Virus record (IMG/VR): IMGVR_UViG_3300007512_001108
Span: 1 to 64,000 of that record
Origin: a virus
Length of the DNA: 64,000 nucleotides
Direction: 5' to 3' (one strand)
Shown here: positions 1-64,000 of the stretch, piece after piece
Numbering within the stretch: the stretch's first letter is position 1
Layout of the letters: each line of letters begins with the position of its first letter
Notes under the pieces: generated by a model
Told to the model about the DNA's origin: nothing
The model's database searches: none
What the model saw: the letters and a program-made list of their open reading frames with translations, nothing else
Program-made: the position numbers and the translations under genes

Positions 1-524
1 TACTCTGTTCCTGTACTACCAAATCCACCTACACGGTTTGTTTTCTGTTCAGGTACTATTATACTTTCTTCTAGAGAATAGTCAAGTGTTTTTATTAATT
101 CTCCCTGTGCAATTCTTTCTCCGTGCTTAATGCGAACTTCATCTGCACTTGAATTGTATAGCATAATAAAAGTTTCGTGGTAGTAGTCGCTATCAACGAT
201 TCCTTCACCGTTTGGCATAATCAAACCTTTCTTTAAAGAAATGCTTGAACGAGGATGAAGTCTTACGGAGTATCCTTCTGGAATATCAAAGACCAATCCA
301 GTGGGGACAAGAACTCTCTCTGCGGGGGCGATTGAGAGTTGTAGTTCTTCTATGTCCGACCACTGGATTGTTTCTGGATTTATTTTTTCTTTGTGATTGT
401 CCATTCGGTAGACAGTTACAGGATTGTCAAGATATGCACATATATCAAAACAAGCAGAACCGTCTGTAGCGAATTTGGGGGATATAACTTCGTTATGAAG
501 TTTATAATATTTGAGTTGTTTCAC
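1..524 (-). CDS. dut: Trimeric dUTPase (stop codon falls at the window edge; not in the ORF track)
   Basis: Manual translation from GTG at 524: VKQLKYYKLHNEVISPKFATDGSACFDI...VPTGLVFDIPEGYSVRLHPRSS...GIVDSDY...RIAQGEL...RVGGFGSTG. All five dUTPase motifs are present, with AAGGA upstream. Confidence 0.95.
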   Translation of the reverse strand, partial: MKQLKYYKLHNEVISPKFATDGSACFDICAYLDNPVTVYRMDNHKEKINPETIQWSDIEELQLSIAPAERVLVPTGLVFDIPEGYSVRLHPRSSISLKKGLIMPNGEGIVDSDYYHETFIMLYNSSADEVRIKHGERIAQGELIKTLDYSLEESIIVPEQKTNRVGGFGSTGTE

Positions 525-542
525 TTTCACATTCCTTTACAT

Positions 543-570
543 AATATAGCATAAATTTAATTAAAATCCA
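543..570 (-). promoter_or_regulatory. Possible sigma70-type promoter for dut
   Basis: Minus strand TGGATT-16 nt-TATATT with an extended -10 TGn (TGC TATATT). Confidence 0.4.
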
Positions 571-3500
571 TCAGTTCTTCTAACCCATACGCAGGAGTGT
601 ACATAATTTGGACATCCAGTAGAACCTGCAAGAGTAAATCCTTGTAGGTTTAAGAATACCTGTTGATTAGCACCTGCGGTATTTCCTGTACAGTAAGTAT
701 TTCCACATGTTGCGGCGTGGAAGTTTGTATAACTTCTACTGACTGCCATTCCGCTACAACCCGAAACTGGATTGCTTTGCATTCCTCCAATATATACTGT
801 TCCTGTGCAACCACCACCAGTACCTGTTTCAATACCAATTCGTTCAATTGTAGTTGTATATGGTCTGACATACAATGGATATGCAAGTCCCGTGTTGTCG
901 AAATCATCAGGACAGTGAATATAACCATTAATGAATTCTAAAACCCCAACAGTGTCATTGAATTCAATCATATATGGTCCAGATGTACCAGATACCGTTC
1001 CGAATGAATTTCCAAGATACTGTCCAGGTCCACCACTAAGTCCAACAATCTTATGATAACCACCAGTTCCACCAGAAGCAGTAATTCCTTGAACCTCTGT
1101 GGTGTAATAATATTGTACCCACTGACTATTACCAGTCATTCCGAATGGAGTAATAGTAACTGTACCAGTATTATCAAGATTGTCTAAGAAATCTCCAATG
1201 TATCTACCAGTACCATACTCACCGTTCTCTTCGAAGTTGTCGATGTATAGTTCGGTAGCCTCCATTAAGGAATCTCCTGCACCAGTTCCACCTAACTTAA
1301 AGAAACCGTAAGTTGGGTCTGAATCTGCTGTTCCAGATTTATAATGGAATGAGAATTGATTCGTACCAAGTGATGCGGTAGGTCCTGTGACTGCTGTGTC
1401 TTCGAAACACATCTTCCAAGGAACGACACCAGTGCTGGTTCTATCCATTGGAATGTGGTAATCTCCATAACTTCCGCTTGTGTAACCACCACTTGGTCCC
1501 CAAGTGTCAAGAGTCACACCTTGGAATCTGTGATATCCACCAGTACCTAAAGTATTTCCGTGAACATCATATGTAAATCTTGCCCATAGTTCGGCAGTAC
1601 CACCATTTAATCTTGTGAGTGTAATCTTTCCTGTTTGGTCTAATCCTGAAAGGAAGTCACCATCATATCTTAATCCACTTCCGTTTGGACTATAAGTGTC
1701 GATGTACATTTCGTTGATGGAACGAATATCTACAACAGTTGCACCACCACCAAGAGTAGTATACGCCGCTGAACCACCAGAAACTCCAAAGAATCCTGAA
1801 CCGGGGTCACGCATCGCTGTTGCACCTTGAGTCGCACCGTACCTATAAGTACAAGGATATGCTGGTGCATCTGGATGTGCAGTACTTCCACCACTACCTC
1901 CACCATCTTGTCCTTCATTCCATTCTGGCCAGTATGAAAGTACATATCGTTTACCTTCTTCGAGCATTGCAGTAGCACCACTTGCTCCATTATATGCCCG
2001 TACATGATTTCCTATAGTGTAATCATCAAAGTGCATCCAAGCGAAGGCGCCGATGGGCCCCTGATTTTCCCACCTACCCGAATACCAATAATTTACCCAT
2101 ACATCGGAAGTGATTCCTGAGAAATCCTCTGGTCGAATCATGACATTTCCTCTGCTCGGTAATGCTTGCATTTCATACCAAAGATTGCGATTACACGGAC
2201 CTGCTTCCCATTCGCTGGTAATTATTTGTTCTATTTGACCAAATGTTCCACCCGCATCAACGGTATTTTGGGTCAACCAAAATCCACCAGTACCTAAACA
2301 GTATCCCTGTCCTGGTCCACTGTTACATCCCCCATAACCTGAACAAGTCGATGCTCCTGTAACTCCTCTGAATTCGAAGGTGAAGTGGTATGGTTCACAG
2401 GTGTATCCTGCAACATTTTCAAAACACATTTTCCAAGGTACGACACCTGCACCACTTCTTTCTAGTGGAATATGGAAATCTCCATAACTTCCACTGGTAT
2501 ATCCACCAGATGGTCCCCACGCGGCAAGTGTCATTCCAGATAAGATTCTATATCCACCACTTCCACCTGTACCTGCGTGATAAGTGTAGTTGTACTTAGC
2601 CCATAGTTCAGATGTTGCACCCGCTAATCTTGTTAGTGTTACTTGACCTGTTTGTGATAATGAATCAAGGAAGTCACCATCGTATCTTAATCCACTTCCG
2701 TTTGGACTATAGTTGTCTATATAAAGTCCATTAATATAACGAATGTCTGCGACTGTTGCACCACCACCTAAAGTTGTATATCCAACTGATGCTCCAGAAA
2801 CTCCAAAGAATCCTTCGCCTGGGTCACGCATCGCTGTAGCACCCTGAGTCGCACCATATCTGTAAGTACAAGGATATGCTGGCGCGTCTGGATGTGCTGT
2901 AGCACCATCACCACTTTCTCCACCACCTTCATATGGATTGCACAACCATGTGGTAAAACGAACATTATATCGTTTTCCTATTTCTAGCATTGCTGTTGAA
3001 CCGCTGGCACTATTGTAATATGCTACTTGATTTCCATTTTGTAGATACCAATCATCCATCGAAAAGTGATGTAAACCACCACCAGAAGCAGTATGCCAAT
3101 TACCATGTGGAGTATTATACCATAAACCAACATATGCACCATCATATCCATTTACATAGTCTTCTGGTAAAATATCAATTCTTCCACAATTTGGAAGTCC
3201 CTGATACATAGTTGCTAAATCTCTAGAACAGGGGGATGCTTCATGTTGGTCTAGTAATACTTGGTTTACATCAGCAAATGTAGCACCACCAGTATCACCG
3301 ACAGTTGAAAGATATCTAAACCACATATCACCAGTAGCAGGTAAACTACCACCTGCATGCATTTGACTGTATGTATTGGTAGTTAATCCTCTGAATGTGA
3401 AAGTGTAATCACTTCCACATGTCGCTTCGATGCTGTTAAAAGTTAGAATTGATTTTTGTATTTCGTATACCGTAGTAGCAGTTGCTCCGTTTGGTCCGAA

Positions 3501-4799
3501 TGCATCAAGTGTCATTCCAGTAAATCTTACATATCCATCTTCACCAGTTCCACCAGAAACAGAAAATGCTGAATAATTATATCTTACCCATGTATTAGTT
3601 GCTGTATTTCCATATAAACCACGGAGTGTAATTTGACCAATTGTGTTTAGTGAAGATAAGAAAGGATTGTCGTTAATAAATCCTTCATTACTAGGCGCCA
3701 TATTATTCACATACAGTTCTGAAATTGTGTCTACATTGACGACTGCATAATCAGCACCTATAGCCGGGTTAACTACTCCACCAGATGCACCACTTCCACC
3801 AAGAGCAAACCTTGAAATACCAAAACCACCTGCGACTGTTCCTTCTAATGTAAATCCTAACCATCGGGGGACACCGTATCTCCTGATATGAGGATATGTT
3901 GGAGAAGGCGGGTCTTGTGTTGTACCGTCATCACCAGAATTACCACCACTACCACCAGAAACTCCATCACCACCTTCTGCACAGAAAGGATAGAATCTAA
4001 CTTCATATTCATTACCAGTAATAAATGCGGCACTTCCACCAGATGGTCCATCATAAGAATGTAATGCTTCGTTTTGGTCTATAACAAAGGTTTCATACCC
4101 TGCGGAAATTCCTCCGCTTTGTGTGAATCCACCAATATTATAGTGTTCTGAATAGTAGAATCTTGCCCATGCTTGGTTTGAACCAGACCACCCTTGAGGA
4201 AAAATATCAATTCTTCCGCAATAGGGAAGATTACTCATATAAGTACTCCAATTGCGGTTGCATGGGGTGTCTTCCCATCCATTGATTACAAGTTTATCTA
4301 GGTTCATAAATGTGCAACCAGAATCGTTTGCATCATCTATACTCCAGAATTTACCTTTTGTATAAAATCCTTGTGAGTCCTCTGTTCCACCACCATATTT
4401 GAAGTTAATTGCAGAACCGCAACCAGTTGCACCAGTACCACCAGTACCACCAGTACTTGCATCAGTAGAAACTTTTGTTGTTTTACCAGATTGTGAAGAT
4501 AAACTTAAACGAGTTTGTCTTTTAAAGGAGAGTTCACCATCATTGTCCATAGAAAGTTTTGCTTCTTTACCATCAGCAGACATCATATAAATTGAACCTG
4601 TACCAATGTACAGGTTTCTGAAGTAATTTGCAGTGTTTCCTAAGTCATAGGTGTCTACTGATAGAGGAACAACATGACTTGTTTCAAGAGTACCACCAAT
4701 GGATATTCCAGTGTTTGCTGTTAATGTTCCCGCGGGTCCAGTTGGTCCTTCGGGTCCTCTTGGTCCTGGTGTTCCTGGTCCGTTTACTGATATTGCCAT
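561..4799 (-). CDS. Large modular Gly/Thr-rich virion-associated (fibre/decoration) protein
   Basis: 1412 aa with a short collagen-like GxY start (GPRGPEGPTGPAG), a YDLG-x5-FRNLY fibre motif and internally repeated ~165 aa modules. Confidence 0.6.
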   Translation of the reverse strand: MAISVNGPGTPGPRGPEGPTGPAGTLTANTGISIGGTLETSHVVPLSVDTYDLGNTANYFRNLYIGTGSIYMMSADGKEAKLSMDNDGELSFKRQTRLSLSSQSGKTTKVSTDASTGGTGGTGATGCGSAINFKYGGGTEDSQGFYTKGKFWSIDDANDSGCTFMNLDKLVINGWEDTPCNRNWSTYMSNLPYCGRIDIFPQGWSGSNQAWARFYYSEHYNIGGFTQSGGISAGYETFVIDQNEALHSYDGPSGGSAAFITGNEYEVRFYPFCAEGGDGVSGGSGGNSGDDGTTQDPPSPTYPHIRRYGVPRWLGFTLEGTVAGGFGISRFALGGSGASGGVVNPAIGADYAVVNVDTISELYVNNMAPSNEGFINDNPFLSSLNTIGQITLRGLYGNTATNTWVRYNYSAFSVSGGTGEDGYVRFTGMTLDAFGPNGATATTVYEIQKSILTFNSIEATCGSDYTFTFRGLTTNTYSQMHAGGSLPATGDMWFRYLSTVGDTGGATFADVNQVLLDQHEASPCSRDLATMYQGLPNCGRIDILPEDYVNGYDGAYVGLWYNTPHGNWHTASGGGLHHFSMDDWYLQNGNQVAYYNSASGSTAMLEIGKRYNVRFTTWLCNPYEGGGESGDGATAHPDAPAYPCTYRYGATQGATAMRDPGEGFFGVSGASVGYTTLGGGATVADIRYINGLYIDNYSPNGSGLRYDGDFLDSLSQTGQVTLTRLAGATSELWAKYNYTYHAGTGGSGGYRILSGMTLAAWGPSGGYTSGSYGDFHIPLERSGAGVVPWKMCFENVAGYTCEPYHFTFEFRGVTGASTCSGYGGCNSGPGQGYCLGTGGFWLTQNTVDAGGTFGQIEQIITSEWEAGPCNRNLWYEMQALPSRGNVMIRPEDFSGITSDVWVNYWYSGRWENQGPIGAFAWMHFDDYTIGNHVRAYNGASGATAMLEEGKRYVLSYWPEWNEGQDGGGSGGSTAHPDAPAYPCTYRYGATQGATAMRDPGSGFFGVSGGSAAYTTLGGGATVVDIRSINEMYIDTYSPNGSGLRYDGDFLSGLDQTGKITLTRLNGGTAELWARFTYDVHGNTLGTGGYHRFQGVTLDTWGPSGGYTSGSYGDYHIPMDRTSTGVVPWKMCFEDTAVTGPTASLGTNQFSFHYKSGTADSDPTYGFFKLGGTGAGDSLMEATELYIDNFEENGEYGTGRYIGDFLDNLDNTGTVTITPFGMTGNSQWVQYYYTTEVQGITASGGTGGYHKIVGLSGGPGQYLGNSFGTVSGTSGPYMIEFNDTVGVLEFINGYIHCPDDFDNTGLAYPLYVRPYTTTIERIGIETGTGGGCTGTVYIGGMQSNPVSGCSGMAVSRSYTNFHAATCGNTYCTGNTAGANQQVFLNLQGFTLAGSTGCPNYVHSCVWVRRTDGF
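1399..2900. repeat. Intragenic direct repeat (~485 bp units at 1399-1883 and 2416-2900)
   Basis: Both copies encode AHPDAPAYPCTYRYGATQGATAMRDPG...SPNGSGLRYDGDFL...GVVPWKMCFE, with a constant offset of 1017 bp. Confidence 0.9.
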
Positions 4800-4818
4800 T
4801 TTCCTTCTCTCCCGATGA

Positions 4819-5274
4819 TTACCTTGTTACTGAACCGTTTACTTCAAATCTTCCCTGTATAAATCTTACTATAGAAGTTCCCGAATTTAATTCTAAATCA
4901 TAAAAATGTCTACCTGAAGGAATATAATTACTGCTAGTAGAATCTATTTCTATAAGAACTCCTCCACTCATACCTGTTCCACCTGTTGATGTTACTCCTA
5001 GTTTAATTCCACCAACACCTGCAACACCAGAACCTTGTGTAAATTCACCAGTTGAACCACCACTGGTTACTCCTCTGGTGTGTGCATTTCCACTAGAATC
5101 GACTGTGCTTCCGTGCAAACTCAATACCTTTTTATCCGCAATAATAGACCTTCTTACATCCATTTTTGCGGTATATTGTGTCAAATCTACACTGTTACCG
5201 TTATTATCTGTCCATTCCATATGATATGAAAATGATGTTCCTTGGTCTATAATTATATCAACTTCTGATGCCAT
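4819..5274 (-). CDS. Conserved phage protein, probably virion-associated
   Basis: IIIDQGTSF...DLTQYTAKMDVR...GRHFYDLEL...RFIQGRFEV pattern resembles small structural-region proteins of marine T4-like phages. AGAGG SD; contains a Gly/Thr insert. Confidence 0.5.
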   Translation of the reverse strand: MASEVDIIIDQGTSFSYHMEWTDNNGNSVDLTQYTAKMDVRRSIIADKKVLSLHGSTVDSSGNAHTRGVTSGGSTGEFTQGSGVAGVGGIKLGVTSTGGTGMSGGVLIEIDSTSSNYIPSGRHFYDLELNSGTSIVRFIQGRFEVNGSVTR

Positions 5275-5322
5275 TTATTTCCTCTTTTATTATATAAATA
5301 TATTCCAAATATGTAGGTTTTT

Positions 5323-6672
5323 TTACTTTTTTACCTTCTTTCTTTTCTTATATTTAGTCTTTGGAGAACTCATTTTTGTACTTTTCTTTGGGGTGTTTTT
5401 CTTTTTTTGTTTCAATTCTTTCTTCTTTTTAGATTCTTCCATTTTATACATTACATCTCTTTGATGCTTTCTTTGTTGTTCTTGGAATTGAGATTTTTGA
5501 ATCTCATCAACTTTTTGATTATACATTTTAAGATTATTATCAATTCTTTCCTTTTCGGTGTCTGGGAATATATTATCTTCAAGAAGTTTTTTACAAGCAA
5601 TTTGACCACCTATGTAATCGTGACTATAAAAAGCAGTTGCCGCTAATTCGTCTAATGATTGCCATTTATACACATCATCGGATATAAAGAGAATATCGTG
5701 TTCTGGATATGGTATTTGACATGCTCTTTGAGCAAATAAATATGCGTGATTAAATTTTCCTGCTTGTCTATACAGTCTTGATAATTGATGTAAAGGTTCT
5801 GCACGAATTGGACGATATGCATATGCATCTAAGAATTTTTGTTGTATTGTTTCCCAAGGTTCATCCTTCAATACAGAACAGATTGCAACACGGAATAAAG
5901 AGTAATATGCTTCTTCTTCCCACCCACCAAGTTCTGCTCTCTTTTGATATGCTTCCATTGCATTGTCTACTTGCTGTGAATCAAAATATGATTGAGCAAG
6001 ATAGAACCAGTAACGATGATTGTCTGGGTCATAATATGGACTGTCTTCGTTGGTAACAGCATCAAGAAGCATATCAGCATCTCTTGAATACTTTTCTACA
6101 GGGTCTATACCTACATTTCTTGCACCCAATGTTCGTGCTTCGATGTGGTAATCTCCATAAACTCTTTGTTGGGAAAATGGTTTCTTATCACAATCAGCAT
6201 ATTCGTGGAGAATTCCAGTATAGTGCCAACCAATTCCTGTTTTGAATATTTGATTTCTCCACCAAGTAAAATCACCTCTCTGAATACACAAAGAATAAAC
6301 ATCATACTGTTTCATATTGGGTGGAAATTGGAAATCCCCATCAACAAAGTCATCCGCATCGATAACCCAAGCAAAGTCTGCTTTACCATCACAATTACGA
6401 AGTGATTCAGTTCTACTACCAATTCCTTTTGGAGAATCACCAAACCCTTTCCAATCTGAACGATATACTTTGCCTGGAACTCCATTCTTTTCCATAAACT
6501 TTTCTATCAGTTCGGGAGTTCCGTCAGTAGAACCTGTATCTGTGATATCATACCTATCGATATAAGGAAGCATAGACCTTAGACACTCTTCGATAATATG
6601 TGTTTCGTCTTTTACAATCATACAAAGAGTAATTGTAATATCTGGTGGTGTTATTTTTTTCACTTTACTCAT
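5323..6672 (-). CDS. GT2 glycosyltransferase with C-terminal TPR repeats
   Basis: LCMIVKDE...DTGSTDGT...IDADD (DxD)...LHEY, followed by TPR helices (WFYLAQSYFD, AEPLHQLSRLYR). Confidence 0.9.
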   Translation of the reverse strand: MSKVKKITPPDITITLCMIVKDETHIIEECLRSMLPYIDRYDITDTGSTDGTPELIEKFMEKNGVPGKVYRSDWKGFGDSPKGIGSRTESLRNCDGKADFAWVIDADDFVDGDFQFPPNMKQYDVYSLCIQRGDFTWWRNQIFKTGIGWHYTGILHEYADCDKKPFSQQRVYGDYHIEARTLGARNVGIDPVEKYSRDADMLLDAVTNEDSPYYDPDNHRYWFYLAQSYFDSQQVDNAMEAYQKRAELGGWEEEAYYSLFRVAICSVLKDEPWETIQQKFLDAYAYRPIRAEPLHQLSRLYRQAGKFNHAYLFAQRACQIPYPEHDILFISDDVYKWQSLDELAATAFYSHDYIGGQIACKKLLEDNIFPDTEKERIDNNLKMYNQKVDEIQKSQFQEQQRKHQRDVMYKMEESKKKKELKQKKKNTPKKSTKMSSPKTKYKKRKKVKK

Positions 6673-6673
6673 A

Positions 6674-7522
6674 TCAAACTTCTTCCTTTTCTTTTAATAC
6701 AGCAGATTCGAAATCTGCCCAATCCCATTTATTTCTATAATTTTTATTCTGTTCCCAAATAGACTTTAAAATGATAGGGTCTAACTTATATTCTTCCATA
6801 GTATGTATTAGAGAATTTATATCTTTTGGGAAACAAGTTCCTCCAAATCCATAATTTCCATCTGGTCCTGGAACATCATAATGACTGTTCCCTATTCTGT
6901 TATCAGAAATTACACCCTTTACAATTGTATCGTAATTGATATTATTTATTTCGTCTACTAAAACTCTCATTTCGTTGAATATCATTACTTTTGATGCAAG
7001 AAAACAATTTGCAAAGTATTTTACACATTCTGATTCTGTTGATTTCATTGTAATTACTGGTATATCTGGAAAACACATTCTATAAAAGTCGTAAAGTGGT
7101 TCTATCCATTTTTTCTTTCCGCCAATTACATGTCTGTCTGCATTTATAAAATCTTCATTTGCTTTTGCCGCTGTCAAAAATTCTGGATTATGAATTATTT
7201 TTAGATGTGGATATTTTTCTCTCAACCTTTCTGTTGTTCCGATTGGAACGGTAGACTTAATTATGAAAATACCCTCACATATTGAAGGTAGTGTCGAAAA
7301 GAATTTTTCAACGATGGAAAGGTTGCACTTACCCCCTTCTATATCTACCATTGGTGTTGGAAGACAAACAAAAACAAATTCAGAAAATACTGCATCGTTA
7401 TAGTGGTGTGTACATCTTTCTGGTAGCGAATCATATATTCTAATATCTGCAAAATCCTTTAATCCGTTTGCAACTGCTCCTCCAACAAATCCATTTCCTA
7501 TAATTCCTATTGTTTTTTTCAT
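6674..7522 (-). CDS. ugd: UDP-glucose/GDP-mannose 6-dehydrogenase family (short phage form)
   Basis: GNGFVG, CLPTP, IKSTVPIGT, NPEFL, KYFANCFLASK and catalytic GGTCFPKD. Confidence 0.9.
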   Translation of the reverse strand: MKKTIGIIGNGFVGGAVANGLKDFADIRIYDSLPERCTHHYNDAVFSEFVFVCLPTPMVDIEGGKCNLSIVEKFFSTLPSICEGIFIIKSTVPIGTTERLREKYPHLKIIHNPEFLTAAKANEDFINADRHVIGGKKKWIEPLYDFYRMCFPDIPVITMKSTESECVKYFANCFLASKVMIFNEMRVLVDEINNINYDTIVKGVISDNRIGNSHYDVPGPDGNYGFGGTCFPKDINSLIHTMEEYKLDPIILKSIWEQNKNYRNKWDWADFESAVLKEKEEV

Positions 7523-8469
7523 TGTATATAATCTTTCAAATGTTTAACAAATCCCACTGGTGTAAAATATTCTTTCCATATATTTCTATTTTTTACTTGT
7601 ATCTCTAAAATCCTACTTGCACTAAGATTTTTATGATAATCTACTAATATGTCTACAATATTATTTATATCTGATTCTGGTATAATTAATGCTTGTTCTT
7701 TCCAATCTATAATATTTTCATATGGTAATACACAGTCTGTATCTAATAATACTGGTATTCTTCCGTGAGATAAAACTTCTCCAAATCTAAAGGAAAAATT
7801 ACCTGCTCCTCTACAACAAAAACCATATAATGAATTTCTTATATTTGAATTGAATTCTTGTATTGCAATATGCTTTGGAATTCCTGGCGCCCAAAATCCA
7901 TTTCTTATAATAAAGTTAGTTTGTACCAAATCAGATTCGTGTAATAATCTAAGTCCTTCTACTCTGGTAGGGTGTGTAAGTCCACCACAAAACGAAATAT
8001 CTGGTTTTTCGTTTTTAAATTGTGATGTATTGCTTTGAAAGAAATCTGCACAGAATGGAGGTATTGCATATTCGTTTTTCTTTTTTGTGGATTTATAAAA
8101 TGATGTTCTGAGAATAATACACTCATCTCCTAATGGTAGTTCCTCTGCGGAATCGTCATTAAATATTACCATTATTTTCTTTCCAGCAGATTTTGCTTCT
8201 TCAATATACGGAGTAGCATCTGAATGTCCATATTTAAACGGAAGTAAGACCAAATCACAATCTTCAATAGAAGTTAATTTAATATAATTTTTTGCATCTC
8301 TTATAAGAATTTCAAAAACTGGTTTTCTATTATCTGGTGTATCATCTCGATTCAGATATTTGTGTTGTTGTTTTTCTGTTAGAAATGGAACAACTGCTGG
8401 CAATTCTCCTGTTGCACACAACCAATCGTCATTGAAGTTTTTTAAATTGATATAAACTTTAGTTTTCAT
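7519..8469 (-). CDS. Exostosin-like (GT47) glycosyltransferase
   Basis: ISFCG...SLYGFCCRGAGNFSFRFGEVLSHGRIPV...LPYENIIDW. Confidence 0.8.
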   Translation of the reverse strand: MKTKVYINLKNFNDDWLCATGELPAVVPFLTEKQQHKYLNRDDTPDNRKPVFEILIRDAKNYIKLTSIEDCDLVLLPFKYGHSDATPYIEEAKSAGKKIMVIFNDDSAEELPLGDECIILRTSFYKSTKKKNEYAIPPFCADFFQSNTSQFKNEKPDISFCGGLTHPTRVEGLRLLHESDLVQTNFIIRNGFWAPGIPKHIAIQEFNSNIRNSLYGFCCRGAGNFSFRFGEVLSHGRIPVLLDTDCVLPYENIIDWKEQALIIPESDINNIVDILVDYHKNLSASRILEIQVKNRNIWKEYFTPVGFVKHLKDYIQ

Positions 8470-9599
8470 AACGCATTTAACTCTTTACACAACACTTGTA
8501 CCATCTCTGGTGTTACATCTTTATGGTTTCCAACATAAATACAATTCTTATGAATTTCATTGACATTTTTATCAAATATGTCTTGCTTTATCTTATCCAT
8601 AAATGGATGTTCATATAGATTTCCTGCAATACAGGGACGATACTCAACACCAATTTCTTTTAATTTGTCTTTAATTTGTTGTAGATTATTTCTTCTTGTG
8701 AAAATAGGAAATGCAAAATTACTACATCCTGTCGAAACAAAGTCTGTTTTATAAAGATTGTTATCAAGATTTTTGATAAATGTATAATAATTATCATTCC
8801 TGTGTTTAATAGATTCATCTAGATGTGGAAGTTGCATCAAACCAAGTTTTGCGTGTAAGTCTGTGTTTCTTACATTAAATCCATCACGCAAGAAAGTAAA
8901 CAGAGGGTCTACTCTATCGCACTTTCTTTTTTCTTGTTCTTCTTTTGGAAGTTCTCTCAAAAGTCCGTGTGAACGAAGAAGCAACATTTCATGATACAAA
9001 TCTTTATCATCTGTACAAATCATACCACCTTCAATTGTTGTCATGTGGTGTCCATAATAAAAAGAAAATGAAGAAGCAATACCGTGCGTTCCTACTTTCT
9101 TTCCTTTAAACTCTGCACCGTGGGACTCACAACAATCTTCTATCAATCCGACTCTATACTTAGAACATAATTCGAGCAACTCATCTGACAGTGCAGAGAA
9201 TCCTAAAAGATGTGTAAGAAGTAAATAGTTTGGTCTTTGCGTCTTGAAAATATATTCCAAGTTATCCAAGTCAGGACCAAAGTTAGTCAAGTCTACATCA
9301 CATAATTGTAAATTTGAAAATTGTATGATGGGAGAAACAGCAGTAGACCAAGTACATGCTTGAGATATCCATTTAGTTCTAGCAACACCATCTGACAATG
9401 CTCTTGCTATAAGAAGATTTGCGGATGAACCAGAATTGACATAAACAGAATATTTACAACCCAACCATTCTGACCATTCTTTTTCAAATTGTCTAACAAC
9501 ATTACCCTGAGTTATTTTACTTGAGTTACAAACAAAATCTCCAAGAACATTTCGTTCTTCTTGAGTAATTGCATCATCTGTCATCAATTTCCAATTCAT
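8466..9599 (-). CDS. colD: GDP-4-keto-6-deoxymannose 3-dehydratase, ColD-type (DegT family)
   Basis: VNSGSSANLL, EDCCESHGA and SFYYGHHMTTIEGG (His at the catalytic Lys position); lacks the Cys-rich Fe-S insert of RfbH/E1. Confidence 0.75.
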   Translation of the reverse strand: MNWKLMTDDAITQEERNVLGDFVCNSSKITQGNVVRQFEKEWSEWLGCKYSVYVNSGSSANLLIARALSDGVARTKWISQACTWSTAVSPIIQFSNLQLCDVDLTNFGPDLDNLEYIFKTQRPNYLLLTHLLGFSALSDELLELCSKYRVGLIEDCCESHGAEFKGKKVGTHGIASSFSFYYGHHMTTIEGGMICTDDKDLYHEMLLLRSHGLLRELPKEEQEKRKCDRVDPLFTFLRDGFNVRNTDLHAKLGLMQLPHLDESIKHRNDNYYTFIKNLDNNLYKTDFVSTGCSNFAFPIFTRRNNLQQIKDKLKEIGVEYRPCIAGNLYEHPFMDKIKQDIFDKNVNEIHKNCIYVGNHKDVTPEMVQVLCKELNAL

Positions 9600-10693
9600 A
9601 ATAAAAATTCCTCTAACTTATTTATAACTCTCATTTGATTTTCTTCTGATAAGTTATAAGAAGATGGCAAAGAGATTCCGCTATCAAATATACTCATACT
9701 TGTTTCATAATTTCCAACTTTTCTAATTTCGTTATTATAACACGGTTGTGCATTTAACGGATAGAAAAATTCCCTAGATTGTATATTATTTTCTTTTAGA
9801 AAATCCATTAGTTTATATTTTTCGCAAGAAAGAAAAGATGTAAACCAATGAACAGGAGTACAGTTCTTTGAATCTTCAATTGGAACAAACCCAGAATTTA
9901 ATGAACCTAATTTTTCATAATACAAATCATGAATCTCTTTCTTTCTAGAAATAATATCTGGCAATTTCTTTAGTTGTGAAATACCAACTGCCGCTTGCAT
10001 CTCCGTAAAGCAAAAATTATATCCTATGTGATGATGTTTGAATGTGCCCTTACCATCTCTTCCGTGATTTTTAAGACGATAACATGCGTTACGGAGTTCC
10101 TCATCGTCTGTGAGAACAACACCACCTTCTCCACAAGTAATAGTTTTGTTTCCATAGAAAGATAGAATACCCAAATCACCAAAAGTACCTACATGTTTTT
10201 CTTTATATAAAACACCAACTCCCTGTGCGGCATCTTCTATAACTTTAATATCATGTAATTTTGCAAATTCTAAAATTGCGGTCATATCTGAACTCTGTCC
10301 ATACAGATGAACTGGCATAATTGCTTTTGTTTTGTTTGTAATGCATTCTTCTGCTTTTTTGATATCTATCTGAAAAGTTTTTGTACCCACTTCACACAAT
10401 ACAGGTGTTGCACCTGTCATAATGACAGCATTGGCAGTTGCAATAAATGTAATGTTTGGCACGATTACTTCGTCACCTTCTCCAATACCGAGTGCTTTCA
10501 AACAACAGAATAAAGCGGCAGTTCCATTCGTCATAGCAACTGCATACTTTGAACCTGTCATTTCACAAATCATTTCCTCGAATTCTTTTGTTAGATTATG
10601 CTCGACAACATATGTTGAATCGACTACTCGTTTCAACTCGTCAAGTTCTCTATTGTCAATCCAAGGTTCAATTTGCGTTATAAAGTTGGTCAT
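9596..10693 (-). CDS. per: DegT/DnrJ PLP sugar aminotransferase, GDP-perosamine synthase-like
   Basis: NGTAAL, PVHLYG, EDAAQ, SFYGNKTITCGEGG and HHHIGYNF. Confidence 0.8.
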   Translation of the reverse strand: MTNFITQIEPWIDNRELDELKRVVDSTYVVEHNLTKEFEEMICEMTGSKYAVAMTNGTAALFCCLKALGIGEGDEVIVPNITFIATANAVIMTGATPVLCEVGTKTFQIDIKKAEECITNKTKAIMPVHLYGQSSDMTAILEFAKLHDIKVIEDAAQGVGVLYKEKHVGTFGDLGILSFYGNKTITCGEGGVVLTDDEELRNACYRLKNHGRDGKGTFKHHHIGYNFCFTEMQAAVGISQLKKLPDIISRKKEIHDLYYEKLGSLNSGFVPIEDSKNCTPVHWFTSFLSCEKYKLMDFLKENNIQSREFFYPLNAQPCYNNEIRKVGNYETSMSIFDSGISLPSSYNLSEENQMRVINKLEEFLL

Positions 10694-11054
10694 ATGATTT
10701 TTGTTCTCTCACATCAGATTCATAGTATTCATTAATTCTTTTCTTTATCAAGAATCTTTCATCATTATATTTTGCATTAAGTCTTGCGAATTGTATAAAT
10801 TCATCATCGAATTCTTTCTTGCTTTCTTTATCTCTAAATCCAGATTCTGTATCCCATATTTTTATATTAATGTCTTTTAATTCATCATATAATCTTCCTT
10901 TTATTTTTACACCATCATCCTTTAGTGCTTTTTCTAGAATATCCTTTTCTCCTTGAATATAAAATAATCTAGACTCGTCAGAAATTCTTTCCAACTTAAT
11001 ATCCAATATGGTTATCTTATCAAAAATTTCACCAATTGCAACTTCTACTTTCAT
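10668..11054 (-). CDS. DUF6165-like helical protein
   Basis: GEIFDKITILDIK...INIKIWDTE...FIQFAR...NDERFLIKKRIN...EQKSY. Confidence 0.6.
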   Translation of the reverse strand: MKVEVAIGEIFDKITILDIKLERISDESRLFYIQGEKDILEKALKDDGVKIKGRLYDELKDINIKIWDTESGFRDKESKKEFDDEFIQFARLNAKYNDERFLIKKRINEYYESDVREQKSYDQLYNAN

Positions 11055-11695
11055 ACTATATCTCCAAACTTATTCTCTTTGTATGCGACCAAATCTTTTT
11101 CTTCTATTGATTCTAATTTCCAGTCACTGGGAAGAAGTTCATTCAACTCCAAAAATGAAAAGTTCCAATTTTCACTGTCGTCAATCATTCCTTCCCATTT
11201 ATAGCGGTCGCATGTTGTTTTTTCTACCTTGTGTGGTGTTCTTGCCAGATAAATGATATTGCAAAATTCAAACATTCTAGAAAAGCACTCCTTTGGTTTC
11301 CTTAGCATTGTGAATGTACTATCGAAGTAAATGACATCTTGTTTGTTTCCTATGATGTCCCCAATTCCATCTTCCTCAATGTCAAATAAATGAAATGTTG
11401 CTTTCTTGTTTTCTGAAAAATGATTATATGCAAATTCAATTGCACTTGGGTTTACATCAATACCAATATATGTCTTTAAATTTTCTGGCAAGAAATTCAA
11501 AAGTCTACCACAACCACAACCAACATCGACAACAGAGAAGTATTCTTTGGAAAATGTCCTAGACAACCAATTCAAGAATAATTTATGTGGTTCATTTGAA
11601 TGAAAATGGCATGGAAGTCCGTCTGAATCTTTTCCATATATTTCCTCAAACACCTCTTCTCTGTACCATTGATTATCTCTTGCCCGTTCGTTCAA
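11051..11695 (-). CDS. Class I SAM-dependent methyltransferase
   Basis: VVDVGCGCGRL...YIGIDVN motif I/II. The start codon is uncertain (TTG). Confidence 0.8.
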   Translation of the reverse strand: MNERARDNQWYREEVFEEIYGKDSDGLPCHFHSNEPHKLFLNWLSRTFSKEYFSVVDVGCGCGRLLNFLPENLKTYIGIDVNPSAIEFAYNHFSENKKATFHLFDIEEDGIGDIIGNKQDVIYFDSTFTMLRKPKECFSRMFEFCNIIYLARTPHKVEKTTCDRYKWEGMIDDSENWNFSFLELNELLPSDWKLESIEEKDLVAYKENKFGDIV

Positions 11696-12609
11696 ATTAT
11701 ACCCCTTTCTTCTAATTTCATATTTGTTAATCTCTGTAGTAGTTCAAACTTAGAACCTTCTTCAATTGGTAGATGCTTCTTACTTGAATTGTGCCAGTGC
11801 CAAGCAAATGCTTCAAGATAAAGATTATCATCTGCATAACCATTGTTTGCAAACCAACCTGCTTCTACATTTTCACTAAGTTCCTTGTCTTTCTTGCTGA
11901 TTAACCATTCGGTGTTGAAGAAAGGTGATGGGAATATTGTATATTCGTATCCTCTTCTCCAAAGAGATGCAAATAATTCTTTACCCCAAATGGTAGTACC
12001 ACCAATAATTGGCATTACTTTAAGTTCTTTAAGAAGTTCATACGAAAATTCACTTTCCTTCTTGAGTGCAATAACCGTTGCACATGCACCTTGATTTGCA
12101 AAGTCTGTTTCCGAACCCCACTGGTACATATACTCTTGGTCAAGAAGACATTTGAAGTCACGAAGGAAGATAATATCCATATCAATCCACACACCACCGT
12201 ACTTATGAAGTGCAAGCAAACGAAGCAAATCACTTTGTAGATAATGTTTATCATCTTCGGATGTAAGTTTTTGTACCTCATCCTCAATGATTGTTCCCTT
12301 TGCTTCTTCTAATCCATCCCACACCCTCAAGTCAAGGTATTCTTTATACGGTTGAATTCTAGGATTGTCTTCAATACAATAATCTGACCATACTATTAGT
12401 TTTGTTTTTTCTAGGTCTTGTGTTGCAAGAAAAGACTTAATGCATTCAAGTTCTTTATCGGTTCTTACTTCGGTATAAACATGAAAGTTTGTTACTTCTT
12501 CGGGATACTCACAACTACAATCACAAAGTTCATCAAGAAATTCAAGACACGCTTCATAATCTTTATAATATTCTGGGTGTGTTTTAAAACTCATTTCAAT
12601 CATCATCAT
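11692..12609 (-). CDS. GT32-like DxD glycosyltransferase
   Basis: SDLLRLLALHKYGGVWIDMD and AWHWHNSS. Confidence 0.85.
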   Translation of the reverse strand: MMMIEMSFKTHPEYYKDYEACLEFLDELCDCSCEYPEEVTNFHVYTEVRTDKELECIKSFLATQDLEKTKLIVWSDYCIEDNPRIQPYKEYLDLRVWDGLEEAKGTIIEDEVQKLTSEDDKHYLQSDLLRLLALHKYGGVWIDMDIIFLRDFKCLLDQEYMYQWGSETDFANQGACATVIALKKESEFSYELLKELKVMPIIGGTTIWGKELFASLWRRGYEYTIFPSPFFNTEWLISKKDKELSENVEAGWFANNGYADDNLYLEAFAWHWHNSSKKHLPIEEGSKFELLQRLTNMKLEERGII

Positions 12610-13462
12610 TTTCCTTTATATAAGACATACAAAAGTCTGTCGCTTGCAGTTTTCTATTTAATAATTTAGAAATGGCGATTGCTCCAACTAAATCATCTTC
12701 TCTGTCCATATCATCAAATATAAACCATACATCTTTATTTATTTGTAGTTTTTCTTCTTTCAAAAGTTCATACATTTTACTTCTTTTTCCCCCTGCTGGT
12801 CCATCTACAAAAATCAAATCATAAGTTTTATCTTTCAAGAACTCATTTACCAAATCAATATCATACCAATCGTCTTTAATGGGAGCGTGTAAATACTCTG
12901 AATCATATTCACCCACCCAATCTTCATCTTCTTCTATTGAAATCATTTTGAAATGTTTTGAGAGAATTTCTGTACCTTTACCACTACCAAATTCAAGGAT
13001 TGTAGAACCCTTTTCAAAATTTGATATAATATATTCTATTGTTTTGTTATTAGCGGTCATTTCCGTTTTATTTATCATCCATCCGTGATTTGTCATCATT
13101 AACTGATAATGTGGAGTACTTTGTGCGAACATTAATGATTCAGCATCGACTGTATATGTTGGGGAGAATTCATTCTCACATATAGATACACCCAGTTCTT
13201 CAATAAACTCCATTGCATTCCTTTCAGACAAAAATAACAAATCTGTAAGTGATATTGTGGATGAACCATCATCTGAAAGAGTTGGTAATGTTACTACAAG
13301 AGTATCTGAAATGTCCTCACCGTGTTCATTTAAAATTCTTTTATCTTTAAACTTAAAAGAATCTTTGTGCATACCTAAAACATTGCGACCGTCCCAAATA
13401 TATTCATCTTTATTTTCAACATAATCATTCATACTAAACCAACTGCTTTTTTTTACATACAT
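12596..13462 (-). CDS. SAM-dependent methyltransferase domain fused to an unknown N-terminal domain
   Basis: ILEFGSGKGT...SIEEDEDW...YDLIFVDGP...FDDMDR in the C-terminal half. Confidence 0.7.
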   Translation of the reverse strand: MYVKKSSWFSMNDYVENKDEYIWDGRNVLGMHKDSFKFKDKRILNEHGEDISDTLVVTLPTLSDDGSSTISLTDLLFLSERNAMEFIEELGVSICENEFSPTYTVDAESLMFAQSTPHYQLMMTNHGWMINKTEMTANNKTIEYIISNFEKGSTILEFGSGKGTEILSKHFKMISIEEDEDWVGEYDSEYLHAPIKDDWYDIDLVNEFLKDKTYDLIFVDGPAGGKRSKMYELLKEEKLQINKDVWFIFDDMDREDDLVGAIAISKLLNRKLQATDFCMSYIKENDDD

Positions 13463-14351
13463 CCATTATCTTGTCTGCGTGTGTTTTTACACTTAGAAAC
13501 TTTTCTACATTTGATAAGTCATGTTCTTCTGATGATACCCTTTTAAAGAATTCTTCATCTACCTCATCCCAACTTTTTACAAAATATCCTGGTAGATTAT
13601 ATTCTTCAAATAATCTCTTAACCGTACAATCAATTGTAATTGGAATACACCCCATCAATAAAGATTCATAGAGTCTATGAGTATCATTTCCGCTTCCTTG
13701 AATACAGAGTGTAAATCGATATGAACCAATCAATTTCATATACGGTTCAATTGAAAGTTTACCTTGCATTAGGTGGGTGTATTCATTATTCTTTAAACTG
13801 TTGATAATATTTTGTCTTTCAGGATTTGTAGATTGGTCGTGCCAAGGAACAAAAAATAAATTTGCTTTTTCTTCAAACGGTTTTGTTTCTCTTCGTAATT
13901 TCTTTAAAACATTTTGATTTGCAGAAAGTCTATTTGGTTCTGCAAATCCTATAGGAAGTGCATGAATCTTTTCGTGTTCTTCATTTGGAGGATTGGTACA
14001 AAACCAATTTTGAAGATATTCGTTCTCTAAAATTTTCTTATAAGATTCTGGATTATCTCCATCTCTTCCAATTTGATAAGCAGAACATCCTGTTACTAAA
14101 CTAAAAGGAGTTTTAATTTTATCTAAAAAATTAGATTGAAATTCTTCGTGTATGATAAAATCTGTTTTGGCAAATATAATATCATTTTCTTTCATATTTT
14201 CTATTTCTGCTGGTTGAAAAAGTTCTTTATCGTGTAGTCGTTTTACTCCCCAGTTTACATAAAATTCTGGTGGATAGTCTATACAGTGGTCTGCAACCAA
14301 TGGCATCCAATTATAACAAACAAGTCCACTTTCTAGTTTAAATTCTGGCAT
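13434..14351 (-). CDS. Exostosin-like (GT47) glycosyltransferase
   Basis: WFCTN...ALPIGF...FTLCIQGSGNDTHRLYESLLMGCIPI. Confidence 0.75.
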   Translation of the reverse strand: MPEFKLESGLVCYNWMPLVADHCIDYPPEFYVNWGVKRLHDKELFQPAEIENMKENDIIFAKTDFIIHEEFQSNFLDKIKTPFSLVTGCSAYQIGRDGDNPESYKKILENEYLQNWFCTNPPNEEHEKIHALPIGFAEPNRLSANQNVLKKLRRETKPFEEKANLFFVPWHDQSTNPERQNIINSLKNNEYTHLMQGKLSIEPYMKLIGSYRFTLCIQGSGNDTHRLYESLLMGCIPITIDCTVKRLFEEYNLPGYFVKSWDEVDEEFFKRVSSEEHDLSNVEKFLSVKTHADKIMDVCKKKQLV

Positions 14352-15075
14352 CGTATTTCACCTCGTTCCATTCTCTTACTGTGCTGTTTCCCAAATATCC
14401 AGAAGCACCTTCTCTAAAATTATGAAAGAACAATTCATCTGTTGTATCTAGAATCTCTACGAGTGACCTAAAGGCACTTTCCATGCAATGAATTTGTTTT
14501 GCTTCTTCTAATACCATTCCAAAATGGAATAGGTTTTCTGTTATATCATTTCTAATAATTTTGATATCTTTTGTTCCTGCGATATGTTCCAATTCTTCAA
14601 TTGGAATCTCAAAACCACGATTGGCATCATCGTGAACAAAAATATATTCTTCGTTGTCTGGATTTAATTTTTCATATACCCTTTTTTCTTCTTCTTCATC
14701 TCTTTCATAGTAAAAATCATCGAATCTTCTTTCGTAGGGTATATCCATTTGTGAATAAAATATTTCTGCACACCCCATTCCTAATTTTTCTTCTTGTCCC
14801 CAAGGATAGTAATCGTGACCAACTTTAATAAAATTAATAATATCGTTTTCTGATATGAAATTACTTATATAATTATATTCGTCTTCATTGGGAACTTTAA
14901 TTATATTAATATTTGATTCATCTCTGTACATATATTTTATCATATCAAAATATTTTTCTTTTGCAAATACATTTACGCTATCAAAATCATATTCTTCAAG
15001 AAAAATTCTTATCATTGCGTTACAGTCTATGTGGTCACCTAATCCCAAATGGTGGTGTACATATAATTCACTCAT
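14338..15075 (-). CDS. Putative GT-B fold glycosyltransferase (GT9/GT11-like GLGD motif)
   Basis: N-terminal HHHLGLGDH, YIFVHDD and EAKQIHCMESAF; lies within the glyco cluster. Confidence 0.5.
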   Translation of the reverse strand: MSELYVHHHLGLGDHIDCNAMIRIFLEEYDFDSVNVFAKEKYFDMIKYMYRDESNINIIKVPNEDEYNYISNFISENDIINFIKVGHDYYPWGQEEKLGMGCAEIFYSQMDIPYERRFDDFYYERDEEEEKRVYEKLNPDNEEYIFVHDDANRGFEIPIEELEHIAGTKDIKIIRNDITENLFHFGMVLEEAKQIHCMESAFRSLVEILDTTDELFFHNFREGASGYLGNSTVREWNEVKYDARI

Positions 15076-15734
15076 ACCAAAGCACTCCTTAAAACTTCTC
15101 TATGTTCTTCGTTTATATTATCATTTTCATCATATACTTCTCCAATAAATTCAAGATTATTTCTTTTGGTTGGAAATGGTTTTCTTTCAAAAAACTCATC
15201 GTGTACAAATGAATCGTCCTTTACTAGTGGGTAGATATAATCTCTTAAAAATATTTGGTCTACTTGCCAAAAGTCACCCTTCTCAATAGAATCTATTAGT
15301 GATGACATTTCTGATAATGTTCCTTTTTTACATCCCCACATTCCTCCTAGAATGGGTGCGCCGTGCCAAGGATGGTCACGCATAATATGAAATCCCTTAT
15401 CACTTTCCAACCACTCATCTATTGCATCTTTTTCTCTTTGTGTTAGTCTTGAGTCTGTATCTCTTGAAAGTACCACATCAACATCATCTTCGGAACAAGG
15501 ATGAAATCTCCAGAACATTCCAGACCAATCACCATCTTCGTTCATTCTAACGAGTTGTACATTTGGTTTATTCTCTAACTGTGTTAGTATGTTTTCTGGA
15601 ACAGATTTTCCGATATAAAATCTACAAATCCATTCTGGAAACAATTCTTCTGCTATATCAGCATTTTTAATTGCACCAATCGTATACTTGGGATTGTTTC
15701 CCCATAAACTAAAAGCAATAATTTTCATAATCAA
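15072..15734 (-). CDS. Putative GT-A fold glycosyltransferase-like protein
   Basis: IAFSLWG...PKYTIGAIKN...MFWRF...SRDTDSR (DxD)...HIMRDHPWH...GGMWG...DQIFL. Confidence 0.55.
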   Translation of the reverse strand: MIMKIIAFSLWGNNPKYTIGAIKNADIAEELFPEWICRFYIGKSVPENILTQLENKPNVQLVRMNEDGDWSGMFWRFHPCSEDDVDVVLSRDTDSRLTQREKDAIDEWLESDKGFHIMRDHPWHGAPILGGMWGCKKGTLSEMSSLIDSIEKGDFWQVDQIFLRDYIYPLVKDDSFVHDEFFERKPFPTKRNNLEFIGEVYDENDNINEEHREVLRSALV

Positions 15735-16432
15735 CCTGAAATAATTTCTAAAATACTATCCATATCAAAATTTTTATTCTTTCTTTCTTCAAAAACCTTT
15801 CCATCAATTGCATACATTTCTGCATTTTCATTTCTTGCGTGTAATTCGTCAAATGGTTGGGGTGTCCAATCGTGTCTAAAAATACAAACTGGTGAGGTAA
15901 TTAATTTTCCCATACCTTGACAAACCATAGTCATTTCGTTATCTGCATAAACAGATGTATAATCTGGATGATAGACATAACCAAATGCTTTATATAAGTT
16001 CCAACCCAAAACAGGTAAAGTCATTAACAAATCTGTTCTTGGTCGTAATCCATCAAAGAATTTAATTGCACCATCCATTGATGGAAAATGTTGTTCCATA
16101 CCTTGCATAATTATATCATCAAAATCTGGGAAACAAGGAATCATATCATCCGAAACCAATAATAAAACATCACCCTCTTCGTTTTCAAGATTGGCATTAC
16201 ATGCTTCTATTTTTGATTTTGAATCTCCGTAGTGATAAACCAAATCTACATCTAGGTCATCCATCCACTTACGAATTTCATCATTGTTCATAGTTTCATC
16301 ATCATTATCTAAAGTAATGACAAACCGAACATCGTGTTTTCCAGATAGCAAGTCGATACTCTTTCCTAAAATATGTTTAAATTTATCAGGACGGTTTCTG
16401 GATGCTAACTTGTATATTAATTTTCTTTTCAT
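15731..16432 (-). CDS. GT2-like glycosyltransferase
   Basis: SRNRP...LDNDD...KIEACN...VSDDM...YHPDY...YADNE. Confidence 0.65.
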   Translation of the reverse strand: MKRKLIYKLASRNRPDKFKHILGKSIDLLSGKHDVRFVITLDNDDETMNNDEIRKWMDDLDVDLVYHYGDSKSKIEACNANLENEEGDVLLLVSDDMIPCFPDFDDIIMQGMEQHFPSMDGAIKFFDGLRPRTDLLMTLPVLGWNLYKAFGYVYHPDYTSVYADNEMTMVCQGMGKLITSPVCIFRHDWTPQPFDELHARNENAEMYAIDGKVFEERKNKNFDMDSILEIISG

Positions 16433-16454
16433 AATAAAAATCTCAATTTGTGTT

Positions 16455-16871
16455 TTAGTGTTTATTTCCTATATGATATTTGGGACACAATTCCCAATCA
16501 CCCTTTTCTTTGTGTGAAATAATCTTTATTTGTGCTATAGAAGCAACTGGTTCTTCTGTCTGGTCTTGGTCTACAATTTCTAATAATTCCCAATCCTCTA
16601 ACAAATTGGCAATAGTATTTCTTCTAGCAATATCATTTTCTTCTATGTTTGTCGGAAGTCCATCCAGTGCAAATAATTCTTTAAAATGCACAATATAATA
16701 TTTACCCTTTTTATGAAGGATATGACAGGACTGATATAATTTTTTTTCTTTTCTAGAAGAAACGCCTATTCTTGTTAGGGTTTCTTTAATTTTTAAGAAG
16801 TCTTCTGATTCAAATAATTCAATTTCAACCAAGTCTTCTATTTTTATTTCTGTTTTTTCCATAACTATCAC
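16455..16871 (-). CDS. regA: T4-type translational repressor RegA
   Basis: DFLKIKETLTRIGV...LYQSCHILHKKGKYYIVHFKELFALDG...RRNTIANLL...PKYHIG. Confidence 0.97.
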   Translation of the reverse strand: MIVMEKTEIKIEDLVEIELFESEDFLKIKETLTRIGVSSRKEKKLYQSCHILHKKGKYYIVHFKELFALDGLPTNIEENDIARRNTIANLLEDWELLEIVDQDQTEEPVASIAQIKIISHKEKGDWELCPKYHIGNKH

Positions 16872-16911
16872 TTATCCCTTGTTTTAACTAATCATAGCAA
16901 TTTTCCTACTT

Positions 16912-16919
16912 TATTTATA
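16912..16919 (-). promoter_or_regulatory. T4-type late promoter ahead of regA and the glyco cluster
   Basis: Exact TATAAATA on the minus strand; it overlaps the upstream stop codon. Confidence 0.55.
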
Positions 16920-17832
16920 CTTTTTGTGCATTACAGGAAGCAATCCAATCTTCAAGAGAAATAGTTGGTTTCCAATCTAAAAGCATTTCTGCTTTTTCAA
17001 TATTTGCCAGAGAGTATCTAACCTCTCCTAATCTTTGTGGGATGTGAATATAGTCTGCGTTTTTCCCTCCAACCATATCCACCAATTCTAGAATATTATA
17101 ATTTTTTCCAGTACCAATATTAATAATTTCACCGAATACTTTATTGTTTTCTGTTGTGGCTGCTTTTATATTTGCTTCTACCACATCACCGACATATGTA
17201 AAATCTCTTCTTTGTAGTCCATCACCAACCACCGTCATTGGTTCTCCGTCTTCGTATTGACGGAAGAATAATCCTATAACTGGAGCATATTGTCCTTTTA
17301 CTGGTTGTTTTTCTCCATACACATTAAAATATCTAAATGTTACAGTTTCCATCCCATACAGGTTGTGAAACATTTTACAAAGTTCTTCTCCTGCACACTT
17401 GGTTATGGAATATGCATTTAAACAATCGGTATTCATATCTTCTATTGAAGGTATTTCATTCTTCACACCATACGAAGCAGATGTAGAGGAATATACAAAT
17501 CTCTTTACGCCATTTTCTTTTGATGCTTGAAGAACATTACAAGTTCCATACACATTTGTTTTTGCAGTAAGTGTTGGATTGTGTATAGCGGGTTGAATTC
17601 TTGCTTCTGCGGCTAAATGAAAAACACAATCAACCCCATTAAAAAGGGGTTCTATTTTATCGTAATCACAAATATCATATTGATAATTTTCTGAATTTGA
17701 GTTCCAATAAAACGATTCGTGACAATCTGTAGATTCATTGTCTATTACAATTACCGAATGTCCTAGTTCTAATAGTCTGTCAACTATTGTAGAACCAATA
17801 AATCCTGCTCCACCTGTAACTAATGCTTTCAT
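16915..17832 (-). CDS. NAD-dependent NDP-sugar epimerase/dehydratase
   Basis: VTGGAGFIGS, HLAA, YSSTSASYG, YxxxK (YSITK), RYFNVYG and RDFTYVGDVV. Confidence 0.92.
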   Translation of the reverse strand: MKALVTGGAGFIGSTIVDRLLELGHSVIVIDNESTDCHESFYWNSNSENYQYDICDYDKIEPLFNGVDCVFHLAAEARIQPAIHNPTLTAKTNVYGTCNVLQASKENGVKRFVYSSTSASYGVKNEIPSIEDMNTDCLNAYSITKCAGEELCKMFHNLYGMETVTFRYFNVYGEKQPVKGQYAPVIGLFFRQYEDGEPMTVVGDGLQRRDFTYVGDVVEANIKAATTENNKVFGEIINIGTGKNYNILELVDMVGGKNADYIHIPQRLGEVRYSLANIEKAEMLLDWKPTISLEDWIASCNAQKV

Positions 17833-18212
17833 TTTTTACCACCTGTATATAAATATTTTGTCATTTCTTCAATGTCAGAATCTGCAAACATATTTACAAC
17901 TTCTCTTGCTTTTCTATCAGAATATCCATAATATTCTTTTATTACATTTACCTTTTGACATTCTTCATTCTTTAACCATTTACTATAACGCTTTCTTTTT
18001 CTAATTATATTTAACAGATAGTCAAAATGCATTTTCTTATCTATTGAAGGACAAGAATTCATTTCATTAACATAAAATATAGTATCTGGAAAATAAGAAA
18101 GACACCTATTAATAACAAAAGGCGTATATTTCTTTTCTACAAACTCATCCTCTGTATCAAGTAATGTTTCCTTTGTGTGATTTATTGCTTTTAGATATTC
18201 AGATAATTTCAC
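17829..18212 (-). CDS. 62: Clamp loader small subunit gp62
   Basis: YTPFVINRCLSYFPDTIFYVNEMN...IRKRKRYSKW...EYYGYS..KA; T4 gene order. Confidence 0.92.
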   Translation of the reverse strand: MKLSEYLKAINHTKETLLDTEDEFVEKKYTPFVINRCLSYFPDTIFYVNEMNSCPSIDKKMHFDYLLNIIRKRKRYSKWLKNEECQKVNVIKEYYGYSDRKAREVVNMFADSDIEEMTKYLYTGGKK

Positions 18213-18553
18213 TTAATCTCCACATCATCTCCGATGACAGCAACAATATGTTGTCTTCTTGTTAAAATGAATGGTCCCATATCGTGAAACCCTGCGTGTT
18301 TATCGTGCAGAATCCTGTCACCCTCTTTGAAATCTACAGGATAATAATTACCATTATCGTCTGGAATTCCTTCTGCTATAGAAATAACAACACCATCACC
18401 AAAACGGTCATGTTCTCTTTCGTTGTATATAATTCCTGCATCGGTCTGGGTTTTCTTTGGAGTTGGTTTAATTGCTACCATATCACCAATAGGTTTGAAT
18501 GCCTGACCGTCTTCTATTTTAGCACTACCTAGTGCATATCGTTTGTCTACCAT
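18209..18553 (-). CDS. groES: Co-chaperonin GroES (Cpn10) family protein
   Basis: KPIGDMVAIK...TDAGII (mobile loop)...GVVISIAEG...KEGDRIL..KHAG...IVAVI. Confidence 0.8.
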   Translation of the reverse strand: MVDKRYALGSAKIEDGQAFKPIGDMVAIKPTPKKTQTDAGIIYNEREHDRFGDGVVISIAEGIPDDNGNYYPVDFKEGDRILHDKHAGFHDMGPFILTRRQHIVAVIGDDVEIK

Positions 18554-18571
18554 AATATAATCCTTTCTTCT

Positions 18572-19525
18572 TTATTTATACTCACATTCTAACATCAATT
18601 CCGTTAAACAAGCAGTTAAATTAATTTCGTGGTCTGCAACAAATGCTGATTTGTATTGATATTCAGAAATTATTAATACTGCTTGTGGAATTGACTGCGG
18701 TTTAAAGTATTCATATAGCCCATCATATATTTTTCTAAAGATATGAACTTGGTCATTATCTAAATTATCAACTACCCATTTTCTAACATTTGTGAATTCT
18801 TTTTCTTTCATTGATGTTATGAGGTTTTTAATTTTTATCTCACCGATTTGAGTAAGAATGCCAATGTCTATAGAACCTGCAACCGAATATCTTTGCAATT
18901 CATTAATTACCCTTCGGAAGTCTGGAAAATGTTTCATAATTAATTCTGCTAAAACCTTATCATCCGAAGGTATATTCTCTCCATCAAGAATGTACTTGAT
19001 TCTTTCCATAAATTCATTAGCCAATGTAGGTTTTTCTTGCTTTGGTATCTTGAATTCTATACAGGTACATCGAGAATGAAGTGGTTCTATAATTCTGTTC
19101 TTGTAATTGCAAGTAAGAATAAACCTACAATTACCACTGAATTCTTCGATGAATCCACGAAGTGCAGGTTGTGTAGATTGTGCGTTTGAGTAATCAAATT
19201 CGTCAAGTATTACTACTTTCTTTCCACCAGATATAGAAACTGTACTTGCAAAATTACGAATCTTTGTTCGGAGTGTATCGATGTTTCCGTCTTCTGAACA
19301 GTTAATTACAATATAGTCTGCATCTAACTCCTCGCACATTGCTCTTGCAATTGTTGTTTTACCACATCCTGCTCCACCAGATAAAAGAAGATTTTGAACT
19401 TCTCCAGAATCAACCATTCGTTGAAATGTTTCTTTGATATCTTCTGGAAGAATACAATCTCCAATAGTCTGTGGTCTGTACTTTTCTACCCACAAATATT
19501 CTTTAGTTTCTGTTTCTGTAATCAT
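18572..19525 (-). CDS. 44: Clamp loader ATPase gp44
   Basis: LWVEKYRP, GGAGCGKTT, ILDEFD, SRC and FPDFRR. Confidence 0.97.
   Translation of the reverse strand: MITETETKEYLWVEKYRPQTIGDCILPEDIKETFQRMVDSGEVQNLLLSGGAGCGKTTIARAMCEELDADYIVINCSEDGNIDTLRTKIRNFASTVSISGGKKVVILDEFDYSNAQSTQPALRGFIEEFSGNCRFILTCNYKNRIIEPLHSRCTCIEFKIPKQEKPTLANEFMERIKYILDGENIPSDDKVLAELIMKHFPDFRRVINELQRYSVAGSIDIGILTQIGEIKIKNLITSMKEKEFTNVRKWVVDNLDNDQVHIFRKIYDGLYEYFKPQSIPQAVLIISEYQYKSAFVADHEINLTACLTELMLECEYK
18573..18580 (-). promoter_or_regulatory. T4-type late promoter ahead of groES
   Basis: TATAAATA formed by the last codons of gp44, 20 nt before the groES ATG, with an AAGGA SD between them. Confidence 0.6.
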
Positions 19526-19534
19526 AATATAATC

Positions 19535-20542
19535 CTATTTCGTTGTATCATACGGTGTCCAAACATCTTTTATTGCTTTATAATAATTTTCATCATTAAA
19601 AATCATATCATCCATTAAAGTTTCAAATGTGTATTCTGGTTTCCATCCTAGTTTTTCGCGAATTTTGGTAGAATCTCCTTTAAGGTCGTGAAGTTCTTCT
19701 GGTCTTAAATATTTTTCATCTAATACAACATAGTCTTTATAATTAAGTTGAAGTCTGTTAAAAACATATTCACAACAATCACGAACACTATGTGAAATAC
19801 CAGTTGCACAACAATAATCTTCTGGTTTATCTTCTTGCAACATCATCCACATTGCTTTTACATAATCCTTTGCGTGTCCCCAATCTCTTCTTGCTTCAAG
19901 ATTTCCCATACGAAGTTCTGTTGCTTCTCCTGCTTTAATAGCAATTGCACCCTGTACAATCTTACTGGTTACAAAATTAGAACCTCGTCTTGGTGATTCG
20001 TGATTGAATAATATACCATTACTAATATGCATACCATAAGAATGTCTATAATTTCTTACTATATTAAATGCATAAACTTTTGCACATCCATAGGGACTTA
20101 CAGGTAGCATTGGTGTTGTTTCTCTTTGGTATCCATCATCGTCAATACAGTTTCCAAACATTTCCGAAGAACTTGCTTGATAAATTCTTGCATCTGGACA
20201 TACTAAACGACACGCTTCTATAACTTTTAATACACCAACAGCATCTGCTTCTGCTGTATATATTGGCACATCAAAACTAATTCTCACATGAGATTGTGCG
20301 GCTAAATTGTATACTTCGTCTGGTTTAACTTTTTGTAATATATTAATTAAAGATGATAGGTCTGTCAAATCACCATAATATAAATGAAGTTGGTCATAAC
20401 AACTATCGAGTCTTGCAGTTTGATTTTCAGCAACTGAATTTCTTTTAAGAATTCCGTGTACCTCATATCCCTTTTCTATAAGAAATTCTGCGAGATAAGA
20501 ACCGTCTTGTCCGTTAATACCTGTAATTAATGCTTTTTTCAT
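19535..20542 (-). CDS. gmd: GDP-mannose 4,6-dehydratase
   Basis: ITGINGQDGSYLAE, YNLAAQSHV, YQASSSEMFG, GILFNHESPRRG and RDWGHAKDYV. Confidence 0.97.
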   Translation of the reverse strand: MKKALITGINGQDGSYLAEFLIEKGYEVHGILKRNSVAENQTARLDSCYDQLHLYYGDLTDLSSLINILQKVKPDEVYNLAAQSHVRISFDVPIYTAEADAVGVLKVIEACRLVCPDARIYQASSSEMFGNCIDDDGYQRETTPMLPVSPYGCAKVYAFNIVRNYRHSYGMHISNGILFNHESPRRGSNFVTSKIVQGAIAIKAGEATELRMGNLEARRDWGHAKDYVKAMWMMLQEDKPEDYCCATGISHSVRDCCEYVFNRLQLNYKDYVVLDEKYLRPEELHDLKGDSTKIREKLGWKPEYTFETLMDDMIFNDENYYKAIKDVWTPYDTTK

Positions 20543-21447
20543 TTTCTTGCCTTTTCATAATTTTTAATAAACCACTCAATACTTTTCTCCAATCCTTCTC
20601 TCAATGGAGTAAAATCAAAATCAGGATAATACTTTCTAAACTTTTCGTTTGATGCAGGTTTTCTATACTGTCCTTCTAGTCTGTCAGACTCGTATATTAC
20701 TTTACCAGAAAAATCCATAATATCAACAATATTATCTACAATTTCTGAAATAGAAACTTCATCACTGGAAGATAATATCATAGGAATTGATTCATTATAA
20801 GATTCTAGTGCCATTAGTGCAATTTTACCTACATCCTCCGAATATAAAAATTCTCTCATAGGTTTTCCACTTCCCCAAATGACAAAATCAGTATTATCTC
20901 TTTTTGCTAAATAACATTTGTGTATTAGTGCAGGTATTACATGACTATCATTTAAATCATAATTGTCATTTGGACCATATATGTTACAGGGTATTAGTGT
21001 AACAAAATTACATCCGTATTGGTCACGGTATGCTCTACTTTGAACATCTACCATTCTTTTTGCATATGCATATGCGTAATTAGTATGGTGGGGCTCTCCG
21101 TTGTGCATATATTCTTCTTTTAAGGGATAATCTACTTTGTCTGGAAACACACAAGTAGACATAAACGATACTACCTTTTTAATTTTACATAGTCTAGCCG
21201 CTTCTAGAAGATTTGTATTTATGATAATATTGTGATAAAAGAATTCACCCAATTTATCGCTGTTTGCTTTTAGTCCACCAACTTTTCCTGCACAATGGAC
21301 AATATAATCGATTTTATTCAATGTGATATATCTCACAATATTATCAATGTGCATTAAGTCCATATATTGTCTTGATGGTTTAAAAGAAGAGTCAATTGTT
21401 GAACCAACTAATCCACTTCCTCCAGTTACCAGTAAATTATTTTTCAT
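20539..21447 (-). CDS. fcl: GDP-L-fucose synthase / ColC-type epimerase-reductase
   Basis: VTGGSGLVG, AGKVGG, STCVFP, YAYAKR, NIYGPNDNY, HVIPAL and WGSGKPMREF. Start moved to MKNNLL at 21447. Confidence 0.93.
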   Translation of the reverse strand: MKNNLLVTGGSGLVGSTIDSSFKPSRQYMDLMHIDNIVRYITLNKIDYIVHCAGKVGGLKANSDKLGEFFYHNIIINTNLLEAARLCKIKKVVSFMSTCVFPDKVDYPLKEEYMHNGEPHHTNYAYAYAKRMVDVQSRAYRDQYGCNFVTLIPCNIYGPNDNYDLNDSHVIPALIHKCYLAKRDNTDFVIWGSGKPMREFLYSEDVGKIALMALESYNESIPMILSSSDEVSISEIVDNIVDIMDFSGKVIYESDRLEGQYRKPASNEKFRKYYPDFDFTPLREGLEKSIEWFIKNYEKARK

Positions 21448-22126
21448 ATCTTGAATCGGACTCCAACGCAATCCAATAAGATAAATCTGTACTTTTATTG
21501 GTAAATTTACTTACAACCTTTTCTGTAACTTCGACATTATAATCACCAGGCATAAGTTTTAAATTTTCTACCTTAAAATAAAATTCGAAATCTTCATTAT
21601 TACTATTAGTCCCAACTTCAACAGAATAGTTATTTGAAGTAGAATCTTTTTTATCCATTGATACTAATTCAATGATGCTTCCAGATGAACGCAAACATAA
21701 ATCTGGAAGTTGAAGAACTGAGGATGCCTTTTGTAATTCTGTAAAATCGTCATTGTTCAATTCAAAAGAAACTACAGTTTCTGGCATAGTAATAGTTTTA
21801 TTAATTGTTGTAAGAAGTTTAGGTTCTGAATAATAATATGTTACTTTTGTTCCGTTTGAACCAACTATAGTAACATAATTGTCCTCAAAATAAAATTCTG
21901 GGTCATCAAACAAGGAAATAGTTCCAAGCAATTTATTCAAATCCCAAATACCAAATTGACAATCAAAAGTTTCAGACACGGTTGCTTGTGCCATAACATT
22001 TTTTACTGGAGATATTGTTTTTATTGTATTTCCAGGCTCTACTAAAATGTTAGAATTGATTGTTGAGAAATTCTTTAGAATTTCTATTGTTTTCTTCGAT
22101 AGTTTCATAGCAGTTAGTATTTCCAT
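21437..22126 (-). CDS. 45: DNA polymerase sliding clamp gp45
   Basis: MKLSKKTIEILKNFSTINSNI...FGIWDLN...KVENLKLMPGDYNV...YWIALE. Confidence 0.96.
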   Translation of the reverse strand: MEILTAMKLSKKTIEILKNFSTINSNILVEPGNTIKTISPVKNVMAQATVSETFDCQFGIWDLNKLLGTISLFDDPEFYFEDNYVTIVGSNGTKVTYYYSEPKLLTTINKTITMPETVVSFELNNDDFTELQKASSVLQLPDLCLRSSGSIIELVSMDKKDSTSNNYSVEVGTNSNNEDFEFYFKVENLKLMPGDYNVEVTEKVVSKFTNKSTDLSYWIALESDSRYEK

Positions 22127-22148
22127 TATTTAAAATTCTCCATTATAT

Positions 22149-22346
22149 TTATTGACTATATTCCATATAATTATCCAAATCATCTTCATCATAGTCTTCG
22201 TTATCAGTAAATCTTTTCAGGTAATTTTTGTCGTTATGTCTACGCGCTTTTTTCTTATTCCTTTTAGTACCCTTACCACGAATATCTTGTATATCCTCGA
22301 TGGGATTATATTTGTTATTCTTTTTATTTCGTTTTCTAGATGACAT
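22149..22346 (-). CDS. Small basic/acidic hypothetical protein
   Basis: 65 aa ORF that fills the gap between rnh and gp45 on the coding strand. Confidence 0.5.
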   Translation of the reverse strand: MSSRKRNKKNNKYNPIEDIQDIRGKGTKRNKKKARRHNDKNYLKRFTDNEDYDEDDLDNYMEYSQ

Positions 22347-22352
22347 TATACA

Positions 22353-23186
22353 TTAAAACTCCTGTATATTCTCCATTAAAATCTTCAATTTGTTAATAAT
22401 AAAATAATTAAATAATTGACTTCTATTTCCTTCTATCGGTTTTTCCCATTCATTTAATATTTTATCCTCCACCCAATCTGGTATCTTATTAAAATCTACC
22501 AACATCTGATTTCTTTCCCAGTTTTCCAAAGAAGTAAATTCGTTTAAATTTTCCATAATATTAATAATTTTCTTCTCTCCACAAGGTTTTTGCCTTTTAT
22601 CTTTATCCATAAACACATCACTATCTGATAGAATGTTTGGTATTCCGTCCGATGCATCCCCCTTTATTATGTGTTTGATTAAATATTCTTCTGGATTTTT
22701 ACACACCAATAGTCCTTTATTTTTTAAACTATATTGAGATACATTTTCATATCTTTGCAATTGTTGAAAATCTTTATCAGAAGATACAATCATTATCTTT
22801 TCATTTTCGTGAAAGTGTTTTGTTAATATTGCAATAATATCATCAGCCTCGATGTGCTTTAAGTATATTGTTTTATATGGAAATGTTTCTTCAACTTCTT
22901 CTCTAATTTTACCTATCAATCCAAAAATTCTATTCCAATCAAAGGAGTCTTCTTTTTGTTTGATTTTTCTTTGTCCTTTGTAGTATTCAAAAATATCCTT
23001 TCTCCAATAATTCCCCCCATCATAGGATAAGACCAACTCTCCATATTCTTTATGAAATTTATTCCTGTAAATCCTTAACGAATTTATAACCATATGTCGT
23101 ATTAAATCTTCTTCTACCTCATCTACATTTTTCATTCTTGCAAATAAGTTATGAAGTATGATTTGATTCATGTCTAATAATATCAT
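22353..23186 (-). CDS. rnh: T4-type RNase H (5'-3' exonuclease)
   Basis: ILLDMNQ, YWRKD.F.YYK, EADDII, SSDKDFQQL and KGDASDGIPN. Confidence 0.95.
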   Translation of the reverse strand: MILLDMNQIILHNLFARMKNVDEVEEDLIRHMVINSLRIYRNKFHKEYGELVLSYDGGNYWRKDIFEYYKGQRKIKQKEDSFDWNRIFGLIGKIREEVEETFPYKTIYLKHIEADDIIAILTKHFHENEKIMIVSSDKDFQQLQRYENVSQYSLKNKGLLVCKNPEEYLIKHIIKGDASDGIPNILSDSDVFMDKDKRQKPCGEKKIINIMENLNEFTSLENWERNQMLVDFNKIPDWVEDKILNEWEKPIEGNRSQLFNYFIINKLKILMENIQEF

Positions 23187-23581
23187 TTTTGTTTCTTCAT
23201 TTCTTCAAATAATATTTGAGTACTTCCTGCTTTACTTTTTTCTTTCAAAAACATTTTACCTTTTGGTATATACTTTTGGGTTTTCTTCGTTGTTATGGCA
23301 TTTTTACACGCATTTAATTTTAAATCTGCATGTTTTCTCATATATACCCTATCTTCTTTATTGGTATTTCTTTGAAACCAAAAATTCTTTTCCAATATCC
23401 ACTCCCAGATGCACTCACCCTTCCAACAAATTTGCACTCTAATATCTTTATTTCTTTCGAATGCATGCCATTCTTCTTGATTTGCCAGTTTATAGGTTTT
23501 GACTGTAAAGTTTTTAGATAAAGATTCAAGACCATTTGTGATATAATCTTTATACGATGAGTTGTTCATTATATTTTTCAT
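23183..23581 (-). CDS. Hypothetical protein (probably leaderless start at 23581)
   Basis: ORF on the coding strand; the ORF-track start at 23599 lies inside a consensus promoter. Confidence 0.6.
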   Translation of the reverse strand: MKNIMNNSSYKDYITNGLESLSKNFTVKTYKLANQEEWHAFERNKDIRVQICWKGECIWEWILEKNFWFQRNTNKEDRVYMRKHADLKLNACKNAITTKKTQKYIPKGKMFLKEKSKAGSTQILFEEMKKQK

Positions 23582-23587
23582 TACTAC

Positions 23588-23615
23588 ATTATACACCATA
23601 TATTTTTACTGTCAA
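23588..23615 (-). promoter_or_regulatory. Consensus sigma70 (early) promoter
   Basis: TTGACA (23615-23610), 16 nt spacer, TATAAT (23593-23588). Confidence 0.8.
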
Positions 23616-23616
23616 G

Positions 23617-25221
23617 TTAAGGTTTCCAAAAAACAAATACTGGTTCATATTTCATATACTTACCATCCACTCTGCAATAGTTTTTACAGGTAGGCTTTCC
23701 ATCTTCGTCTAATCTATTTTGACCAGGCATTCCTTCTAAAGCCATCTTTAATGTATACTTATATTCCAAACCACAAGACTCAAGAATGTCTTTGCTGTCC
23801 TGTTCTAGTGGAAGGTAATTTCCACTTACCAATAAGTCTGCGATATTCCAAGCCATATGTCTACCAGACTTTAAATATTCTGCACAAGTTTCTAGTGTTG
23901 GTTTTAAGAATCCATCTCTCCAAGATTCATATGAAGAGCCATATTTCTTATATGATTGGTTTTCATCTTCACTATATGCTTCTCTATTAAAATATGGCGG
24001 AGATGTGAATATAAAATCCAATTTTCCTTTATATTTCTGAAAGTCAGGATTGTTTTGAATTACTTCTGAACCCTCTTGAAATATTTCGTAAGTGTTAGTT
24101 TCTGAAAAGAATGGATTTCCTCTATAAGTTTTGGTATTGTAGAAATCTGCGAGAGAAGAATACTTGCTGTAAGAACCGTCCCCCATAAAATTATCAGGAT
24201 TAGGGTCAGTGCCAATATAACGAATCCTACGGTCATCGCGTACACCCATAGCACCGAGGATACGACCACCCCAACCAGCCGATGGGTCATAGATGTTAAT
24301 AACTTCTTGGTCTTTGATATCATTTGTAAACCTTTCATAAATATATTTTGCAGTCATTGGAGGGAAGTTTACCGCAGGTTGAATAAATCCTATACGGTAT
24401 GCAGAAAACGCCTTTGGAAACATTTTCTTTCCCTTCTTATATACACGAATATTATATCGCATATCATCAGACATATTTTCAATGTCAAATGTAGAATAGT
24501 GTCTGTATTGTAACCATCCCTTTTCTTTATATTTCTTTACTTCATCTTGTTTGAGATTTATAATACCATCTTGTTCCACTTGATGATATCCACTATTTAA
24601 TCCTTTATTTTCTCTGAATTTTACTTCCTCAAGAATAAAATCATATCCTTTAAAAATCTGTGGTGAAGTAAAAAATGCATGTATCCAATCATTGGCATTT
24701 GCTGTGTCTATAATCGCATATTTGGGTTGATGAACAAATGCACTCTTTGCGTGTTCATATAAACTATCTCTGCGGAAGTGTCGCAATCCACCTTTTACCA
24801 TTTTCTCAAGATGTCTATCATCTGCAAACAAATCGTAGATTGAATACCCATTATCTTTCTGTGTATAATTAATTCGTGTCTGCATCATATTACTAAACCA
24901 CTGGTCTGCTTCCCCTCCAATCCTTGATTTATTAATAATAACATCGTCTTCTACATCAGACAATTCATCTGTAAAGGCAAATTCATGAATTGGAAACTCT
25001 GCAATTTTATTAAATTGTTCAATAAGTGCCTCTTCTGTTTTACCTGTTCTTGGTGGACATCCGTTCTTATCCCAAGATGCTTTTACAACCTTTCTAAACT
25101 CTATCACCCATTCTCTAAATTCGTCTGGTGTCATCGCCACCAAATTGTCATATACACAATTGATGTGGGAGTTTATTACATCATTATTTCGTTCATAGTA
25201 ATGTTTTGTTTCTGTCATCAT
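23617..25221 (-). CDS. Amino (N6-A/N4-C) DNA methyltransferase-like protein with long N-terminal region
   Basis: YDPSAGWGGR (motif I) precedes FTSPPYF (motif IV). Confidence 0.75.
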   Translation of the reverse strand: MMTETKHYYERNNDVINSHINCVYDNLVAMTPDEFREWVIEFRKVVKASWDKNGCPPRTGKTEEALIEQFNKIAEFPIHEFAFTDELSDVEDDVIINKSRIGGEADQWFSNMMQTRINYTQKDNGYSIYDLFADDRHLEKMVKGGLRHFRRDSLYEHAKSAFVHQPKYAIIDTANANDWIHAFFTSPQIFKGYDFILEEVKFRENKGLNSGYHQVEQDGIINLKQDEVKKYKEKGWLQYRHYSTFDIENMSDDMRYNIRVYKKGKKMFPKAFSAYRIGFIQPAVNFPPMTAKYIYERFTNDIKDQEVINIYDPSAGWGGRILGAMGVRDDRRIRYIGTDPNPDNFMGDGSYSKYSSLADFYNTKTYRGNPFFSETNTYEIFQEGSEVIQNNPDFQKYKGKLDFIFTSPPYFNREAYSEDENQSYKKYGSSYESWRDGFLKPTLETCAEYLKSGRHMAWNIADLLVSGNYLPLEQDSKDILESCGLEYKYTLKMALEGMPGQNRLDEDGKPTCKNYCRVDGKYMKYEPVFVFWKP

Positions 25222-26930
25222 TTTATCCTACTAAAGTTGTTCTTCTTCTCAAACACGATATGATTCTGGAACTTATCAGTCATTGTATCAGATTTATGGG
25301 AAATTACAAATATATTCGCACGACTTCCGAAGGATGTCAAGAGTTTTAAGAATTCTTCTGTACCAACCGCATCAAGACTTGAATCAAACACTTCGTCAAG
25401 AATCAGCAAGTTGCAGTTTACACTATTCTTCAATCGTGCAATTTCACGCCACGCAAGAAGCAACGACAGGTCTATACGCAACCGTTCACCTTCACTAAAA
25501 CTGTGGTATGTAAACTCATCACGATGGCGACTCTTGATTGTTTCGTTAAAGTTTTCATCGAGATTAAATTGACAAAAGAAATCCATATCTGCAAGATACT
25601 TGTTGATTAACTTGTTCATAATTGGCAAGTAGTGTTTGATAATCTTTGCTTTGATTCCTGTATCTTTTAGAAGAGTAGAAGCAATACTATAATAGTGTTT
25701 ATCCTCGATAAGTTCTTTTCTTCTTTCGACATGTTGTTTTCCTTCACCAATTAATTGATTTAATTCATCTTTTGTTTCTTGTGTTTCTGTTCCTTCATTC
25801 AATACTTCTTCTATTCTGTTTTGCATAGTATTAATATACTGTAGTGAAGAATTAATTTTTGTTTGGTTTTTGTTAATTTCTATTTCGATTTTCTCTATAT
25901 CAAATAAAATAGAATTTATTTCTGTCATTCTTTCACTGGTGTTCATAATATTTTGTGTCAAATCTGAAATCCCATCTTCTACTTCTTTTCGTTCGTTTGC
26001 TTTATCATTAAACATAGATTTCTTGTGATGTTCTTCGATGTCTTGTTTGCAAGATGGACAAGTATCATTTTCTTCATAGAACTTAATATTCTTTTCTATA
26101 GATTTAATTTTATTATTTAGTTGTTTTTCCAAACTTTCCATCTTCAGAAGTCTTCTTGGGACATCATCTTTGTCTTTTACCTCTTCTAAAAGAGATTCAA
26201 TTTTATCTTGTTCGTCTTTAATTTCTTTTTGTAGTTTCGAAATTTGCTTATTGTTTATTGCTACTTCACTTTTATAATCTTCTATGGAATCATCAGATTT
26301 CTTTTTAAGTGCATTAATTAATTTTTGTTTTTCGTCTACTTTACTTTTTGCTATTTCTATTTTAGTATCAATGTCTTTAATATATTCTTTTGCTGTTTGT
26401 AATCTTGCACGAACAAGCGTATTCATAACCGAAAACACATCAATGTCTAGTAAATTTTCAACTACCAATCTTCTATCTGAAGCACTTAATTGCATAAAGG
26501 GAACATAATTTGATGAACCAAGAATAACTACTTGACAAAATGATTTATATGTCATCTTGATAATTTGTTCTTCTAAAATTTTCTGATAATCTCTTGACTT
26601 TGCATCTTGGTCAAGCATTTCACCGTTCTTGAATATTTCAAATTTCTTGGGTTTCAAACTGCGAAATATACGATACTCATCATTACCAATAGTAAATGTA
26701 ATTTCTACTTCACATTCTCTTTCGTTTATTGAATTTATTAATTGTGGTATTTTAATACCACGAAAAGATTTACCAAATAATGCATATGTTAATGCATCAA
26801 GCATAGTTGACTTCCCTGCACCATTCTCACCAGAAATAAGTGTATTGTGATGTCTGGTTAAATCTACAGTTGTTTTATAATTGCCAGTTGAAAGAAAATT
26901 CTTCCAACTCAATGTTTGAAATATAATCAT
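25218..26930 (-). CDS. 46: Recombination ATPase gp46 (Rad50/SbcC-like)
   Basis: GENGAGKST, CPSC zinc hook, FSEGE and LDEVFD. Confidence 0.97.
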   Translation of the reverse strand: MIIFQTLSWKNFLSTGNYKTTVDLTRHHNTLISGENGAGKSTMLDALTYALFGKSFRGIKIPQLINSINERECEVEITFTIGNDEYRIFRSLKPKKFEIFKNGEMLDQDAKSRDYQKILEEQIIKMTYKSFCQVVILGSSNYVPFMQLSASDRRLVVENLLDIDVFSVMNTLVRARLQTAKEYIKDIDTKIEIAKSKVDEKQKLINALKKKSDDSIEDYKSEVAINNKQISKLQKEIKDEQDKIESLLEEVKDKDDVPRRLLKMESLEKQLNNKIKSIEKNIKFYEENDTCPSCKQDIEEHHKKSMFNDKANERKEVEDGISDLTQNIMNTSERMTEINSILFDIEKIEIEINKNQTKINSSLQYINTMQNRIEEVLNEGTETQETKDELNQLIGEGKQHVERRKELIEDKHYYSIASTLLKDTGIKAKIIKHYLPIMNKLINKYLADMDFFCQFNLDENFNETIKSRHRDEFTYHSFSEGERLRIDLSLLLAWREIARLKNSVNCNLLILDEVFDSSLDAVGTEEFLKLLTSFGSRANIFVISHKSDTMTDKFQNHIVFEKKNNFSRIK

Positions 26931-27673
26931 TCTGATACTGTGAATATATTACGAATCCGTTCGTTTGCATATTCACATTGCCTTTCACTTATCTCTGTTC
27001 CAACATAAGAACACCCATATTCTATACATCCATTTGCAGTTGTACCTGTTCCCATAAATGGGTCAAATACCAAGAAAGATTCTTCTTGTTTTGCATAGGT
27101 ACTTAAAAGTTTCTTTACAAATTCTGTAGAATATGTTGCTTGATTTATATCTTTTGTAGCACCGTCATTGTTTTTCGCATCAATAAAATTCATAACCGGC
27201 GAATAGTACTTCTGACCAGTTTTGCTTATTTTACTTATTTGTTTATTTGTTGTGAAAGAATTAATTTCGTCCTTACGAACAAAGACAAAAACGAATTCAC
27301 AGATTCTTTGTAATCTATTTGGACTTGCAGGATATGGAATGGAAGATTTCTTTTTCCATATAATAGTATCTGCAATACAGAAGTTTGTATTTTTTACTAA
27401 GTGTGCAACTAATTCATAAGGAAATGATGGGTTCTCTATAGAATAGGAAAAATTATAAAGAACCACTCCGTTCTCTATAAGAACGCTGTCAAACTGATTA
27501 AATATATCGGTAGTCCACTCTAAGTACTCTTCTGGTTCTTTCCAATCATCATACTCATCATATCTTCCAGAATCAGCATCACCGCCAGGTCTTTTTGTCA
27601 TATTATATGGTGGACTAGTAAGAATTAAATTGACCTTATCATCACAATCCTTCATAAATTTCACACAGTCCAT
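26927..27673 (-). CDS. Beta-class N4-C/N6-A DNA methyltransferase
   Basis: TSPPY near the N-terminus, IIWKK, and DPFMGTGTT near the C-terminus. Confidence 0.9.
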   Translation of the reverse strand: MDCVKFMKDCDDKVNLILTSPPYNMTKRPGGDADSGRYDEYDDWKEPEEYLEWTTDIFNQFDSVLIENGVVLYNFSYSIENPSFPYELVAHLVKNTNFCIADTIIWKKKSSIPYPASPNRLQRICEFVFVFVRKDEINSFTTNKQISKISKTGQKYYSPVMNFIDAKNNDGATKDINQATYSTEFVKKLLSTYAKQEESFLVFDPFMGTGTTANGCIEYGCSYVGTEISERQCEYANERIRNIFTVSE

Positions 27674-27690
27674 ATTATATATTTTATTCT

Positions 27691-28737
27691 TTATAATGAT
27701 AAACTCTCCATATACAAATCTTTAATAATCTCTTTCATTTTCGCCTTATCTTTTACTTCATCAATCAAATCTATTTCATTATTAATTAGTGTAACAGTAT
27801 CTTGTGCTAAGTCAACTATTTCTTCTTTAGTCCATTCGGAATCTATAATTTCCTCCACAATAGTAATTTTGGCAACTCCACAGTCATAAAGTCTATCCAT
27901 AAATCTTTCAAAAGAATAGGGATGTTTTTTATTTTCAACATATAATTTAATATAAGAATCTTTAAGATGATTGCAGTCATATTTCTCTATGTCTATAGGT
28001 CCATCTTCGTCATTATATGTTACAGAGTGAAACATCTTATATGGATTTTTAATAAATTCTATTTCTCTTAAATCTGTATCGAATATATGAAATCCTTTTG
28101 TTTCTTTTAAGTCTGCAAATGTAATTTGATATTGTGTTCCCATATAATATATGTTACCGTGTTCTTGGCGACAATGGAAATGTCCTGTATATACCTGTTC
28201 ATATCTGTCAAATAACTTTGCATCCATTCCACCGTCATATTTAACACCTCTCATCACATCATATCCTTGTAGTTCAAGATGTCCTATGAGAACTGGAGCA
28301 GATGCTGTTTTAATAAAATCTACAGATGTATCATAATTTTCTTTATTTACCCAAGGAAGTAATGCAATATCTAATCCATCAAAATTTACTACGGTAGGTT
28401 CTTCATATAAAATTAAATCGTTTCCAAACAATTCTCGAATTGAATTAATTACATTTGTATTTCGATAGTAGACATCGTGGTTTCCAAGTATACAATGTAA
28501 TTTAATATCTTCATCCTTCAACCTATCCATAAACTTTGTTCTGACTTGATTAAGGATATTAAAGTTGACAAACTTTCGTCTGTCCATTAAATCACCTGCA
28601 TGAATTACTGTTTTTATGTTGTGTTCTTTGATATATGGAAAAAATACATTATCAAAAAACTTCATAAAGTAATCAAAAAATAGTTGTGAGTCACCTCTTG
28701 CACCAAAGTGCGTATCATTTAGAATTGCAATTCGCAT
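27691..28737 (-). CDS. 47: Recombination nuclease gp47 (Mre11/SbcD-like)
   Basis: DTHFGAR, GDLMDRRK, GNHD, GHLEL and GHFH. Confidence 0.97.
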   Translation of the reverse strand: MRIAILNDTHFGARGDSQLFFDYFMKFFDNVFFPYIKEHNIKTVIHAGDLMDRRKFVNFNILNQVRTKFMDRLKDEDIKLHCILGNHDVYYRNTNVINSIRELFGNDLILYEEPTVVNFDGLDIALLPWVNKENYDTSVDFIKTASAPVLIGHLELQGYDVMRGVKYDGGMDAKLFDRYEQVYTGHFHCRQEHGNIYYMGTQYQITFADLKETKGFHIFDTDLREIEFIKNPYKMFHSVTYNDEDGPIDIEKYDCNHLKDSYIKLYVENKKHPYSFERFMDRLYDCGVAKITIVEEIIDSEWTKEEIVDLAQDTVTLINNEIDLIDEVKDKAKMKEIIKDLYMESLSL

Positions 28738-29327
28738 TATTCATCATCCATAAATTTTTCTAATTTGCTTTCTTTCTTTTTCTTCTTCTTTTTTGTTTCT
28801 TTCTTTTTCTTTTTCTTGGGGGTAAAATTTTCTATATCTGTTTCTGTTAAGTTTAATATTTTTGCATATGGGTCTTTCACTTCTTTTTCACTGTCTGCAA
28901 AATAATTTTCCTTATACCACTTTTTATGAGTGCCATCTATATCTGTCAATTCCATCATTTTATATTTAATAAAATTCTGCTTCTTCTCTTTTTGTATTCT
29001 TCTTAGGAATGCATAGTATATAATTTGAGTAAAATACGAAAACGGATTAGTAGATTTTTCTGGGTCAAAATTGTGTGCATACATTAAACAGTTTTCAATT
29101 CCATCACCTATCATTTCTTCTTTAAAGGGATAATTTATAAAGTTTGGTCTAAAAGATAAATGTTGTGCAATTTTTAGAAAACAATCTCCGATATATTCTC
29201 CAACAGGTGGTCTAGGTTCTTCAGACCCTTCCGCTTCATTCACAAGTTTTTTCCATTCTGACATTGCAACAAAAAATTCTTTATTATCTACATAATGATT
29301 TACATCTTTTTTATTCTTTTCACTCAT
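28737..29327 (-). CDS. 55: Late-transcription sigma factor gp55
   Basis: HYVDNKEF...CFLKIA.HLS.RPNFINY...NPFSYFTQIIYYAFLRRIQKEKKQ. Confidence 0.97.
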   Translation of the reverse strand: MSEKNKKDVNHYVDNKEFFVAMSEWKKLVNEAEGSEEPRPPVGEYIGDCFLKIAQHLSFRPNFINYPFKEEMIGDGIENCLMYAHNFDPEKSTNPFSYFTQIIYYAFLRRIQKEKKQNFIKYKMMELTDIDGTHKKWYKENYFADSEKEVKDPYAKILNLTETDIENFTPKKKKKKETKKKKKKKESKLEKFMDDE

Positions 29328-29345
29328 ATCTTTTCATATTCTTTC

Positions 29346-29999
29346 CTATTCTAAATAATCTTCTGGATGTGGACTCCAATCTTTCCAATCTTTTCCATAT
29401 TCTGGGTCATTATCATCTCTAAACGGCTCCCAATCTTCTTTAAGTTCTCCTCCCATTATACTCTCTAAATCAAAGTTTTCAAGTAAACCTTCTGAAATCA
29501 TTTGAAAAAATATTTCTGGTGGAATCGCAAGATTGACTACTATAGAATTTGGTTCTATAAGTTGACTGTAATCTACTTTTTCTTCTTTTGGCACAAAACC
29601 ATTTGATTTTGATTCTCTTGACTGTAGTATTTCTTGCATTATTTTTAATTTTTCTATTGGGTCTTCGGTTTTTTCCATTCTGTCTAACTGTTCTTTTAAT
29701 CTATCTTCTTTGGTTTTTTCAATATTATATAAATCTACCAACTCAATTTCTGGTGTTAAAAACATAGCAATCCAATCACGAGGAATGGTTGTGATTTGGT
29801 CTTTTGAAAACTGTAACCAATTTCTAAACATCAAAATGTCCTTTTGTTTATCGCCTTCAAATAGGGACTTAACCTGCATTTGCATCGGTCTTTCTATTAT
29901 AAGGTCTTTTCCTCTTTTACCTTTTATTCTGGTAATTACATCTTGACCACTTCTCAAACGAAGTATTCTATATGAACTTGGGACTTTTTGGGATTTCAT
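29346..29999 (-). CDS. Conserved T4-like hypothetical protein (Sm-like N-terminal domain)
   Basis: ILRLRSGQDVI...RPM...NW pattern; occupies the usual uvsW-gp55 position. Confidence 0.5.
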   Translation of the reverse strand: MKSQKVPSSYRILRLRSGQDVITRIKGKRGKDLIIERPMQMQVKSLFEGDKQKDILMFRNWLQFSKDQITTIPRDWIAMFLTPEIELVDLYNIEKTKEDRLKEQLDRMEKTEDPIEKLKIMQEILQSRESKSNGFVPKEEKVDYSQLIEPNSIVVNLAIPPEIFFQMISEGLLENFDLESIMGGELKEDWEPFRDDNDPEYGKDWKDWSPHPEDYLE

Positions 30000-30010
30000 T
30001 TTCTCTCCAT

Positions 30011-31519
30011 TTATAATCTTACTACCACTGGATTATAATTAAATTTTTCAGACTTGTATATTTTTATTCTTTCAGAAAAATGCCTCAAGGTGTGATTTTT
30101 ATAAGACTTCCAAGACAAATCGTCACCTATATCATATAATTTGGCAATTCCTTTGTTTTTTGATTTCCGTAATTGTCTACCGATACTTTGCAGTACCCTA
30201 ATTCTAGATTTTGAGGGGGATGCAAATATGATATTGTTAAGTTTTCTGATAGAAATTCCTGTACTAAAAGTACCATATGATGCAACGATAATGGCATCAT
30301 CATTCTTTTCAACAATATGTCTAATTTCTTCTCTAACCTCAACATTTGTTCCTCCATACACAAAAAATACTTTTCTGTTCGAGTGAACTTTATCTTTTAA
30401 CATACTATATAGGACTTTTCCGTGTTCGTCTACAAACTGGAACAATATAAGTGTATTACCCTTTAAATTAGAAGCCATATCTGTTATAAAATTATTTCTT
30501 TTTTTATTGGTTATTAACCATTTCATCTCATCTTGATATTTTGCTCGTTTGACCTCTTTCTTTTCTTCATCTTCATATTTAAGAACTATAGTATCTATTT
30601 CTAATTGAGAAAGCAATTCTTTGTCCATTAATTCTTTTGTTGTTACTACATCATATACAGGTCCGAATAAACCTTCGATTACCAACTTATGTGTTTGTGT
30701 TCCGTCTAGAGTCCCTGTAGTCCCCACACGGTACGGACAATCGGTTAATTTCGTCATTAGGGTTGTGAGGGACTTGGATTTAAATAAATGACATTCATCT
30801 CCAAAAACCGCACCATATTGGTCAAAATATTCCTTTGGTAGTTTGTATATGCTTTGCCAAGTTGAAATAACTACCTTACAAGACTTACAGGTTTTATCCC
30901 TTCCCGCAAAGACAATATGTGTATCCTTTTCTACATCAAAGGTGTGGTCTATTTGAGAATATTCTGCAAAATCTGAATACATTTGAGATACCAACGAAGT
31001 GGTAGGAACTATAATTAATATCTTTTTATCCTTTGGGATTTTCTTCATATAGTATCTGATAAGGGAATATATTATTAAACTTTTTCCTGATGCGGTAGGA
31101 GAAAGAAGCAAACATCTGTCATTGTTTATTGCGTGTGTAATGGCATTAACTTGATGGTCGTGAGAAACAATCATTTCATCGGATGCGATTGGTTGCAATT
31201 CGATATCAACATATTTTCTAGTTTCTTCAGTTGTAATAGAATTTTGATTTTGAAACTCTTCTGGTTTTATAATTTGTATATTATAACTTCTATCTTCTGC
31301 AAACTTATAAATGTAATTTAGAAGTCCTGCATATATGGTTTGTCCGTATACATTATATAATTTAATAGTACCGTCCCACATTTTATTTTTATATTGTGGC
31401 ATAAACTTATAGCCAGGAACTTTAAAGGTAAAGAAATCAGATAACTCTTTTGCGATTCCCCTTTCACATCTAACCTTTATGTTTACCGTATCTACTTTTT
31501 CTATGATTAAATCACTCAT
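30011..31519 (-). CDS. uvsW: SF2 helicase UvsW
   Basis: WDGTIKL, SPTASGKS, DECH and QSIGRQLR. Confidence 0.97.
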   Translation of the reverse strand: MSDLIIEKVDTVNIKVRCERGIAKELSDFFTFKVPGYKFMPQYKNKMWDGTIKLYNVYGQTIYAGLLNYIYKFAEDRSYNIQIIKPEEFQNQNSITTEETRKYVDIELQPIASDEMIVSHDHQVNAITHAINNDRCLLLSPTASGKSLIIYSLIRYYMKKIPKDKKILIIVPTTSLVSQMYSDFAEYSQIDHTFDVEKDTHIVFAGRDKTCKSCKVVISTWQSIYKLPKEYFDQYGAVFGDECHLFKSKSLTTLMTKLTDCPYRVGTTGTLDGTQTHKLVIEGLFGPVYDVVTTKELMDKELLSQLEIDTIVLKYEDEEKKEVKRAKYQDEMKWLITNKKRNNFITDMASNLKGNTLILFQFVDEHGKVLYSMLKDKVHSNRKVFFVYGGTNVEVREEIRHIVEKNDDAIIVASYGTFSTGISIRKLNNIIFASPSKSRIRVLQSIGRQLRKSKNKGIAKLYDIGDDLSWKSYKNHTLRHFSERIKIYKSEKFNYNPVVVRL

Positions 31520-31535
31520 ATCATTACACTATGTA

Positions 31536-32051
31536 TTATGGAAAAAAGGGTTTTCCGTCAAAATTTATGGATACTGCTCCATCGAATATAGAACCTTCCC
31601 AATATGCACAGACAATTCCAGATTCTTTTAACATCTGAATTCCGTTTTCACAAGAATCTTTCCATCTATCTGGCATAATATCTAATAGATTCTTGTGTCC
31701 TATTACCTTTGTAATTCCCGATTGTATGATTGCTCTTGCACAATCACAACAAGAATACCAAGGACAACACATCCACAATCCTTGTGTTGGCATTCCTCGT
31801 TCTACTGCTTTGTATATCACATTTCTTTCTGCGTGTTCTACAAAACAATACTTATTTGGTCTTTCCCACCTTTCTGGTTTATCGTGTACACCTCTTGGTA
31901 ATCCATTACATTCTCCTAGCAGTATACCCTTACTTTGATGTATAAGGATTGCACCATTTTGTGTAGAAGGGTCTATGCTGTGTGTTGCATGAATATATGC
32001 CTGTTTTAGATATACTTCATTCATTATGTCTGTGTTTGGATTATACGCCAC
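31536..32051 (-). CDS. cd: dCMP deaminase
   Basis: HAERN and PWYSCCDCARAIIQSGI zinc-deaminase motifs. Confidence 0.85.
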   Translation of the reverse strand: MAYNPNTDIMNEVYLKQAYIHATHSIDPSTQNGAILIHQSKGILLGECNGLPRGVHDKPERWERPNKYCFVEHAERNVIYKAVERGMPTQGLWMCCPWYSCCDCARAIIQSGITKVIGHKNLLDIMPDRWKDSCENGIQMLKESGIVCAYWEGSIFDGAVSINFDGKPFFP

Positions 32052-32475
32052 TTACAAATTTTCTCCACTCTATTGCATTACGAATCTTCCAGTGTCTTGT
32101 ATTTAATTCTTTAATTATAGATTCTAAGTATTCTATTTTTTCTTTTTGATAATCTACCTTATGGGATATTGTAATAATCTCATCATCAGATTCTAAATAC
32201 TTGTCTATATCCGTCTTTAATATTTTTAAAGGGAATGCCTCAAGACCCAATTCATTAAGTGTATCTTCATCTAATTTACCAGTATAATACTCCCACTTAA
32301 TTCGTATAGACTTTTTAAGTTCACTAGTAAGTTTGGAAAGTAATAACTTTTCATCGTGATAGATGTTAAGATATTTGTTGTGTAGTTGTGGCAACTTTAA
32401 AGATTCCAAATCTAATGCTGTGTAATCAATAGAACAGTCTTCTTTTGCCATCTTTCGTATTTCTTCTAATTTCAT
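32041..32475 (-). CDS. uvsY: Recombination mediator UvsY
   Basis: ESLKLPQLHNKY...WEYYTGK...IRNAIEWRKF. Start moved to the ATG at 32475, which follows a GGAG SD. Confidence 0.93.
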   Translation of the reverse strand: MKLEEIRKMAKEDCSIDYTALDLESLKLPQLHNKYLNIYHDEKLLLSKLTSELKKSIRIKWEYYTGKLDEDTLNELGLEAFPLKILKTDIDKYLESDDEIITISHKVDYQKEKIEYLESIIKELNTRHWKIRNAIEWRKFVSGV

Positions 32476-32499
32476 AATATTACTCCAATGTGTATACAA

Positions 32500-32527
32500 A
32501 GTATAACACAAAAAAATTAAAAATCAA
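32500..32527 (-). promoter_or_regulatory. Sigma70-type promoter for uvsY
   Basis: TTGATT-16 nt-TATACT with an extended -10 (TGT). Confidence 0.6.
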
Positions 32528-33106
32528 TCATAATTTTTTAATATCGTATGAAGTAAATGCAAAAGTGGCACTGCCTATAACTGGTTCTGAATCATCTGTA
32601 GTACTTGTGAAGTTTATACCAGAAAGTGATTTTGGAAAAATATCTTTAAATTCTATTTCTAAATTTGGCTTCATTGCGCTATTTAATATAATCAATCTAG
32701 CATCTGAAAAATGGGTTGTTGGTTCTGTTTCAAACTCATCATAGTCTTCTACATTTTTAAGACTTCTCATCCAATTGAAAATCTCTCTCCAGTTTTCCAT
32801 ATCTTCATCTACAATAAAACTTATTTCTAAATCGCCGTATGTAAATGAATTGCCAGGATGTTTGATTGGAATAAATACCGTTGGTTGTTCCATTTCTCCA
32901 AGATTAACATCTGGAATGTTTGCCGCTTGACAAAAATAAGTTATATTAGGAGTTCTGGTAAGAAGAAATCTAAATCCTGTAGTTAACAATGGATTTGGAT
33001 TGGATATATTTCTATCATTGATATCCAAAGGAACACCACCAAAGTGAGTTGCTCTTTCAACAATTCCAAAATAATCTGCTTGTGTAATCTTTTTTGCCTT
33101 TGCCAT
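32528..33106 (-). CDS. 3: Tail completion/tube terminator gp3
   Basis: YFCQAANIP...FIVDEDMENWREIFNWM...FKDIFPKSLSG; follows gp23. Confidence 0.9.
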   Translation of the reverse strand: MAKAKKITQADYFGIVERATHFGGVPLDINDRNISNPNPLLTTGFRFLLTRTPNITYFCQAANIPDVNLGEMEQPTVFIPIKHPGNSFTYGDLEISFIVDEDMENWREIFNWMRSLKNVEDYDEFETEPTTHFSDARLIILNSAMKPNLEIEFKDIFPKSLSGINFTSTTDDSEPVIGSATFAFTSYDIKKL

Positions 33107-33131
33107 ATAATAATTCTCCTATAGTATGTAT

Positions 33132-33165
33132 AAAAGAAAAAGGGAGTCCCCAAAAGGACTCCCTT
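33132..33165 (-). terminator. Rho-independent terminator after gp23
   Basis: 10-bp stem AAGGGAGTCC/GGACTCCCTT with a 6-nt loop, followed by TTTTTCTTTT on the minus strand. Confidence 0.9.
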
Positions 33166-33190
33166 ATCTTATTCCTTAACAACTACTGTA

Positions 33191-34651
33191 TTAGGAGTTC
33201 AAACCGTGAAGGTTATCTACTCTAAAGATACGGTAGTATTGGTTGTTTCGGATTGCACCCTGAGTGTGTGGGTCAGAGTCATTTACGAATGGGTTGTTTA
33301 CCATTCCGTAACGAGTTTTAAACCCGATTTTTGGTTGGAAAGTGTTTTCCCCAACGGCACGAACCATTTGTAGTGGAACATATGGACAGTAGAACATACC
33401 AGCATCATACGGGCTAGTTCCACGATATCCTACACATACAAAGTCTTTTGCAAGTGTGGAAATACCAGTTCCTGAATATGGGTCAACATAAACTTTAATC
33501 TTACCACCACCAACTGTACCGACAAAAGTGTTACCTGTGTCATCTACATTTGCGACTGCTTGGTCACCACCAGAAAGTTGCATCCAACCACTCATTGCAA
33601 GAGCGGAAGCAACATCTGCGGAACAAAGGATAAAGTTACCTTTTCCTCTACGAGTTTCTTTTGCAATAGTATTGCATTCTCGTTCGATTTGGAATTGAAG
33701 ACCACGGAATCGTTCAGCACTCCATCGACCATCTGAATCTTGGTCTAGGTCATAAATACCACCAAGTGCGGTTGCGGATGTTGAACCTGCAGCGGGTGCG
33801 GCAGAGAAACCATCGTTAGCACCACGACCTGCGTAGTATAGGTCTTGCTGTTGGCAACCCAACTTAGCATTGATGTAGATTGTACGAACTACTTCTCGGT
33901 TAATTTCAGCAAGAATTTCGTTGCTAAGAATGTTAGCAAGTTCTGTTTCTGCATCCAAACCGTGGACTGCTTTCAAGTCCTGTGCGAGTTCAGTTGTATA
34001 TTCTGCTTTCAACGCACGGGTTTTAGCAGCGACTGCTGTTCTTTCGATGCTGAATGCCATTTGTTGGAAACTTGATGCGTTCAAGTTTTCAGCGGCTGAT
34101 GTTGACATTGCTGGGTTTACACCGTAATCAGCACCAACTGTACCACCACCTGTACCAACTGCACCTAATGTAATACCTTCGGAGAATAGTGGGTCACCAC
34201 CGCCTCGGTTATTACCTGTACCTGTTGCTGCCCAACCACCGTGATTACCTGCTGAAGCACCACCGAATGATGTTCGTGCTTCGTTGTATAGTGCTTCGTC
34301 ATATGGTTGACCATCATACTTAGCCTTCATTGCAAAGATAAGTCCTGTAGGACCTGTCATTGGTTGAACACCACATACATCGTATGCGATTAGGTTAGGC
34401 ATTGCTCGTCTAACAAGTGAGATAAGAATTGGGTCGTATCCCTGCATGTTTGAGTTTGAGTTATTTGTAGCGAGTCCAAGTCCACCACCAACTGCGTTGC
34501 TGACTTCGTTAATTGCTACTTCTTGATTTTCCAATAAAATTGCAGTAACTCTCTTCTTATAAGTATCTTCAATCTTTGGCATATCGTTATGCTCAATGAT
34601 TGGCGACCACTTTTCTTGAAGTTGTTCTGCAGCGACTAAAGTAGGGTCCAT
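33191..34651 (-). CDS. 23: Major capsid protein gp23
   Basis: LVRRAMPNLIAYDVCGVQPMTGPTGLIFAM, ELAQDLKAVHGLDAE and FQPKIGFKTRYG. Confidence 0.99.
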   Translation of the reverse strand: MDPTLVAAEQLQEKWSPIIEHNDMPKIEDTYKKRVTAILLENQEVAINEVSNAVGGGLGLATNNSNSNMQGYDPILISLVRRAMPNLIAYDVCGVQPMTGPTGLIFAMKAKYDGQPYDEALYNEARTSFGGASAGNHGGWAATGTGNNRGGGDPLFSEGITLGAVGTGGGTVGADYGVNPAMSTSAAENLNASSFQQMAFSIERTAVAAKTRALKAEYTTELAQDLKAVHGLDAETELANILSNEILAEINREVVRTIYINAKLGCQQQDLYYAGRGANDGFSAAPAAGSTSATALGGIYDLDQDSDGRWSAERFRGLQFQIERECNTIAKETRRGKGNFILCSADVASALAMSGWMQLSGGDQAVANVDDTGNTFVGTVGGGKIKVYVDPYSGTGISTLAKDFVCVGYRGTSPYDAGMFYCPYVPLQMVRAVGENTFQPKIGFKTRYGMVNNPFVNDSDPHTQGAIRNNQYYRIFRVDNLHGLNS

Positions 34652-34723
34652 TGCATTTCTCCTCTGTTTGTTAAATTCTAACTTTACTACTTGTTATAGT
34701 TTAATTAAAAACTGTTTGCGACT

Positions 34724-34731
34724 TATTTATA
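34724..34731 (-). promoter_or_regulatory. Late promoter for gp23
   Basis: Intergenic TATAAATA. Confidence 0.8.
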
Positions 34732-34743
34732 CTTTCTTGACAT

Positions 34744-35997
34744 TCAAGAGAGTTTGTTGTATGACGAATGTTTTGAGATTGCTCTCATATAATCTGCCAT
34801 TTGTCCTTTTACTTCACCTTTACTTTCTTTTTCTGTTTCTTCTGTAAGTACAGTTTCTTCAAAGTTTGATGATTCAGGATTAGTTTTGTTGAAATATGAT
34901 TCTTTAAGAAGATTTAATTTTTCTTTATATGTTTCTTCTGTATCATATTCGATACCTTCTGCTAGTGAACGAAGTTTTTCAACTTCTGTGTCTACTAGAC
35001 CCACACATACTTCTGTGAATGCTTTAGAACAAACATTTTCTAGAAGTTCTTTCTTTAATTCGATATTCTTTTCGATTTGCTCATTAAGTTGAGTTTCCAT
35101 ATCAGTAATCTTAGTTAAGGATGACTCAACAATATCATACTTTTCGTCTGGAATTTCAACATAGTGTTGTTCGAACAAATCTTTAAGACCATTAATGAAA
35201 CTTTCAGAAACTTCTGAACGAATACCACTATCTACTGCTAGTTCGTTTTCTTTCATCCATTCCTCTACAACATAGTTTAGATAATCATCTAATTTAGTTG
35301 TTAACTCTTCATTAAGTTTTTCAACTTCTTCTGTAAGAGCAGTTTCGTATTGTGTGTTAAGGTCTTCTTGAATTGCTTTAACTTGTTCGTTAACAGCGGC
35401 TTCAAAGATAGTTGTTGCTTTGGTTCGGAATTCTTCACTTAGGTCTTCCCCAGAGAACAATGCAGATACTGCTTCTTTAGTACCCTTCATTGTTTCTTTA
35501 GTAGCATCACCAGTCTTAGATGGTTTCATCTTTGGTTCTTTTGCTTTCTTTTTACCTTTAGGGGTAGGAGTTGCCTTTTTACCTTCAGCATCTTGGTTAT
35601 CATCGACATCTAGGATAGTTTCTGATTCGTCAATTTCTTCATCATCGTCTTTCCCGTTCTTGCCGTTTTTACCATTCTTACCGTTCTTCTTTAACCAAGG
35701 GGGTAGTTTACCTTCATCGACTTCATCTTCGTCATCATCATCATCTTCGTCATCGTCTTCGTCTTCATTAGTTGATTTAGATTTTGATTCTTTGACTTCA
35801 TCTTCGTCATCGTCATCGTCATCATCTTCAGCATCATCATCTTCATTAGTTGCTTTGGATTTTGCTTCTTCGAGTTCGAGGTCTTCTAGAATTTCTTCTG
35901 CTACTTCTTCGGTTGTATCGTCAGCACTTTCTGAAATAGGTGCTGTGTCCCGTTCCAAAATTTCCCTTGCTACTTGAATTGCATCTTTATAGCCCAT
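34744..35997 (-). CDS. 22: Prohead core scaffolding protein gp22
   Basis: LSEEFRTKATTIFEAAV...DDYLNYVVEEWMKEN...ESFINGLKDLF...LKESYF. Confidence 0.95.
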   Translation of the reverse strand: MGYKDAIQVAREILERDTAPISESADDTTEEVAEEILEDLELEEAKSKATNEDDDAEDDDDDDDEDEVKESKSKSTNEDEDDDEDDDDDEDEVDEGKLPPWLKKNGKNGKNGKNGKDDDEEIDESETILDVDDNQDAEGKKATPTPKGKKKAKEPKMKPSKTGDATKETMKGTKEAVSALFSGEDLSEEFRTKATTIFEAAVNEQVKAIQEDLNTQYETALTEEVEKLNEELTTKLDDYLNYVVEEWMKENELAVDSGIRSEVSESFINGLKDLFEQHYVEIPDEKYDIVESSLTKITDMETQLNEQIEKNIELKKELLENVCSKAFTEVCVGLVDTEVEKLRSLAEGIEYDTEETYKEKLNLLKESYFNKTNPESSNFEETVLTEETEKESKGEVKGQMADYMRAISKHSSYNKLS

Positions 35998-36062
35998 TTG
36001 ACTAACTCCTTTTAATTTCTTTGTATCTATCTATTAAAGATAAAAATTAACTATTATCCTAC

Positions 36063-36070
36063 TATTTATA
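36063..36070 (-). promoter_or_regulatory. Late promoter for gp22
   Basis: TATAAATA overlapping the gp21 stop codon. Confidence 0.65.
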
Positions 36071-36731
36071 CATTTCTAATTTTAGAGAGGAAGTTTTTGA
36101 ACACATCTAACTTCTTTTCTTCCAACTCTTGTTTTGATTCCCTAGATGCTCTATTTATCATAGAACAATACGAATTTAAGTCCTGTTCTTTTAATATTCC
36201 ATTATCCCAAATCCACGCTTTACCTTCCATAATGCCATTTACAAAGGCATCAGGTGCGGATGGGTCTGCAACAATATCGATTGCAGAAAGCATAAAGTCT
36301 TTTTGAACTTCATTTATGCCATTTACTTGTTTGAGTGTTCCCATACCTCTAGAAGAAACACCTAATTTGACTCCACCCTCCATTAGATTTTTTACAATTT
36401 TACCATATGGAGTTTCTAAAATCTTTGCTTTACCTATAATATTATCTCCATCTGCTTTTAATGATTCAACTAGATGAGATACTCTTTCTAGATTTACTGT
36501 AGGTCCTTCTGGGTGACCTAATTCACCCATTGCTCTACCTTCTTTTACATAATCGTTTTGATATCTTTTTGCTTCTTTCATAAGAACGGATTTTGGATAT
36601 ATTCTACCGTTTCTATTTTTTTGTTCAGATTGCATAAAAATACCTTCAATGTAGTATTCTTTTACTCCATTTTTTTTATCTTCTACAAGAAATTTAATAT
36701 CTTCTGCGTGTTCTGTGATTAGTTTTAACAT
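36066..36731 (-). CDS. 21: Prohead protease gp21
   Basis: NRNGRIYP, GELGHP, GVSSRGMG and DIVADPSAPDAFV. Confidence 0.97.
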   Translation of the reverse strand: MLKLITEHAEDIKFLVEDKKNGVKEYYIEGIFMQSEQKNRNGRIYPKSVLMKEAKRYQNDYVKEGRAMGELGHPEGPTVNLERVSHLVESLKADGDNIIGKAKILETPYGKIVKNLMEGGVKLGVSSRGMGTLKQVNGINEVQKDFMLSAIDIVADPSAPDAFVNGIMEGKAWIWDNGILKEQDLNSYCSMINRASRESKQELEEKKLDVFKNFLSKIRNV

Positions 36732-37183
36732 TATGCTTCTGCTCTTTTTCGTTGTTTTTCTTTCTTCATCTGAACGGAGAGGTCACGAATCTTTTCTTGA
36801 CTTGCAGCCATTTTTTCTTTTTCTTTTGCAATATCTAATTCAGCGCCTTCATCAACACCCGTTTCTTTTTCTTTGTCGGACTTCCAGTTTTTATCCACAT
36901 AATTATAGAATTCTTTCTTCTTATCACCTTCAAGTTTATCTGGTGCTGTTACTCCAAATTTTTTCAATGCTGATTTGAAAAACTTTTGATATTCGTCACC
37001 ATCATCATCGGATTCGTGTTGAACACTTTCATTACCATTGTTACAACCACATCCTTCGGACATTTCTTTTTTATCTTGGATAGATTCTTCAATCTTCAAA
37101 TACAAAGCATCAAAGATGGTTTCTGTTGCATCTTTATAGTTTCCTTCTTTGACATTATTAAGTAAATCTGTTAATTGAGCCAT
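36731..37183 (-). CDS. Putative prohead core protein (gp67/68 position)
   Basis: Acidic helical ORF between gp20 and gp21, containing a YQKFFKSALKKFGV...FYNYVDKNW module. Confidence 0.5.
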   Translation of the reverse strand: MAQLTDLLNNVKEGNYKDATETIFDALYLKIEESIQDKKEMSEGCGCNNGNESVQHESDDDGDEYQKFFKSALKKFGVTAPDKLEGDKKKEFYNYVDKNWKSDKEKETGVDEGAELDIAKEKEKMAASQEKIRDLSVQMKKEKQRKRAEA

Positions 37184-37192
37184 CTCTATCTC

Positions 37193-37768
37193 CTAGTTTA
37201 TGTGTCCTAATAGGGTTTCAACAATATCTGAAGATTCAGAAATCTTATTGATGAATTGTTCTCTTTCATCACTATTTAGTGAATCGTGTATTTCTGCCAA
37301 CAAATTTGCTTCGTTTTTAGTAATAAACATAGAACTTCCATCTTCAAAAATAATTTGTTCTCCATCTTCGCTATTTAAGATGTCAGAAAGTGATTCAGAA
37401 ACTGTTCCTTTCATGTCTTTTGCAACAAGACTCAACATTTGGAGCATTTCTTTATCCTTTATTCCTTTAACATCTACAGTCTTTCCTTTTACTTTGATTA
37501 AATTCTTTTTAACTCCTACTTCAGTGGCAGCACTTACGAATTTCTTTACATCTGATGGACTTTTGAAAGTGTATGTTCCTTCATCCAGTTCAACGGATTC
37601 TTTTATTTCCTCTTTATTTTCTGGTTTAATAAGAGAAGAAGAAATTTCTTTCTTTCGATTTTCTAGTTTATTAGATATTCTGTCTACAACCATATCATTA
37701 AGATGACTTGTAAATTTTGCGCCATCTTTATTTATTACGGATTTTAATAAATTCTTAACATTAGACAT
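37193..37768 (-). CDS. Putative prohead core protein (gp67/68 position)
   Basis: Position after the portal gene; Glu-rich, with LAEIHDSLN..REQF. Confidence 0.5.
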   Translation of the reverse strand: MSNVKNLLKSVINKDGAKFTSHLNDMVVDRISNKLENRKKEISSSLIKPENKEEIKESVELDEGTYTFKSPSDVKKFVSAATEVGVKKNLIKVKGKTVDVKGIKDKEMLQMLSLVAKDMKGTVSESLSDILNSEDGEQIIFEDGSSMFITKNEANLLAEIHDSLNSDEREQFINKISESSDIVETLLGHIN

Positions 37769-37779
37769 TTGTGTTCTCC

Positions 37780-39324
37780 CTAAAATTGGTCTTCTTCGTC
37801 TTCATCTCCAATAATACCAGAAGATTTTTCTTGTTTGATTTGCGAGTCAATATTCTTAACTTCTTCATCTGTTTGACGAAGTATGTTCTTTCTTATGTAT
37901 TCTACTGAGTAGTACTTACCTATATATTCATCCATTGTTTGCAACGCCTCTAGTCTATCTCGTAAAACTTCACTTTCTTTTAATTCTGTAAAATATGAGT
38001 CTTTTGTCCAATTAAAATTCACATCTTGATAGATTCTATTCCAATCATCCTTAGTCATTATGCCTTTTACTATTAATTGAACTCGGAGTGCATTCATAAA
38101 CAATTCTGAAAATTTATTTCGAAGTCTTCCTATAAACTTGAAGAATTTCAATTCATCTCTAGTAATTTCCGCAGACCGTCCCATATTGAAACCGTTTTCT
38201 GCTTCTAGTCTACTAACAGGAATACCCAATGAACGATATAGTTTCTTCTTGAAGTATTCGACATCTTCCATTTCTCCAAGATTTTGACCACCGTCAAGAG
38301 TAGAGATTTCAGTTCCCCTACCACCTTCTCTTCGTGGCATCCAGAAGTCTTCCATCATAGACATGTGTCGTTTATCGTCACGAATCTGTCCAGTATCACT
38401 ATCGTATACTAACTTATTACGATAACGATTCATAATATCACGAAGATATTGTTCTGCTTTATTCTTTGGAAGATTACCAACATCAACATAGAAAACTCTT
38501 CGTTCTGGTGCCCTAGAGATGCGGTAAATAACTACTGCATCTTCAATCATTCGTAATTGATTGAGAGGTTTAATTGCTTTATGTAAGTGACCTAATATTC
38601 TTTTTCTTCCTGCATCATATAATCCACTATGAGTATAACTAACAGAATCTAAAGATACTTTAATACCTTCTACCGAGTGTGTGAGTGTATTAGTTCCAGA
38701 ATAACTTGCCACATTTTCGTTATATACATAAAATTCTTCTACACGGTCTACCACTTCAGAGTTAGAACCAGTAACATTTGGTTTTTTGTGTATTTTTCTT
38801 ACTTTTCTAATATTAAGTGAATCTACTGGTCGCATTTCGATGATACCTTTTTTAGAATTTTCATCTAAAATAATATGGTAGTATAATCTACCATCAATGT
38901 ACCACCTTCGAAACATTTGATATCCCTTATTTTTAAAATTAAGAAGACGAAGAACTTCATCAAATTCTAATTGCATCTTAGATTTAATAGAATCTGGCAA
39001 ATCCACTTCATCTAAAACAATACTTACTGATTGCTTTTTATCATCGTAAATAACAGAATCGTTTGAAATGTCTTCGATTGCTTGTTCAATCTCTGCATGA
39101 GATGACATATCTCTGTATTTTTGGATAAGGTCAATTTCAGTTTTGAGTGTTCCCTCAAAATCTATATAAGAACCAAAATATCCGCCACCTGCTAATGTAA
39201 TAGCACCATCATCGTAGTCAGGGGGAGCGAAAGATTTTGCTTTTCTTTCTTCTTCTCCTGATTTCAGTGATGGTGCCGCTTTACCTTTTCTGCTAATAGA
39301 AAATCCAAAAATATCAATTGCCAT
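37780..39324 (-). CDS. 20: Portal protein gp20
   Basis: WYIDGRLYYH, IYRISRAPERRVFYVDVGNLP and DFWMPRREGGRGTEI. Confidence 0.99.
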   Translation of the reverse strand: MAIDIFGFSISRKGKAAPSLKSGEEERKAKSFAPPDYDDGAITLAGGGYFGSYIDFEGTLKTEIDLIQKYRDMSSHAEIEQAIEDISNDSVIYDDKKQSVSIVLDEVDLPDSIKSKMQLEFDEVLRLLNFKNKGYQMFRRWYIDGRLYYHIILDENSKKGIIEMRPVDSLNIRKVRKIHKKPNVTGSNSEVVDRVEEFYVYNENVASYSGTNTLTHSVEGIKVSLDSVSYTHSGLYDAGRKRILGHLHKAIKPLNQLRMIEDAVVIYRISRAPERRVFYVDVGNLPKNKAEQYLRDIMNRYRNKLVYDSDTGQIRDDKRHMSMMEDFWMPRREGGRGTEISTLDGGQNLGEMEDVEYFKKKLYRSLGIPVSRLEAENGFNMGRSAEITRDELKFFKFIGRLRNKFSELFMNALRVQLIVKGIMTKDDWNRIYQDVNFNWTKDSYFTELKESEVLRDRLEALQTMDEYIGKYYSVEYIRKNILRQTDEEVKNIDSQIKQEKSSGIIGDEDEEDQF

Positions 39325-39346
39325 AATATAAAATCCTTAAAATAAG

Positions 39347-39937
39347 TTAAGTGAGTGCGTCTACAATACCAGAGATAGCATTTGTAATCCAATTTCCCCC
39401 ACCTACACCGAATGCAGTGTTTGAAGTCCAGTATGAATATTGCATTGTTACTGTAAACTCTGACAGTGAATCTGTTGTTTCGTGATTTAAATCAATTGCA
39501 GCGATTTCACTTGGCCAGCAACCGATAAAGTTGTAACCTTTGACTTGATTTCCTTTTCTATCCAATCCATATACTTGCCAATCTTGATAGATTTCTGCAC
39601 CTAATGGTGCGCCTTCTACAGAGTTATTTGTTTCGTGTGTGTTGATTAATGAACTCCACGCTTCAAATTTATCTCGTAGTTTATATTCTCCGTCTGCAAG
39701 AATTGTGATTGTCCATTCTGCGAATGTTCTGTCGCCTGGAACTTTAACCTTTCTTCCACGCCAAGGAACTTCAATTACTCCAACTGTTGAAGCAGGAAGT
39801 TGTGCGGCTTTAACCAAAAATGGTATTTTTTCATCTTGACCAGTGCCTGGAAAACTCCCATTCACTTCAAAAAGGTGTGGTCTAACACCACCTTTGAGAA
39901 ACTGTCCAGCGAAATTTGCGATGTTATTAGTTGCCAT
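39347..39937 (-). CDS. 19: Tail tube protein gp19
   Basis: RPHLFEV, GRKVKVPGDRTFAEWTIT and EFTVTMQYSYW. Confidence 0.95.
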   Translation of the reverse strand: MATNNIANFAGQFLKGGVRPHLFEVNGSFPGTGQDEKIPFLVKAAQLPASTVGVIEVPWRGRKVKVPGDRTFAEWTITILADGEYKLRDKFEAWSSLINTHETNNSVEGAPLGAEIYQDWQVYGLDRKGNQVKGYNFIGCWPSEIAAIDLNHETTDSLSEFTVTMQYSYWTSNTAFGVGGGNWITNAISGIVDALT

Positions 39938-39976
39938 TTGTTTTTAACTCCTTTGGTAGATTGATTCTTCTACTTC

Positions 39977-39984
39977 TATTTATA
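39977..39984 (-). promoter_or_regulatory. Late promoter for gp19
   Basis: Intergenic TATAAATA. Confidence 0.8.
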
Positions 39985-39999
39985 CTTAATTTGTTGAAT

Positions 40000-42051
40000 T
40001 TATCCACCAACTTCACTAAAATCTACACCTGTTTTTGTTGCAATGAAATTCAACTGAATATAGTTGATTGACCTTGCTGGCTTAATGTAAATATCTCCAA
40101 CAAATTCGTTTCTATCTATTACTTCACCAGTGTTATTGGTTTCGTCACACACAACCTTGAAGTCGTAAATACCTCTTCGTGACATAATTGTACGAAGGAA
40201 GGGTATTACCATATTTCTAAATTGTGCCCTTGTGAACTCATCATTAAATTCAAAGAGTAGATATTTTGAAGCAGTTGCAATTGCTTTTTCAAGAACAATA
40301 AAGAGTCGTCTTACATTGATTCTATCGAATGCACTTGGTTTTGCTTGCATCGTCTTATCTCCAAACAATACTGTACCTTCGCCGGGGAAGGAAACTACTG
40401 AATTGACTTCTGATTTGTAGAGTTCATCACGGTGTGCTTTTCGTGGTTCGAATGCTAACTTAACAACTCCACGAATTTGACCCCTATTGAATCCTGCGGG
40501 TGAGAACCACGCTTCTTGTTCTGTTTCTGTTCTTGCACAAAGTCCTGCAATATCACCGTTAAGTGGTACATATCGGAGAACATCATTGTAACGGTCAAGC
40601 ATTACCTTGAATCCACTATCGAGTACTGCATATGAACTGCTCTTGTTTAGAGTATTGTTTCTCCAATCTCTAACAGTTGTTGCGGCTACACCTGCTGTTT
40701 GGTTCTGAACTAATCCTGCGGGGTCGCCAGAAGACTTAATGGGTGAAAGGAATGCAATGCAATCCTTACGCTTGTCACACATATCAATGATTATTTTTTG
40801 TACGGTTGCGTCAGATGCTCCACCCAAGATGAGAGAAACATCTACTGATTCAGCATCTTCAAACTCTAAGAATGAAGTTACAAGAGCGGCATTGGCGAGG
40901 TCATTTCCTCCCTGTGTATAGTCGTCTGCACTAACACCACCAGATAATCCCTGTAAACTCACAGCATTTCCTACGGGAGCAGTGAAGTTACCTGGCGCAC
41001 CTCCAGAAAATCCACCCATATTTCGAGTAATTTCGGGGAATGTTGCTGTAATGTCTCCAGTACCAACACCCCCAATTGTGGCTGCGGCCCATATGTAACG
41101 AGACCTATCATTGATTACATCTTTATAGTAGTTTGGACTTCCATCGAAACCTCTTGCATCTGTTGCTTTTGATACACCTTCGAAGACTTCTAGAACTTCT
41201 CCTGCGTTTCCTGTCCATGTACCATCACCGTCAATGACTGCGATGTTCATTTCATCGTTTGTACCACCCGCAGCCGCACATTGGGCACTTGTTGCAGGTG
41301 TTGTGTTAAATACCCTTGCATATCTACTTTCGACTTCGAATGTTGTTCCGATTGCTCTTGCAGAGTAGAGACCTGGTGAGAATTTCAGTTCATTGCCGGG
41401 AGTGGAAGGATTTCCGCCCATTGAAACCCCAGATAGTGATTCTGTGACAGTATGAACATCTCCGTTGGAGAAAATAATTCTGTCTCCCTTAAAGAAGTCA
41501 ATATGTCCATTTCCTGACCCCACTGCGGCAGCACTACTAAACCCACCAGAGACTGAAGTTTCACCAAGAGCGAGGGCCGCTGAAAGACCAAGACATTGAT
41601 TATGTCCTGAACCACCACCTGTTCTACCGTTGTCGTCAAAAACAACTACACGAAGAGAATTGCCGGGTGCGCCTGGATACTTAGCAACAAATTCTGCCGC
41701 TCGGAGAGCATGGGCACCTGTTGCGGCATCAAATTGCTTTCTGTTCTTTATAATACCGTCTGCACCCGATGTGTTTGCATTTTTTGCTTTTGTACCCACT
41801 GAACGAACTACCTGTAGGTTATTTCCGTAACCCAAGAAGTTTGCGGCGGTGAACCACCAGTTATATGTTGCATCGTTTGGGTCACCAAATACTTGACGAA
41901 GATTGTTTTCGCTATCAACTAGAACTCTCTCATCAACTGGTCCCCACTGAAAACCACCTGCCATTCCTGCATTTGTTGTTGCAACTGCGGGAACAATTGT
42001 TGTCAAATCTCTTTCTGTGACATTTACTCCTGGACTAACTTGAAATCCCAT
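40000..42051 (-). CDS. 18: Contractile tail sheath gp18
   Basis: SPGVNVTERD, WFSPAGFNRG, FDRINVRRLF and IKPARSINYI. Confidence 0.98.
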   Translation of the reverse strand: MGFQVSPGVNVTERDLTTIVPAVATTNAGMAGGFQWGPVDERVLVDSENNLRQVFGDPNDATYNWWFTAANFLGYGNNLQVVRSVGTKAKNANTSGADGIIKNRKQFDAATGAHALRAAEFVAKYPGAPGNSLRVVVFDDNGRTGGGSGHNQCLGLSAALALGETSVSGGFSSAAAVGSGNGHIDFFKGDRIIFSNGDVHTVTESLSGVSMGGNPSTPGNELKFSPGLYSARAIGTTFEVESRYARVFNTTPATSAQCAAAGGTNDEMNIAVIDGDGTWTGNAGEVLEVFEGVSKATDARGFDGSPNYYKDVINDRSRYIWAAATIGGVGTGDITATFPEITRNMGGFSGGAPGNFTAPVGNAVSLQGLSGGVSADDYTQGGNDLANAALVTSFLEFEDAESVDVSLILGGASDATVQKIIIDMCDKRKDCIAFLSPIKSSGDPAGLVQNQTAGVAATTVRDWRNNTLNKSSSYAVLDSGFKVMLDRYNDVLRYVPLNGDIAGLCARTETEQEAWFSPAGFNRGQIRGVVKLAFEPRKAHRDELYKSEVNSVVSFPGEGTVLFGDKTMQAKPSAFDRINVRRLFIVLEKAIATASKYLLFEFNDEFTRAQFRNMVIPFLRTIMSRRGIYDFKVVCDETNNTGEVIDRNEFVGDIYIKPARSINYIQLNFIATKTGVDFSEVGG

Positions 42052-42131
42052 TGTATTTCTCCTTTGTAATTTCTTTCATAAATAAGGCATTCTGCCATTA
42101 TATTATTATTTTATACTGTTGTATTCAAGAG

Positions 42132-42139
42132 TATTTATA
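42132..42139 (-). promoter_or_regulatory. Late promoter for gp18
   Basis: Intergenic TATAAATA. Confidence 0.8.
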
Positions 42140-42151
42140 CTTTCTTGTATT

Positions 42152-44252
<2,101 letters not shown>

Positions 44253-44253
44253 A

Positions 44254-45132
44254 CTATATTGTTGCTCCTAGTATATCAATGTATGGTGCGCCGCATATTC
44301 CACCTGCATCACCACTACCAAAGATGTAAACATTTGAATCTGCTGAGTATCCAGTAACTCTATCGGATGATGCACCAGAAGGACCAGTTACAGTTATATC
44401 AACTCTAGATAATGCACCTGTACCACCTTCGAATGTTGAACCAGTAGGACCAAAGATATAATCTACACCACCAGAACCACCGTAATTGAAAAATACTGAT
44501 TTTGTTTTGAGTATGTTTCCAGAAGTTCTTCCTTCTCCGTAGATATTTGTCTTTGCTGTAAAGTTTAAAGTCCATGTTATATTTCTTCTTGAATCAAAAT
44601 CTCCTTCATAATCCTCTTCGGAATTTACTCCACTAAGAACAATAGGAATATCTTGTTTTTGGTTTAATTCATTTATATTAATTGTTATATTAAACTCTGG
44701 AGTAAAGTATGGAAGTACTTGTTCTATAAATTGTAATCCGTCATCTGTGTTTCTTACCAGACAATAAACGGAGAAATCTACATTATATGGAACTTCTGAA
44801 TAATTATATTTTCTCTGCCAGTTATCCCCCGAAACACCCATAACTTTTCTTTGCATCGTGTTTCTTTTTCTACCAGAATCAAAATTAATTCCCGTAATTT
44901 CAAAACCCAATCTTGGTAATGTCATTTCAACTTTTGTTTCATCAGAAAGTGAACTTGGTTGATTAATTCTAGCAAGAAATTTTTCTTTTGGTCCATACGA
45001 CAATGGTAAGCGAATATATTCTTTTATTGTTCCATTACTATTATATCGTGCAATACGAATATCATTAAATAACGAACCAAACGATATTACTAACTTCCGC
45101 AAAGAACTATGATAAAAATGAGAACCAAACAT
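44254..45132 (-). CDS. 15: Tail sheath stabiliser gp15
   Basis: FGSLFNDI, PLSYGPKEKFL and QFIEQVLPYFTP; has a Gly/Thr-rich C-terminal extension. Confidence 0.95.
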   Translation of the reverse strand: MFGSHFYHSSLRKLVISFGSLFNDIRIARYNSNGTIKEYIRLPLSYGPKEKFLARINQPSSLSDETKVEMTLPRLGFEITGINFDSGRKRNTMQRKVMGVSGDNWQRKYNYSEVPYNVDFSVYCLVRNTDDGLQFIEQVLPYFTPEFNITININELNQKQDIPIVLSGVNSEEDYEGDFDSRRNITWTLNFTAKTNIYGEGRTSGNILKTKSVFFNYGGSGGVDYIFGPTGSTFEGGTGALSRVDITVTGPSGASSDRVTGYSADSNVYIFGSGDAGGICGAPYIDILGATI

Positions 45133-46070
45133 TATGAGTAATTACCTTCCGAGAATGGGTCGATGTCTGTAAAGTCAAAAATACCATCACTATCTATCTC
45201 AAATTCAATTAATTCATTATCACCTGCAACATCTGCTGTTCCTTCAGTCGGAACAATGATAGTTGTGGTTGTGCTTGTGGATAGTAAGTATTCTGCGGAA
45301 CTGCCTTGTCCAATAATAGAATCGTTTGCTCCACCAACATTAACAGAACCTGATATTCCAGAGATATAAAGTAGACTGTTTGTTGAGTCCCAATCTACTA
45401 CCTTTGCTGTTACATCTGCACTTGTAGAACCACTTGCAAGAACAGCAGAATCGGCAGTTTGTCCACTTACTTGATATACAGTTTCTCCTTCATAGAAGTT
45501 TGTATATGTTGAAGAACTTATACGAGTTCCCAAAGTAAGTTTAACTGAAAATTCTTTTCTGTTATCTTCGACAGAATCAATATCACTAAATCCAGTATCG
45601 ATTTGTTCCTGACTGTAAGTAAAGAGTTCACATGATAGTTTATATGTGTAAAGTTTTCCTAATTGATAAAATGGATTTTCGTGTTCTACGAATTTTATTT
45701 CAAATAATCCTTTTGAAAGTGGAAAATAAATTAAATCACCTTCTCTTGGTTTTGTTGTAACCGAAGACATTACCTCTTCAAATCTTTTCTTTGAAACTAT
45801 TAATGATACTGTATCTTTTATTTCCAATCCAAATTTAGAATAAAAATCACCTTCTCCACCAAAACCATCTACACTTTCTAAATACATTTCAAGTTGATTA
45901 CCCTCTGTAAACTTGGATAATGTATCTTCTCCAAAAAGAGTATCTTCATTTACAAGTGTTCTAGGAATATAGACCATATCCAAACCATGAATCTTTATAG
46001 ATTCAATTGTTAAATCTTCTACGACATTTCTCTCTGAGGTTTGTCTGGTAAAATAAGAATTAGTTGCCAT
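45132..46070 (-). CDS. 14: Neck protein gp14
   Basis: YIPRTLV, SKFGLEI, PREGDLIYFP and FVEHENPFYQLGK. Confidence 0.95.
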   Translation of the reverse strand: MATNSYFTRQTSERNVVEDLTIESIKIHGLDMVYIPRTLVNEDTLFGEDTLSKFTEGNQLEMYLESVDGFGGEGDFYSKFGLEIKDTVSLIVSKKRFEEVMSSVTTKPREGDLIYFPLSKGLFEIKFVEHENPFYQLGKLYTYKLSCELFTYSQEQIDTGFSDIDSVEDNRKEFSVKLTLGTRISSSTYTNFYEGETVYQVSGQTADSAVLASGSTSADVTAKVVDWDSTNSLLYISGISGSVNVGGANDSIIGQGSSAEYLLSTSTTTTIIVPTEGTADVAGDNELIEFEIDSDGIFDFTDIDPFSEGNYS

Positions 46071-46083
46071 TTATTAGTCCTAA

Positions 46084-46839
46084 TTATCCTGTCATAAAGT
46101 GTGGTGGAAGTTCATATCTTAATTGAACTTCTTCTTCTATCTTTTCAATTTCTGCTTGCGCTTGCTCAAATATTTGTGTACCATTAAATGAAACACCGCC
46201 AGGAAGTTGAATGTTTTCAAATTTAGATAGATTTGCACCCCATTGTCTTTTTATTTGTGCTGTAATATATTGCTTTAGTAGACGGTCTTTATAAATTTCC
46301 GTATATGTTTCTGGGTCTAATACAGTATATGCTTCTATCATTATATAATCATTAGTATCAATGTCTTCATTCCAATCCATATCGACATATAGTCTATTTG
46401 TTACTCTACTAAATCTTATTTGTTTTTCTGGGTCTAACTGTTGTTCAATCAAAGAAAGATGTCTTTTAATTGAATCGTAGTAAGCAAGATTGCTTAGTCC
46501 ACTTCTTAATCCATAAAAATCATTTAATGCCATTTGATATCTAACATCAAACATATTTACAGAACCCCCAGAAGAAAATTGGAATATTCTTGATACGCTT
46601 ATTATAGAAGAGTCTACACTATCCATATTAATATACTCATTGGTTTTATCTGATGCTGTTACTTGATGCTTATAAAACATCTTTTCTACACCATCAAAAT
46701 GATATTCCGCAAAGAATTGCAATGAATCATCTAATCTGTCTTCTATTTGAGAGTCATCCACATTAATTTCTATAACTGGATACCCCAATCTTCGGAGAGC
46801 ATAGTCTTTTAATTGTTGTCTTGAAGCAGGTTGTGCCAT
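46084..46839 (-). CDS. 13: Neck protein gp13
   Basis: LRRLGYPVIEINV, EYHFDG and QWGANLSKF..QLPGG. Confidence 0.95.
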   Translation of the reverse strand: MAQPASRQQLKDYALRRLGYPVIEINVDDSQIEDRLDDSLQFFAEYHFDGVEKMFYKHQVTASDKTNEYINMDSVDSSIISVSRIFQFSSGGSVNMFDVRYQMALNDFYGLRSGLSNLAYYDSIKRHLSLIEQQLDPEKQIRFSRVTNRLYVDMDWNEDIDTNDYIMIEAYTVLDPETYTEIYKDRLLKQYITAQIKRQWGANLSKFENIQLPGGVSFNGTQIFEQAQAEIEKIEEEVQLRYELPPHFMTG

Positions 46840-46900
46840 ATATTTCTCCTAATTATTATTTCCTCTTATATATTTAGGAGATATTTGTTTCCTAGAGTAA

Positions 46901-47212
46901 CTATTTATCCTCATTTTTTACTCTGTTGATATACTCTTTTCTTTCTTCTTCCTTGATTCTCTCATGTTGCTCTAAATATAATAATTCAGATAATCTATTA
47001 ATATATCTATCTCCTTCTTTCCAAGGAATAGGTTTGTTCATTTGTAGGTGTTTTGTGGTTAATTTATTTGTTTTTTCTTGAACATATCTCCTAGAAATCA
47101 CATTTTCTGGAAGATTATAGTCTGGTTCTAACTTTTTAAATAAATCAATAGAAAATCTGTACTCATTATTAATCACAATTACACCGTCTGGTGTGTGCAT
47201 AAAAGAACCCAT
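46901..47212 (-). CDS. Hypothetical protein
   Basis: 103 aa ORF with a GGAG SD, on the coding strand. Confidence 0.55.
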   Translation of the reverse strand: MGSFMHTPDGVIVINNEYRFSIDLFKKLEPDYNLPENVISRRYVQEKTNKLTTKHLQMNKPIPWKEGDRYINRLSELLYLEQHERIKEEERKEYINRVKNEDK

Positions 47213-47236
47213 AAAATAAACTCCATATTAACTTTA

Positions 47237-49096
47237 TTATTTACCACCGCCAGATTCTTGGGCTATTCCAGAACCTGGGTCAAATTTAGAACCACTCGGT
47301 ACACCAGTTCCACTTTCAAATCCTGAAACTTTACCTTCATCAATTCCACTTGCAGTTAGGTGTATTTCGGAAATCTGTGTATATGATTGACCATCAGCAG
47401 TACCTGCTGAATCTACTTCACATTCTGCGAGAAGAACATTTTCTGTTAGATTATTTCTGAATGTCCAAACATCTTGATATAGTGCATAAATATGACCACC
47501 AGAAAATCCTACACAATTTCCCAAACAATCTTGAAGGATAAAGTTTCCTCCAGTACCAGCAGTTCCTCCTAATGTTTCTAGATAAGAAACATGTTCGGAA
47601 AGTCTTTGAACCGTAATGTCATTTGGAGATAAACAAAATCCAGTTGTATGTGTTCCGTGGAAACTAGGTGCGCCGTGACCAAGACTACCGTGAGGTCCGA
47701 AAAGATTTGGGAAATCTCCACTGTTTGCACTACTTCCACTTAGACCAACCAATCCCATATATTCTTTGCGGGATTGTCTAAACTGTGCCTGCTTTGTTGA
47801 TAACTTTTGTGTATCAGACATAAGAGTACCACCTGTACAGGATACTTGATAAACTCCAGCACCATCAAATCCTTCAACATATCCATTCTCATAATCAAAT
47901 CCACCAGTAGCATTTCCAGTCAAAATAATATCTCTGACACCTAATACTTTATTCGTTCCGTCCCAATATGTTACATTTGCTTTTAATCTTTCATAATTAT
48001 CAACAGAGAATAATGCACAACCACTTGGTCCATTAAATCTCATCAGTGCAAGTGTGGATTGGTTATCCATAGTTGCTTGAATTCCAGCAGTAACATAGGT
48101 TGCTCCAGAGAATCCTCTACAAACCGTACCACCCGATGGTCCCATTTGTAGATGGAAGTCATCAATAAATCCACTAAATGCCAATGCACCACTTTGACCT
48201 GCACCAATAGAAAGTGGTTGGTCGGTACGAAGCAATTCATTTATCACTCCTGAACTAATTCCAGTTTCATTTCTGGTATTATCATAATAAGGAATGACTT
48301 CAGAAACATTACTACCATACCATCTACTCTTATAAATGATTGCAACATGATGCCATTTGTTTATCACTGGAACTCCAGCAGTAACAGTTATAGAATGTGC
48401 CCAAGCAGTCGGAGTATCTCCCATATTATTAAAATCAAATTTTAATGAAGTGCTACCATTGTCATAATATAGTTTCCAAGAATTTCCTGTTCCACCTGCG
48501 GCACTACTTCCGTGCATTGCTAAAATTTTATCAGCAGATGGTGTAGCAGTAAGGTAAAAATACATTTGTAATAAAACATCACCACTATATCCACCACTAA
48601 CTCCTGCACCCGATGCACCAGAACCACCACCAATATGTCCACCTGGTCCTGCAAGTGTTAAGCCAGGAATATCATGTAGGAGAAGAACACCACCAGTTGT
48701 TCCAGAGTCAAGACCCTTGAATTTGACAGATGATGTTCCAAATTTCTTTATTGCACGGTCATAGACAGGTTTTGTTGAATTACCTCTATTTCTTGTTTCT
48801 ACTGTTGTTACATTTTGATATACTATTTCGTTCCAACCATATTTTCCACAACCAGTAATACCGGCAGTTAGTCCTCCAGTACAACCTGTTCCCATACTAC
48901 CTGTTTGCATGTGTATTTTTTGTTCGATTCTTGGGTCTGTTCTTTTCTCATTGAATGTTGGAGGATTACCCAAAGTGGATTCTGGAACTACGACAACAGA
49001 TTGACCAGCAACCAATATATCTTCTGTAGATATTCTTTCGTCTAATATATTGACTACTTTTCCGTTTGAATCTAAAATTACATTTTTATTTGCCAT
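47237..49096 (-). CDS. LamG/concanavalin-like domain tail fibre or virion protein
   Basis: KKFGTSSV.F...NKWHHVAI...LSIG...FSGFIDDF...TLALMRFNG. Confidence 0.7.
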   Translation of the reverse strand: MANKNVILDSNGKVVNILDERISTEDILVAGQSVVVVPESTLGNPPTFNEKRTDPRIEQKIHMQTGSMGTGCTGGLTAGITGCGKYGWNEIVYQNVTTVETRNRGNSTKPVYDRAIKKFGTSSVKFKGLDSGTTGGVLLLHDIPGLTLAGPGGHIGGGSGASGAGVSGGYSGDVLLQMYFYLTATPSADKILAMHGSSAAGGTGNSWKLYYDNGSTSLKFDFNNMGDTPTAWAHSITVTAGVPVINKWHHVAIIYKSRWYGSNVSEVIPYYDNTRNETGISSGVINELLRTDQPLSIGAGQSGALAFSGFIDDFHLQMGPSGGTVCRGFSGATYVTAGIQATMDNQSTLALMRFNGPSGCALFSVDNYERLKANVTYWDGTNKVLGVRDIILTGNATGGFDYENGYVEGFDGAGVYQVSCTGGTLMSDTQKLSTKQAQFRQSRKEYMGLVGLSGSSANSGDFPNLFGPHGSLGHGAPSFHGTHTTGFCLSPNDITVQRLSEHVSYLETLGGTAGTGGNFILQDCLGNCVGFSGGHIYALYQDVWTFRNNLTENVLLAECEVDSAGTADGQSYTQISEIHLTASGIDEGKVSGFESGTGVPSGSKFDPGSGIAQESGGGK

Positions 49097-49121
49097 TTGT
49101 ATTCCTTAATACTTGTCTTTA

Positions 49122-51878
49122 TTAAAACCCACTTACATGGGAGTTGCTGTGGTTTTCGAGAAGTATATTCATAAATCTGGTGCTTTCTGTTAAATTAGTG
49201 CCATCATGAAGGTCTTCATTGTGGATGGTCCAACCATCCGTCCCTCCCTCGTTAGCGTTGACTGTAATCCAAGGTGATGAGAAAGAGTGAGATGAATTGT
49301 TTGTAACAGAAAATACATTTTGGATGTGTCGAGTACGACCTTCAATCCAATGAACAAATGGAGTATATCCCAAACTATCCCAATTCACATTCCAACCATA
49401 TGTGACATTTTCTGCAATGGAATTTCTTGCTTGTAGTATTCCACCATATGAAGCGTCGAACCCACTAGATGACATATTCATTGCTTTACTATCTACTGCT
49501 TCGATTTCTCCCCACTGAGTCCGATATCCCATCAATGCATTATGAGCAAGACATCTGCTAACATGCACATGAGAGTTTCGATAAGAAGAAAAACATGCAT
49601 GACCAAAATTTCCCGAAAGAGATTGGGCCGCCTGAATAGAACTAGAAGAAGATGCATTGAAACCATTTCCAAATGCACTGTTACTTGATGTGTTGAAATC
49701 CAAACTTCCTTCAGAGGGGTGAGTATCCGCTGCTATTGTAGAGGTACTATCCTTGGATTCTATTCCTAATGTTAATCCTTGTGCGTTGCAGTCATATACT
49801 AAATCACCCATATCGGTATCATATTGAATTCTCCATTTGCATAAATGGTCATAAAGAACCAAATTTGCATAGCCTGGTTGACCCGAATTTGGCGTCCAGT
49901 TCCTTACAATTCCTACTGTTTCTCCGACATGTCCGTCTTGGTTGGTATCAACCAATGCAACAACATCACCCGATTTAAAACTTGAATCTCTATATCCTGC
50001 TATCCAATTATCATTTCCTTCTGTCCAATTGTTGTTTAACATTAAATTAACTACTGGACAACCACCGAATCCTGCAATCGACCTTCTGGATTCTAATGAT
50101 GAATTATAATTGGCATTATTGCATACTCTTTCAACACCAGTAACAACACTCCTGTCTGCTAGACCTCTGCTTCCTGCATTAATATTAATACCATATTCAC
50201 AATTACTTATAACAATATCATTGAGATTCGCTTCAGATTTTTCTGTAACTTCTACACCCATGTTGAATCCATTAATACCGACATTACTTATTGTGATATC
50301 CGTACCGTATGGTTTTCTTGTTCTATATCTTGAATATCTTGTTTCGGATGCACTTCCACCTGTTTTTCCTAAATTGTAAGATAGAGAACCATTGTTACTT
50401 ATACGGATTCCAGAATGTAACGACCTATTCTTTCCATCTTCATTTATAAAATCACCAGATGTATTTGCAATACCTCCTGATAATCCATTATGGTGTTTAT
50501 TAAATTGTTGCCATTTTCCTTCTAGAACGAGGTCTTGAATAAATCCAAAATCTCCACCATCTATTTCAATTCCACCTTTCTCTGCATCTGTAAATTCAAA
50601 TATAGTTCTAACATGCGTTAGTTCTAATCTGTTTAGACTCATGTGGTAATTTTCACTTGGTCGCATATCAAGCATTTTTAATTGCTTATCCGCATGAGTA
50701 GTTTCACCAAATGAATAAAAGTCTTCTGTCGGTACTACAATTGTACCATCCGTAGGGTCGGTAGTCCAACCTTCTGCGGTATTTCCGAATCTTGTTGGAT
50801 AAGTTCCTGTTGGTAAGAAGTCATTTAATTGGATGCAGTTTATTGGAGGGAATGGACCACTATAGTAATCACCTTGACCGTGATGTGGTGGGTGTATACT
50901 ACCTCCATCGACATCTCCGTGTGCTGAAGGAATATCCCATTCGAGCCACTCAGCACTTTCAGCATAATCACCAGCAGCGTAACCACCAAACCAAAGTGGT
51001 CGGGTGCCATCAATATCTTCGGAAACCTTCGAAGTATATGAGGATGAGGCAAAGTCAAACATAGTAGGATAATTATAATATTTACAAATATAATTTACTC
51101 CACCAAGTCCGTTGACGGTATCTTCCTCAATGTTTGAACTAATTATATGCGCTCCGAGAAGTGCTACTCTTCGTGTCGATTGTTTATTTTTGAAACTGGA
51201 CGATTCGGTATTTGCAACTCCAGTGGCTGCAACCTGTCCATCTGCTCCCCAATCTTCGTGAACAGTATCATAATTATCTTTATGTGCAAAGGTTACATCT
51301 CGTACAAGAACATAATCACCCGATACTCCATTTTCTACACCTATTCCTTTTTTTCCTGATGCGTCACTGGGGTCTATTTTATTTCCGACTGCGGCTGATT
51401 CCCAATCTATTGGATTCAAATGAACTCCTGCTTCATAGAATCTACAAGCAGATGTTCCGTGAAGAGTATTCAGGGTGGATGTTGCCGCACCATCTGCGGG
51501 TGTTGCTGTACCGTCCGCACCAAGATTTGAATGTGAACTTCTCCACCTCGAACACTTTGCAAGGATATAATCTTTTGTTTCTTCTCCACGAATTCCAATT
51601 CTTGCACCTTGCGGGTGTCGTACTTCTATTGGTTTATTAAAAGTATATCTTCCTGCCGCACATTTAATAGTTGCAAAACCATTTTCTGTAATGAAATGAT
51701 TTTGAAGATAGAACATTGCACGATGCGGAGATTTAAAAGGTTTTGCGAGCGTTCCTTTTCCTGTAGTATCATTACCTGCTGTAAGACTAACATATACAGT
51801 AAAGTTGGGGTCGTCTATGATACCAACTGTACTATCGGAAATTGATGTTCCTGATGGACTAAAATATTCTGTTGCCAT
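49122..51878 (-). CDS. Tailspike-like protein with right-handed beta-helix repeats
   Basis: N-terminal YVS...GND..G.GT..KPFK; repeated ISNCEYGI / GFNASSSSSIQA / GFDASYGGILQA coils. Confidence 0.6.
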   Translation of the reverse strand: MATEYFSPSGTSISDSTVGIIDDPNFTVYVSLTAGNDTTGKGTLAKPFKSPHRAMFYLQNHFITENGFATIKCAAGRYTFNKPIEVRHPQGARIGIRGEETKDYILAKCSRWRSSHSNLGADGTATPADGAATSTLNTLHGTSACRFYEAGVHLNPIDWESAAVGNKIDPSDASGKKGIGVENGVSGDYVLVRDVTFAHKDNYDTVHEDWGADGQVAATGVANTESSSFKNKQSTRRVALLGAHIISSNIEEDTVNGLGGVNYICKYYNYPTMFDFASSSYTSKVSEDIDGTRPLWFGGYAAGDYAESAEWLEWDIPSAHGDVDGGSIHPPHHGQGDYYSGPFPPINCIQLNDFLPTGTYPTRFGNTAEGWTTDPTDGTIVVPTEDFYSFGETTHADKQLKMLDMRPSENYHMSLNRLELTHVRTIFEFTDAEKGGIEIDGGDFGFIQDLVLEGKWQQFNKHHNGLSGGIANTSGDFINEDGKNRSLHSGIRISNNGSLSYNLGKTGGSASETRYSRYRTRKPYGTDITISNVGINGFNMGVEVTEKSEANLNDIVISNCEYGININAGSRGLADRSVVTGVERVCNNANYNSSLESRRSIAGFGGCPVVNLMLNNNWTEGNDNWIAGYRDSSFKSGDVVALVDTNQDGHVGETVGIVRNWTPNSGQPGYANLVLYDHLCKWRIQYDTDMGDLVYDCNAQGLTLGIESKDSTSTIAADTHPSEGSLDFNTSSNSAFGNGFNASSSSSIQAAQSLSGNFGHACFSSYRNSHVHVSRCLAHNALMGYRTQWGEIEAVDSKAMNMSSSGFDASYGGILQARNSIAENVTYGWNVNWDSLGYTPFVHWIEGRTRHIQNVFSVTNNSSHSFSSPWITVNANEGGTDGWTIHNEDLHDGTNLTESTRFMNILLENHSNSHVSGF

Positions 51879-51910
51879 TTATAAGTTTCCTCTTATAGTA
51901 TATAGTCGTA

Positions 51911-53128
51911 TTAGTTTGTATCTACCGTTAATTCTGCATTGCTTGTATAATGAAAGAAATGCCAACCAGTCGCATATACAGAGGCCATATGGAATCCATG
52001 TTGACCAATTCCCGTTGCGTAAATCACCGCGTCGGTGGTTTCATTACTACCCTTTCCAATGACACCTCTCGAACTCCATATTTCAATAGTTGGTTCTTCT
52101 TTTCTTTTTGAAACTCTGAACTCAACTTTCGCAGATTTTGCAGTCGTGTCGGCATAAGGATGAAACAATTGAATATTTTCTCTTGCATATCCACCAGGGT
52201 CTTCGGTATATGGAACTGTGGATCCCGGTGTAGTATCCAAATTATAACTCTTTTCATAATACCTTTGACACAATGCTATTTCTGTCATAGGATTCGTCTT
52301 GTCAAATTCTGTAGACCTGCTTCCCTGTTCTAATTGTATTTGTGAAAAACTAATGTTTCCCAAGGCTGCCGCTTCGGATGGTCCACCCAATTCCATTGAA
52401 GCACCGTGTACACCGTTTGAATGTAATACTAGTTGTACTTGCAATGCATCATCTCCAGAAGTTCCAACTGCTGGTTGTCCTTCTACACTTGGAACATTGA
52501 ATGATGTCTTATATTGCCTCCAAGTATTATCTAATGTAAATCCTGTATTTCCAGTACTTCCTTTTATTAATGATGGAGTATCGCCGGCAGTTCTCCCTGC
52601 AAAACATTGTTTGAGAACAGGTGCGACTCTTTGGTTTGAGATATCACTTTTTGCCCAGAAGGAAAGTATACATGTTTTACCTTCTAATGTTTGTACATCA
52701 TCAATATCTTGAACGAGTGCAAGGTATGTACCGTTTGTTGTCGCACCTGCACCAGTGAATCCTCCGTAACTGGCAAACGCTGTTGCTGCCCCGTCCACAA
52801 CATGACTACCCATAGCATCTACTGTGTTTCCAACATAAATATTCAAATACCATTTGCTTGCTCGGTCTGCTCCAGAAGGATAACCCAAAGGCATTAAACC
52901 ACGGAATATAGAGAGAGGTGGAGCGGTAACACCATTTACTGCTTGTGAATAAACTCTCCATCTGTCTGCAACAAAAGAGTTTTGAAGACAAGTTGTTGAA
53001 GCCTTACCAGTAACACCAACACTAGCAGTAACACCGCGTTGCCATATATTGAAGTCACCATTGATGAGTTCATTTCTATTGTCTTGGACTCCTATTGGTC
53101 CGTGGAGAGTTAATGCACTATTTGCCAT
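51911..53128 (-). CDS. Tail fibre/receptor-binding protein with CBM-like jelly-roll domain
   Basis: NELINGDFNIWQRG...ADRW...LSFWAKS...QIQLEQG...ALCQRYYEKSY. Confidence 0.7.
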   Translation of the reverse strand: MANSALTLHGPIGVQDNRNELINGDFNIWQRGVTASVGVTGKASTTCLQNSFVADRWRVYSQAVNGVTAPPLSIFRGLMPLGYPSGADRASKWYLNIYVGNTVDAMGSHVVDGAATAFASYGGFTGAGATTNGTYLALVQDIDDVQTLEGKTCILSFWAKSDISNQRVAPVLKQCFAGRTAGDTPSLIKGSTGNTGFTLDNTWRQYKTSFNVPSVEGQPAVGTSGDDALQVQLVLHSNGVHGASMELGGPSEAAALGNISFSQIQLEQGSRSTEFDKTNPMTEIALCQRYYEKSYNLDTTPGSTVPYTEDPGGYARENIQLFHPYADTTAKSAKVEFRVSKRKEEPTIEIWSSRGVIGKGSNETTDAVIYATGIGQHGFHMASVYATGWHFFHYTSNAELTVDTN

Positions 53129-53141
53129 TGTAATTAATCCT

Positions 53142-56100
53142 TTATAACCTTACAAGTACTACACTAAAGAAGTATGAAACTGGGTCATTTGAACTACCTC
53201 TTCTTGGTTTAAATGTTAGAGTGGTTGTTGATTTAGTAGGTCCTGCAACGAAATACATATCGTTATCTGCATCTGCGGCTGGGTTTGCAGTAATCATCGG
53301 TACAAAATTAGCAGTACCACAATTATGTGTAATCGTTATTGTTCCAGAAGAAAGAGCAATTGCTGATATTCCTCCATTTTTAAATTCATTATCTAACGAT
53401 GATGCATCAGCATCACCATCTACGGTTAGTGTAAAGTGACACGCTCCGACTATTCCTTGTCTTCCCCAAACTCCTACGCCTGTATTGTTTTTGTTAAGAA
53501 GAACATCACCACTATTACCTGTGCTTCCTGTAGAGTCTACGACTGCGAGTCCGCCACCACCCGAAACAGGAAGTTCTGCTCCACCAGCAGTGACACCGAT
53601 TTGAACTATACCATTACTGTGAATAATCATTGCGGATGTATTTCCACCAGAGTGTCCTACAAAGAAATCTACAGTTCCGCCACCTGCACCTGTATGTCTA
53701 AACTCTGCATGATTATTTAAAGTTATTCCCATAAACAATCCTGCGACAGCATCAAAGTTTGAACCGCCACCACCATCTACATCTGTTGTAGTACCAATTT
53801 GAATGTGACTCGCATTTTCTTTGTATAGTTGTAAGAGAGATTCTTTGTTTGCTTCTCCACCAGTGCCACTGTAGAATAGAGAATGACCCGCAGAAACTCC
53901 AATTCCACCACCAGTAGTTGTACCGACATTTACAGTAAAGTTGCTGTCGATACCACCAGATTTACCAAATGCAATTTCACCAGTTGTGTTTACTATTGCA
54001 AATGTATTTCCACCTGCGGATAAATGAAGTTGGTCACTTCCACCAATCCAACCGATTCTTGATTTTTCAGAACCCGCTTCCATTAATGAAAGGTATGAAT
54101 CTTTTGTGTTTGCGGCATCGAGTGCAATATATGAAGCAAGTGCTGATGACTTCAAAGAAACCCAAGCGGCTGCCGCAGTCAAACCTGCAATGAGTGCGTT
54201 TTGCATGTTGCTTCCTTCAACCGCACCAAGATATAAAGAGTCAGCAGTAACTGCTCCACGGAATATACCACCACCACCAACTTCTAATGTTGCACCGAAA
54301 GCCGCATTGGTGCCACCAGTTGCAACTCCAACATTTTTATCAAAACTAATACCTGTTGCATCAGTACCTGTAAGGAAGTTTGTAGAAGATGGGAATGCTG
54401 TCCATATTGCAGTTGTAATACCTGTTCCATTTTCGTCCTTGAGCATAAGTATATCACCAGAGTTACCACCAGTGACAGGGAAGTTATATCCACCGTACTC
54501 ATTACCTGTTATTCCAAGTTCACTAGCATATATTCCGAATGTACCACCTGCACCATTTTCATGATGAGTATAAATATCACCACTTGCTCTAATAGTACCA
54601 GAAACATCTAGAGATGCACCAACAGCAAATCCACCGCCTATTGCTAAACCTTGTTGTGTAAGTCTATGTTTTTCTTTTGGAAGGTCAGTACCTCCACCAC
54701 CTCCCCATAGGAAGGAAATTCCACCACTACCCGCACCACCAGTTGGAGCAGAGTTCCATATTACTGTCATATCACCAGAGTGTCCAAAGTGAGAACCTGT
54801 TGAACCTGTCTGTCCTACACCACCACCTTGGAAGAATGCATATGAAGCATTTCCTGCTGTTCCTAGAACCATTAAAGTGTCTTGTAAATCAAGAGTTAAT
54901 CCTCCAGTATAACCGAGTGAAAGACCCAAATATACTTTACCATCTGTACTAAACCTCATTGCTTCTTGTGTAGAACCATCTGTTCCTTGTGAAGTGTGAA
55001 TTACAACATCTTCATTATCTTTTGAACCTATTCCCTGAATAACAGGTGAGAATTTTTCATATTCTGCATCTGTAGAATTATAACGAACCATTTCGTCATT
55101 TGCAGGGTCACCGTCATTAACATTGCTCAACCCTTCCATAGAAACTGTTAAGTCAATACCATCAATGAGTGATGCTCTTGCTTCGGAAGAAATTCTAATA
55201 ATGTAATGTGTTACAAGATATGGTTGAAGGTTGTTGTGTGGTTGGTCATTTCCAAAAGTCGATAACCCCGAAACCAAGTCGTCTGGTACATTGGCTTTCA
55301 GTGCATGTCCACTTTCCACCGCGGAATCTGTATCTACAAACGATTCTGGTGGGATGTAAAGGTTAAGAGAACCACCGAATGTAAATTGGTCCGAGCCCCT
55401 TTGAGCATGATGAGTTATATCTTGGTTGTTCCCGGATGCGGGGCCACCGAGTTTGTCTGGGTCGCTGTCAACAAAGTGGAAGTTGTTCATCTCTTGTGTC
55501 ACTGTAAATTGGCTATAATCTATCCCACTATTGAAATGATTAATTGCGGGTTGGTCTATAACATGATTGTGGTCATTGATGTCTAGTTCTGAATAATTAA
55601 CTGATACATCACCGTGATTATGTGATGGAATCTCGGCTTCACTAAGTGTATGGGTTCTTTCACCACCATACTGTCCTCTTTCGAAATAATCATCTACTCC
55701 ACCAGTTTCTCCTTCTCCCATCGGAATTCTCGAACGAAGGTCTGGTTTCTTTACAGAGTGAACACTTACACTTTCAATAGAATGAGTAGACGATCCTTCG
55801 GCTACAGTAACTACACCATCTCCATCGCTGGATGTAGTTTCGAATTGTGCTTTTTTATTTGTTATTTCTGTTATGATTTTACCAGTAGTGGAATCGTGTG
55901 TGATATTATCTACTATCATTTCCTTACTGTTATTATCCCAACTAATTATGACAGCATCTGCTTGCGTTCCATCGTCAAATGTTTGCTTAATATCTTCACC
56001 AACAAGACTTGAAGTATTGTTATATGTTGATGGCATTTTAAATTTTTGCCAAGAACCATATCTCCAACTTACTGCTGTATAATAATCTGCATGTCTGGTT

Positions 56101-56663
56101 GCATCAAGTGTACTACCATCACAAAGTGACCATTGTGCAGGAATACCAGAAGTATTTCCTGCATATGCTTGAATTGCACCTACTGGCATTAAACCGTTAA
56201 GACTTACTGTTGCTTCACCACCAATAACAGTACCGAGGTAATTCATCACGACACCTCTTTGTGCGCCACCCGAAAGTTTTCCTCTTCTGGTTAAAACTGG
56301 TTTAATAACATGTCCACCTACTGTTGGTGCGGTTGAACTTACATGACCTGCTGAAATTCCAGAAAGGAAATAACATTCATCAGCAGTTGTTCCTGTGTCT
56401 GGGAAATTCGATATATCTATTTCACCTTGATATACAATAGTAAAGTTATTTGCATCTGCAACTTTTTCGATTATACCAGCAACTTCTGCTTCTTTTGGAG
56501 ATGTGGCATATGCTAATGTAAATCCACCATTACCGCTTGATGCAGTGGGGTCAAACCGAACAACACTACCAGCAGTAAATCCATGTGAAGTCTGCTCAAT
56601 ATTATTTCTAATAGATTTACCATCTAGGACGCCTGTCACCAATTTTAATGCACTTGTTACCAT
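53142..56663 (-). CDS. Long tail fibre protein with tail-collar domain
   Basis: PVGAIQAYAG...WSLCDG...PDLRSRIPMG...GGERTHTLSEAEIPSHNH...HNNLQPYLV.YII. Confidence 0.8.
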   Translation of the reverse strand: MVTSALKLVTGVLDGKSIRNNIEQTSHGFTAGSVVRFDPTASSGNGGFTLAYATSPKEAEVAGIIEKVADANNFTIVYQGEIDISNFPDTGTTADECYFLSGISAGHVSSTAPTVGGHVIKPVLTRRGKLSGGAQRGVVMNYLGTVIGGEATVSLNGLMPVGAIQAYAGNTSGIPAQWSLCDGSTLDATRHADYYTAVSWRYGSWQKFKMPSTYNNTSSLVGEDIKQTFDDGTQADAVIISWDNNSKEMIVDNITHDSTTGKIITEITNKKAQFETTSSDGDGVVTVAEGSSTHSIESVSVHSVKKPDLRSRIPMGEGETGGVDDYFERGQYGGERTHTLSEAEIPSHNHGDVSVNYSELDINDHNHVIDQPAINHFNSGIDYSQFTVTQEMNNFHFVDSDPDKLGGPASGNNQDITHHAQRGSDQFTFGGSLNLYIPPESFVDTDSAVESGHALKANVPDDLVSGLSTFGNDQPHNNLQPYLVTHYIIRISSEARASLIDGIDLTVSMEGLSNVNDGDPANDEMVRYNSTDAEYEKFSPVIQGIGSKDNEDVVIHTSQGTDGSTQEAMRFSTDGKVYLGLSLGYTGGLTLDLQDTLMVLGTAGNASYAFFQGGGVGQTGSTGSHFGHSGDMTVIWNSAPTGGAGSGGISFLWGGGGGTDLPKEKHRLTQQGLAIGGGFAVGASLDVSGTIRASGDIYTHHENGAGGTFGIYASELGITGNEYGGYNFPVTGGNSGDILMLKDENGTGITTAIWTAFPSSTNFLTGTDATGISFDKNVGVATGGTNAAFGATLEVGGGGIFRGAVTADSLYLGAVEGSNMQNALIAGLTAAAAWVSLKSSALASYIALDAANTKDSYLSLMEAGSEKSRIGWIGGSDQLHLSAGGNTFAIVNTTGEIAFGKSGGIDSNFTVNVGTTTGGGIGVSAGHSLFYSGTGGEANKESLLQLYKENASHIQIGTTTDVDGGGGSNFDAVAGLFMGITLNNHAEFRHTGAGGGTVDFFVGHSGGNTSAMIIHSNGIVQIGVTAGGAELPVSGGGGLAVVDSTGSTGNSGDVLLNKNNTGVGVWGRQGIVGACHFTLTVDGDADASSLDNEFKNGGISAIALSSGTITITHNCGTANFVPMITANPAADADNDMYFVAGPTKSTTTLTFKPRRGSSNDPVSYFFSVVLVRL

Positions 56664-56682
56664 TTATTCTTTATCTCCGATA

Positions 56683-56690
56683 TATTTATA
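56683..56690 (-). promoter_or_regulatory. Late promoter ahead of the 1173 aa fibre gene
   Basis: TATAAATA followed by a GGAG SD. Confidence 0.65.
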
Positions 56691-59600
56691 TCTCTGCATC
56701 CGCTGTCCAATGCCAAATCCAGTCTTCGTCTGTTACACTGTTACCGTCTGGGTTTGACCACATTGTTGCCGAACCATTAGAATTACCTGACTGCAACATT
56801 CCATATCCATTTTTAGTTATTCTGCCTTTTATAACTCTTATATAAGTTGCGCCATTGATTACTGTACCGTCTGGATATTCTGTATTCCAATCATCGTCAC
56901 TTTCAATACCATTAATTTTGTCTACAGTTCCTTCTTTTGAGTATACTTCTACAGTAGGTGGACATCTCATTTCAACTTTGAAGTCGGTATTTCCTTGTAA
57001 ACCAGAAGAGATAGTACTATCGAATCTTCGTACAAATCCACCGATATCGTGTAACACTTCCGTACCTGCAATAGTTTGAGGTTCATATGTTTTTTGATAA
57101 TATCTTTGACATCGTTTAAGTTCATCTTCTGGAGTTCTTAAATCGAATTCTGTTCTTGATGCACCTCTTTCAAATTGTACTTGTGCAATATCAATCTCAC
57201 CATTCCAACTTCTTGCTTTTGAATCAGTACCAGAAGCATATTCGTCATAACTTCCGTGAATTGGGCGAATACCTAATCCAATGAATCCTTGTCCTGGAAT
57301 TACAGCAGCGACATTAGCGGTTGCTGTTGTTGCACCCTGACAACCCCAATCTTCTACTGCTTGATTTAATTGACTGTTTGCTAAATGATTTCCTGCACTC
57401 ACTCCTACAATTGCAGGAACATCAAATGTGTATGAATACTTTGTCCAACTATCATTCAAATCAAAGTGTGGACTTCGAAGTGGTTCGTACATTCTCCAGT
57501 TAGCACCAACACCACCTTCACCGGCTGCTCTTACAGAAGAAGAGGATGCGTAATCTCCAGTTCCTGAAGCATATCCACGAAGTTCTGCTCTCACATATCC
57601 AAGTGTTGCTTTAGTTCCTGCACTCCTTCTTGCCCAGAATGAAACTGTTGCTTTTTCTGCGTGTATACTGTCCACACCTTCTATTCTTTGTTCGATTGCA
57701 GGACCTGGTATTGTACCATCATAAGTGGTTACATTATTTGTTAATTTTAAATAATATTTTGCTGGTTTTGATTGACTTCTTGAAAGTACATCATCTACTT
57801 TTGCAAAGTCAAATTCATGTCTTGACAGACCCCCGCGAGTAGCAGTACCTCTCCAATTATAATGGTTATACATTCTCCATCTATCTGCTAAATGATTTTG
57901 TGGGACTTCAATCCTTTGGTTGATAACGGGGTGTCCTCCACCAAGAAAAGTAGAATCCCACTCAAACCAATCTGCACTCTTTCCACCAGTTGTTATTCCT
58001 TGAAGTCTTTGCCAATAATCAAAATTGCCATTAATTAATAAGTTTCTTCCTGCATCTACAACACATCCTGCACCACCACCGAATTCTTTTACGGAATGAA
58101 CTGTTGCTTCTGTAATATATCCAGATACTGCAACTCTTACATCAGCAGAAGTAGATTCTGCCCAATCTGAACTTACAGATACTTTAGGAAGAGTAACAGT
58201 TCCAACATCTCCTGTACCGATTGGAACTATTGTTTCACTGACGGATGATGGAATTCCTTTACTTAATGGATATACTCTACCATCTGCTGAAGTATATTCA
58301 AGGTGTCCTATACTTTGTGCCTGTGTAGCAATGAAAGACCATGAATCCCGAATGCTATCAGTGGAGTTGTTTGTCGAAGACCCCGCCCAAACCCACACCT
58401 TGGTCGGAATTTCTGCCAAGGATGAATCTTTTGTCAAGTTGGCCGAAGTACCAAGGCCAACTGCTTCACTTATCTTGAAACCCCACCTAAGGGTCGTGGT
58501 GTCTACGGTGTTTCCGTCATACGCGTCAAAATTAGAATTGAGGGTACTCGGTACAAATTCAATTGGAAGGCCTGGTGTGAATCCATAACTGTAAGCGGCG
58601 CATTCAGTACTTGGGGCTGCTAAATCGATGCAAGTCCAAGCCGCGTTGAAATGTCCATCCAAGGGGTCCGTTGTATCCAGCAATGCAGCGTCCCAGATAC
58701 TCTCTCCCATATTACATGTCTCATGACCAACGGAATGTGCTGGTGAGATATGAGCGCCAGATGCAACCTTTACAGCACCAACTTGGCTCGACTCACCCAG
58801 AGTTAAACTACCTTCACTCCAAGTTTTTAGAATAAGAGAAGTTGCACCTGTTGTGATACCGAGTACACTATGTACATCTATTTCGTTTTCTGTTGTCAAA
58901 GATATTGCAGAAGTGTTTGCATATCCTCCCACACCAGTTATTGCATCTTTTATATTGTCTGAAAATAGTACAACATTAGATGCAGTAATACCTGAAGTAA
59001 GACCACTTCCTCCTCCTCCACCACCTCCTCCTGCACATCCTGCACCACTACCAATAACTTCACCCTTATAGTTTACAAGAATTAATTCTGTTGTGGAAAT
59101 TGCAACTGCCCACGGTTTCTTTACATGTCCAGTTGTCTGTGGTGGGTATGTCACCAAACTGTCGCCAGAATTTCCCATTCCCCCTCTACCTTCTGGTGCA
59201 GTGTTTGCAGAAAGGAAATATACTTGTCCTATATCTAGAGGAACTAGAGCAGAATTATCTGCAACCGATACTTTACCATTAAGTGCCATATAAAATTTAT
59301 TTGGGTCACCTGCGACATTAACATCACCTATAATACCGATTACTTCTGCTTCTTCTTCGCTGTTTGCTTGTCCCCTTCTCCATACACCATTAGTATATGT
59401 GGTTGCATCATCAACAGTTCCTGTAGAACCTGCTGTTCCTGACCATCCATAATACTCTGATGGTTCAAACCTTACTAAGTCACCAACAACAAAGTCATTT
59501 ACTTGGTTAATTAAAATTCTATTAGATACTTGTGCAGTAATATCATCTGCTTCGTTTGGAATAAGACTTCCACGATAATTTACTATTACACCTCTATCTC

Positions 59601-60753
59601 CTGCATTTCCTAATGCAGAAATATTATCTAAAGCAACAAGAAGAGGTTTAGCAACATTTCCTGCATCTTGTGGTGCAGACTCTCTTAACTTTCCACCACT
59701 TGCATAATCTAAGAAGTAACAACTTCCTGGATTTAATGTTAATCCTGTTGTAGTAGCACTTGTAAAATCTCCTACTATTTCTCCGTGATATGCAACATCG
59801 ATTGTAATTCCCTGTATACCCGTTACAAGACCTACCGTTTCTGCTCCTGCTTCACTATTTGCTATACCAAATGTCCATCCGACTGCACTGTCATATCTGA
59901 CTGCCATACCAAAAGAAAATCCGTGATTGGTTGGAGCAGTAACTCTTCTTTTAACTGCTCCGTTTATAATATCCGTATATGCATTACTTGCACCATAATG
60001 AGCAAATTGAATATGGTCAAAAGAATTCCCTGCGGTATTCTGTGTCATTAGTTTAATGTCACCATAATTTTGTGTGGCACCAGTGACACCACTTGATACG
60101 AGTGGTGCTACCATAGTAGCACCTCTTCCTTTGGTGAACATCAATCCTTCAGAATCACCATCAATTCTATTTGTTTCTATTCTAAATGAATTGTCTAGTG
60201 GATAAACCCAAGCACCTGTTGTTAATCCAACATGTGGACCTTCTACCCACCACATACCAATTACACCACCGCCAGCAGTATTACCTACAGTAGCACCTGC
60301 TTGTGTTGGTTTCCATAAAAGATTTGCATTATTTCCATCAGAACGAAGAATTTCTAAACCACCACCCCCTTGTGTGGTAATATATGAATCCGCTGCACCA
60401 CTACCACCACCAGAAGCACCTGCTGTACCTAAAGATGCACCAGTACCACCGATAGAAATTATATAATCATCTATGGTAAGTTTCTTTGCATTTATGATTG
60501 TATATTCACTATTAAATGAAACTGGTCCTGAGAAAGTAACACCCCTCGAAACTTCACCAGAATGTTCGACAACCATTTCACCATCGGTTTTCATTCCAAC
60601 AGAGATACCATCTCCACTCTTTCCAGTATATACTTTCATACGATTCAATTTATTAATAATCGAATCGTTACTTATATTTCTCCACTCATTGAAAGTATCA
60701 CCTAAAGTGATTTGTGGTATTTGATAATTGGTGCTATGTGGTCCTGTTGCCAT
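56686..60753 (-). CDS. Large multidomain tail fibre/virion protein
   Basis: DTFNEWR N-terminus, two copies of an HGF..G..VR module, and a C-terminal NLLINGNFDYWQR...CQRYYQK domain. Confidence 0.7.
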   Translation of the reverse strand: MATGPHSTNYQIPQITLGDTFNEWRNISNDSIINKLNRMKVYTGKSGDGISVGMKTDGEMVVEHSGEVSRGVTFSGPVSFNSEYTIINAKKLTIDDYIISIGGTGASLGTAGASGGGSGAADSYITTQGGGGLEILRSDGNNANLLWKPTQAGATVGNTAGGGVIGMWWVEGPHVGLTTGAWVYPLDNSFRIETNRIDGDSEGLMFTKGRGATMVAPLVSSGVTGATQNYGDIKLMTQNTAGNSFDHIQFAHYGASNAYTDIINGAVKRRVTAPTNHGFSFGMAVRYDSAVGWTFGIANSEAGAETVGLVTGIQGITIDVAYHGEIVGDFTSATTTGLTLNPGSCYFLDYASGGKLRESAPQDAGNVAKPLLVALDNISALGNAGDRGVIVNYRGSLIPNEADDITAQVSNRILINQVNDFVVGDLVRFEPSEYYGWSGTAGSTGTVDDATTYTNGVWRRGQANSEEEAEVIGIIGDVNVAGDPNKFYMALNGKVSVADNSALVPLDIGQVYFLSANTAPEGRGGMGNSGDSLVTYPPQTTGHVKKPWAVAISTTELILVNYKGEVIGSGAGCAGGGGGGGGSGLTSGITASNVVLFSDNIKDAITGVGGYANTSAISLTTENEIDVHSVLGITTGATSLILKTWSEGSLTLGESSQVGAVKVASGAHISPAHSVGHETCNMGESIWDAALLDTTDPLDGHFNAAWTCIDLAAPSTECAAYSYGFTPGLPIEFVPSTLNSNFDAYDGNTVDTTTLRWGFKISEAVGLGTSANLTKDSSLAEIPTKVWVWAGSSTNNSTDSIRDSWSFIATQAQSIGHLEYTSADGRVYPLSKGIPSSVSETIVPIGTGDVGTVTLPKVSVSSDWAESTSADVRVAVSGYITEATVHSVKEFGGGAGCVVDAGRNLLINGNFDYWQRLQGITTGGKSADWFEWDSTFLGGGHPVINQRIEVPQNHLADRWRMYNHYNWRGTATRGGLSRHEFDFAKVDDVLSRSQSKPAKYYLKLTNNVTTYDGTIPGPAIEQRIEGVDSIHAEKATVSFWARRSAGTKATLGYVRAELRGYASGTGDYASSSSVRAAGEGGVGANWRMYEPLRSPHFDLNDSWTKYSYTFDVPAIVGVSAGNHLANSQLNQAVEDWGCQGATTATANVAAVIPGQGFIGLGIRPIHGSYDEYASGTDSKARSWNGEIDIAQVQFERGASRTEFDLRTPEDELKRCQRYYQKTYEPQTIAGTEVLHDIGGFVRRFDSTISSGLQGNTDFKVEMRCPPTVEVYSKEGTVDKINGIESDDDWNTEYPDGTVINGATYIRVIKGRITKNGYGMLQSGNSNGSATMWSNPDGNSVTDEDWIWHWTADAEI

Positions 60754-60759
60754 TTATTA

Positions 60760-60951
60760 TTATTTCCCTTTTAATTCTGATATCATTTTCTTTAATTCAG
60801 AAATTTCTTCCTTTAGACTATGTATTTCATTTTCAGTATTATTAATCCTCTGAAGTTCATTTTTTCTAATTCTATGATGTTTTAATGCATTTTTATCCTT
60901 TTTCAAAATTGCATTAGAATATGAATCTCTTATATAATCACTTCTATTCAT
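60760..60951 (-). CDS. Small coiled-coil conserved phage protein
   Basis: RD..SNAI motif and a C-terminal coiled coil; typically follows the VrlC-like gene in marine T4-like phages. Confidence 0.6.
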   Translation of the reverse strand: MNRSDYIRDSYSNAILKKDKNALKHHRIRKNELQRINNTENEIHSLKEEISELKKMISELKGK

Positions 60952-60953
60952 AA

Positions 60954-63900
60954 TTAACTGTCGAGAGCAACTACTCTCAAATCCTTTACTACTGGAACAA
61001 CAGAAACAGGCGTTCCGTCATCGTTTATTCTTCTATACATACAAATCTTAATTGCAAATGATTTAATTCTATCTACATCCTCTGTTGGAATTGAATCGGT
61101 TGGTAGAGTATATGAAACTTCTCTAAAATCAAATTCATTTTCTGATACAAATTGGTCAGAAGAATTTTCTACATCCATCTTCACATATCCCTTATCATTA
61201 AAATCTGTTTCATCTGATTTTGATGTAAACTTTGTATATACTTCTATATTAACATCATCTCCACCAGCGCCTTGTTGATTTAAATCTAAAAATACTTTTA
61301 AGTTCTTTGCTTCAAAGTCATCTTCTAATGTGACTCTTCTTGTAATGTATTTTGCGATAGAACCAGATGCAGAACCAAATGCGTTTGATTCATCATTATC
61401 TGTACCATCAGTTGAGGATAATTTATTATTAACCTTATTTTCTACACAAACGAAATTCAAATATTTTGCATCTAATACAGGACTTACATCTGTAATTTCT
61501 GATGATGTATCCGATGCCAAAGTTATTTCAAAACTATCTGTTGTTGGTGCTGTATCTGCTAATAGTGTTGAACTTGATATTGCTGTATTTGATTTTCCAG
61601 AAATAATATTTGTATTACTGTCAAATACTGCTGTATTTGTTACAGATGTTCCAGATGGAACTACAGTACTATGATTTAATTGATATTCATCAATAACTAC
61701 ATTAGAACCTTGAGTTTTGTGTTGAAGTTTTAATGTCTTGGAACTATTGACTCCTTTAAATGAACATCTATTAATTTTATATTTTAGATTTATCATAGAA
61801 TCTGGTTCTGCTTCTCTGCTGTTTGTTGGTTTGAATAAAGGTCCACTATGAATCGGTAGACTAATTCTTTCTAAACCATCAATAGCATCTTCACCAACTT
61901 CTCCTACATGTAATTTATAGTTACCACTGTTTGCAGAAACTGATAATGCATATTCTCCCGGTTCTAGGTAAACATAAGAACCAAATTTAAAGTTTTCTGC
62001 ATTTACTCCAGAAGATGAATCATAGGTAACACCACTCTTCCATACTTCAGAGAAAGGTACAACCAAAGACGGTGATGGTACTCCATTAATAGTTGGTCTA
62101 ATATCAACCTTTACAGGAATACTTGAATCTATATCTGAAAAATATAAATCTACTGATTCTAAAAATAGTCCTTTTGGATGTGATACTTCATCGACATAAA
62201 ATATTTGAGATAGTGGGTCAATCCAATTAGTATATTTTGAAATGTCAAGAGATTTTCTTCTCATATATGGATTTTTAATTATTTGTTCACTCTTAACTGT
62301 TTGTCTTCTTAAAAGAGCAGGACGAGTAGAAAGAATATTTCCTTCTCTGTTATTTGATGCTCCATTTGCATATAATATACCATCGGAGCAAGTAGTAGCA
62401 TTTGTTAATTTTCCATTTGTATCGTCTATAAATCTAAATATCTTTTCACCACTTTCAAAGGTATTGGAAGGAATTGTGAATAATATATCTCCCAATTTTC
62501 CGTTTGCATCTGTTATGAATGGTCCAGAAATAATACCTCCTGTGGAACAATGTGCATCTACATTTACTCCATCAAAGAAACAATTAACACCTGTATTTGG
62601 TTTTAGTCCATATGCATTTAAAGTAATTCCTTGAGATTCTATAAATGGAATAACACTAACATCAATTACTTTACTTCCAATAACTTTCTGTATATGGTCT
62701 GGAAGGAATTTATTAGAAAGTCCAATTCTATTCTTTTCTTCTCTTGTTGTTGAAGTATCTCTCGTGACCGATGAAACATTAGTTTCATTTCTATTGCGAA
62801 CTACAGGAACTCCAGTATCTTTTACTCTTGCTTGTGAAAGGAAAGATTTTCCTCTTCTATCATCTAAGTCATCTACAACATCAACTCCATACCAATTTGT
62901 ATTCCAGTCATTCCACTGAGTGCCAAATCCTCTTAATGAATTTACTGTAGAAACTTTCCAGTTATCATTTTCTCCTTGAGAATTTACCTTTACAATGGGT
63001 CTTGATGATGTATCAAACCAATTTATAGTTGGAGATTCCATTGATACTGTACCTAACCAGTTTGCAACAGCAAATGGATTTGCTTGAATGGTAGTACTGC
63101 TTGATGGTTGTTCAATATATGATACTGCCTCTTTATTTTTATATGTAATTAATCCATCAGAACTTAATTCTAAATTATCTGGAATACTGGCAAACTCTAA
63201 TCCCACATTTACTGGAACAAAAGATGGTCGTAAATGTCCCTTTTCATAATCTATAGAACAACTATAATCGACATGTGATACATCACCTATATTATGTCCT
63301 TTAAATCCATCTACCAAAATACCATTTTTAAATGCTGGGTCTGTTGTGCTGTCTACACTATAAATTACTCTAGAATCAATTTCATTTTCTAGTAAAGAAA
63401 GTGTTGTAAAGTATTCTAAATCATTTACTCTATTTTCTATTTTACCCAAATCTTTCATTGTATGTCTTTTATTATCTACAAATTTAATTCCAACATCTTC
63501 TGGGTTATGGGTATATGCAGGAATTGTAAGGGTATATAATGTCATTAAACTTTCTGTATCTGCTGGTACTTTTGGAACTAATGCGTCTACACCTTTAATT
63601 ACATCAAATGCAACATCTCCGTTTAATGAATTTTTCAATACAACTTTATCGATTCTTGAAAGATAGTATGTGTAATTTGTTTTTATACTTGACCTTGTTC
63701 TAGTGTCTGGAATTCTACTTGTATTTTCTATAGTAAAAGTATTCCAATCAATAGGGTCTTCTGGAAATTCTGGTTTTATGTGTCTAAAGTCTAGAACATT
63801 AGCAAGAGAATATGTTTTCTTTAGATTCTTGCTTGTATACAGTGGAATGTTTCCATAAGTAAATCCGTTTGCACTGTATGAATCTACTGTGAATGGACCT

Positions 63901-64000
63901 GGGCCACCTTCGTGTTGGAAATAATGATAACTTGCTTTAAACAAAAATCCACCAGTTGCTTCTGTGTAGACATTTCTTTTATTTTCTTTTACCCATAGTC
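60954..64000 (-). CDS. DUF4815 / VrlC-like large virion structural protein (5' end outside the window)
   Basis: YYLSRIDK, TMKDLGKIENRVNDLEYFTTLSLLE, FKNGILVDGF, DPLSQIF and KDLRVVAL. The frame is open to the window edge. Confidence 0.85.
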   Translation of the reverse strand, partial: LWVKENKRNVYTEATGGFLFKASYHYFQHEGGPGPFTVDSYSANGFTYGNIPLYTSKNLKKTYSLANVLDFRHIKPEFPEDPIDWNTFTIENTSRIPDTRTRSSIKTNYTYYLSRIDKVVLKNSLNGDVAFDVIKGVDALVPKVPADTESLMTLYTLTIPAYTHNPEDVGIKFVDNKRHTMKDLGKIENRVNDLEYFTTLSLLENEIDSRVIYSVDSTTDPAFKNGILVDGFKGHNIGDVSHVDYSCSIDYEKGHLRPSFVPVNVGLEFASIPDNLELSSDGLITYKNKEAVSYIEQPSSSTTIQANPFAVANWLGTVSMESPTINWFDTSSRPIVKVNSQGENDNWKVSTVNSLRGFGTQWNDWNTNWYGVDVVDDLDDRRGKSFLSQARVKDTGVPVVRNRNETNVSSVTRDTSTTREEKNRIGLSNKFLPDHIQKVIGSKVIDVSVIPFIESQGITLNAYGLKPNTGVNCFFDGVNVDAHCSTGGIISGPFITDANGKLGDILFTIPSNTFESGEKIFRFIDDTNGKLTNATTCSDGILYANGASNNREGNILSTRPALLRRQTVKSEQIIKNPYMRRKSLDISKYTNWIDPLSQIFYVDEVSHPKGLFLESVDLYFSDIDSSIPVKVDIRPTINGVPSPSLVVPFSEVWKSGVTYDSSSGVNAENFKFGSYVYLEPGEYALSVSANSGNYKLHVGEVGEDAIDGLERISLPIHSGPLFKPTNSREAEPDSMINLKYKINRCSFKGVNSSKTLKLQHKTQGSNVVIDEYQLNHSTVVPSGTSVTNTAVFDSNTNIISGKSNTAISSSTLLADTAPTTDSFEITLASDTSSEITDVSPVLDAKYLNFVCVENKVNNKLSSTDGTDNDESNAFGSASGSIAKYITRRVTLEDDFEAKNLKVFLDLNQQGAGGDDVNIEVYTKFTSKSDETDFNDKGYVKMDVENSSDQFVSENEFDFREVSYTLPTDSIPTEDVDRIKSFAIKICMYRRINDDGTPVSVVPVVKDLRVVALDS

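Follow-up and report, generated by a model that had tools for sequence, protein, structure and literature searches.

The genome of an uncultured, T4-like marine phage includes about 20 genes for making and transferring sugars, the terminal one of which encodes a glycosyltransferase (GT) with TPR repeats (GT2-TPR). The phage probably uses them to coat portions of its own virion with sugar, and not the host, since the island ends in a protein-type GT and adjoins tail-fibre genes. The interpretation that we favour, with modest confidence, is a cytoplasmic, phage-encoded protein O-glycosylation system that acts on tail, neck and fibre proteins of the phage itself. The window is the 64,000-nucleotide stretch analysed here (positions 1 to 64,000 of IMG/VR record IMGVR_UViG_3300007512_001108).

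All genes of the island lie on the minus strand (Table 1). Three sugar genes are interspersed with replication genes 45, 44 and 62, and this interleaving of fcl-gmd and the SDR gene with gp45, gp44, cpn10 and gp62 refutes the view of the sugar cluster as a single block. Downstream of regA follow 13 overlapping genes (GT-like, methyltransferase, Per-like, ColD-like and short Ugd-like), with GT2-TPR last; the stop/start overlaps that a sequence-only reading had described from regA to GT2-TPR are borne out by the gene coordinates. Beyond GT2-TPR come p151 (BppU_N/T5-p132-like) and then a 1412-aa Gly-rich protein with a collagen-like start. Intergenic DNA amounts to 1.6% of the contig.

Table 1. 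Features of the sugar island and of candidate acceptor genes in the window
Feature	Coordinates	Strand	Evidence
Fibre-like protein, 1412 aa, Gly/Thr/Ser-rich	561..4799	-	short collagen-like N-terminus
p151, Ig-like BppU_N/T5-p132-type, G/S/T-rich central insert	4819..5274	-	phrog_1084; AF2 pLDDT 88.8
GT2-TPR glycosyltransferase, 449 aa, terminal island gene	5323..6672	-	Pfam GT2 + TPR
Short Ugd-like NDP-sugar dehydrogenase, 282 aa	6674..7522	-	PF03721 + PF00984 only
GT47/exostosin-like GT	7519..8469	-	PF03016 3.8e-11
ColD-like PMP-dependent 3-dehydratase	8466..9599	-	PDB 2gms/3gr9 ColD, 1.2e-51, residues 23-361 aligned
Per-like GDP-perosamine synthase (PLP aminotransferase)	9596..10693	-	best PDB match perosamine synthetase 3bn1, 3.8e-69
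DUF6165 protein	10668..11054	-	PF19662 7.1e-13; recurs in six related loci
Class I SAM-dependent methyltransferase	11051..11695	-	Methyltransf_31, _12, _25, 1e-10 to 1e-8
GT32-like DXD glycosyltransferase (Gly_transf_sug)	11692..12609	-	PF04488 8.5e-9; PF05704 2.3e-6
288-aa protein, C-terminal half Rossmann-like	12596..13462	-	GxGxG-type motif conserved in 162-aa homologues
GT47/exostosin-like GT	13434..14351	-	PF03016 4.1e-7 (30.1 bits, below the Pfam cut-off of 33.4); RXYLT1_C 3.1e-6
Viral family protein, 245 aa, possibly GT-B-like	14338..15075	-	Atlas nearest named cluster Glyco_transf_9, 0.93
GT-A glycosyltransferase, 220 aa, akin to chlorovirus PBCV-1 A64R domain 1	15072..15734	-	14-homologue profile
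GT-A-like glycosyltransferase, 233 aa	15731..16432	-	phrog_14945 glycosyltransferase, 4e-7
regA translational repressor	16455..16871	-	PF01818, 9.7e-45; upstream boundary of overlapping run
Late-promoter consensus TATAAATA	16912..16919	-	coding strand, 40 nt 5′ of regA start
SDR NDP-sugar epimerase/dehydratase	16915..17832	-	PF01370 4.9e-61; no equivalog resolved
gmd, GDP-mannose 4,6-dehydratase	19535..20542	-	PF16363 7.8e-121; TIGR01472 2.6e-123
Fcl/ColC-like GDP-4-keto-6-deoxymannose epimerase/reductase	20539..21471	-	NF047922 1.5e-64 (under the family cut-off); Epimerase Pfam
gp15-like tail-completion protein	44254..45132	-	C-terminal G/S/T tail packed with motif; beyond the island's coordinates

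GT2-TPR has a long helix, a Lys-rich C-terminal tail and an invariant DADD motif, and its best PDB sequence match is the GT domain of GmaR (4.6e-7). In Foldseek its AF2 model (pLDDT 88.4) aligned with SunS/ThuS across the GT-A domain and the helical portion (E 4e-13). VIA gave Z scores of 22.2 (rmsd 2.8 over 268 residues) and 20.9; the next family reached a Z of 15.7. Sequence and model together support a protein/peptide glycosyltransferase of the GmaR/SunS/SgtA type, and a candidate role as a priming protein O-glycosyltransferase. Relatives were found on 332 IMG/VR contigs and in none of the isolated T4-like phages of the phage collection, and profile searches did not find the gene in Mosig or Melnitz. 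Among its relatives the enzyme is always terminal in the cassette, the upstream content of which varies widely.

As the nearest solved structures are glycocin S-glycosyltransferases and TPR domains are able to bind any protein partner, the acceptor could instead lie outside the virion, either as a host protein that is altered to assist takeover or as a small glycocin-like peptide of the kind used by SunS/ThuS. We consider this distinctly improbable. No small Cys-rich peptide gene adjoins GT2-TPR in 80 loci, p151 and Gly-rich proteins being found there instead; an exposed surface is a better match for a sugar cassette so large and variable; and the excess of a sequence motif in virion proteins, described below, would stay unexplained.

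Both structural-type genes that had been claimed downstream hold up, p151 by fold and the 1412-aa protein by its collagen-like start. The p151 fold matches the T5 tail tip (7qg9), the DT57C and 80alpha baseplates, BppU_N and minor-tail N-termini, so that the model points to a probable fibre-docking virion protein; p151 is single copy in five large relatives, and in L053 and L054 it makes up the N-terminal end of a Gly-rich protein. The 1412-aa protein has six G-X-Y triplets starting at residue 9 and only two relatives among 5.8 billion proteins. In 63 non-redundant viral loci the gene after GT2-TPR was p151 in 37 and a Gly-rich ORF in 16; a fibre-module gene directly follows the enzyme in 84%. 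Five of the 63 have GT2-TPR directly before dcd, with the p151-fibre pair about 9 kb off. By analogy with the hyperplastic region described for pelagimyophages (PMC7029224), the adjacency may reflect just a common region of this kind.

The candidate acceptor motif G-x-[S/T]-[G/A] was observed 171 times in this contig versus 54.7 expected, a 3.1-fold excess. Position controls in the same contig gave 3.2-3.3-fold for S and T, 1.7-fold for the next residue and 1.5-fold for the reverse motif. The excess was 1.9-2.7-fold in three GT2-TPR-positive relatives and 1.25-fold and 1.16-fold in Mosig and Melnitz, which are GT2-TPR-negative. Co-occurrence of the cluster with motif-rich virion proteins had been proposed as a check. 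Only genomes with GT2-TPR show enrichment of the motif in their tail, neck and fibre proteins (four positive, two negative), an association equivalent to about one independent contrast because the four positive genomes are one lineage and the negative controls are two. Carrying 46 G-x-[ST]-[GA] sites where 9.7 were expected, the 1412-aa fibre-like protein is, by sequence, the best acceptor candidate. The gp15-like protein is another, with 6 sites versus 0.6 expected here, 5-7 versus 0.5-0.6 in the three positive relatives, 1 in Mosig and 0 in Melnitz; its motif-packed tail occurs only in positive genomes.

The late-promoter consensus noted upstream of regA was confirmed; it matches those before gp23, gp22, gp19 and gp18, and the site has the extended GTATAAATA context common to sites 5′ of these four genes and cpn10. 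Neither a terminator-like site nor a separate late promoter was found 5′ of p151 or the fibre gene. Among relatives, GT2-TPR has a late-type motif 5′ of it in 35% of cases, compared with 5% for cassette genes, and the exact TATAAATA lies 5′ of regA in just 1 of 12. The complete relative G001 has no such motif 5′ of gp23 or gp18, and the motif is poorly calibrated in that genome. No RNA run was found to contain the stretch. Counting against the favoured interpretation, the position of the island corresponds to the early/middle replication cluster of T4.

Its place in the replication cluster, beside dcd, would also suit DNA hypermodification, in which the sugars are put on modified phage bases, T4 glucosyl-hmC being one example among several glycan-modified phage DNAs; DNA is known to receive a variety of glycans from phage GTs (Pyle et al. 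2024, as cited in PMC12619734). This possibility is very remote, as neither the complete relative nor any further record searched contained a thymidylate-synthase/dCMP-hydroxymethylase family gene, a ThyX-like gene is present in relatives, and GT2-TPR resembles protein/peptide GTs rather than DNA glucosyltransferases.

All six NDP-sugar enzymes claimed from the sequence were recovered (gmd, Fcl/ColC-like, SDR, Per-like, ColD-like and short Ugd-like). The Per-like enzyme keeps the catalytic Lys, in SFYGNK; the ColD-like enzyme has His in place of Lys, its SFYYGHH aligning with SFYSHH of ColD. The short Ugd-like protein retains the catalytic Cys motif GGxCxPKD and is missing the C-terminal UDP-binding domain, and forms of 280-307 aa recur 5′ of GT2-TPR in relatives. 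SDR relatives are the commonest cassette gene near GT2-TPR, within 10 genes upstream in 48 of 75 loci and at position -1 in 26. Start context makes the ATG at 21447 the probable start of the Fcl/ColC-like gene, and this is where the sequence-only reading had ended the island. By their predicted functions, the Gmd, ColD-like, Per-like and Fcl/ColC-like enzymes can convert host GDP-mannose to GDP-perosamine and to GDP-colitose or GDP-fucose, and the short Ugd-like and SDR enzymes indicate a second, UDP-sugar branch.

The count of about seven GT-like genes fits, with six supported and the seventh (14338-15075) a lead only. An SDD motif in the 233-aa GT is invariant across four homologues, and the 14-homologue profile of the 220-aa GT matches only PDB 2p6w (A64R domain 1; E 3e-4), with the DxD aligned. 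The 245-aa protein gave no match in Pfam, NCBIfam, PHROG or PDB, and a weak Atlas pointer offers a GT9-type glycosyltransferase as a lead. Two SAM methyltransferases had been claimed. The one at 11051-11695 is clear; the one at 12596-13462 is possible and stays tentative because its C-terminal half gives just weak SAM-MT matches in the PDB (E 0.014), alongside a match to KtrA at 4.3e-5.

A hydrophobicity scan detected no TM-level span in any of the 29 genes, and no polytopic membrane protein was found among 792 cassette ORFs of 80 relatives; initiating transferase, flippase, polymerase and ligase are absent from both sets. The earlier statement that no flippase, polymerase or membrane anchor is visible is thus correct, and its weight as an argument against O-antigen conversion is weak because soluble GTs could use host lipid-linked intermediates. 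Soluble GTs normally act on such intermediates, which a host could supply, and perosamine and colitose are classic O-antigen sugars. A set of seven GTs together with deoxy and amino sugars resembles an O-antigen pathway, and the island might remodel the host envelope, altering LPS O-chain, capsule or S-layer glycan by way of the lipid carrier, flippase and ligase of the host, with a block on superinfection as a possible effect. Besides the perosamine and colitose chemistry, the GT47-like, GT32-like and capsule-synthesis-like families fit this explanation, soluble O-antigen GTs require no membrane span of their own, and it is the standard literature reading of cyanomyovirus and pelagimyophage clusters (PMC7029224, PMC12801897). 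We nevertheless regard it as unlikely, given the missing lipid-pathway genes, a single conserved enzyme of protein/peptide-modifying type, a late promoter and fibre co-orientation ill-suited to a function needing time to reach the surface, and a virion-protein motif excess that it leaves unexplained.

In O-glycosylation of the phage's own proteins, GT2-TPR would bind virion proteins via its TPR part and attach the first sugar to Ser/Thr in G-x-[S/T]-[G/A] sites, the candidate acceptors being the 1412-aa fibre, p151, the gp15-like C-terminal tail and baseplate or fibre proteins. Lengthening of the glycan with phage-made deoxy and amino sugars would fall to the remaining GTs (GT47-like, GT32-like, A64R-D1-like and others), and methyltransferases would cap the product. 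The run, p151 and the fibre gene included, would be transcribed late from the regA-upstream promoter. In this scheme the priming enzyme stays constant, and the cassette differs from one relative to another as a serotype locus would. The sequence-only reading had proposed a methylated multi-sugar glycan on the phage's own particle. Several independent computed results fit its core, namely the kind of enzyme, the adjacency, the motif, the late promoter and the lack of membrane machinery, but capsid, portal and tube proteins have no motif excess, which makes "whole particle" too wide a claim.

The other GTs, the GDP-sugar genes and the methyltransferases are tied to the acceptor solely through the common operon. 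GT2-TPR might add one sugar to fibre/neck proteins, like SgtA, with the cassette serving another purpose, for example host surface glycans or nucleotide-sugar metabolism, and placed there because the regA-dcd gap is an insertion hot spot. Such a split, which we judge improbable, agrees with a conserved GT2-TPR beside highly variable cassette content, with sugar genes scattered among replication genes and also elsewhere in the complete relative, and with SgtA, for which in vitro work revealed no extending enzyme (PMC7157674). It is at odds with the tight reading-frame overlap from regA to GT2-TPR, the invariably terminal position of that gene, and the methyltransferases and A64R-D1-like GT, which recall giant-virus protein glycans made by the virus.

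Several known enzymes resemble GT2-TPR. GmaR, the Listeria monocytogenes flagellin O-GlcNAc transferase (PDB 22ao), shares the GT-then-TPR order and adds GlcNAc to flagellin, a surface filament protein, in the cytoplasm (PMC9638930); it differs in its 637 aa with linker and anti-repressor domains, missing in GT2-TPR, and about 100 residues align. SunS/ThuS (PDB 7msn, 7msp, 7msk) are the best structural matches, covering the GT-A domain as well as the helical substrate-binding region, but their acceptor is Cys of small secreted peptides and their identity to GT2-TPR is 13-16%.

SgtA of C. difficile, compared by description, is like GT2-TPR soluble, with an N-terminal GT-A and C-terminal TPRs, and its N-terminus, according to a cloning primer, has the same type of motif (PMC7157674). 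This O-GlcNAc transferase modifies Thr/Ser in GPT collagen repeats of the exosporium collagen-like glycoprotein BclA3, and its gene abuts that of its substrate (PMC7157674). In both loci the enzyme gene lies directly upstream of a collagen-like/Gly-rich surface protein gene, and Thr/Ser after Gly-x fits the motif enriched in the phage. Unlike SgtA, GT2-TPR is viral, has 449 aa with the long helix and Lys-rich tail and stands behind a large sugar cassette, and the phage candidate acceptors have mostly scattered G-x-S/T-G sites rather than long GPT repeats.

Other T4-like marine phages (P-SSM2, S-SCSM2R and pelagimyophages) carry many GTs and NDP-sugar epimerases in hypervariable regions with tail-fibre genes, and such cyanomyovirus and pelagimyophage "LPS/cell-wall" clusters have been read as host-surface modifiers (PMC7029224, PMC12801897). 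Mycobacteriophages glycosylate their own particles with phage enzymes, the C-terminal portions of structural subunits being modified (Freeman et al. 2023, as described in PMC12619734); in the present phage the gp15-like protein has a motif-rich C-terminal tail. The mycobacteriophage targets, by the same description, are capsid and tail tube, for which no motif excess is seen here; host group and phage lineage differ, and the present cassette is far larger. Giant viruses (PBCV-1 A064R/A061L, the Mimivirus fibril cluster) have clustered sugar-nucleotide pathways, GTs and methyltransferases (PMC9614988). These viruses infect eukaryotes, their glycans are N-linked (PBCV-1) or of the polysaccharide-on-fibril type, and no GT2-TPR priming enzyme is described for them (PMC9614988). 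The phage island is likewise clustered and adjoins fibre genes, as the Mimivirus cluster adjoins a fibril protein gene, and its 220-aa GT is a remote relative of domain 1 of A64R (A064R), the chlorovirus enzyme that builds the capsid glycan (PMC9614988).

All genes of this 74.7-kb virus contig, whose initial 64 kb form the window, lie on the minus strand, and the contig is present in marine metagenome runs. Its gp44 shares no more than 60% identity with its counterparts in Methylophilales phage Melnitz, Pelagibacter phage Mosig and cyanomyoviruses, and PHROG matches identified gp23, gp22, gp20, gp19, gp18, gp17 and tail/fibre proteins at 33-61 kb; on these grounds we assign the contig to an uncultured marine T4-like myovirus. 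psbA was not found in five large relatives, which argues against a typical cyanophage lineage. In the direction of transcription, the gene order is gp46, a 534-aa protein, a 138-aa protein, RNase H, a 65-aa ORF and gp45; then a Fcl/ColC-like gene, gmd, gp44, a GroES-like gene, gp62, an SDR epimerase and regA; and finally 13 overlapping genes that end with the glycosyltransferase gene GT2-TPR, followed by p151, the gene for a 1412-aa protein, and dcd. A megablast search of the phage collection with the island DNA, that is, the sugar-gene cluster, gave no match. The C-terminus of the 534-aa protein has a weak DNA methyltransferase match (PF01555, 4.5e-4, under the Pfam cut-off; phrog_498, 9e-7), and its N-terminal 390 residues received no assignment.

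Positions of the features discussed (window coordinates unless another record is named)
Feature	Positions	Remarks
1412-aa protein	561-4799	
p151	4819-5274	
Sugar-gene island	5323-21447	
GT2-TPR	5323-6672	449 aa
Short Ugd-like dehydrogenase	6674-7522	just 5' of GT2-TPR, as in L002, L009, L011, L012, L015, L018, L023, L034 and L067
Internal TATAAATA	7662-7669	coding strand, 139 nt before short Ugd-like start
Internal TATAAATA	9619-9626	coding strand, 19 nt before ColD-like start
DUF6165 protein	10668-11054	
GroES-like (Cpn10) gene	18209-18553	between gp44 and gp62
GTATAAATA of Cpn10 gene	18573-18580	19 nt before start, within gp44 end
534-aa protein	23617-25221	between gp46 and RNase H
gp15-like protein	44254-45132	
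Second gmd and Gly-rich genes	81095-88562	record of the complete relative G001

GT2-TPR encodes a GT2 domain, TPRs and a Lys-rich tail. The N-terminal GT-A (GT2) domain was recognised by PF00535 (6.6e-8) and has the GT-A fold in an AlphaFold model built from 25 homologues (pLDDT 88.4), in all of which a DADD motif is invariant. TPR_14 matched at 1.7e-5, above the Pfam cut-off, and TPR_2 at 2e-4, below its own; residues 191-425 of the model are helical, with matches to TPR structures at Z 14-15. In a sequence search of the PDB at E<=1, the sole glycosyltransferase match was the GT domain of GmaR (4.6e-7). In structure the model is closest to SunS and ThuS, over both the GT-A and the helical parts (Foldseek 4e-13; VIA Z 22.2, with an rmsd of 2.8 over 268 residues, and Z 20.9), while the next family, WrtF, reached Z 15.7 over the GT-A domain alone and TarS and RmlT about 14. 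GT2-TPR is nearer to GmaR, SunS and ThuS than to polysaccharide or teichoic-acid GT2 enzymes, and from these matches and the model it is predicted to be a protein/peptide glycosyltransferase of the GT-A + TPR type that transfers to Ser, Thr or Cys. GmaR is the O-GlcNAc transferase of Listeria flagellin, in which the GT domain is followed by TPRs (PMC9638930). SgtA of C. difficile, which by its published description (rather than by sequence similarity) has the same GT-A + TPR build, adds GlcNAc to Thr/Ser within the GPT collagen repeats of BclA3, whose own gene comes immediately after that of SgtA (PMC7157674).

At E<=1e-5, relatives of GT2-TPR make up over 1,700 protein clusters, and they occur on 332 IMG/VR contigs; none was found in any isolated T4-like phage, either in the phage collection or by profile search of Mosig and Melnitz. 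The 80 loci examined share a layout of regA, a variable cassette of sugar genes, GT2-TPR, p151, Gly-rich ORFs, dcd, a MazG-like gene and gp43, and GT2-TPR always closes the cassette. In the 63 non-redundant loci with sufficient downstream DNA, the next gene was p151 in 37, a Gly-rich ORF in 16, dcd in 5 and another gene in 5. A fibre-module gene is thus directly 3' of GT2-TPR in 53/63 loci, as a candidate for the gene of its substrate. In loci with dcd immediately after GT2-TPR, p151 is paired with a collagen-like gene ~9 kb further on, so that adjacency to the fibre module is common rather than obligatory. The closest cellular relatives (L093-L170; 35-47% identity over ~370 residues) come mostly from Mycobacterium and other Actinomycetota, and are usually longer (590-1000 aa). 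In 21 of 58 loci, mostly mycobacterial and so set against a background in which Gly-rich genes are abundant, a very Gly-rich repeat ORF is found no more than a few kb away; we base no conclusion on this count.

The sequence-only reading had the island running straight into two structural-type genes, and both fit that description, p151 by its fold and the 1412-aa protein by its collagen-like start. p151 is predicted to be an Ig-like sandwich (pLDDT 88.8); the solved structures most similar to it are T5 tail-tip chains, baseplate chains of DT57C and 80alpha, and a mycobacteriophage baseplate, and its matches among predicted viral structures are BppU_N-domain proteins and minor tail/fibre proteins, the latter at their N-termini. 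The domain is single-copy in five large relatives, and in two relatives it forms the N-terminus of a Gly-rich protein of 483-551 aa. The 1412-aa protein (16.6% Gly, 10.2% Thr) begins with six collagen-like triplets. It is a near-orphan, with only two relatives (52-57% identity) among 5.8 billion proteins and none in Pfam, PHROG or the PDB, a scarcity that would be expected of a fast-evolving fibre. Neither protein gave a tblastn match in the phage collection.

A candidate acceptor motif, G-x-[T/S]-[G/A], occurs 171 times in the proteins of the contig against 54.7 expected from shuffling of each protein (3.1-fold), and the reverse motif is at 1.5-fold. At the third position Ser and Thr are enriched 3.3- and 3.2-fold, the next best residue 1.7-fold. 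The excess is found in the 1412-aa protein (46 vs 9.7) and in baseplate, tail and fibre proteins at 44-71 kb, weakly in the sheath, and not in capsid, portal, tube, replication enzymes or sugar enzymes. That the enzyme instead modifies a protein or peptide outside the virion, a target type which its predicted class would also allow, we regard as improbable. Three large relatives with GT2-TPR have the motif at 1.9-, 2.0- and 2.7-fold, as compared with 1.25-fold in Mosig and 1.16-fold in Melnitz, both without directionality. In the gp15-like protein, all four positive genomes have 5-7 sites (~0.6 expected) and the two negative genomes 1 and 0; the sites lie in a G/S/T-rich C-terminal tail that is missing from the negative genomes. 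Motif-rich tail, neck and fibre proteins accompany GT2-TPR, the kind of co-occurrence proposed as a check on the sequence-only reading and an indirect sign that virion proteins may carry glycans, in a comparison of four positive genomes with two negative ones that comes close to a single evolutionary contrast, since the positive genomes all belong to one lineage.

When clusters of glycosyltransferase and sugar-nucleotide genes occur in marine T4-like phages, they are routinely classed as auxiliary metabolic genes for host LPS. Remodelling of the host surface is accordingly the main rival explanation, and it is how such clusters have been read in the literature (PMC7029224, PMC12801897). The membrane components of an O-antigen/capsule or Gtr-type seroconversion route (initiating phosphoglycosyltransferase, Wzx/Wzy, ABC exporter, ligase, GtrA/B/C, Oac) were not found: as had been noted of the island's anchors, flippases and polymerases, none is visible, the maximum 19-residue hydropathy staying below 1.6 in all 29 genes, short of TM level, and the 792 cassette ORFs of the 80 loci include no polytopic membrane protein. 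This absence is no bar to the rival, since the host could supply such components, and we consider host-surface remodelling unlikely but worth serious attention. A split function of the island is given a low probability. Sugars might also be attached to phage DNA, which we hold to be very improbable: PF00303, the thymidylate-synthase family to which a dCMP or dUMP hydroxymethylase would belong, is absent from the contig and three relatives, including a 147-kb genome with terminal repeats that is 100% complete and also lacks psbA, and relatives carry a ThyX-like gene, which together make T4-style sugar on hydroxymethyl bases unlikely.

Family and PDB matches bear out all six sugar-nucleotide enzymes counted in the sequence-only reading. 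The ColD-like protein aligns over residues 23-361 with E. coli ColD (1.2e-51) and has His-His at the position of the aminotransferase Lys, so that both Gmd and a His-type ColD of a GDP-colitose set are present; the Fcl-like gene could be ColC or Fcl (218 bits against a family cut-off of 500). The Per-like paralogue beside the ColD-like gene is closest in the PDB to a perosamine synthetase (3.8e-69) and retains the Lys, and with Gmd alongside, this Per-type aminotransferase predicts a GDP-perosamine pathway, its specificity likewise predicted. The "ugd" gene is a short form of 282 aa that has the NAD-binding domain, the central domain and the catalytic Cys motif but no C-terminal UDP-binding domain, and is hence not a three-domain UDP-glucose 6-dehydrogenase. 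A pseudogene was considered and rejected, as the same short form recurs across many relatives and the gene is therefore not broken; the recurring forms (280-307 aa) have the same domain content. About seven glycosyltransferase-like genes had been proposed, of which six are supported and the seventh is a lead only. The profile of the 220-aa family had a single match, domain 1 of PBCV-1 A64R (E 3e-4), with the DxD motif aligned; the 245-aa and 233-aa family profiles matched nothing in the PDB, and Pfam yielded no usable match for members of the 245-aa and 288-aa families. One of the two proposed methyltransferases is clear, but the second is only tentative.

Two further observations concern sugar genes in relatives. 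The DUF6165 protein is found in six related cassettes and adjoins the Per-like gene wherever neighbours were seen; the Atlas ties this family to giant-virus clusters (share 25%), as a lead only. Outside the main island, the complete relative G001 pairs GDP-sugar genes with fibre-like genes once more: ~1.2 kb separates a second gmd and a 330-aa gene from two Gly-rich proteins (741 and 663 aa) downstream of them, and two short ORFs on the opposite strand lie in between.

TATAAATA is not enriched across the window (12 copies vs 8.4 expected), and only its placement is informative: intergenic DNA makes up only 1.6% of the contig, yet of its 11 coding-strand copies 8 are found 19-80 nt upstream of a start codon. 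Six copies share the context GTATAAATA, which upholds the late-promoter consensus proposed before regA, the other five preceding gp23, gp22, gp19, gp18 and cpn10. No terminator-like site and no separate late consensus were found between the island, p151 and the fibre gene, so the latter two would be read through from the island. Sigma-70-like promoters were not enriched, and terminator-like sites were all within genes. The two internal copies of TATAAATA in the island may be internal late promoters. Among relatives, the exact octamer precedes regA in 1 of 12. A relaxed motif, [ACT]TAAATA, counted within 60 nt of the start for each gene class, precedes 5/9 regA, 25/71 (35%) GT2-TPR, 16/44 p151 and 20/70 downstream Gly-rich genes, as against 33/694 cassette genes (Fisher p 4e-13 vs GT2-TPR, with many of the GT2-TPR cases from a single sub-lineage); it was not found before gp23 and gp18 in the complete relative. 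This pattern lends no more than moderate support to late expression, as judged from motif placement. A second motif, CATA[CT]ATA (often ACATACATATA), occurs within 60 nt before 11/44 p151 and 3/9 regA genes (for example in L008, L010, L016 and L075) and before 3 of ~1,200 other genes, and may be a further promoter or regulatory element of the lineage.

Taken together, these data establish the enzyme identities and folds, and they argue, with somewhat better than an even chance, for a cytoplasmic O-glycosylation system for tail, neck and fibre proteins, of which we infer the acceptor, the link between cassette and enzyme, and the timing. GT2-TPR would prime sites on these proteins, with the supply and extension of the sugars falling to the variable cassette. 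More tentatively, and at slightly under even chances, a common, worldwide, uncultured marine T4-like lineage may decorate its tail, neck and fibres by sequon-directed O-glycosylation at G-x-[S/T]-[G/A], primed by a conserved SgtA/GmaR-type enzyme, in which case its hypervariable cassettes, annotated as "LPS" auxiliary genes, would be virion serotype loci. If the glycans do belong to the virion, the counting of such genes in ocean viromics would change, as would the view of phage host range, decay and grazing/adsorption losses. The finding provides concrete objects for testing, namely a single enzyme, its candidate motif, which is short, and a few candidate acceptors, all open to expression in E. 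coli without phage culture.

To our knowledge, phage-encoded virion glycosylation has so far been established among tailed phages only in mycobacteriophages, and virion glycans here would extend its range to an abundant marine group. The proposed priming step works like those of SgtA on BclA3 and GmaR on flagellin. The overall logic resembles virion glycosylation in giant viruses (PMC9614988) and in mycobacteriophages (as summarised in PMC12619734). What sets the proposed system apart is its phage lineage, its enzyme type and its candidate sequon, together with how large and variable its sugar cassette is.

Follow-up and report, generated by a model that had tools for sequence, protein, structure and literature searches.

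A G-x-[S/T]-[G/A] motif in excess on the outward-facing proteins of an uncultured marine T4-like phage, and an SgtA-like enzyme that may recognize it

The window analyzed here is a stretch of 64,000 nucleotides (positions 1 to 64,000 of the IMG/VR record IMGVR_UViG_3300007512_001108) from an uncultured marine T4-like phage. It raises the question of why one short motif, G-x-[ST]-[GA], recurs in the virion proteins. The initial annotation pointed out this recurrence in the fibres and in several core proteins, and read the motif as the acceptor site for the phage's own glycosyltransferases. The peptide strings quoted there were all located at the genes named (12 of 12). That annotation covered positions 33191-60753; the densest motif carrier (561-4799, 46 sites) and the enzyme gene described below (5323-6672) fall outside it. 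The features considered in this study are listed in Table 1.

Table 1. Features of the window, with motif sites given as observed versus expected.
Feature	Coordinates	Strand	Basis
dUTPase gene, conserved flank on the downstream side of the inserted enzyme and cassette	3..530	-	NCBIfam dut, 3e-31; synteny in relatives
Modular Gly-rich protein, 1412 aa, short collagen-like N-terminus	561..4799	-	Densest motif carrier; in hypervariable cassette slot
Small Ig-like protein, Gly/Ser/Thr-rich, conserved G-[VI]-T-[GAS] loop	4819..5274	-	Directly downstream of enzyme gene; matches phrog_1084
SgtA-like protein O-glycosyltransferase (proposed priming enzyme)	5323..6672	-	GT-A (GT2) domain, TPR domain and C-terminal extension
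Variable sugar/glycosyltransferase genes	6674..16432	-	Pfam assignments; proposed glycan elongation/decoration
T4-type late-promoter word TATAAATA	9619..9626	-	20 nt upstream of DegT-1 start
NAD-dependent sugar epimerase/dehydratase	16915..17832	-	Pfam PF01370, E 5e-61
GDP-mannose 4,6-dehydratase and Fcl-like epimerase/reductase	19535..21471	-	Pfam PF16363 8e-121, PF01370 4e-50
gp23 major capsid protein	33191..34651	-	No enrichment: 3 vs 2.7
gp18 sheath	40000..42051	-	6 vs 3.3, not significant alone
gp15 tail-sheath stabiliser	44254..45132	-	Pfam T4-gp15_tss over 5-213; 6 vs 1.2
gp14 neck protein	45132..46070	-	3 vs 0.7, p 0.03
619-aa fibre, ConA/LamG-like domain	47237..49096	-	Pfam Laminin_G_3; 18 vs 5.5
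918-aa tail protein	49122..51878	-	Weakly enriched, 6 vs 2.9, p about 0.065; weak PHROG tail-family match
405-aa tail fibre	51911..53128	-	phrog_4492 (tail fibre) at 2e-33; 8 vs 2.1, z 4.4
1173-aa tail/baseplate fibre, Collar domain	53142..56663	-	Pfam Collar; PHROG tail families; 18 vs 8.7, z 3.5
1355-aa tail fibre	56686..60753	-	phrog_4492; 14 vs 8.3, z 2.2

The number of sites was compared with that expected from shuffling inside 12-residue windows, which preserves the local Gly/Ser/Thr content. In the seven fibre and outer proteins, 113 sites were found against 41.6 expected (2.7x, z 11.9), confirming the reported abundance of the motif in the fibres. The excess persisted when the shuffle window was 10, 12 or 20 residues, and it outlasted both global and local correction for Gly/Ser/Thr content. 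Of 12 orders tried for the motif's residue classes, only two stood out, G-x-[ST]-[GA] (2.8x) and [GA]-x-[ST]-G, which overlaps with it; the other orderings gave 0.7-1.4x. Variants differing at one position were close to 1.0x (G.[ST][^GA] 1.11, [^G].[ST][GA] 0.95, G.[^ST][GA] 0.97, A.[ST][GA] 1.02). That is, alteration of any of the three fixed positions loses the excess, and thus the motif is ordered, not compositional. The excess in outward-facing proteins is genuine and order-dependent.

The 1412-aa protein showed the largest signal (46 sites vs 13.9 expected, z 9.1, with 10-residue local shuffles). It carries internal repeats, and six G-X-Y triplets at its N-terminus are the sole helix-type run in the window. 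Its cassette slot is occupied by other motif-dense proteins in relatives. The loop of the small Ig-like protein was conserved in an alignment of 7 homologues. Gly makes up 11-17% of the fibre proteins, and GenBank phages searched by tblastn with the 1173-aa fibre gave no match. The neck proteins gp13, gp14 and gp15 together had 9 sites against 2.1 expected (z 5.0), and this signal is driven by gp14 and the gp15 C-terminal tail, the two places in the neck where the motif had been reported. The 75-residue tail of gp15 carries 5 of its 6 sites; these are positionally conserved among relatives that have the tail, whereas tail-less orthologues have 0-1 sites. Pooled across the clade described below, gp14 had 18 sites against 4.9 expected.

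The core proteins named in the initial annotation behaved differently from one another. The sites of gp18 form two clusters, which align to about residues 143-152 and 335-345 of T4 gp18; its enrichment was not evident in this genome but emerged when eight clade members were pooled (42 vs 16.3 expected, compared with 16 vs 17.1 in seven outgroups). Enrichment of gp23 was not upheld here, and its pooled values were 1.77x inside the clade and 1.41x outside. Jointly, gp23 and gp18 of this genome had 9 sites against 6.0 expected (p 0.15, local shuffles). There was no excess in the replication proteins (3 sites vs 2.6 expected) or in the group of scaffold, portal, terminase, protease and tube proteins (2 vs 2.4); for all of these except the protease and tube proteins, the same had been judged by eye. 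The sugar-cluster enzymes had 5 sites against 3.1 expected, the 996-aa DUF4815 protein had none against 1.1, and the tube protein gp19 had none.

A candidate for the enzyme that would recognize this motif is encoded at 5323-6672. Pfam assigns it a GT2 domain (PF00535, residues 16-113) and a TPR domain (residues 213-260), and in the PDB search the family profile also matched consensus TPR proteins at positions 201-308. Among 30 homologues, D105, A106, D107 and D108 are invariant, and they align to LDADD of an ORF of C. difficile (L290:2037-3122:-). Comparison of the phage enzyme (A3) with this ORF by hhalign gave 99.6%, with an E value of 3.8e-24 and 23% identity over 310 columns; the alignment shares the N-terminal and DADD motifs and continues through the TPR part to residue 332. 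Three features lead us to take this ORF as sgtA: a length of 361 vs 358 aa, the presence of GT2 and TPR domains, and a location immediately before the collagen gene in which the published BclA3 peptide is found. SgtA adds beta-O-GlcNAc in vitro to Thr/Ser of peptides with a single GATG, GPTG or GASG site, the peptides tried were all of the form G-x-T/S-G, and the gene for its own substrate follows immediately after sgtA (PMC7157674). The only glycosyltransferases matched in the PDB profile search were GmaR (4e-16), SunS (8e-9) and 7msk (1e-6), all of which act on proteins or peptides; at E values up to 0.001, lipid- or polymer-directed GT2 synthases were not among the matches. Large homologues of 1882 aa in Bradyrhizobium had no obvious protein substrate such as flagellin adjoining them, the flagellin genes being at least 150 kb away.

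The presence of this enzyme was then compared with the motif excess among related phages. The excess was 2.4-3.4x in eight related contigs (G000-G005, G009, G010). Phages without the enzyme were unenriched (0.8-1.45x in T4, HTVC008M, Melnitz, Mosig, P-TIM68, G006-G008 and G021). The enzyme was found in every enriched genome whose regA-dut interval is readable (G000, G001, G004) and was missing from all outgroups. In G004 the enzyme stands nearly alone, with hardly any further sugar genes, and the excess is still 2.6x. In contrast, G006-G008 encode Gmd, Fcl, DegT and other transferases without an SgtA-like enzyme and show no excess, which rules out a link to just any sugar cluster. A universal trait of phage fibres is likewise ruled out by the lack of excess in T4 and four cultured marine relatives. 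The excess follows one gene, 5323-6672, and not glycosyltransferase clusters generally. No in-clade genome that had lost the enzyme was found. At 13 loci regA adjoins dut without the enzyme; G021 is the sole long locus of these, its gp23 is of the outgroup type (48% identity), and it shows no excess. Since all enzyme carriers form one clade, the correlation between enzyme and excess counts as a single evolutionary event. The clade comprises at least 587 IMG/VR contigs, and the enzyme has at least 1766 metagenomic homologues.

The surroundings of the enzyme gene were examined in 44 related contigs with a complete enzyme-to-dut interval. In the window the enzyme gene is followed by 4819-5274 and then by 561-4799, and in most of the 44 contigs motif-dense Gly-rich proteins directly follow the enzyme gene. 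A small Ig-like gene comes after it in 30 of the 44 (123 sites vs 39.4 expected), and other cassette ORFs in 27 (570 vs 228); the genes before the enzyme had 94 sites against 82. The interval from regA to the enzyme holds 0 to 14 genes in relatives, and in the most compact arrangement, seen in some of them, the enzyme gene alone separates regA from dut. In the window, the stretch 6674..16432 contains Ugd-like, two GT47-like, two DegT aminotransferase, DUF6165, methyltransferase and GT32-like DXD transferase genes, with four unknowns. The late-promoter word of Table 1 has nine coding-strand copies in the window, eight of which precede a start codon by 20-81 nt, including those of gp23, gp22, gp19, gp18 and one fibre gene. 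The copy at 9619..9626 could direct late expression of DegT-1, GT47a, the Ugd-like gene, the enzyme gene and the cassette.

These observations have to be weighed against the idea that the motif is a structural idiom. That is, this lineage may favour a Gly-flanked Ser/Thr turn, a strand cap or a relic collagen-like Gly-X-Thr triplet in its fibre domains, and the enzyme, if it is directed at proteins at all, would act only on the adjoining collagen-like cassette proteins. In two AlphaFold predictions (mean pLDDT 70-73), the sites were in coil beside strands or in low-confidence Gly-rich loops rather than inside strands or helices; 15 of the 18 sites of the 619-aa fibre are in coil adjoining strands, and those of the gp15 tail are at strand ends in a region of low pLDDT. 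Sites at strand boundaries in both models agree with a structural role, as does the positional conservation of many sites across 42-84% identity. In the 619-aa fibre, for example, 7 sites are kept in 12-14 of 14 orthologues. On the side of the sequon reading, the x position is unconstrained, S/T and G/A are exchanged at fixed sites, and motif Ser/Thr stay Ser/Thr in 71% of diverged orthologues, compared with 49% for other Ser/Thr (p 0.013). Positional conservation as such would be equally expected of a structural turn. Long tandem (G-x-T)n arrays, of a kind that Pfam would score as collagen, also occur in relatives, and a Gly-Gly spacing of 3 is enriched in this window.

However, unrelated folds share the excess, namely the LamG-like fibre, the other fibres, gp14, the gp15 tail, the outer part of gp18 and the Ig-like protein, while orthologues and comparable Gly-rich fibres in nine outgroup phages do not show it. 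Moreover, the 97 motif runs of this window consist of 85 single, 11 double and 1 triple, so that only 12 are longer than one triplet, and a spacing of 6 shows no enrichment; these two results make a triple helix impossible. Collagen and the polyglycine-II helix are ruled out by the mostly single sites and the absent period-6 signal. We therefore regard a purely structural origin, together with its corollary for the enzyme, as rather unlikely.

A second possibility is that the cluster including 5323-6672 remodels the host surface polysaccharide against superinfection and that the virion motif is unrelated. Glycosyltransferase clusters of pelagimyophages have been read in this way, as altering the host surface polysaccharide and blocking superinfection, and those of marine T4-like phages are at present taken to modify the host surface (PMC7029224). 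GDP-sugar pathways and GT47/GT32-like enzymes are also what one typically finds in O-antigen synthesis. Against this, the anchor enzyme groups with soluble protein/peptide glycosyltransferases and not with polysaccharide synthases, and it persists where the number of other sugar genes varies from 0 to 14. The motif-dense, structural-like proteins that follow it in most complete intervals and the late-promoter words ahead of the distal part of the cluster also speak against it, and the motif excess is left unexplained. We consider this explanation improbable. An artefact of Gly/Ser/Thr-rich low complexity or internal repeats, which the Gly content of the fibres and the repetitive 1412-aa protein might have suggested, is refuted by the ordering and one-position tests and by the persistence of the excess in all shuffle windows, and also when the 1412-aa and small Ig-like proteins are left out (about 64 sites vs about 26), so that its probability is negligible.

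We therefore lean, by a modest degree, to the reading that a soluble, phage-encoded SgtA-type protein O-glycosyltransferase, the product of 5323-6672, prefers G-x-[S/T]-[G/A] as the context of its acceptor residues. This sequon reading is well supported by computation but unproven. The proposal of the initial annotation gains from the SgtA homologue and the clade contrast; it does not extend to gp23 or to glycosyltransferase clusters in general. We propose that, late in infection, the TPR part of the enzyme would engage newly made virion proteins and that the enzyme would transfer a first sugar to the motif Ser/Thr in flexible Gly-flanked loops and tails. This sugar would be placed on the tail fibres, on gp14 and gp15 of the neck, on the outer region of the sheath and on the Gly-rich products of the cassette genes that come right after the enzyme gene. 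The neighbouring variable transferases, methyltransferases and GDP-sugar enzymes (6674-21471) would lengthen and decorate this first sugar. The roughly 3x motif excess on fibre, neck and sheath proteins, taken together with a full-length relative of SgtA, suggests that the phage particle probably carries a sugar coat.

The closest known system is SgtA/BclA3, BclA3 being a collagen-like glycoprotein of the C. difficile exosporium (PMC7157674). The likeness consists of a GT-A domain followed by TPR, homology over the full length, and an enzyme gene directly upstream of a G-x-T-rich gene. The differences are the low identity given above and a C-terminus about 90 residues longer in the phage enzyme. 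In addition, BclA3 has a long GPT collagen array, whereas the phage has mostly isolated sites over many unrelated virion proteins; no long collagen-like GPT region was found in the window, and long arrays occur in some relatives only. The setting of SgtA/BclA3 is the spore, while that of the phage system is the particle.

The sole glycosyltransferase structures matched, the glycocin S-/O-glycosyltransferases SunS/ThuS (PDB 7MSN/7MSP and the ThuS-like 7MSK) and Listeria GmaR (22ao), resemble the phage enzyme in being of the GT-A type; they are soluble and glycosylate Ser, Thr or Cys residues in peptides or proteins. Their substrates differ, being a small disulfide-bonded peptide or flagellin, and the match to GmaR is limited to the N-terminal 110 residues. 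SunS and GmaR have helical-repeat substrate-binding parts, and SunS is prophage-encoded. We know of no G-x-S/T-G rule for SunS, ThuS or GmaR. Phage and bacterial collagen proteins with (G-X-Y)n repeats share the Gly-X-Thr triplet, and relatives carry long arrays of it, but the single runs and absent period of 6 set the present motif apart. To our knowledge, glycosylation of virion proteins in tailed phages is established for mycobacteriophages only. In Che8, Corndog and Myrna, phage-encoded glycosyltransferases decorate the phage's own capsid and tail proteins (Freeman et al. 2023, as cited in PMC12363180), and we know of no short dispersed sequon reported for them. The host and the phage lineage are unrelated to those considered here. 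That type, whose glycosyltransferases include Che8 gp110 and Corndog gp38, modifies capsid and tail-tube subunits, in contrast to the site-free gp19 and unenriched gp23 of this phage.

As a broader picture, a large and abundant aquatic T4-like clade may glycan-coat its whole outer surface by means of one SgtA-like enzyme reading the four-residue sequon G-x-[S/T]-[G/A]; we hold this to be plausible yet somewhat doubtful. It is with similar reserve that we suggest that the coat would cover the fibres, neck, sheath and hypervariable Gly-rich glycoproteins and that the variable sugar genes would diversify the glycan. If this is true, such a sequon-directed coat in an abundant ocean phage clade would alter views of how hosts are recognized, of how readily particles stick and decay, and of what the "auxiliary" sugar genes do. 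A phage "glycocalyx" with its own short sequon would make glycosites predictable from sequence, and the pair of a short bacterial-type O-glycosylation sequon and a small soluble enzyme could serve glycoengineering.

The number of G-x-[ST]-[GA] sites in each protein was compared with the numbers obtained after shuffling, either globally or within stretches of 20, 12 or 10 residues, which keep the local richness in Gly, Ser and Thr. The initial annotation had proposed this motif as an O-glycosylation sequon of virion surface proteins; every peptide that it quoted is present, and the excess in the fibres persisted under all of the shuffles. The 1412-aa protein had 46 sites against 13.9 expected from the shuffles, the 619-aa fibre 18 against 5.5, the 405-aa fibre 8 against 2.1, and gp15 6 against 1.2. 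As classes, the fibre and outer proteins carried 113 sites (41.6 expected, z 11.9), and the neck proteins gp13-15 carried 9 (2.1 expected, z 5.0). The value for gp23 and gp18 together in the window was not significant (9 against 6.0), and the other head and tail proteins showed no excess (2 against 2.4); the sugar enzymes had 5 sites against 3.1 and the replication proteins 3 against 2.6. The 996-aa DUF4815 structural protein that adjoins the fibres had 0 sites against 1.1 expected, and perhaps belongs to an inner structure or to the baseplate.

Of the 12 orders in which these residue classes can be arranged, only G-x-[ST]-[GA], at 2.8x, and [GA]-x-[ST]-G, which overlaps with it, were exceptional. 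Variants changed at one position gave about 1.0x (G.[ST][^GA] 1.11, [^G].[ST][GA] 0.95, G.[^ST][GA] 0.97, A.[ST][GA] 1.02, G.[ST]S 0.98), and each alternative at position 4 (G or A) and position 3 (S or T) was enriched 2.3-3.0x. What is enriched is a motif of three positions in a fixed order. Most sites stood alone (85 single runs, with 11 double and 1 triple), and a Gly-Gly spacing of 3 was enriched without spacing 6, so that collagen or polyglycine helices are excluded.

The window makes up most of a 74.7-kb viral contig of an uncultured marine T4-like myovirus, and the minus strand carries all of its genes. The nearest matches of the capsid region (67-72% DNA identity) were Synechococcus phage S-SCSM1, the pelagiphages HTVC008M and Mosig, Methylophilales phage Melnitz and other cyanophages. 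The coordinates of the features are shown in the table. The clamp-loader genes gp44 and gp62 are separated by an inserted Cpn10/GroES-like gene, which is conserved in the related contig G001.

Coordinates of the features in the window and in related DNA
Feature	Source	Coordinates	Strand
dut	window	3-530	-
Enzyme-dut interval	window	561-5274	
1412-aa protein	window	561-4799	-
Small Ig-like protein	window	4819-5274	-
GT-A+TPR enzyme gene	window	5323-6672	-
Sugar and glycosyltransferase cluster, replisome genes interleaved	window	5323-21471	-
T4-type late-promoter word upstream of DegT-1	window	9619-9626	
Genes with homologues in the G006-G008 sugar islands	window	14338-15734	-
T4-type late-promoter word upstream of regA	window	16912-16919	
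Cpn10/GroES-like gene	window	18209-18553	-
T4-type late-promoter word upstream of the GroES-like gene	window	18573-18580	
gp23	window	33191-34651	-
gp18	window	40000-42051	-
gp15, gp14, LamG-like fibre, Collar-domain fibre, tail-fibre families (Pfam and PHROGs)	window	44254-60753	-
gp15	window	44254-45132	-
619-aa fibre	window	47237-49096	-
405-aa fibre	window	51911-53128	-
DUF4815 protein	window	60954-63944	-
Sugar island	G006	C1:37487-52869	
Sugar island	G007	C1:129985-142650	
Sugar island	G008	C1:129556-159033	
Fibre protein of a relative	L034	6680-9970	
Fibre protein of a relative	L013	5619-9899	

The excess proved to be clade-specific when other T4-like phages were compared. The 25 sites of the T4 structural proteins were near the expected number, and the Gly-rich ORFs of the complete genomes of HTVC008M, Melnitz, Mosig and P-TIM68 gave 0.84-1.30x; T4 and the relatives without excess thus rule out a general property of phage fibres. 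Among the IMG/VR relatives collected via gp13, the contigs whose gp23 is 55-62% identical to that of the window (G000-G005, G009 and G010) were enriched 2.4-3.4x, and three large genomes with gp23 ~51% identical (G006-G008) gave 0.8-1.45x. Many enriched proteins of G002 have no BLAST similarity to the fibres of the window, and therefore the excess recurs in different proteins. Pooled within the clade, gp18 had 42 sites against 16.3 expected (16 against 17.1 outside it), gp15 had 17 against 3.6 (1 against 2.8) and gp14 had 18 against 4.9 (7 against 4.4), whereas the pooled tube, terminase, scaffold and protease proteins were at or below expectation in clade and outgroups alike. The gp18 sites align with T4 gp18 residues ~143-152 and 335-345, which lie in the two outer domains of the published gp18 structure. 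The pooled signal of gp23, which had been named as a carrier, was weak both in the clade (1.8x) and outside (1.4x). The idea of a motif enriched on outward-facing proteins is thus upheld for fibres and neck, for the sheath at clade level only, and not for the capsid.

The enzyme combines GT2 and TPR domains with a C-terminal part, and its gene is the conserved element of the regA-dut locus. In G001, G004 and 82 IMG/VR loci the order is regA, 0 to 14 variable genes and the enzyme gene, usually followed by genes for Gly-rich products, a small Ig-like one and then a hypervariable set, with dut as the end; the minimal order regA, enzyme, dut was found in G004 and several further contigs. Sites were pooled by gene position over the 44 loci in which dut is reached. 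The small Ig-like protein had 123 sites against 39.4 expected and the cassette proteins between enzyme and dut had 570 against 227.5, with individual proteins reaching 66 against 13 or 88 against 15; the genes upstream of the enzyme had 94 against 82.

The enzyme-dut interval (also in loci L169-L174 and L212-L287) is a hypervariable cassette that holds from no extra genes to several Gly-rich proteins. Its ORFs measure 100 to 2500 aa, close relatives differ in content, and some of the proteins are nearly pure (G-x-T)n arrays. Six collagen-like triplets open the 1412-aa protein, and large repeated modules follow, with near-identical stretches of ~30 residues around residues 635 and 975; no BLAST homologue of it was found among 80 gp13-linked relatives. 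In the two tabulated fibre proteins of relatives, hundreds of G-x-T triplet residues come after an N-terminal Ig-like domain, or several GST-repeat blocks lie between globular domains.

The initial annotation had linked the motif to the phage's own glycosyltransferases. The excess follows the SgtA-like enzyme and not sugar genes at large. In G004, where the enzyme stands almost alone among sugar genes, the enrichment is 2.6x. G006-G008 lack the enzyme and show no excess, although they possess Gmd, Fcl and DegT as well as homologues of two unknown genes of the cluster; these three genomes rule out a link of the excess to just any sugar cluster. Their sugar island, which also includes a GT2 gene, differs from that of this clade and is positioned elsewhere than the regA-dut slot. 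The enzyme was absent from all outgroup genomes, and the contigs of G002, G003 and G005 end before its expected position. A search for loss of the enzyme within the clade gave 13 loci with regA beside dut and no enzyme, and the only one on a long contig, G021, resembles the outgroups (its gp23 is 48% identical) and has no excess (9 sites against 8.5 expected). The association between enzyme and excess is perfect, yet it is based on a single clade.

The enzyme family abounds in marine metagenomes (1766 near-length homologues, and 2399 cluster representatives at E < 1e-30), and D105, A106, D107 and D108 are invariant in a profile of 30 homologues. Against the PDB, the glycosyltransferase structures matched by the family profile were all protein or peptide glycosyltransferases (GmaR 4e-16, SunS 8e-9, 7msk 1e-6). 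The GT-A+TPR module is also found, at 35-46% identity, within multidomain proteins (1000-1900 aa) of bacteria such as Bradyrhizobium and Mesorhizobium (P0141-P0284; L189-L211). SgtA of C. difficile, 358 aa with a GT-A domain and then four TPRs, is encoded directly upstream of bclA3, and in vitro it transfers beta-O-GlcNAc onto Thr, and also Ser, of collagen-like-region peptides, including the single-site GATG, GPTG and GASG (PMC7157674). By back-translation of a published peptide we found a C. difficile locus in which a 361-aa GT2+TPR ORF lies directly upstream of a collagen gene. The phage family profile aligned with this ORF over 310 columns covering both domains (hhalign probability 99.6%, E 3.8e-24, 23% identity), and the N-terminal and DADD motifs are common to both.

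The late-promoter word TATAAATA has nine copies on the coding strand, and eight of them are placed 20-81 nt ahead of a start codon: five before gp23, gp22, gp19, gp18 and a fibre gene, and the others before groES, regA and DegT-1. Its total count (12 against 8.4) was not above chance, but its placement was. The tabulated T4-type late-promoter words lie 20-41 nt upstream of their genes; the equivalent places in T4 fall within an early or middle operon. The placement is consistent with the distal sugar genes, the enzyme and the cassette being transcribed late, a timing that we infer from the promoter words.

On balance, we lean towards an SgtA-like protein O-glycosyltransferase whose acceptor context is G-x-[S/T]-[G/A]: the enzyme would add a sugar at these sites, and the variable enzymes beside its gene would lengthen the glycan. 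The main rival, which we regard as rather unlikely, is that the motif forms a lineage-specific structural turn and that the enzyme has, at most, the neighbouring collagen-like proteins as its substrates. Orthologues of the 619-aa fibre form a graded series (84-42% identity), in which seven sites are retained in 12-14 of 14 sequences; at these sites x is free (Y/W/F/H, P/V/Q/S), and S and T, or G and A, exchange. In the eight most diverged orthologues, the motif Ser/Thr was kept as Ser/Thr in 71% of cases, compared with 49% of Ser/Thr elsewhere (p 0.013), and the motif Gly was kept in 78% compared with 60% (p 0.04); the identity at x was 42% against an average of 46%. Two kinds of gp15 orthologue occur: those without a tail (~220 aa) have 0-1 sites, and those with one (~275-292 aa) have 2-8 tail sites at aligned positions. 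In AlphaFold2 models built with alignments, the gp15 tail (residues 216-292) has pLDDT 46-66, with sites where two short strands end, and 15 of the 18 sites of the 619-aa fibre lie in coil beside strands, four of them sharing a loop of pLDDT ~30. This predicted placement fits exposed, flexible sites, and is compatible both with a structural turn and with an acceptor site. That the cluster alters the host surface, as such clusters have been read (PMC7029224), seems quite improbable to us, and it leaves the nature of the enzyme, its neighbours and the motif unexplained.

On the acceptor-site reading, and judged from the sequences, the system would be an SgtA/BclA3-like glycosylation that has been moved into a phage, with isolated sites spread across many virion proteins.
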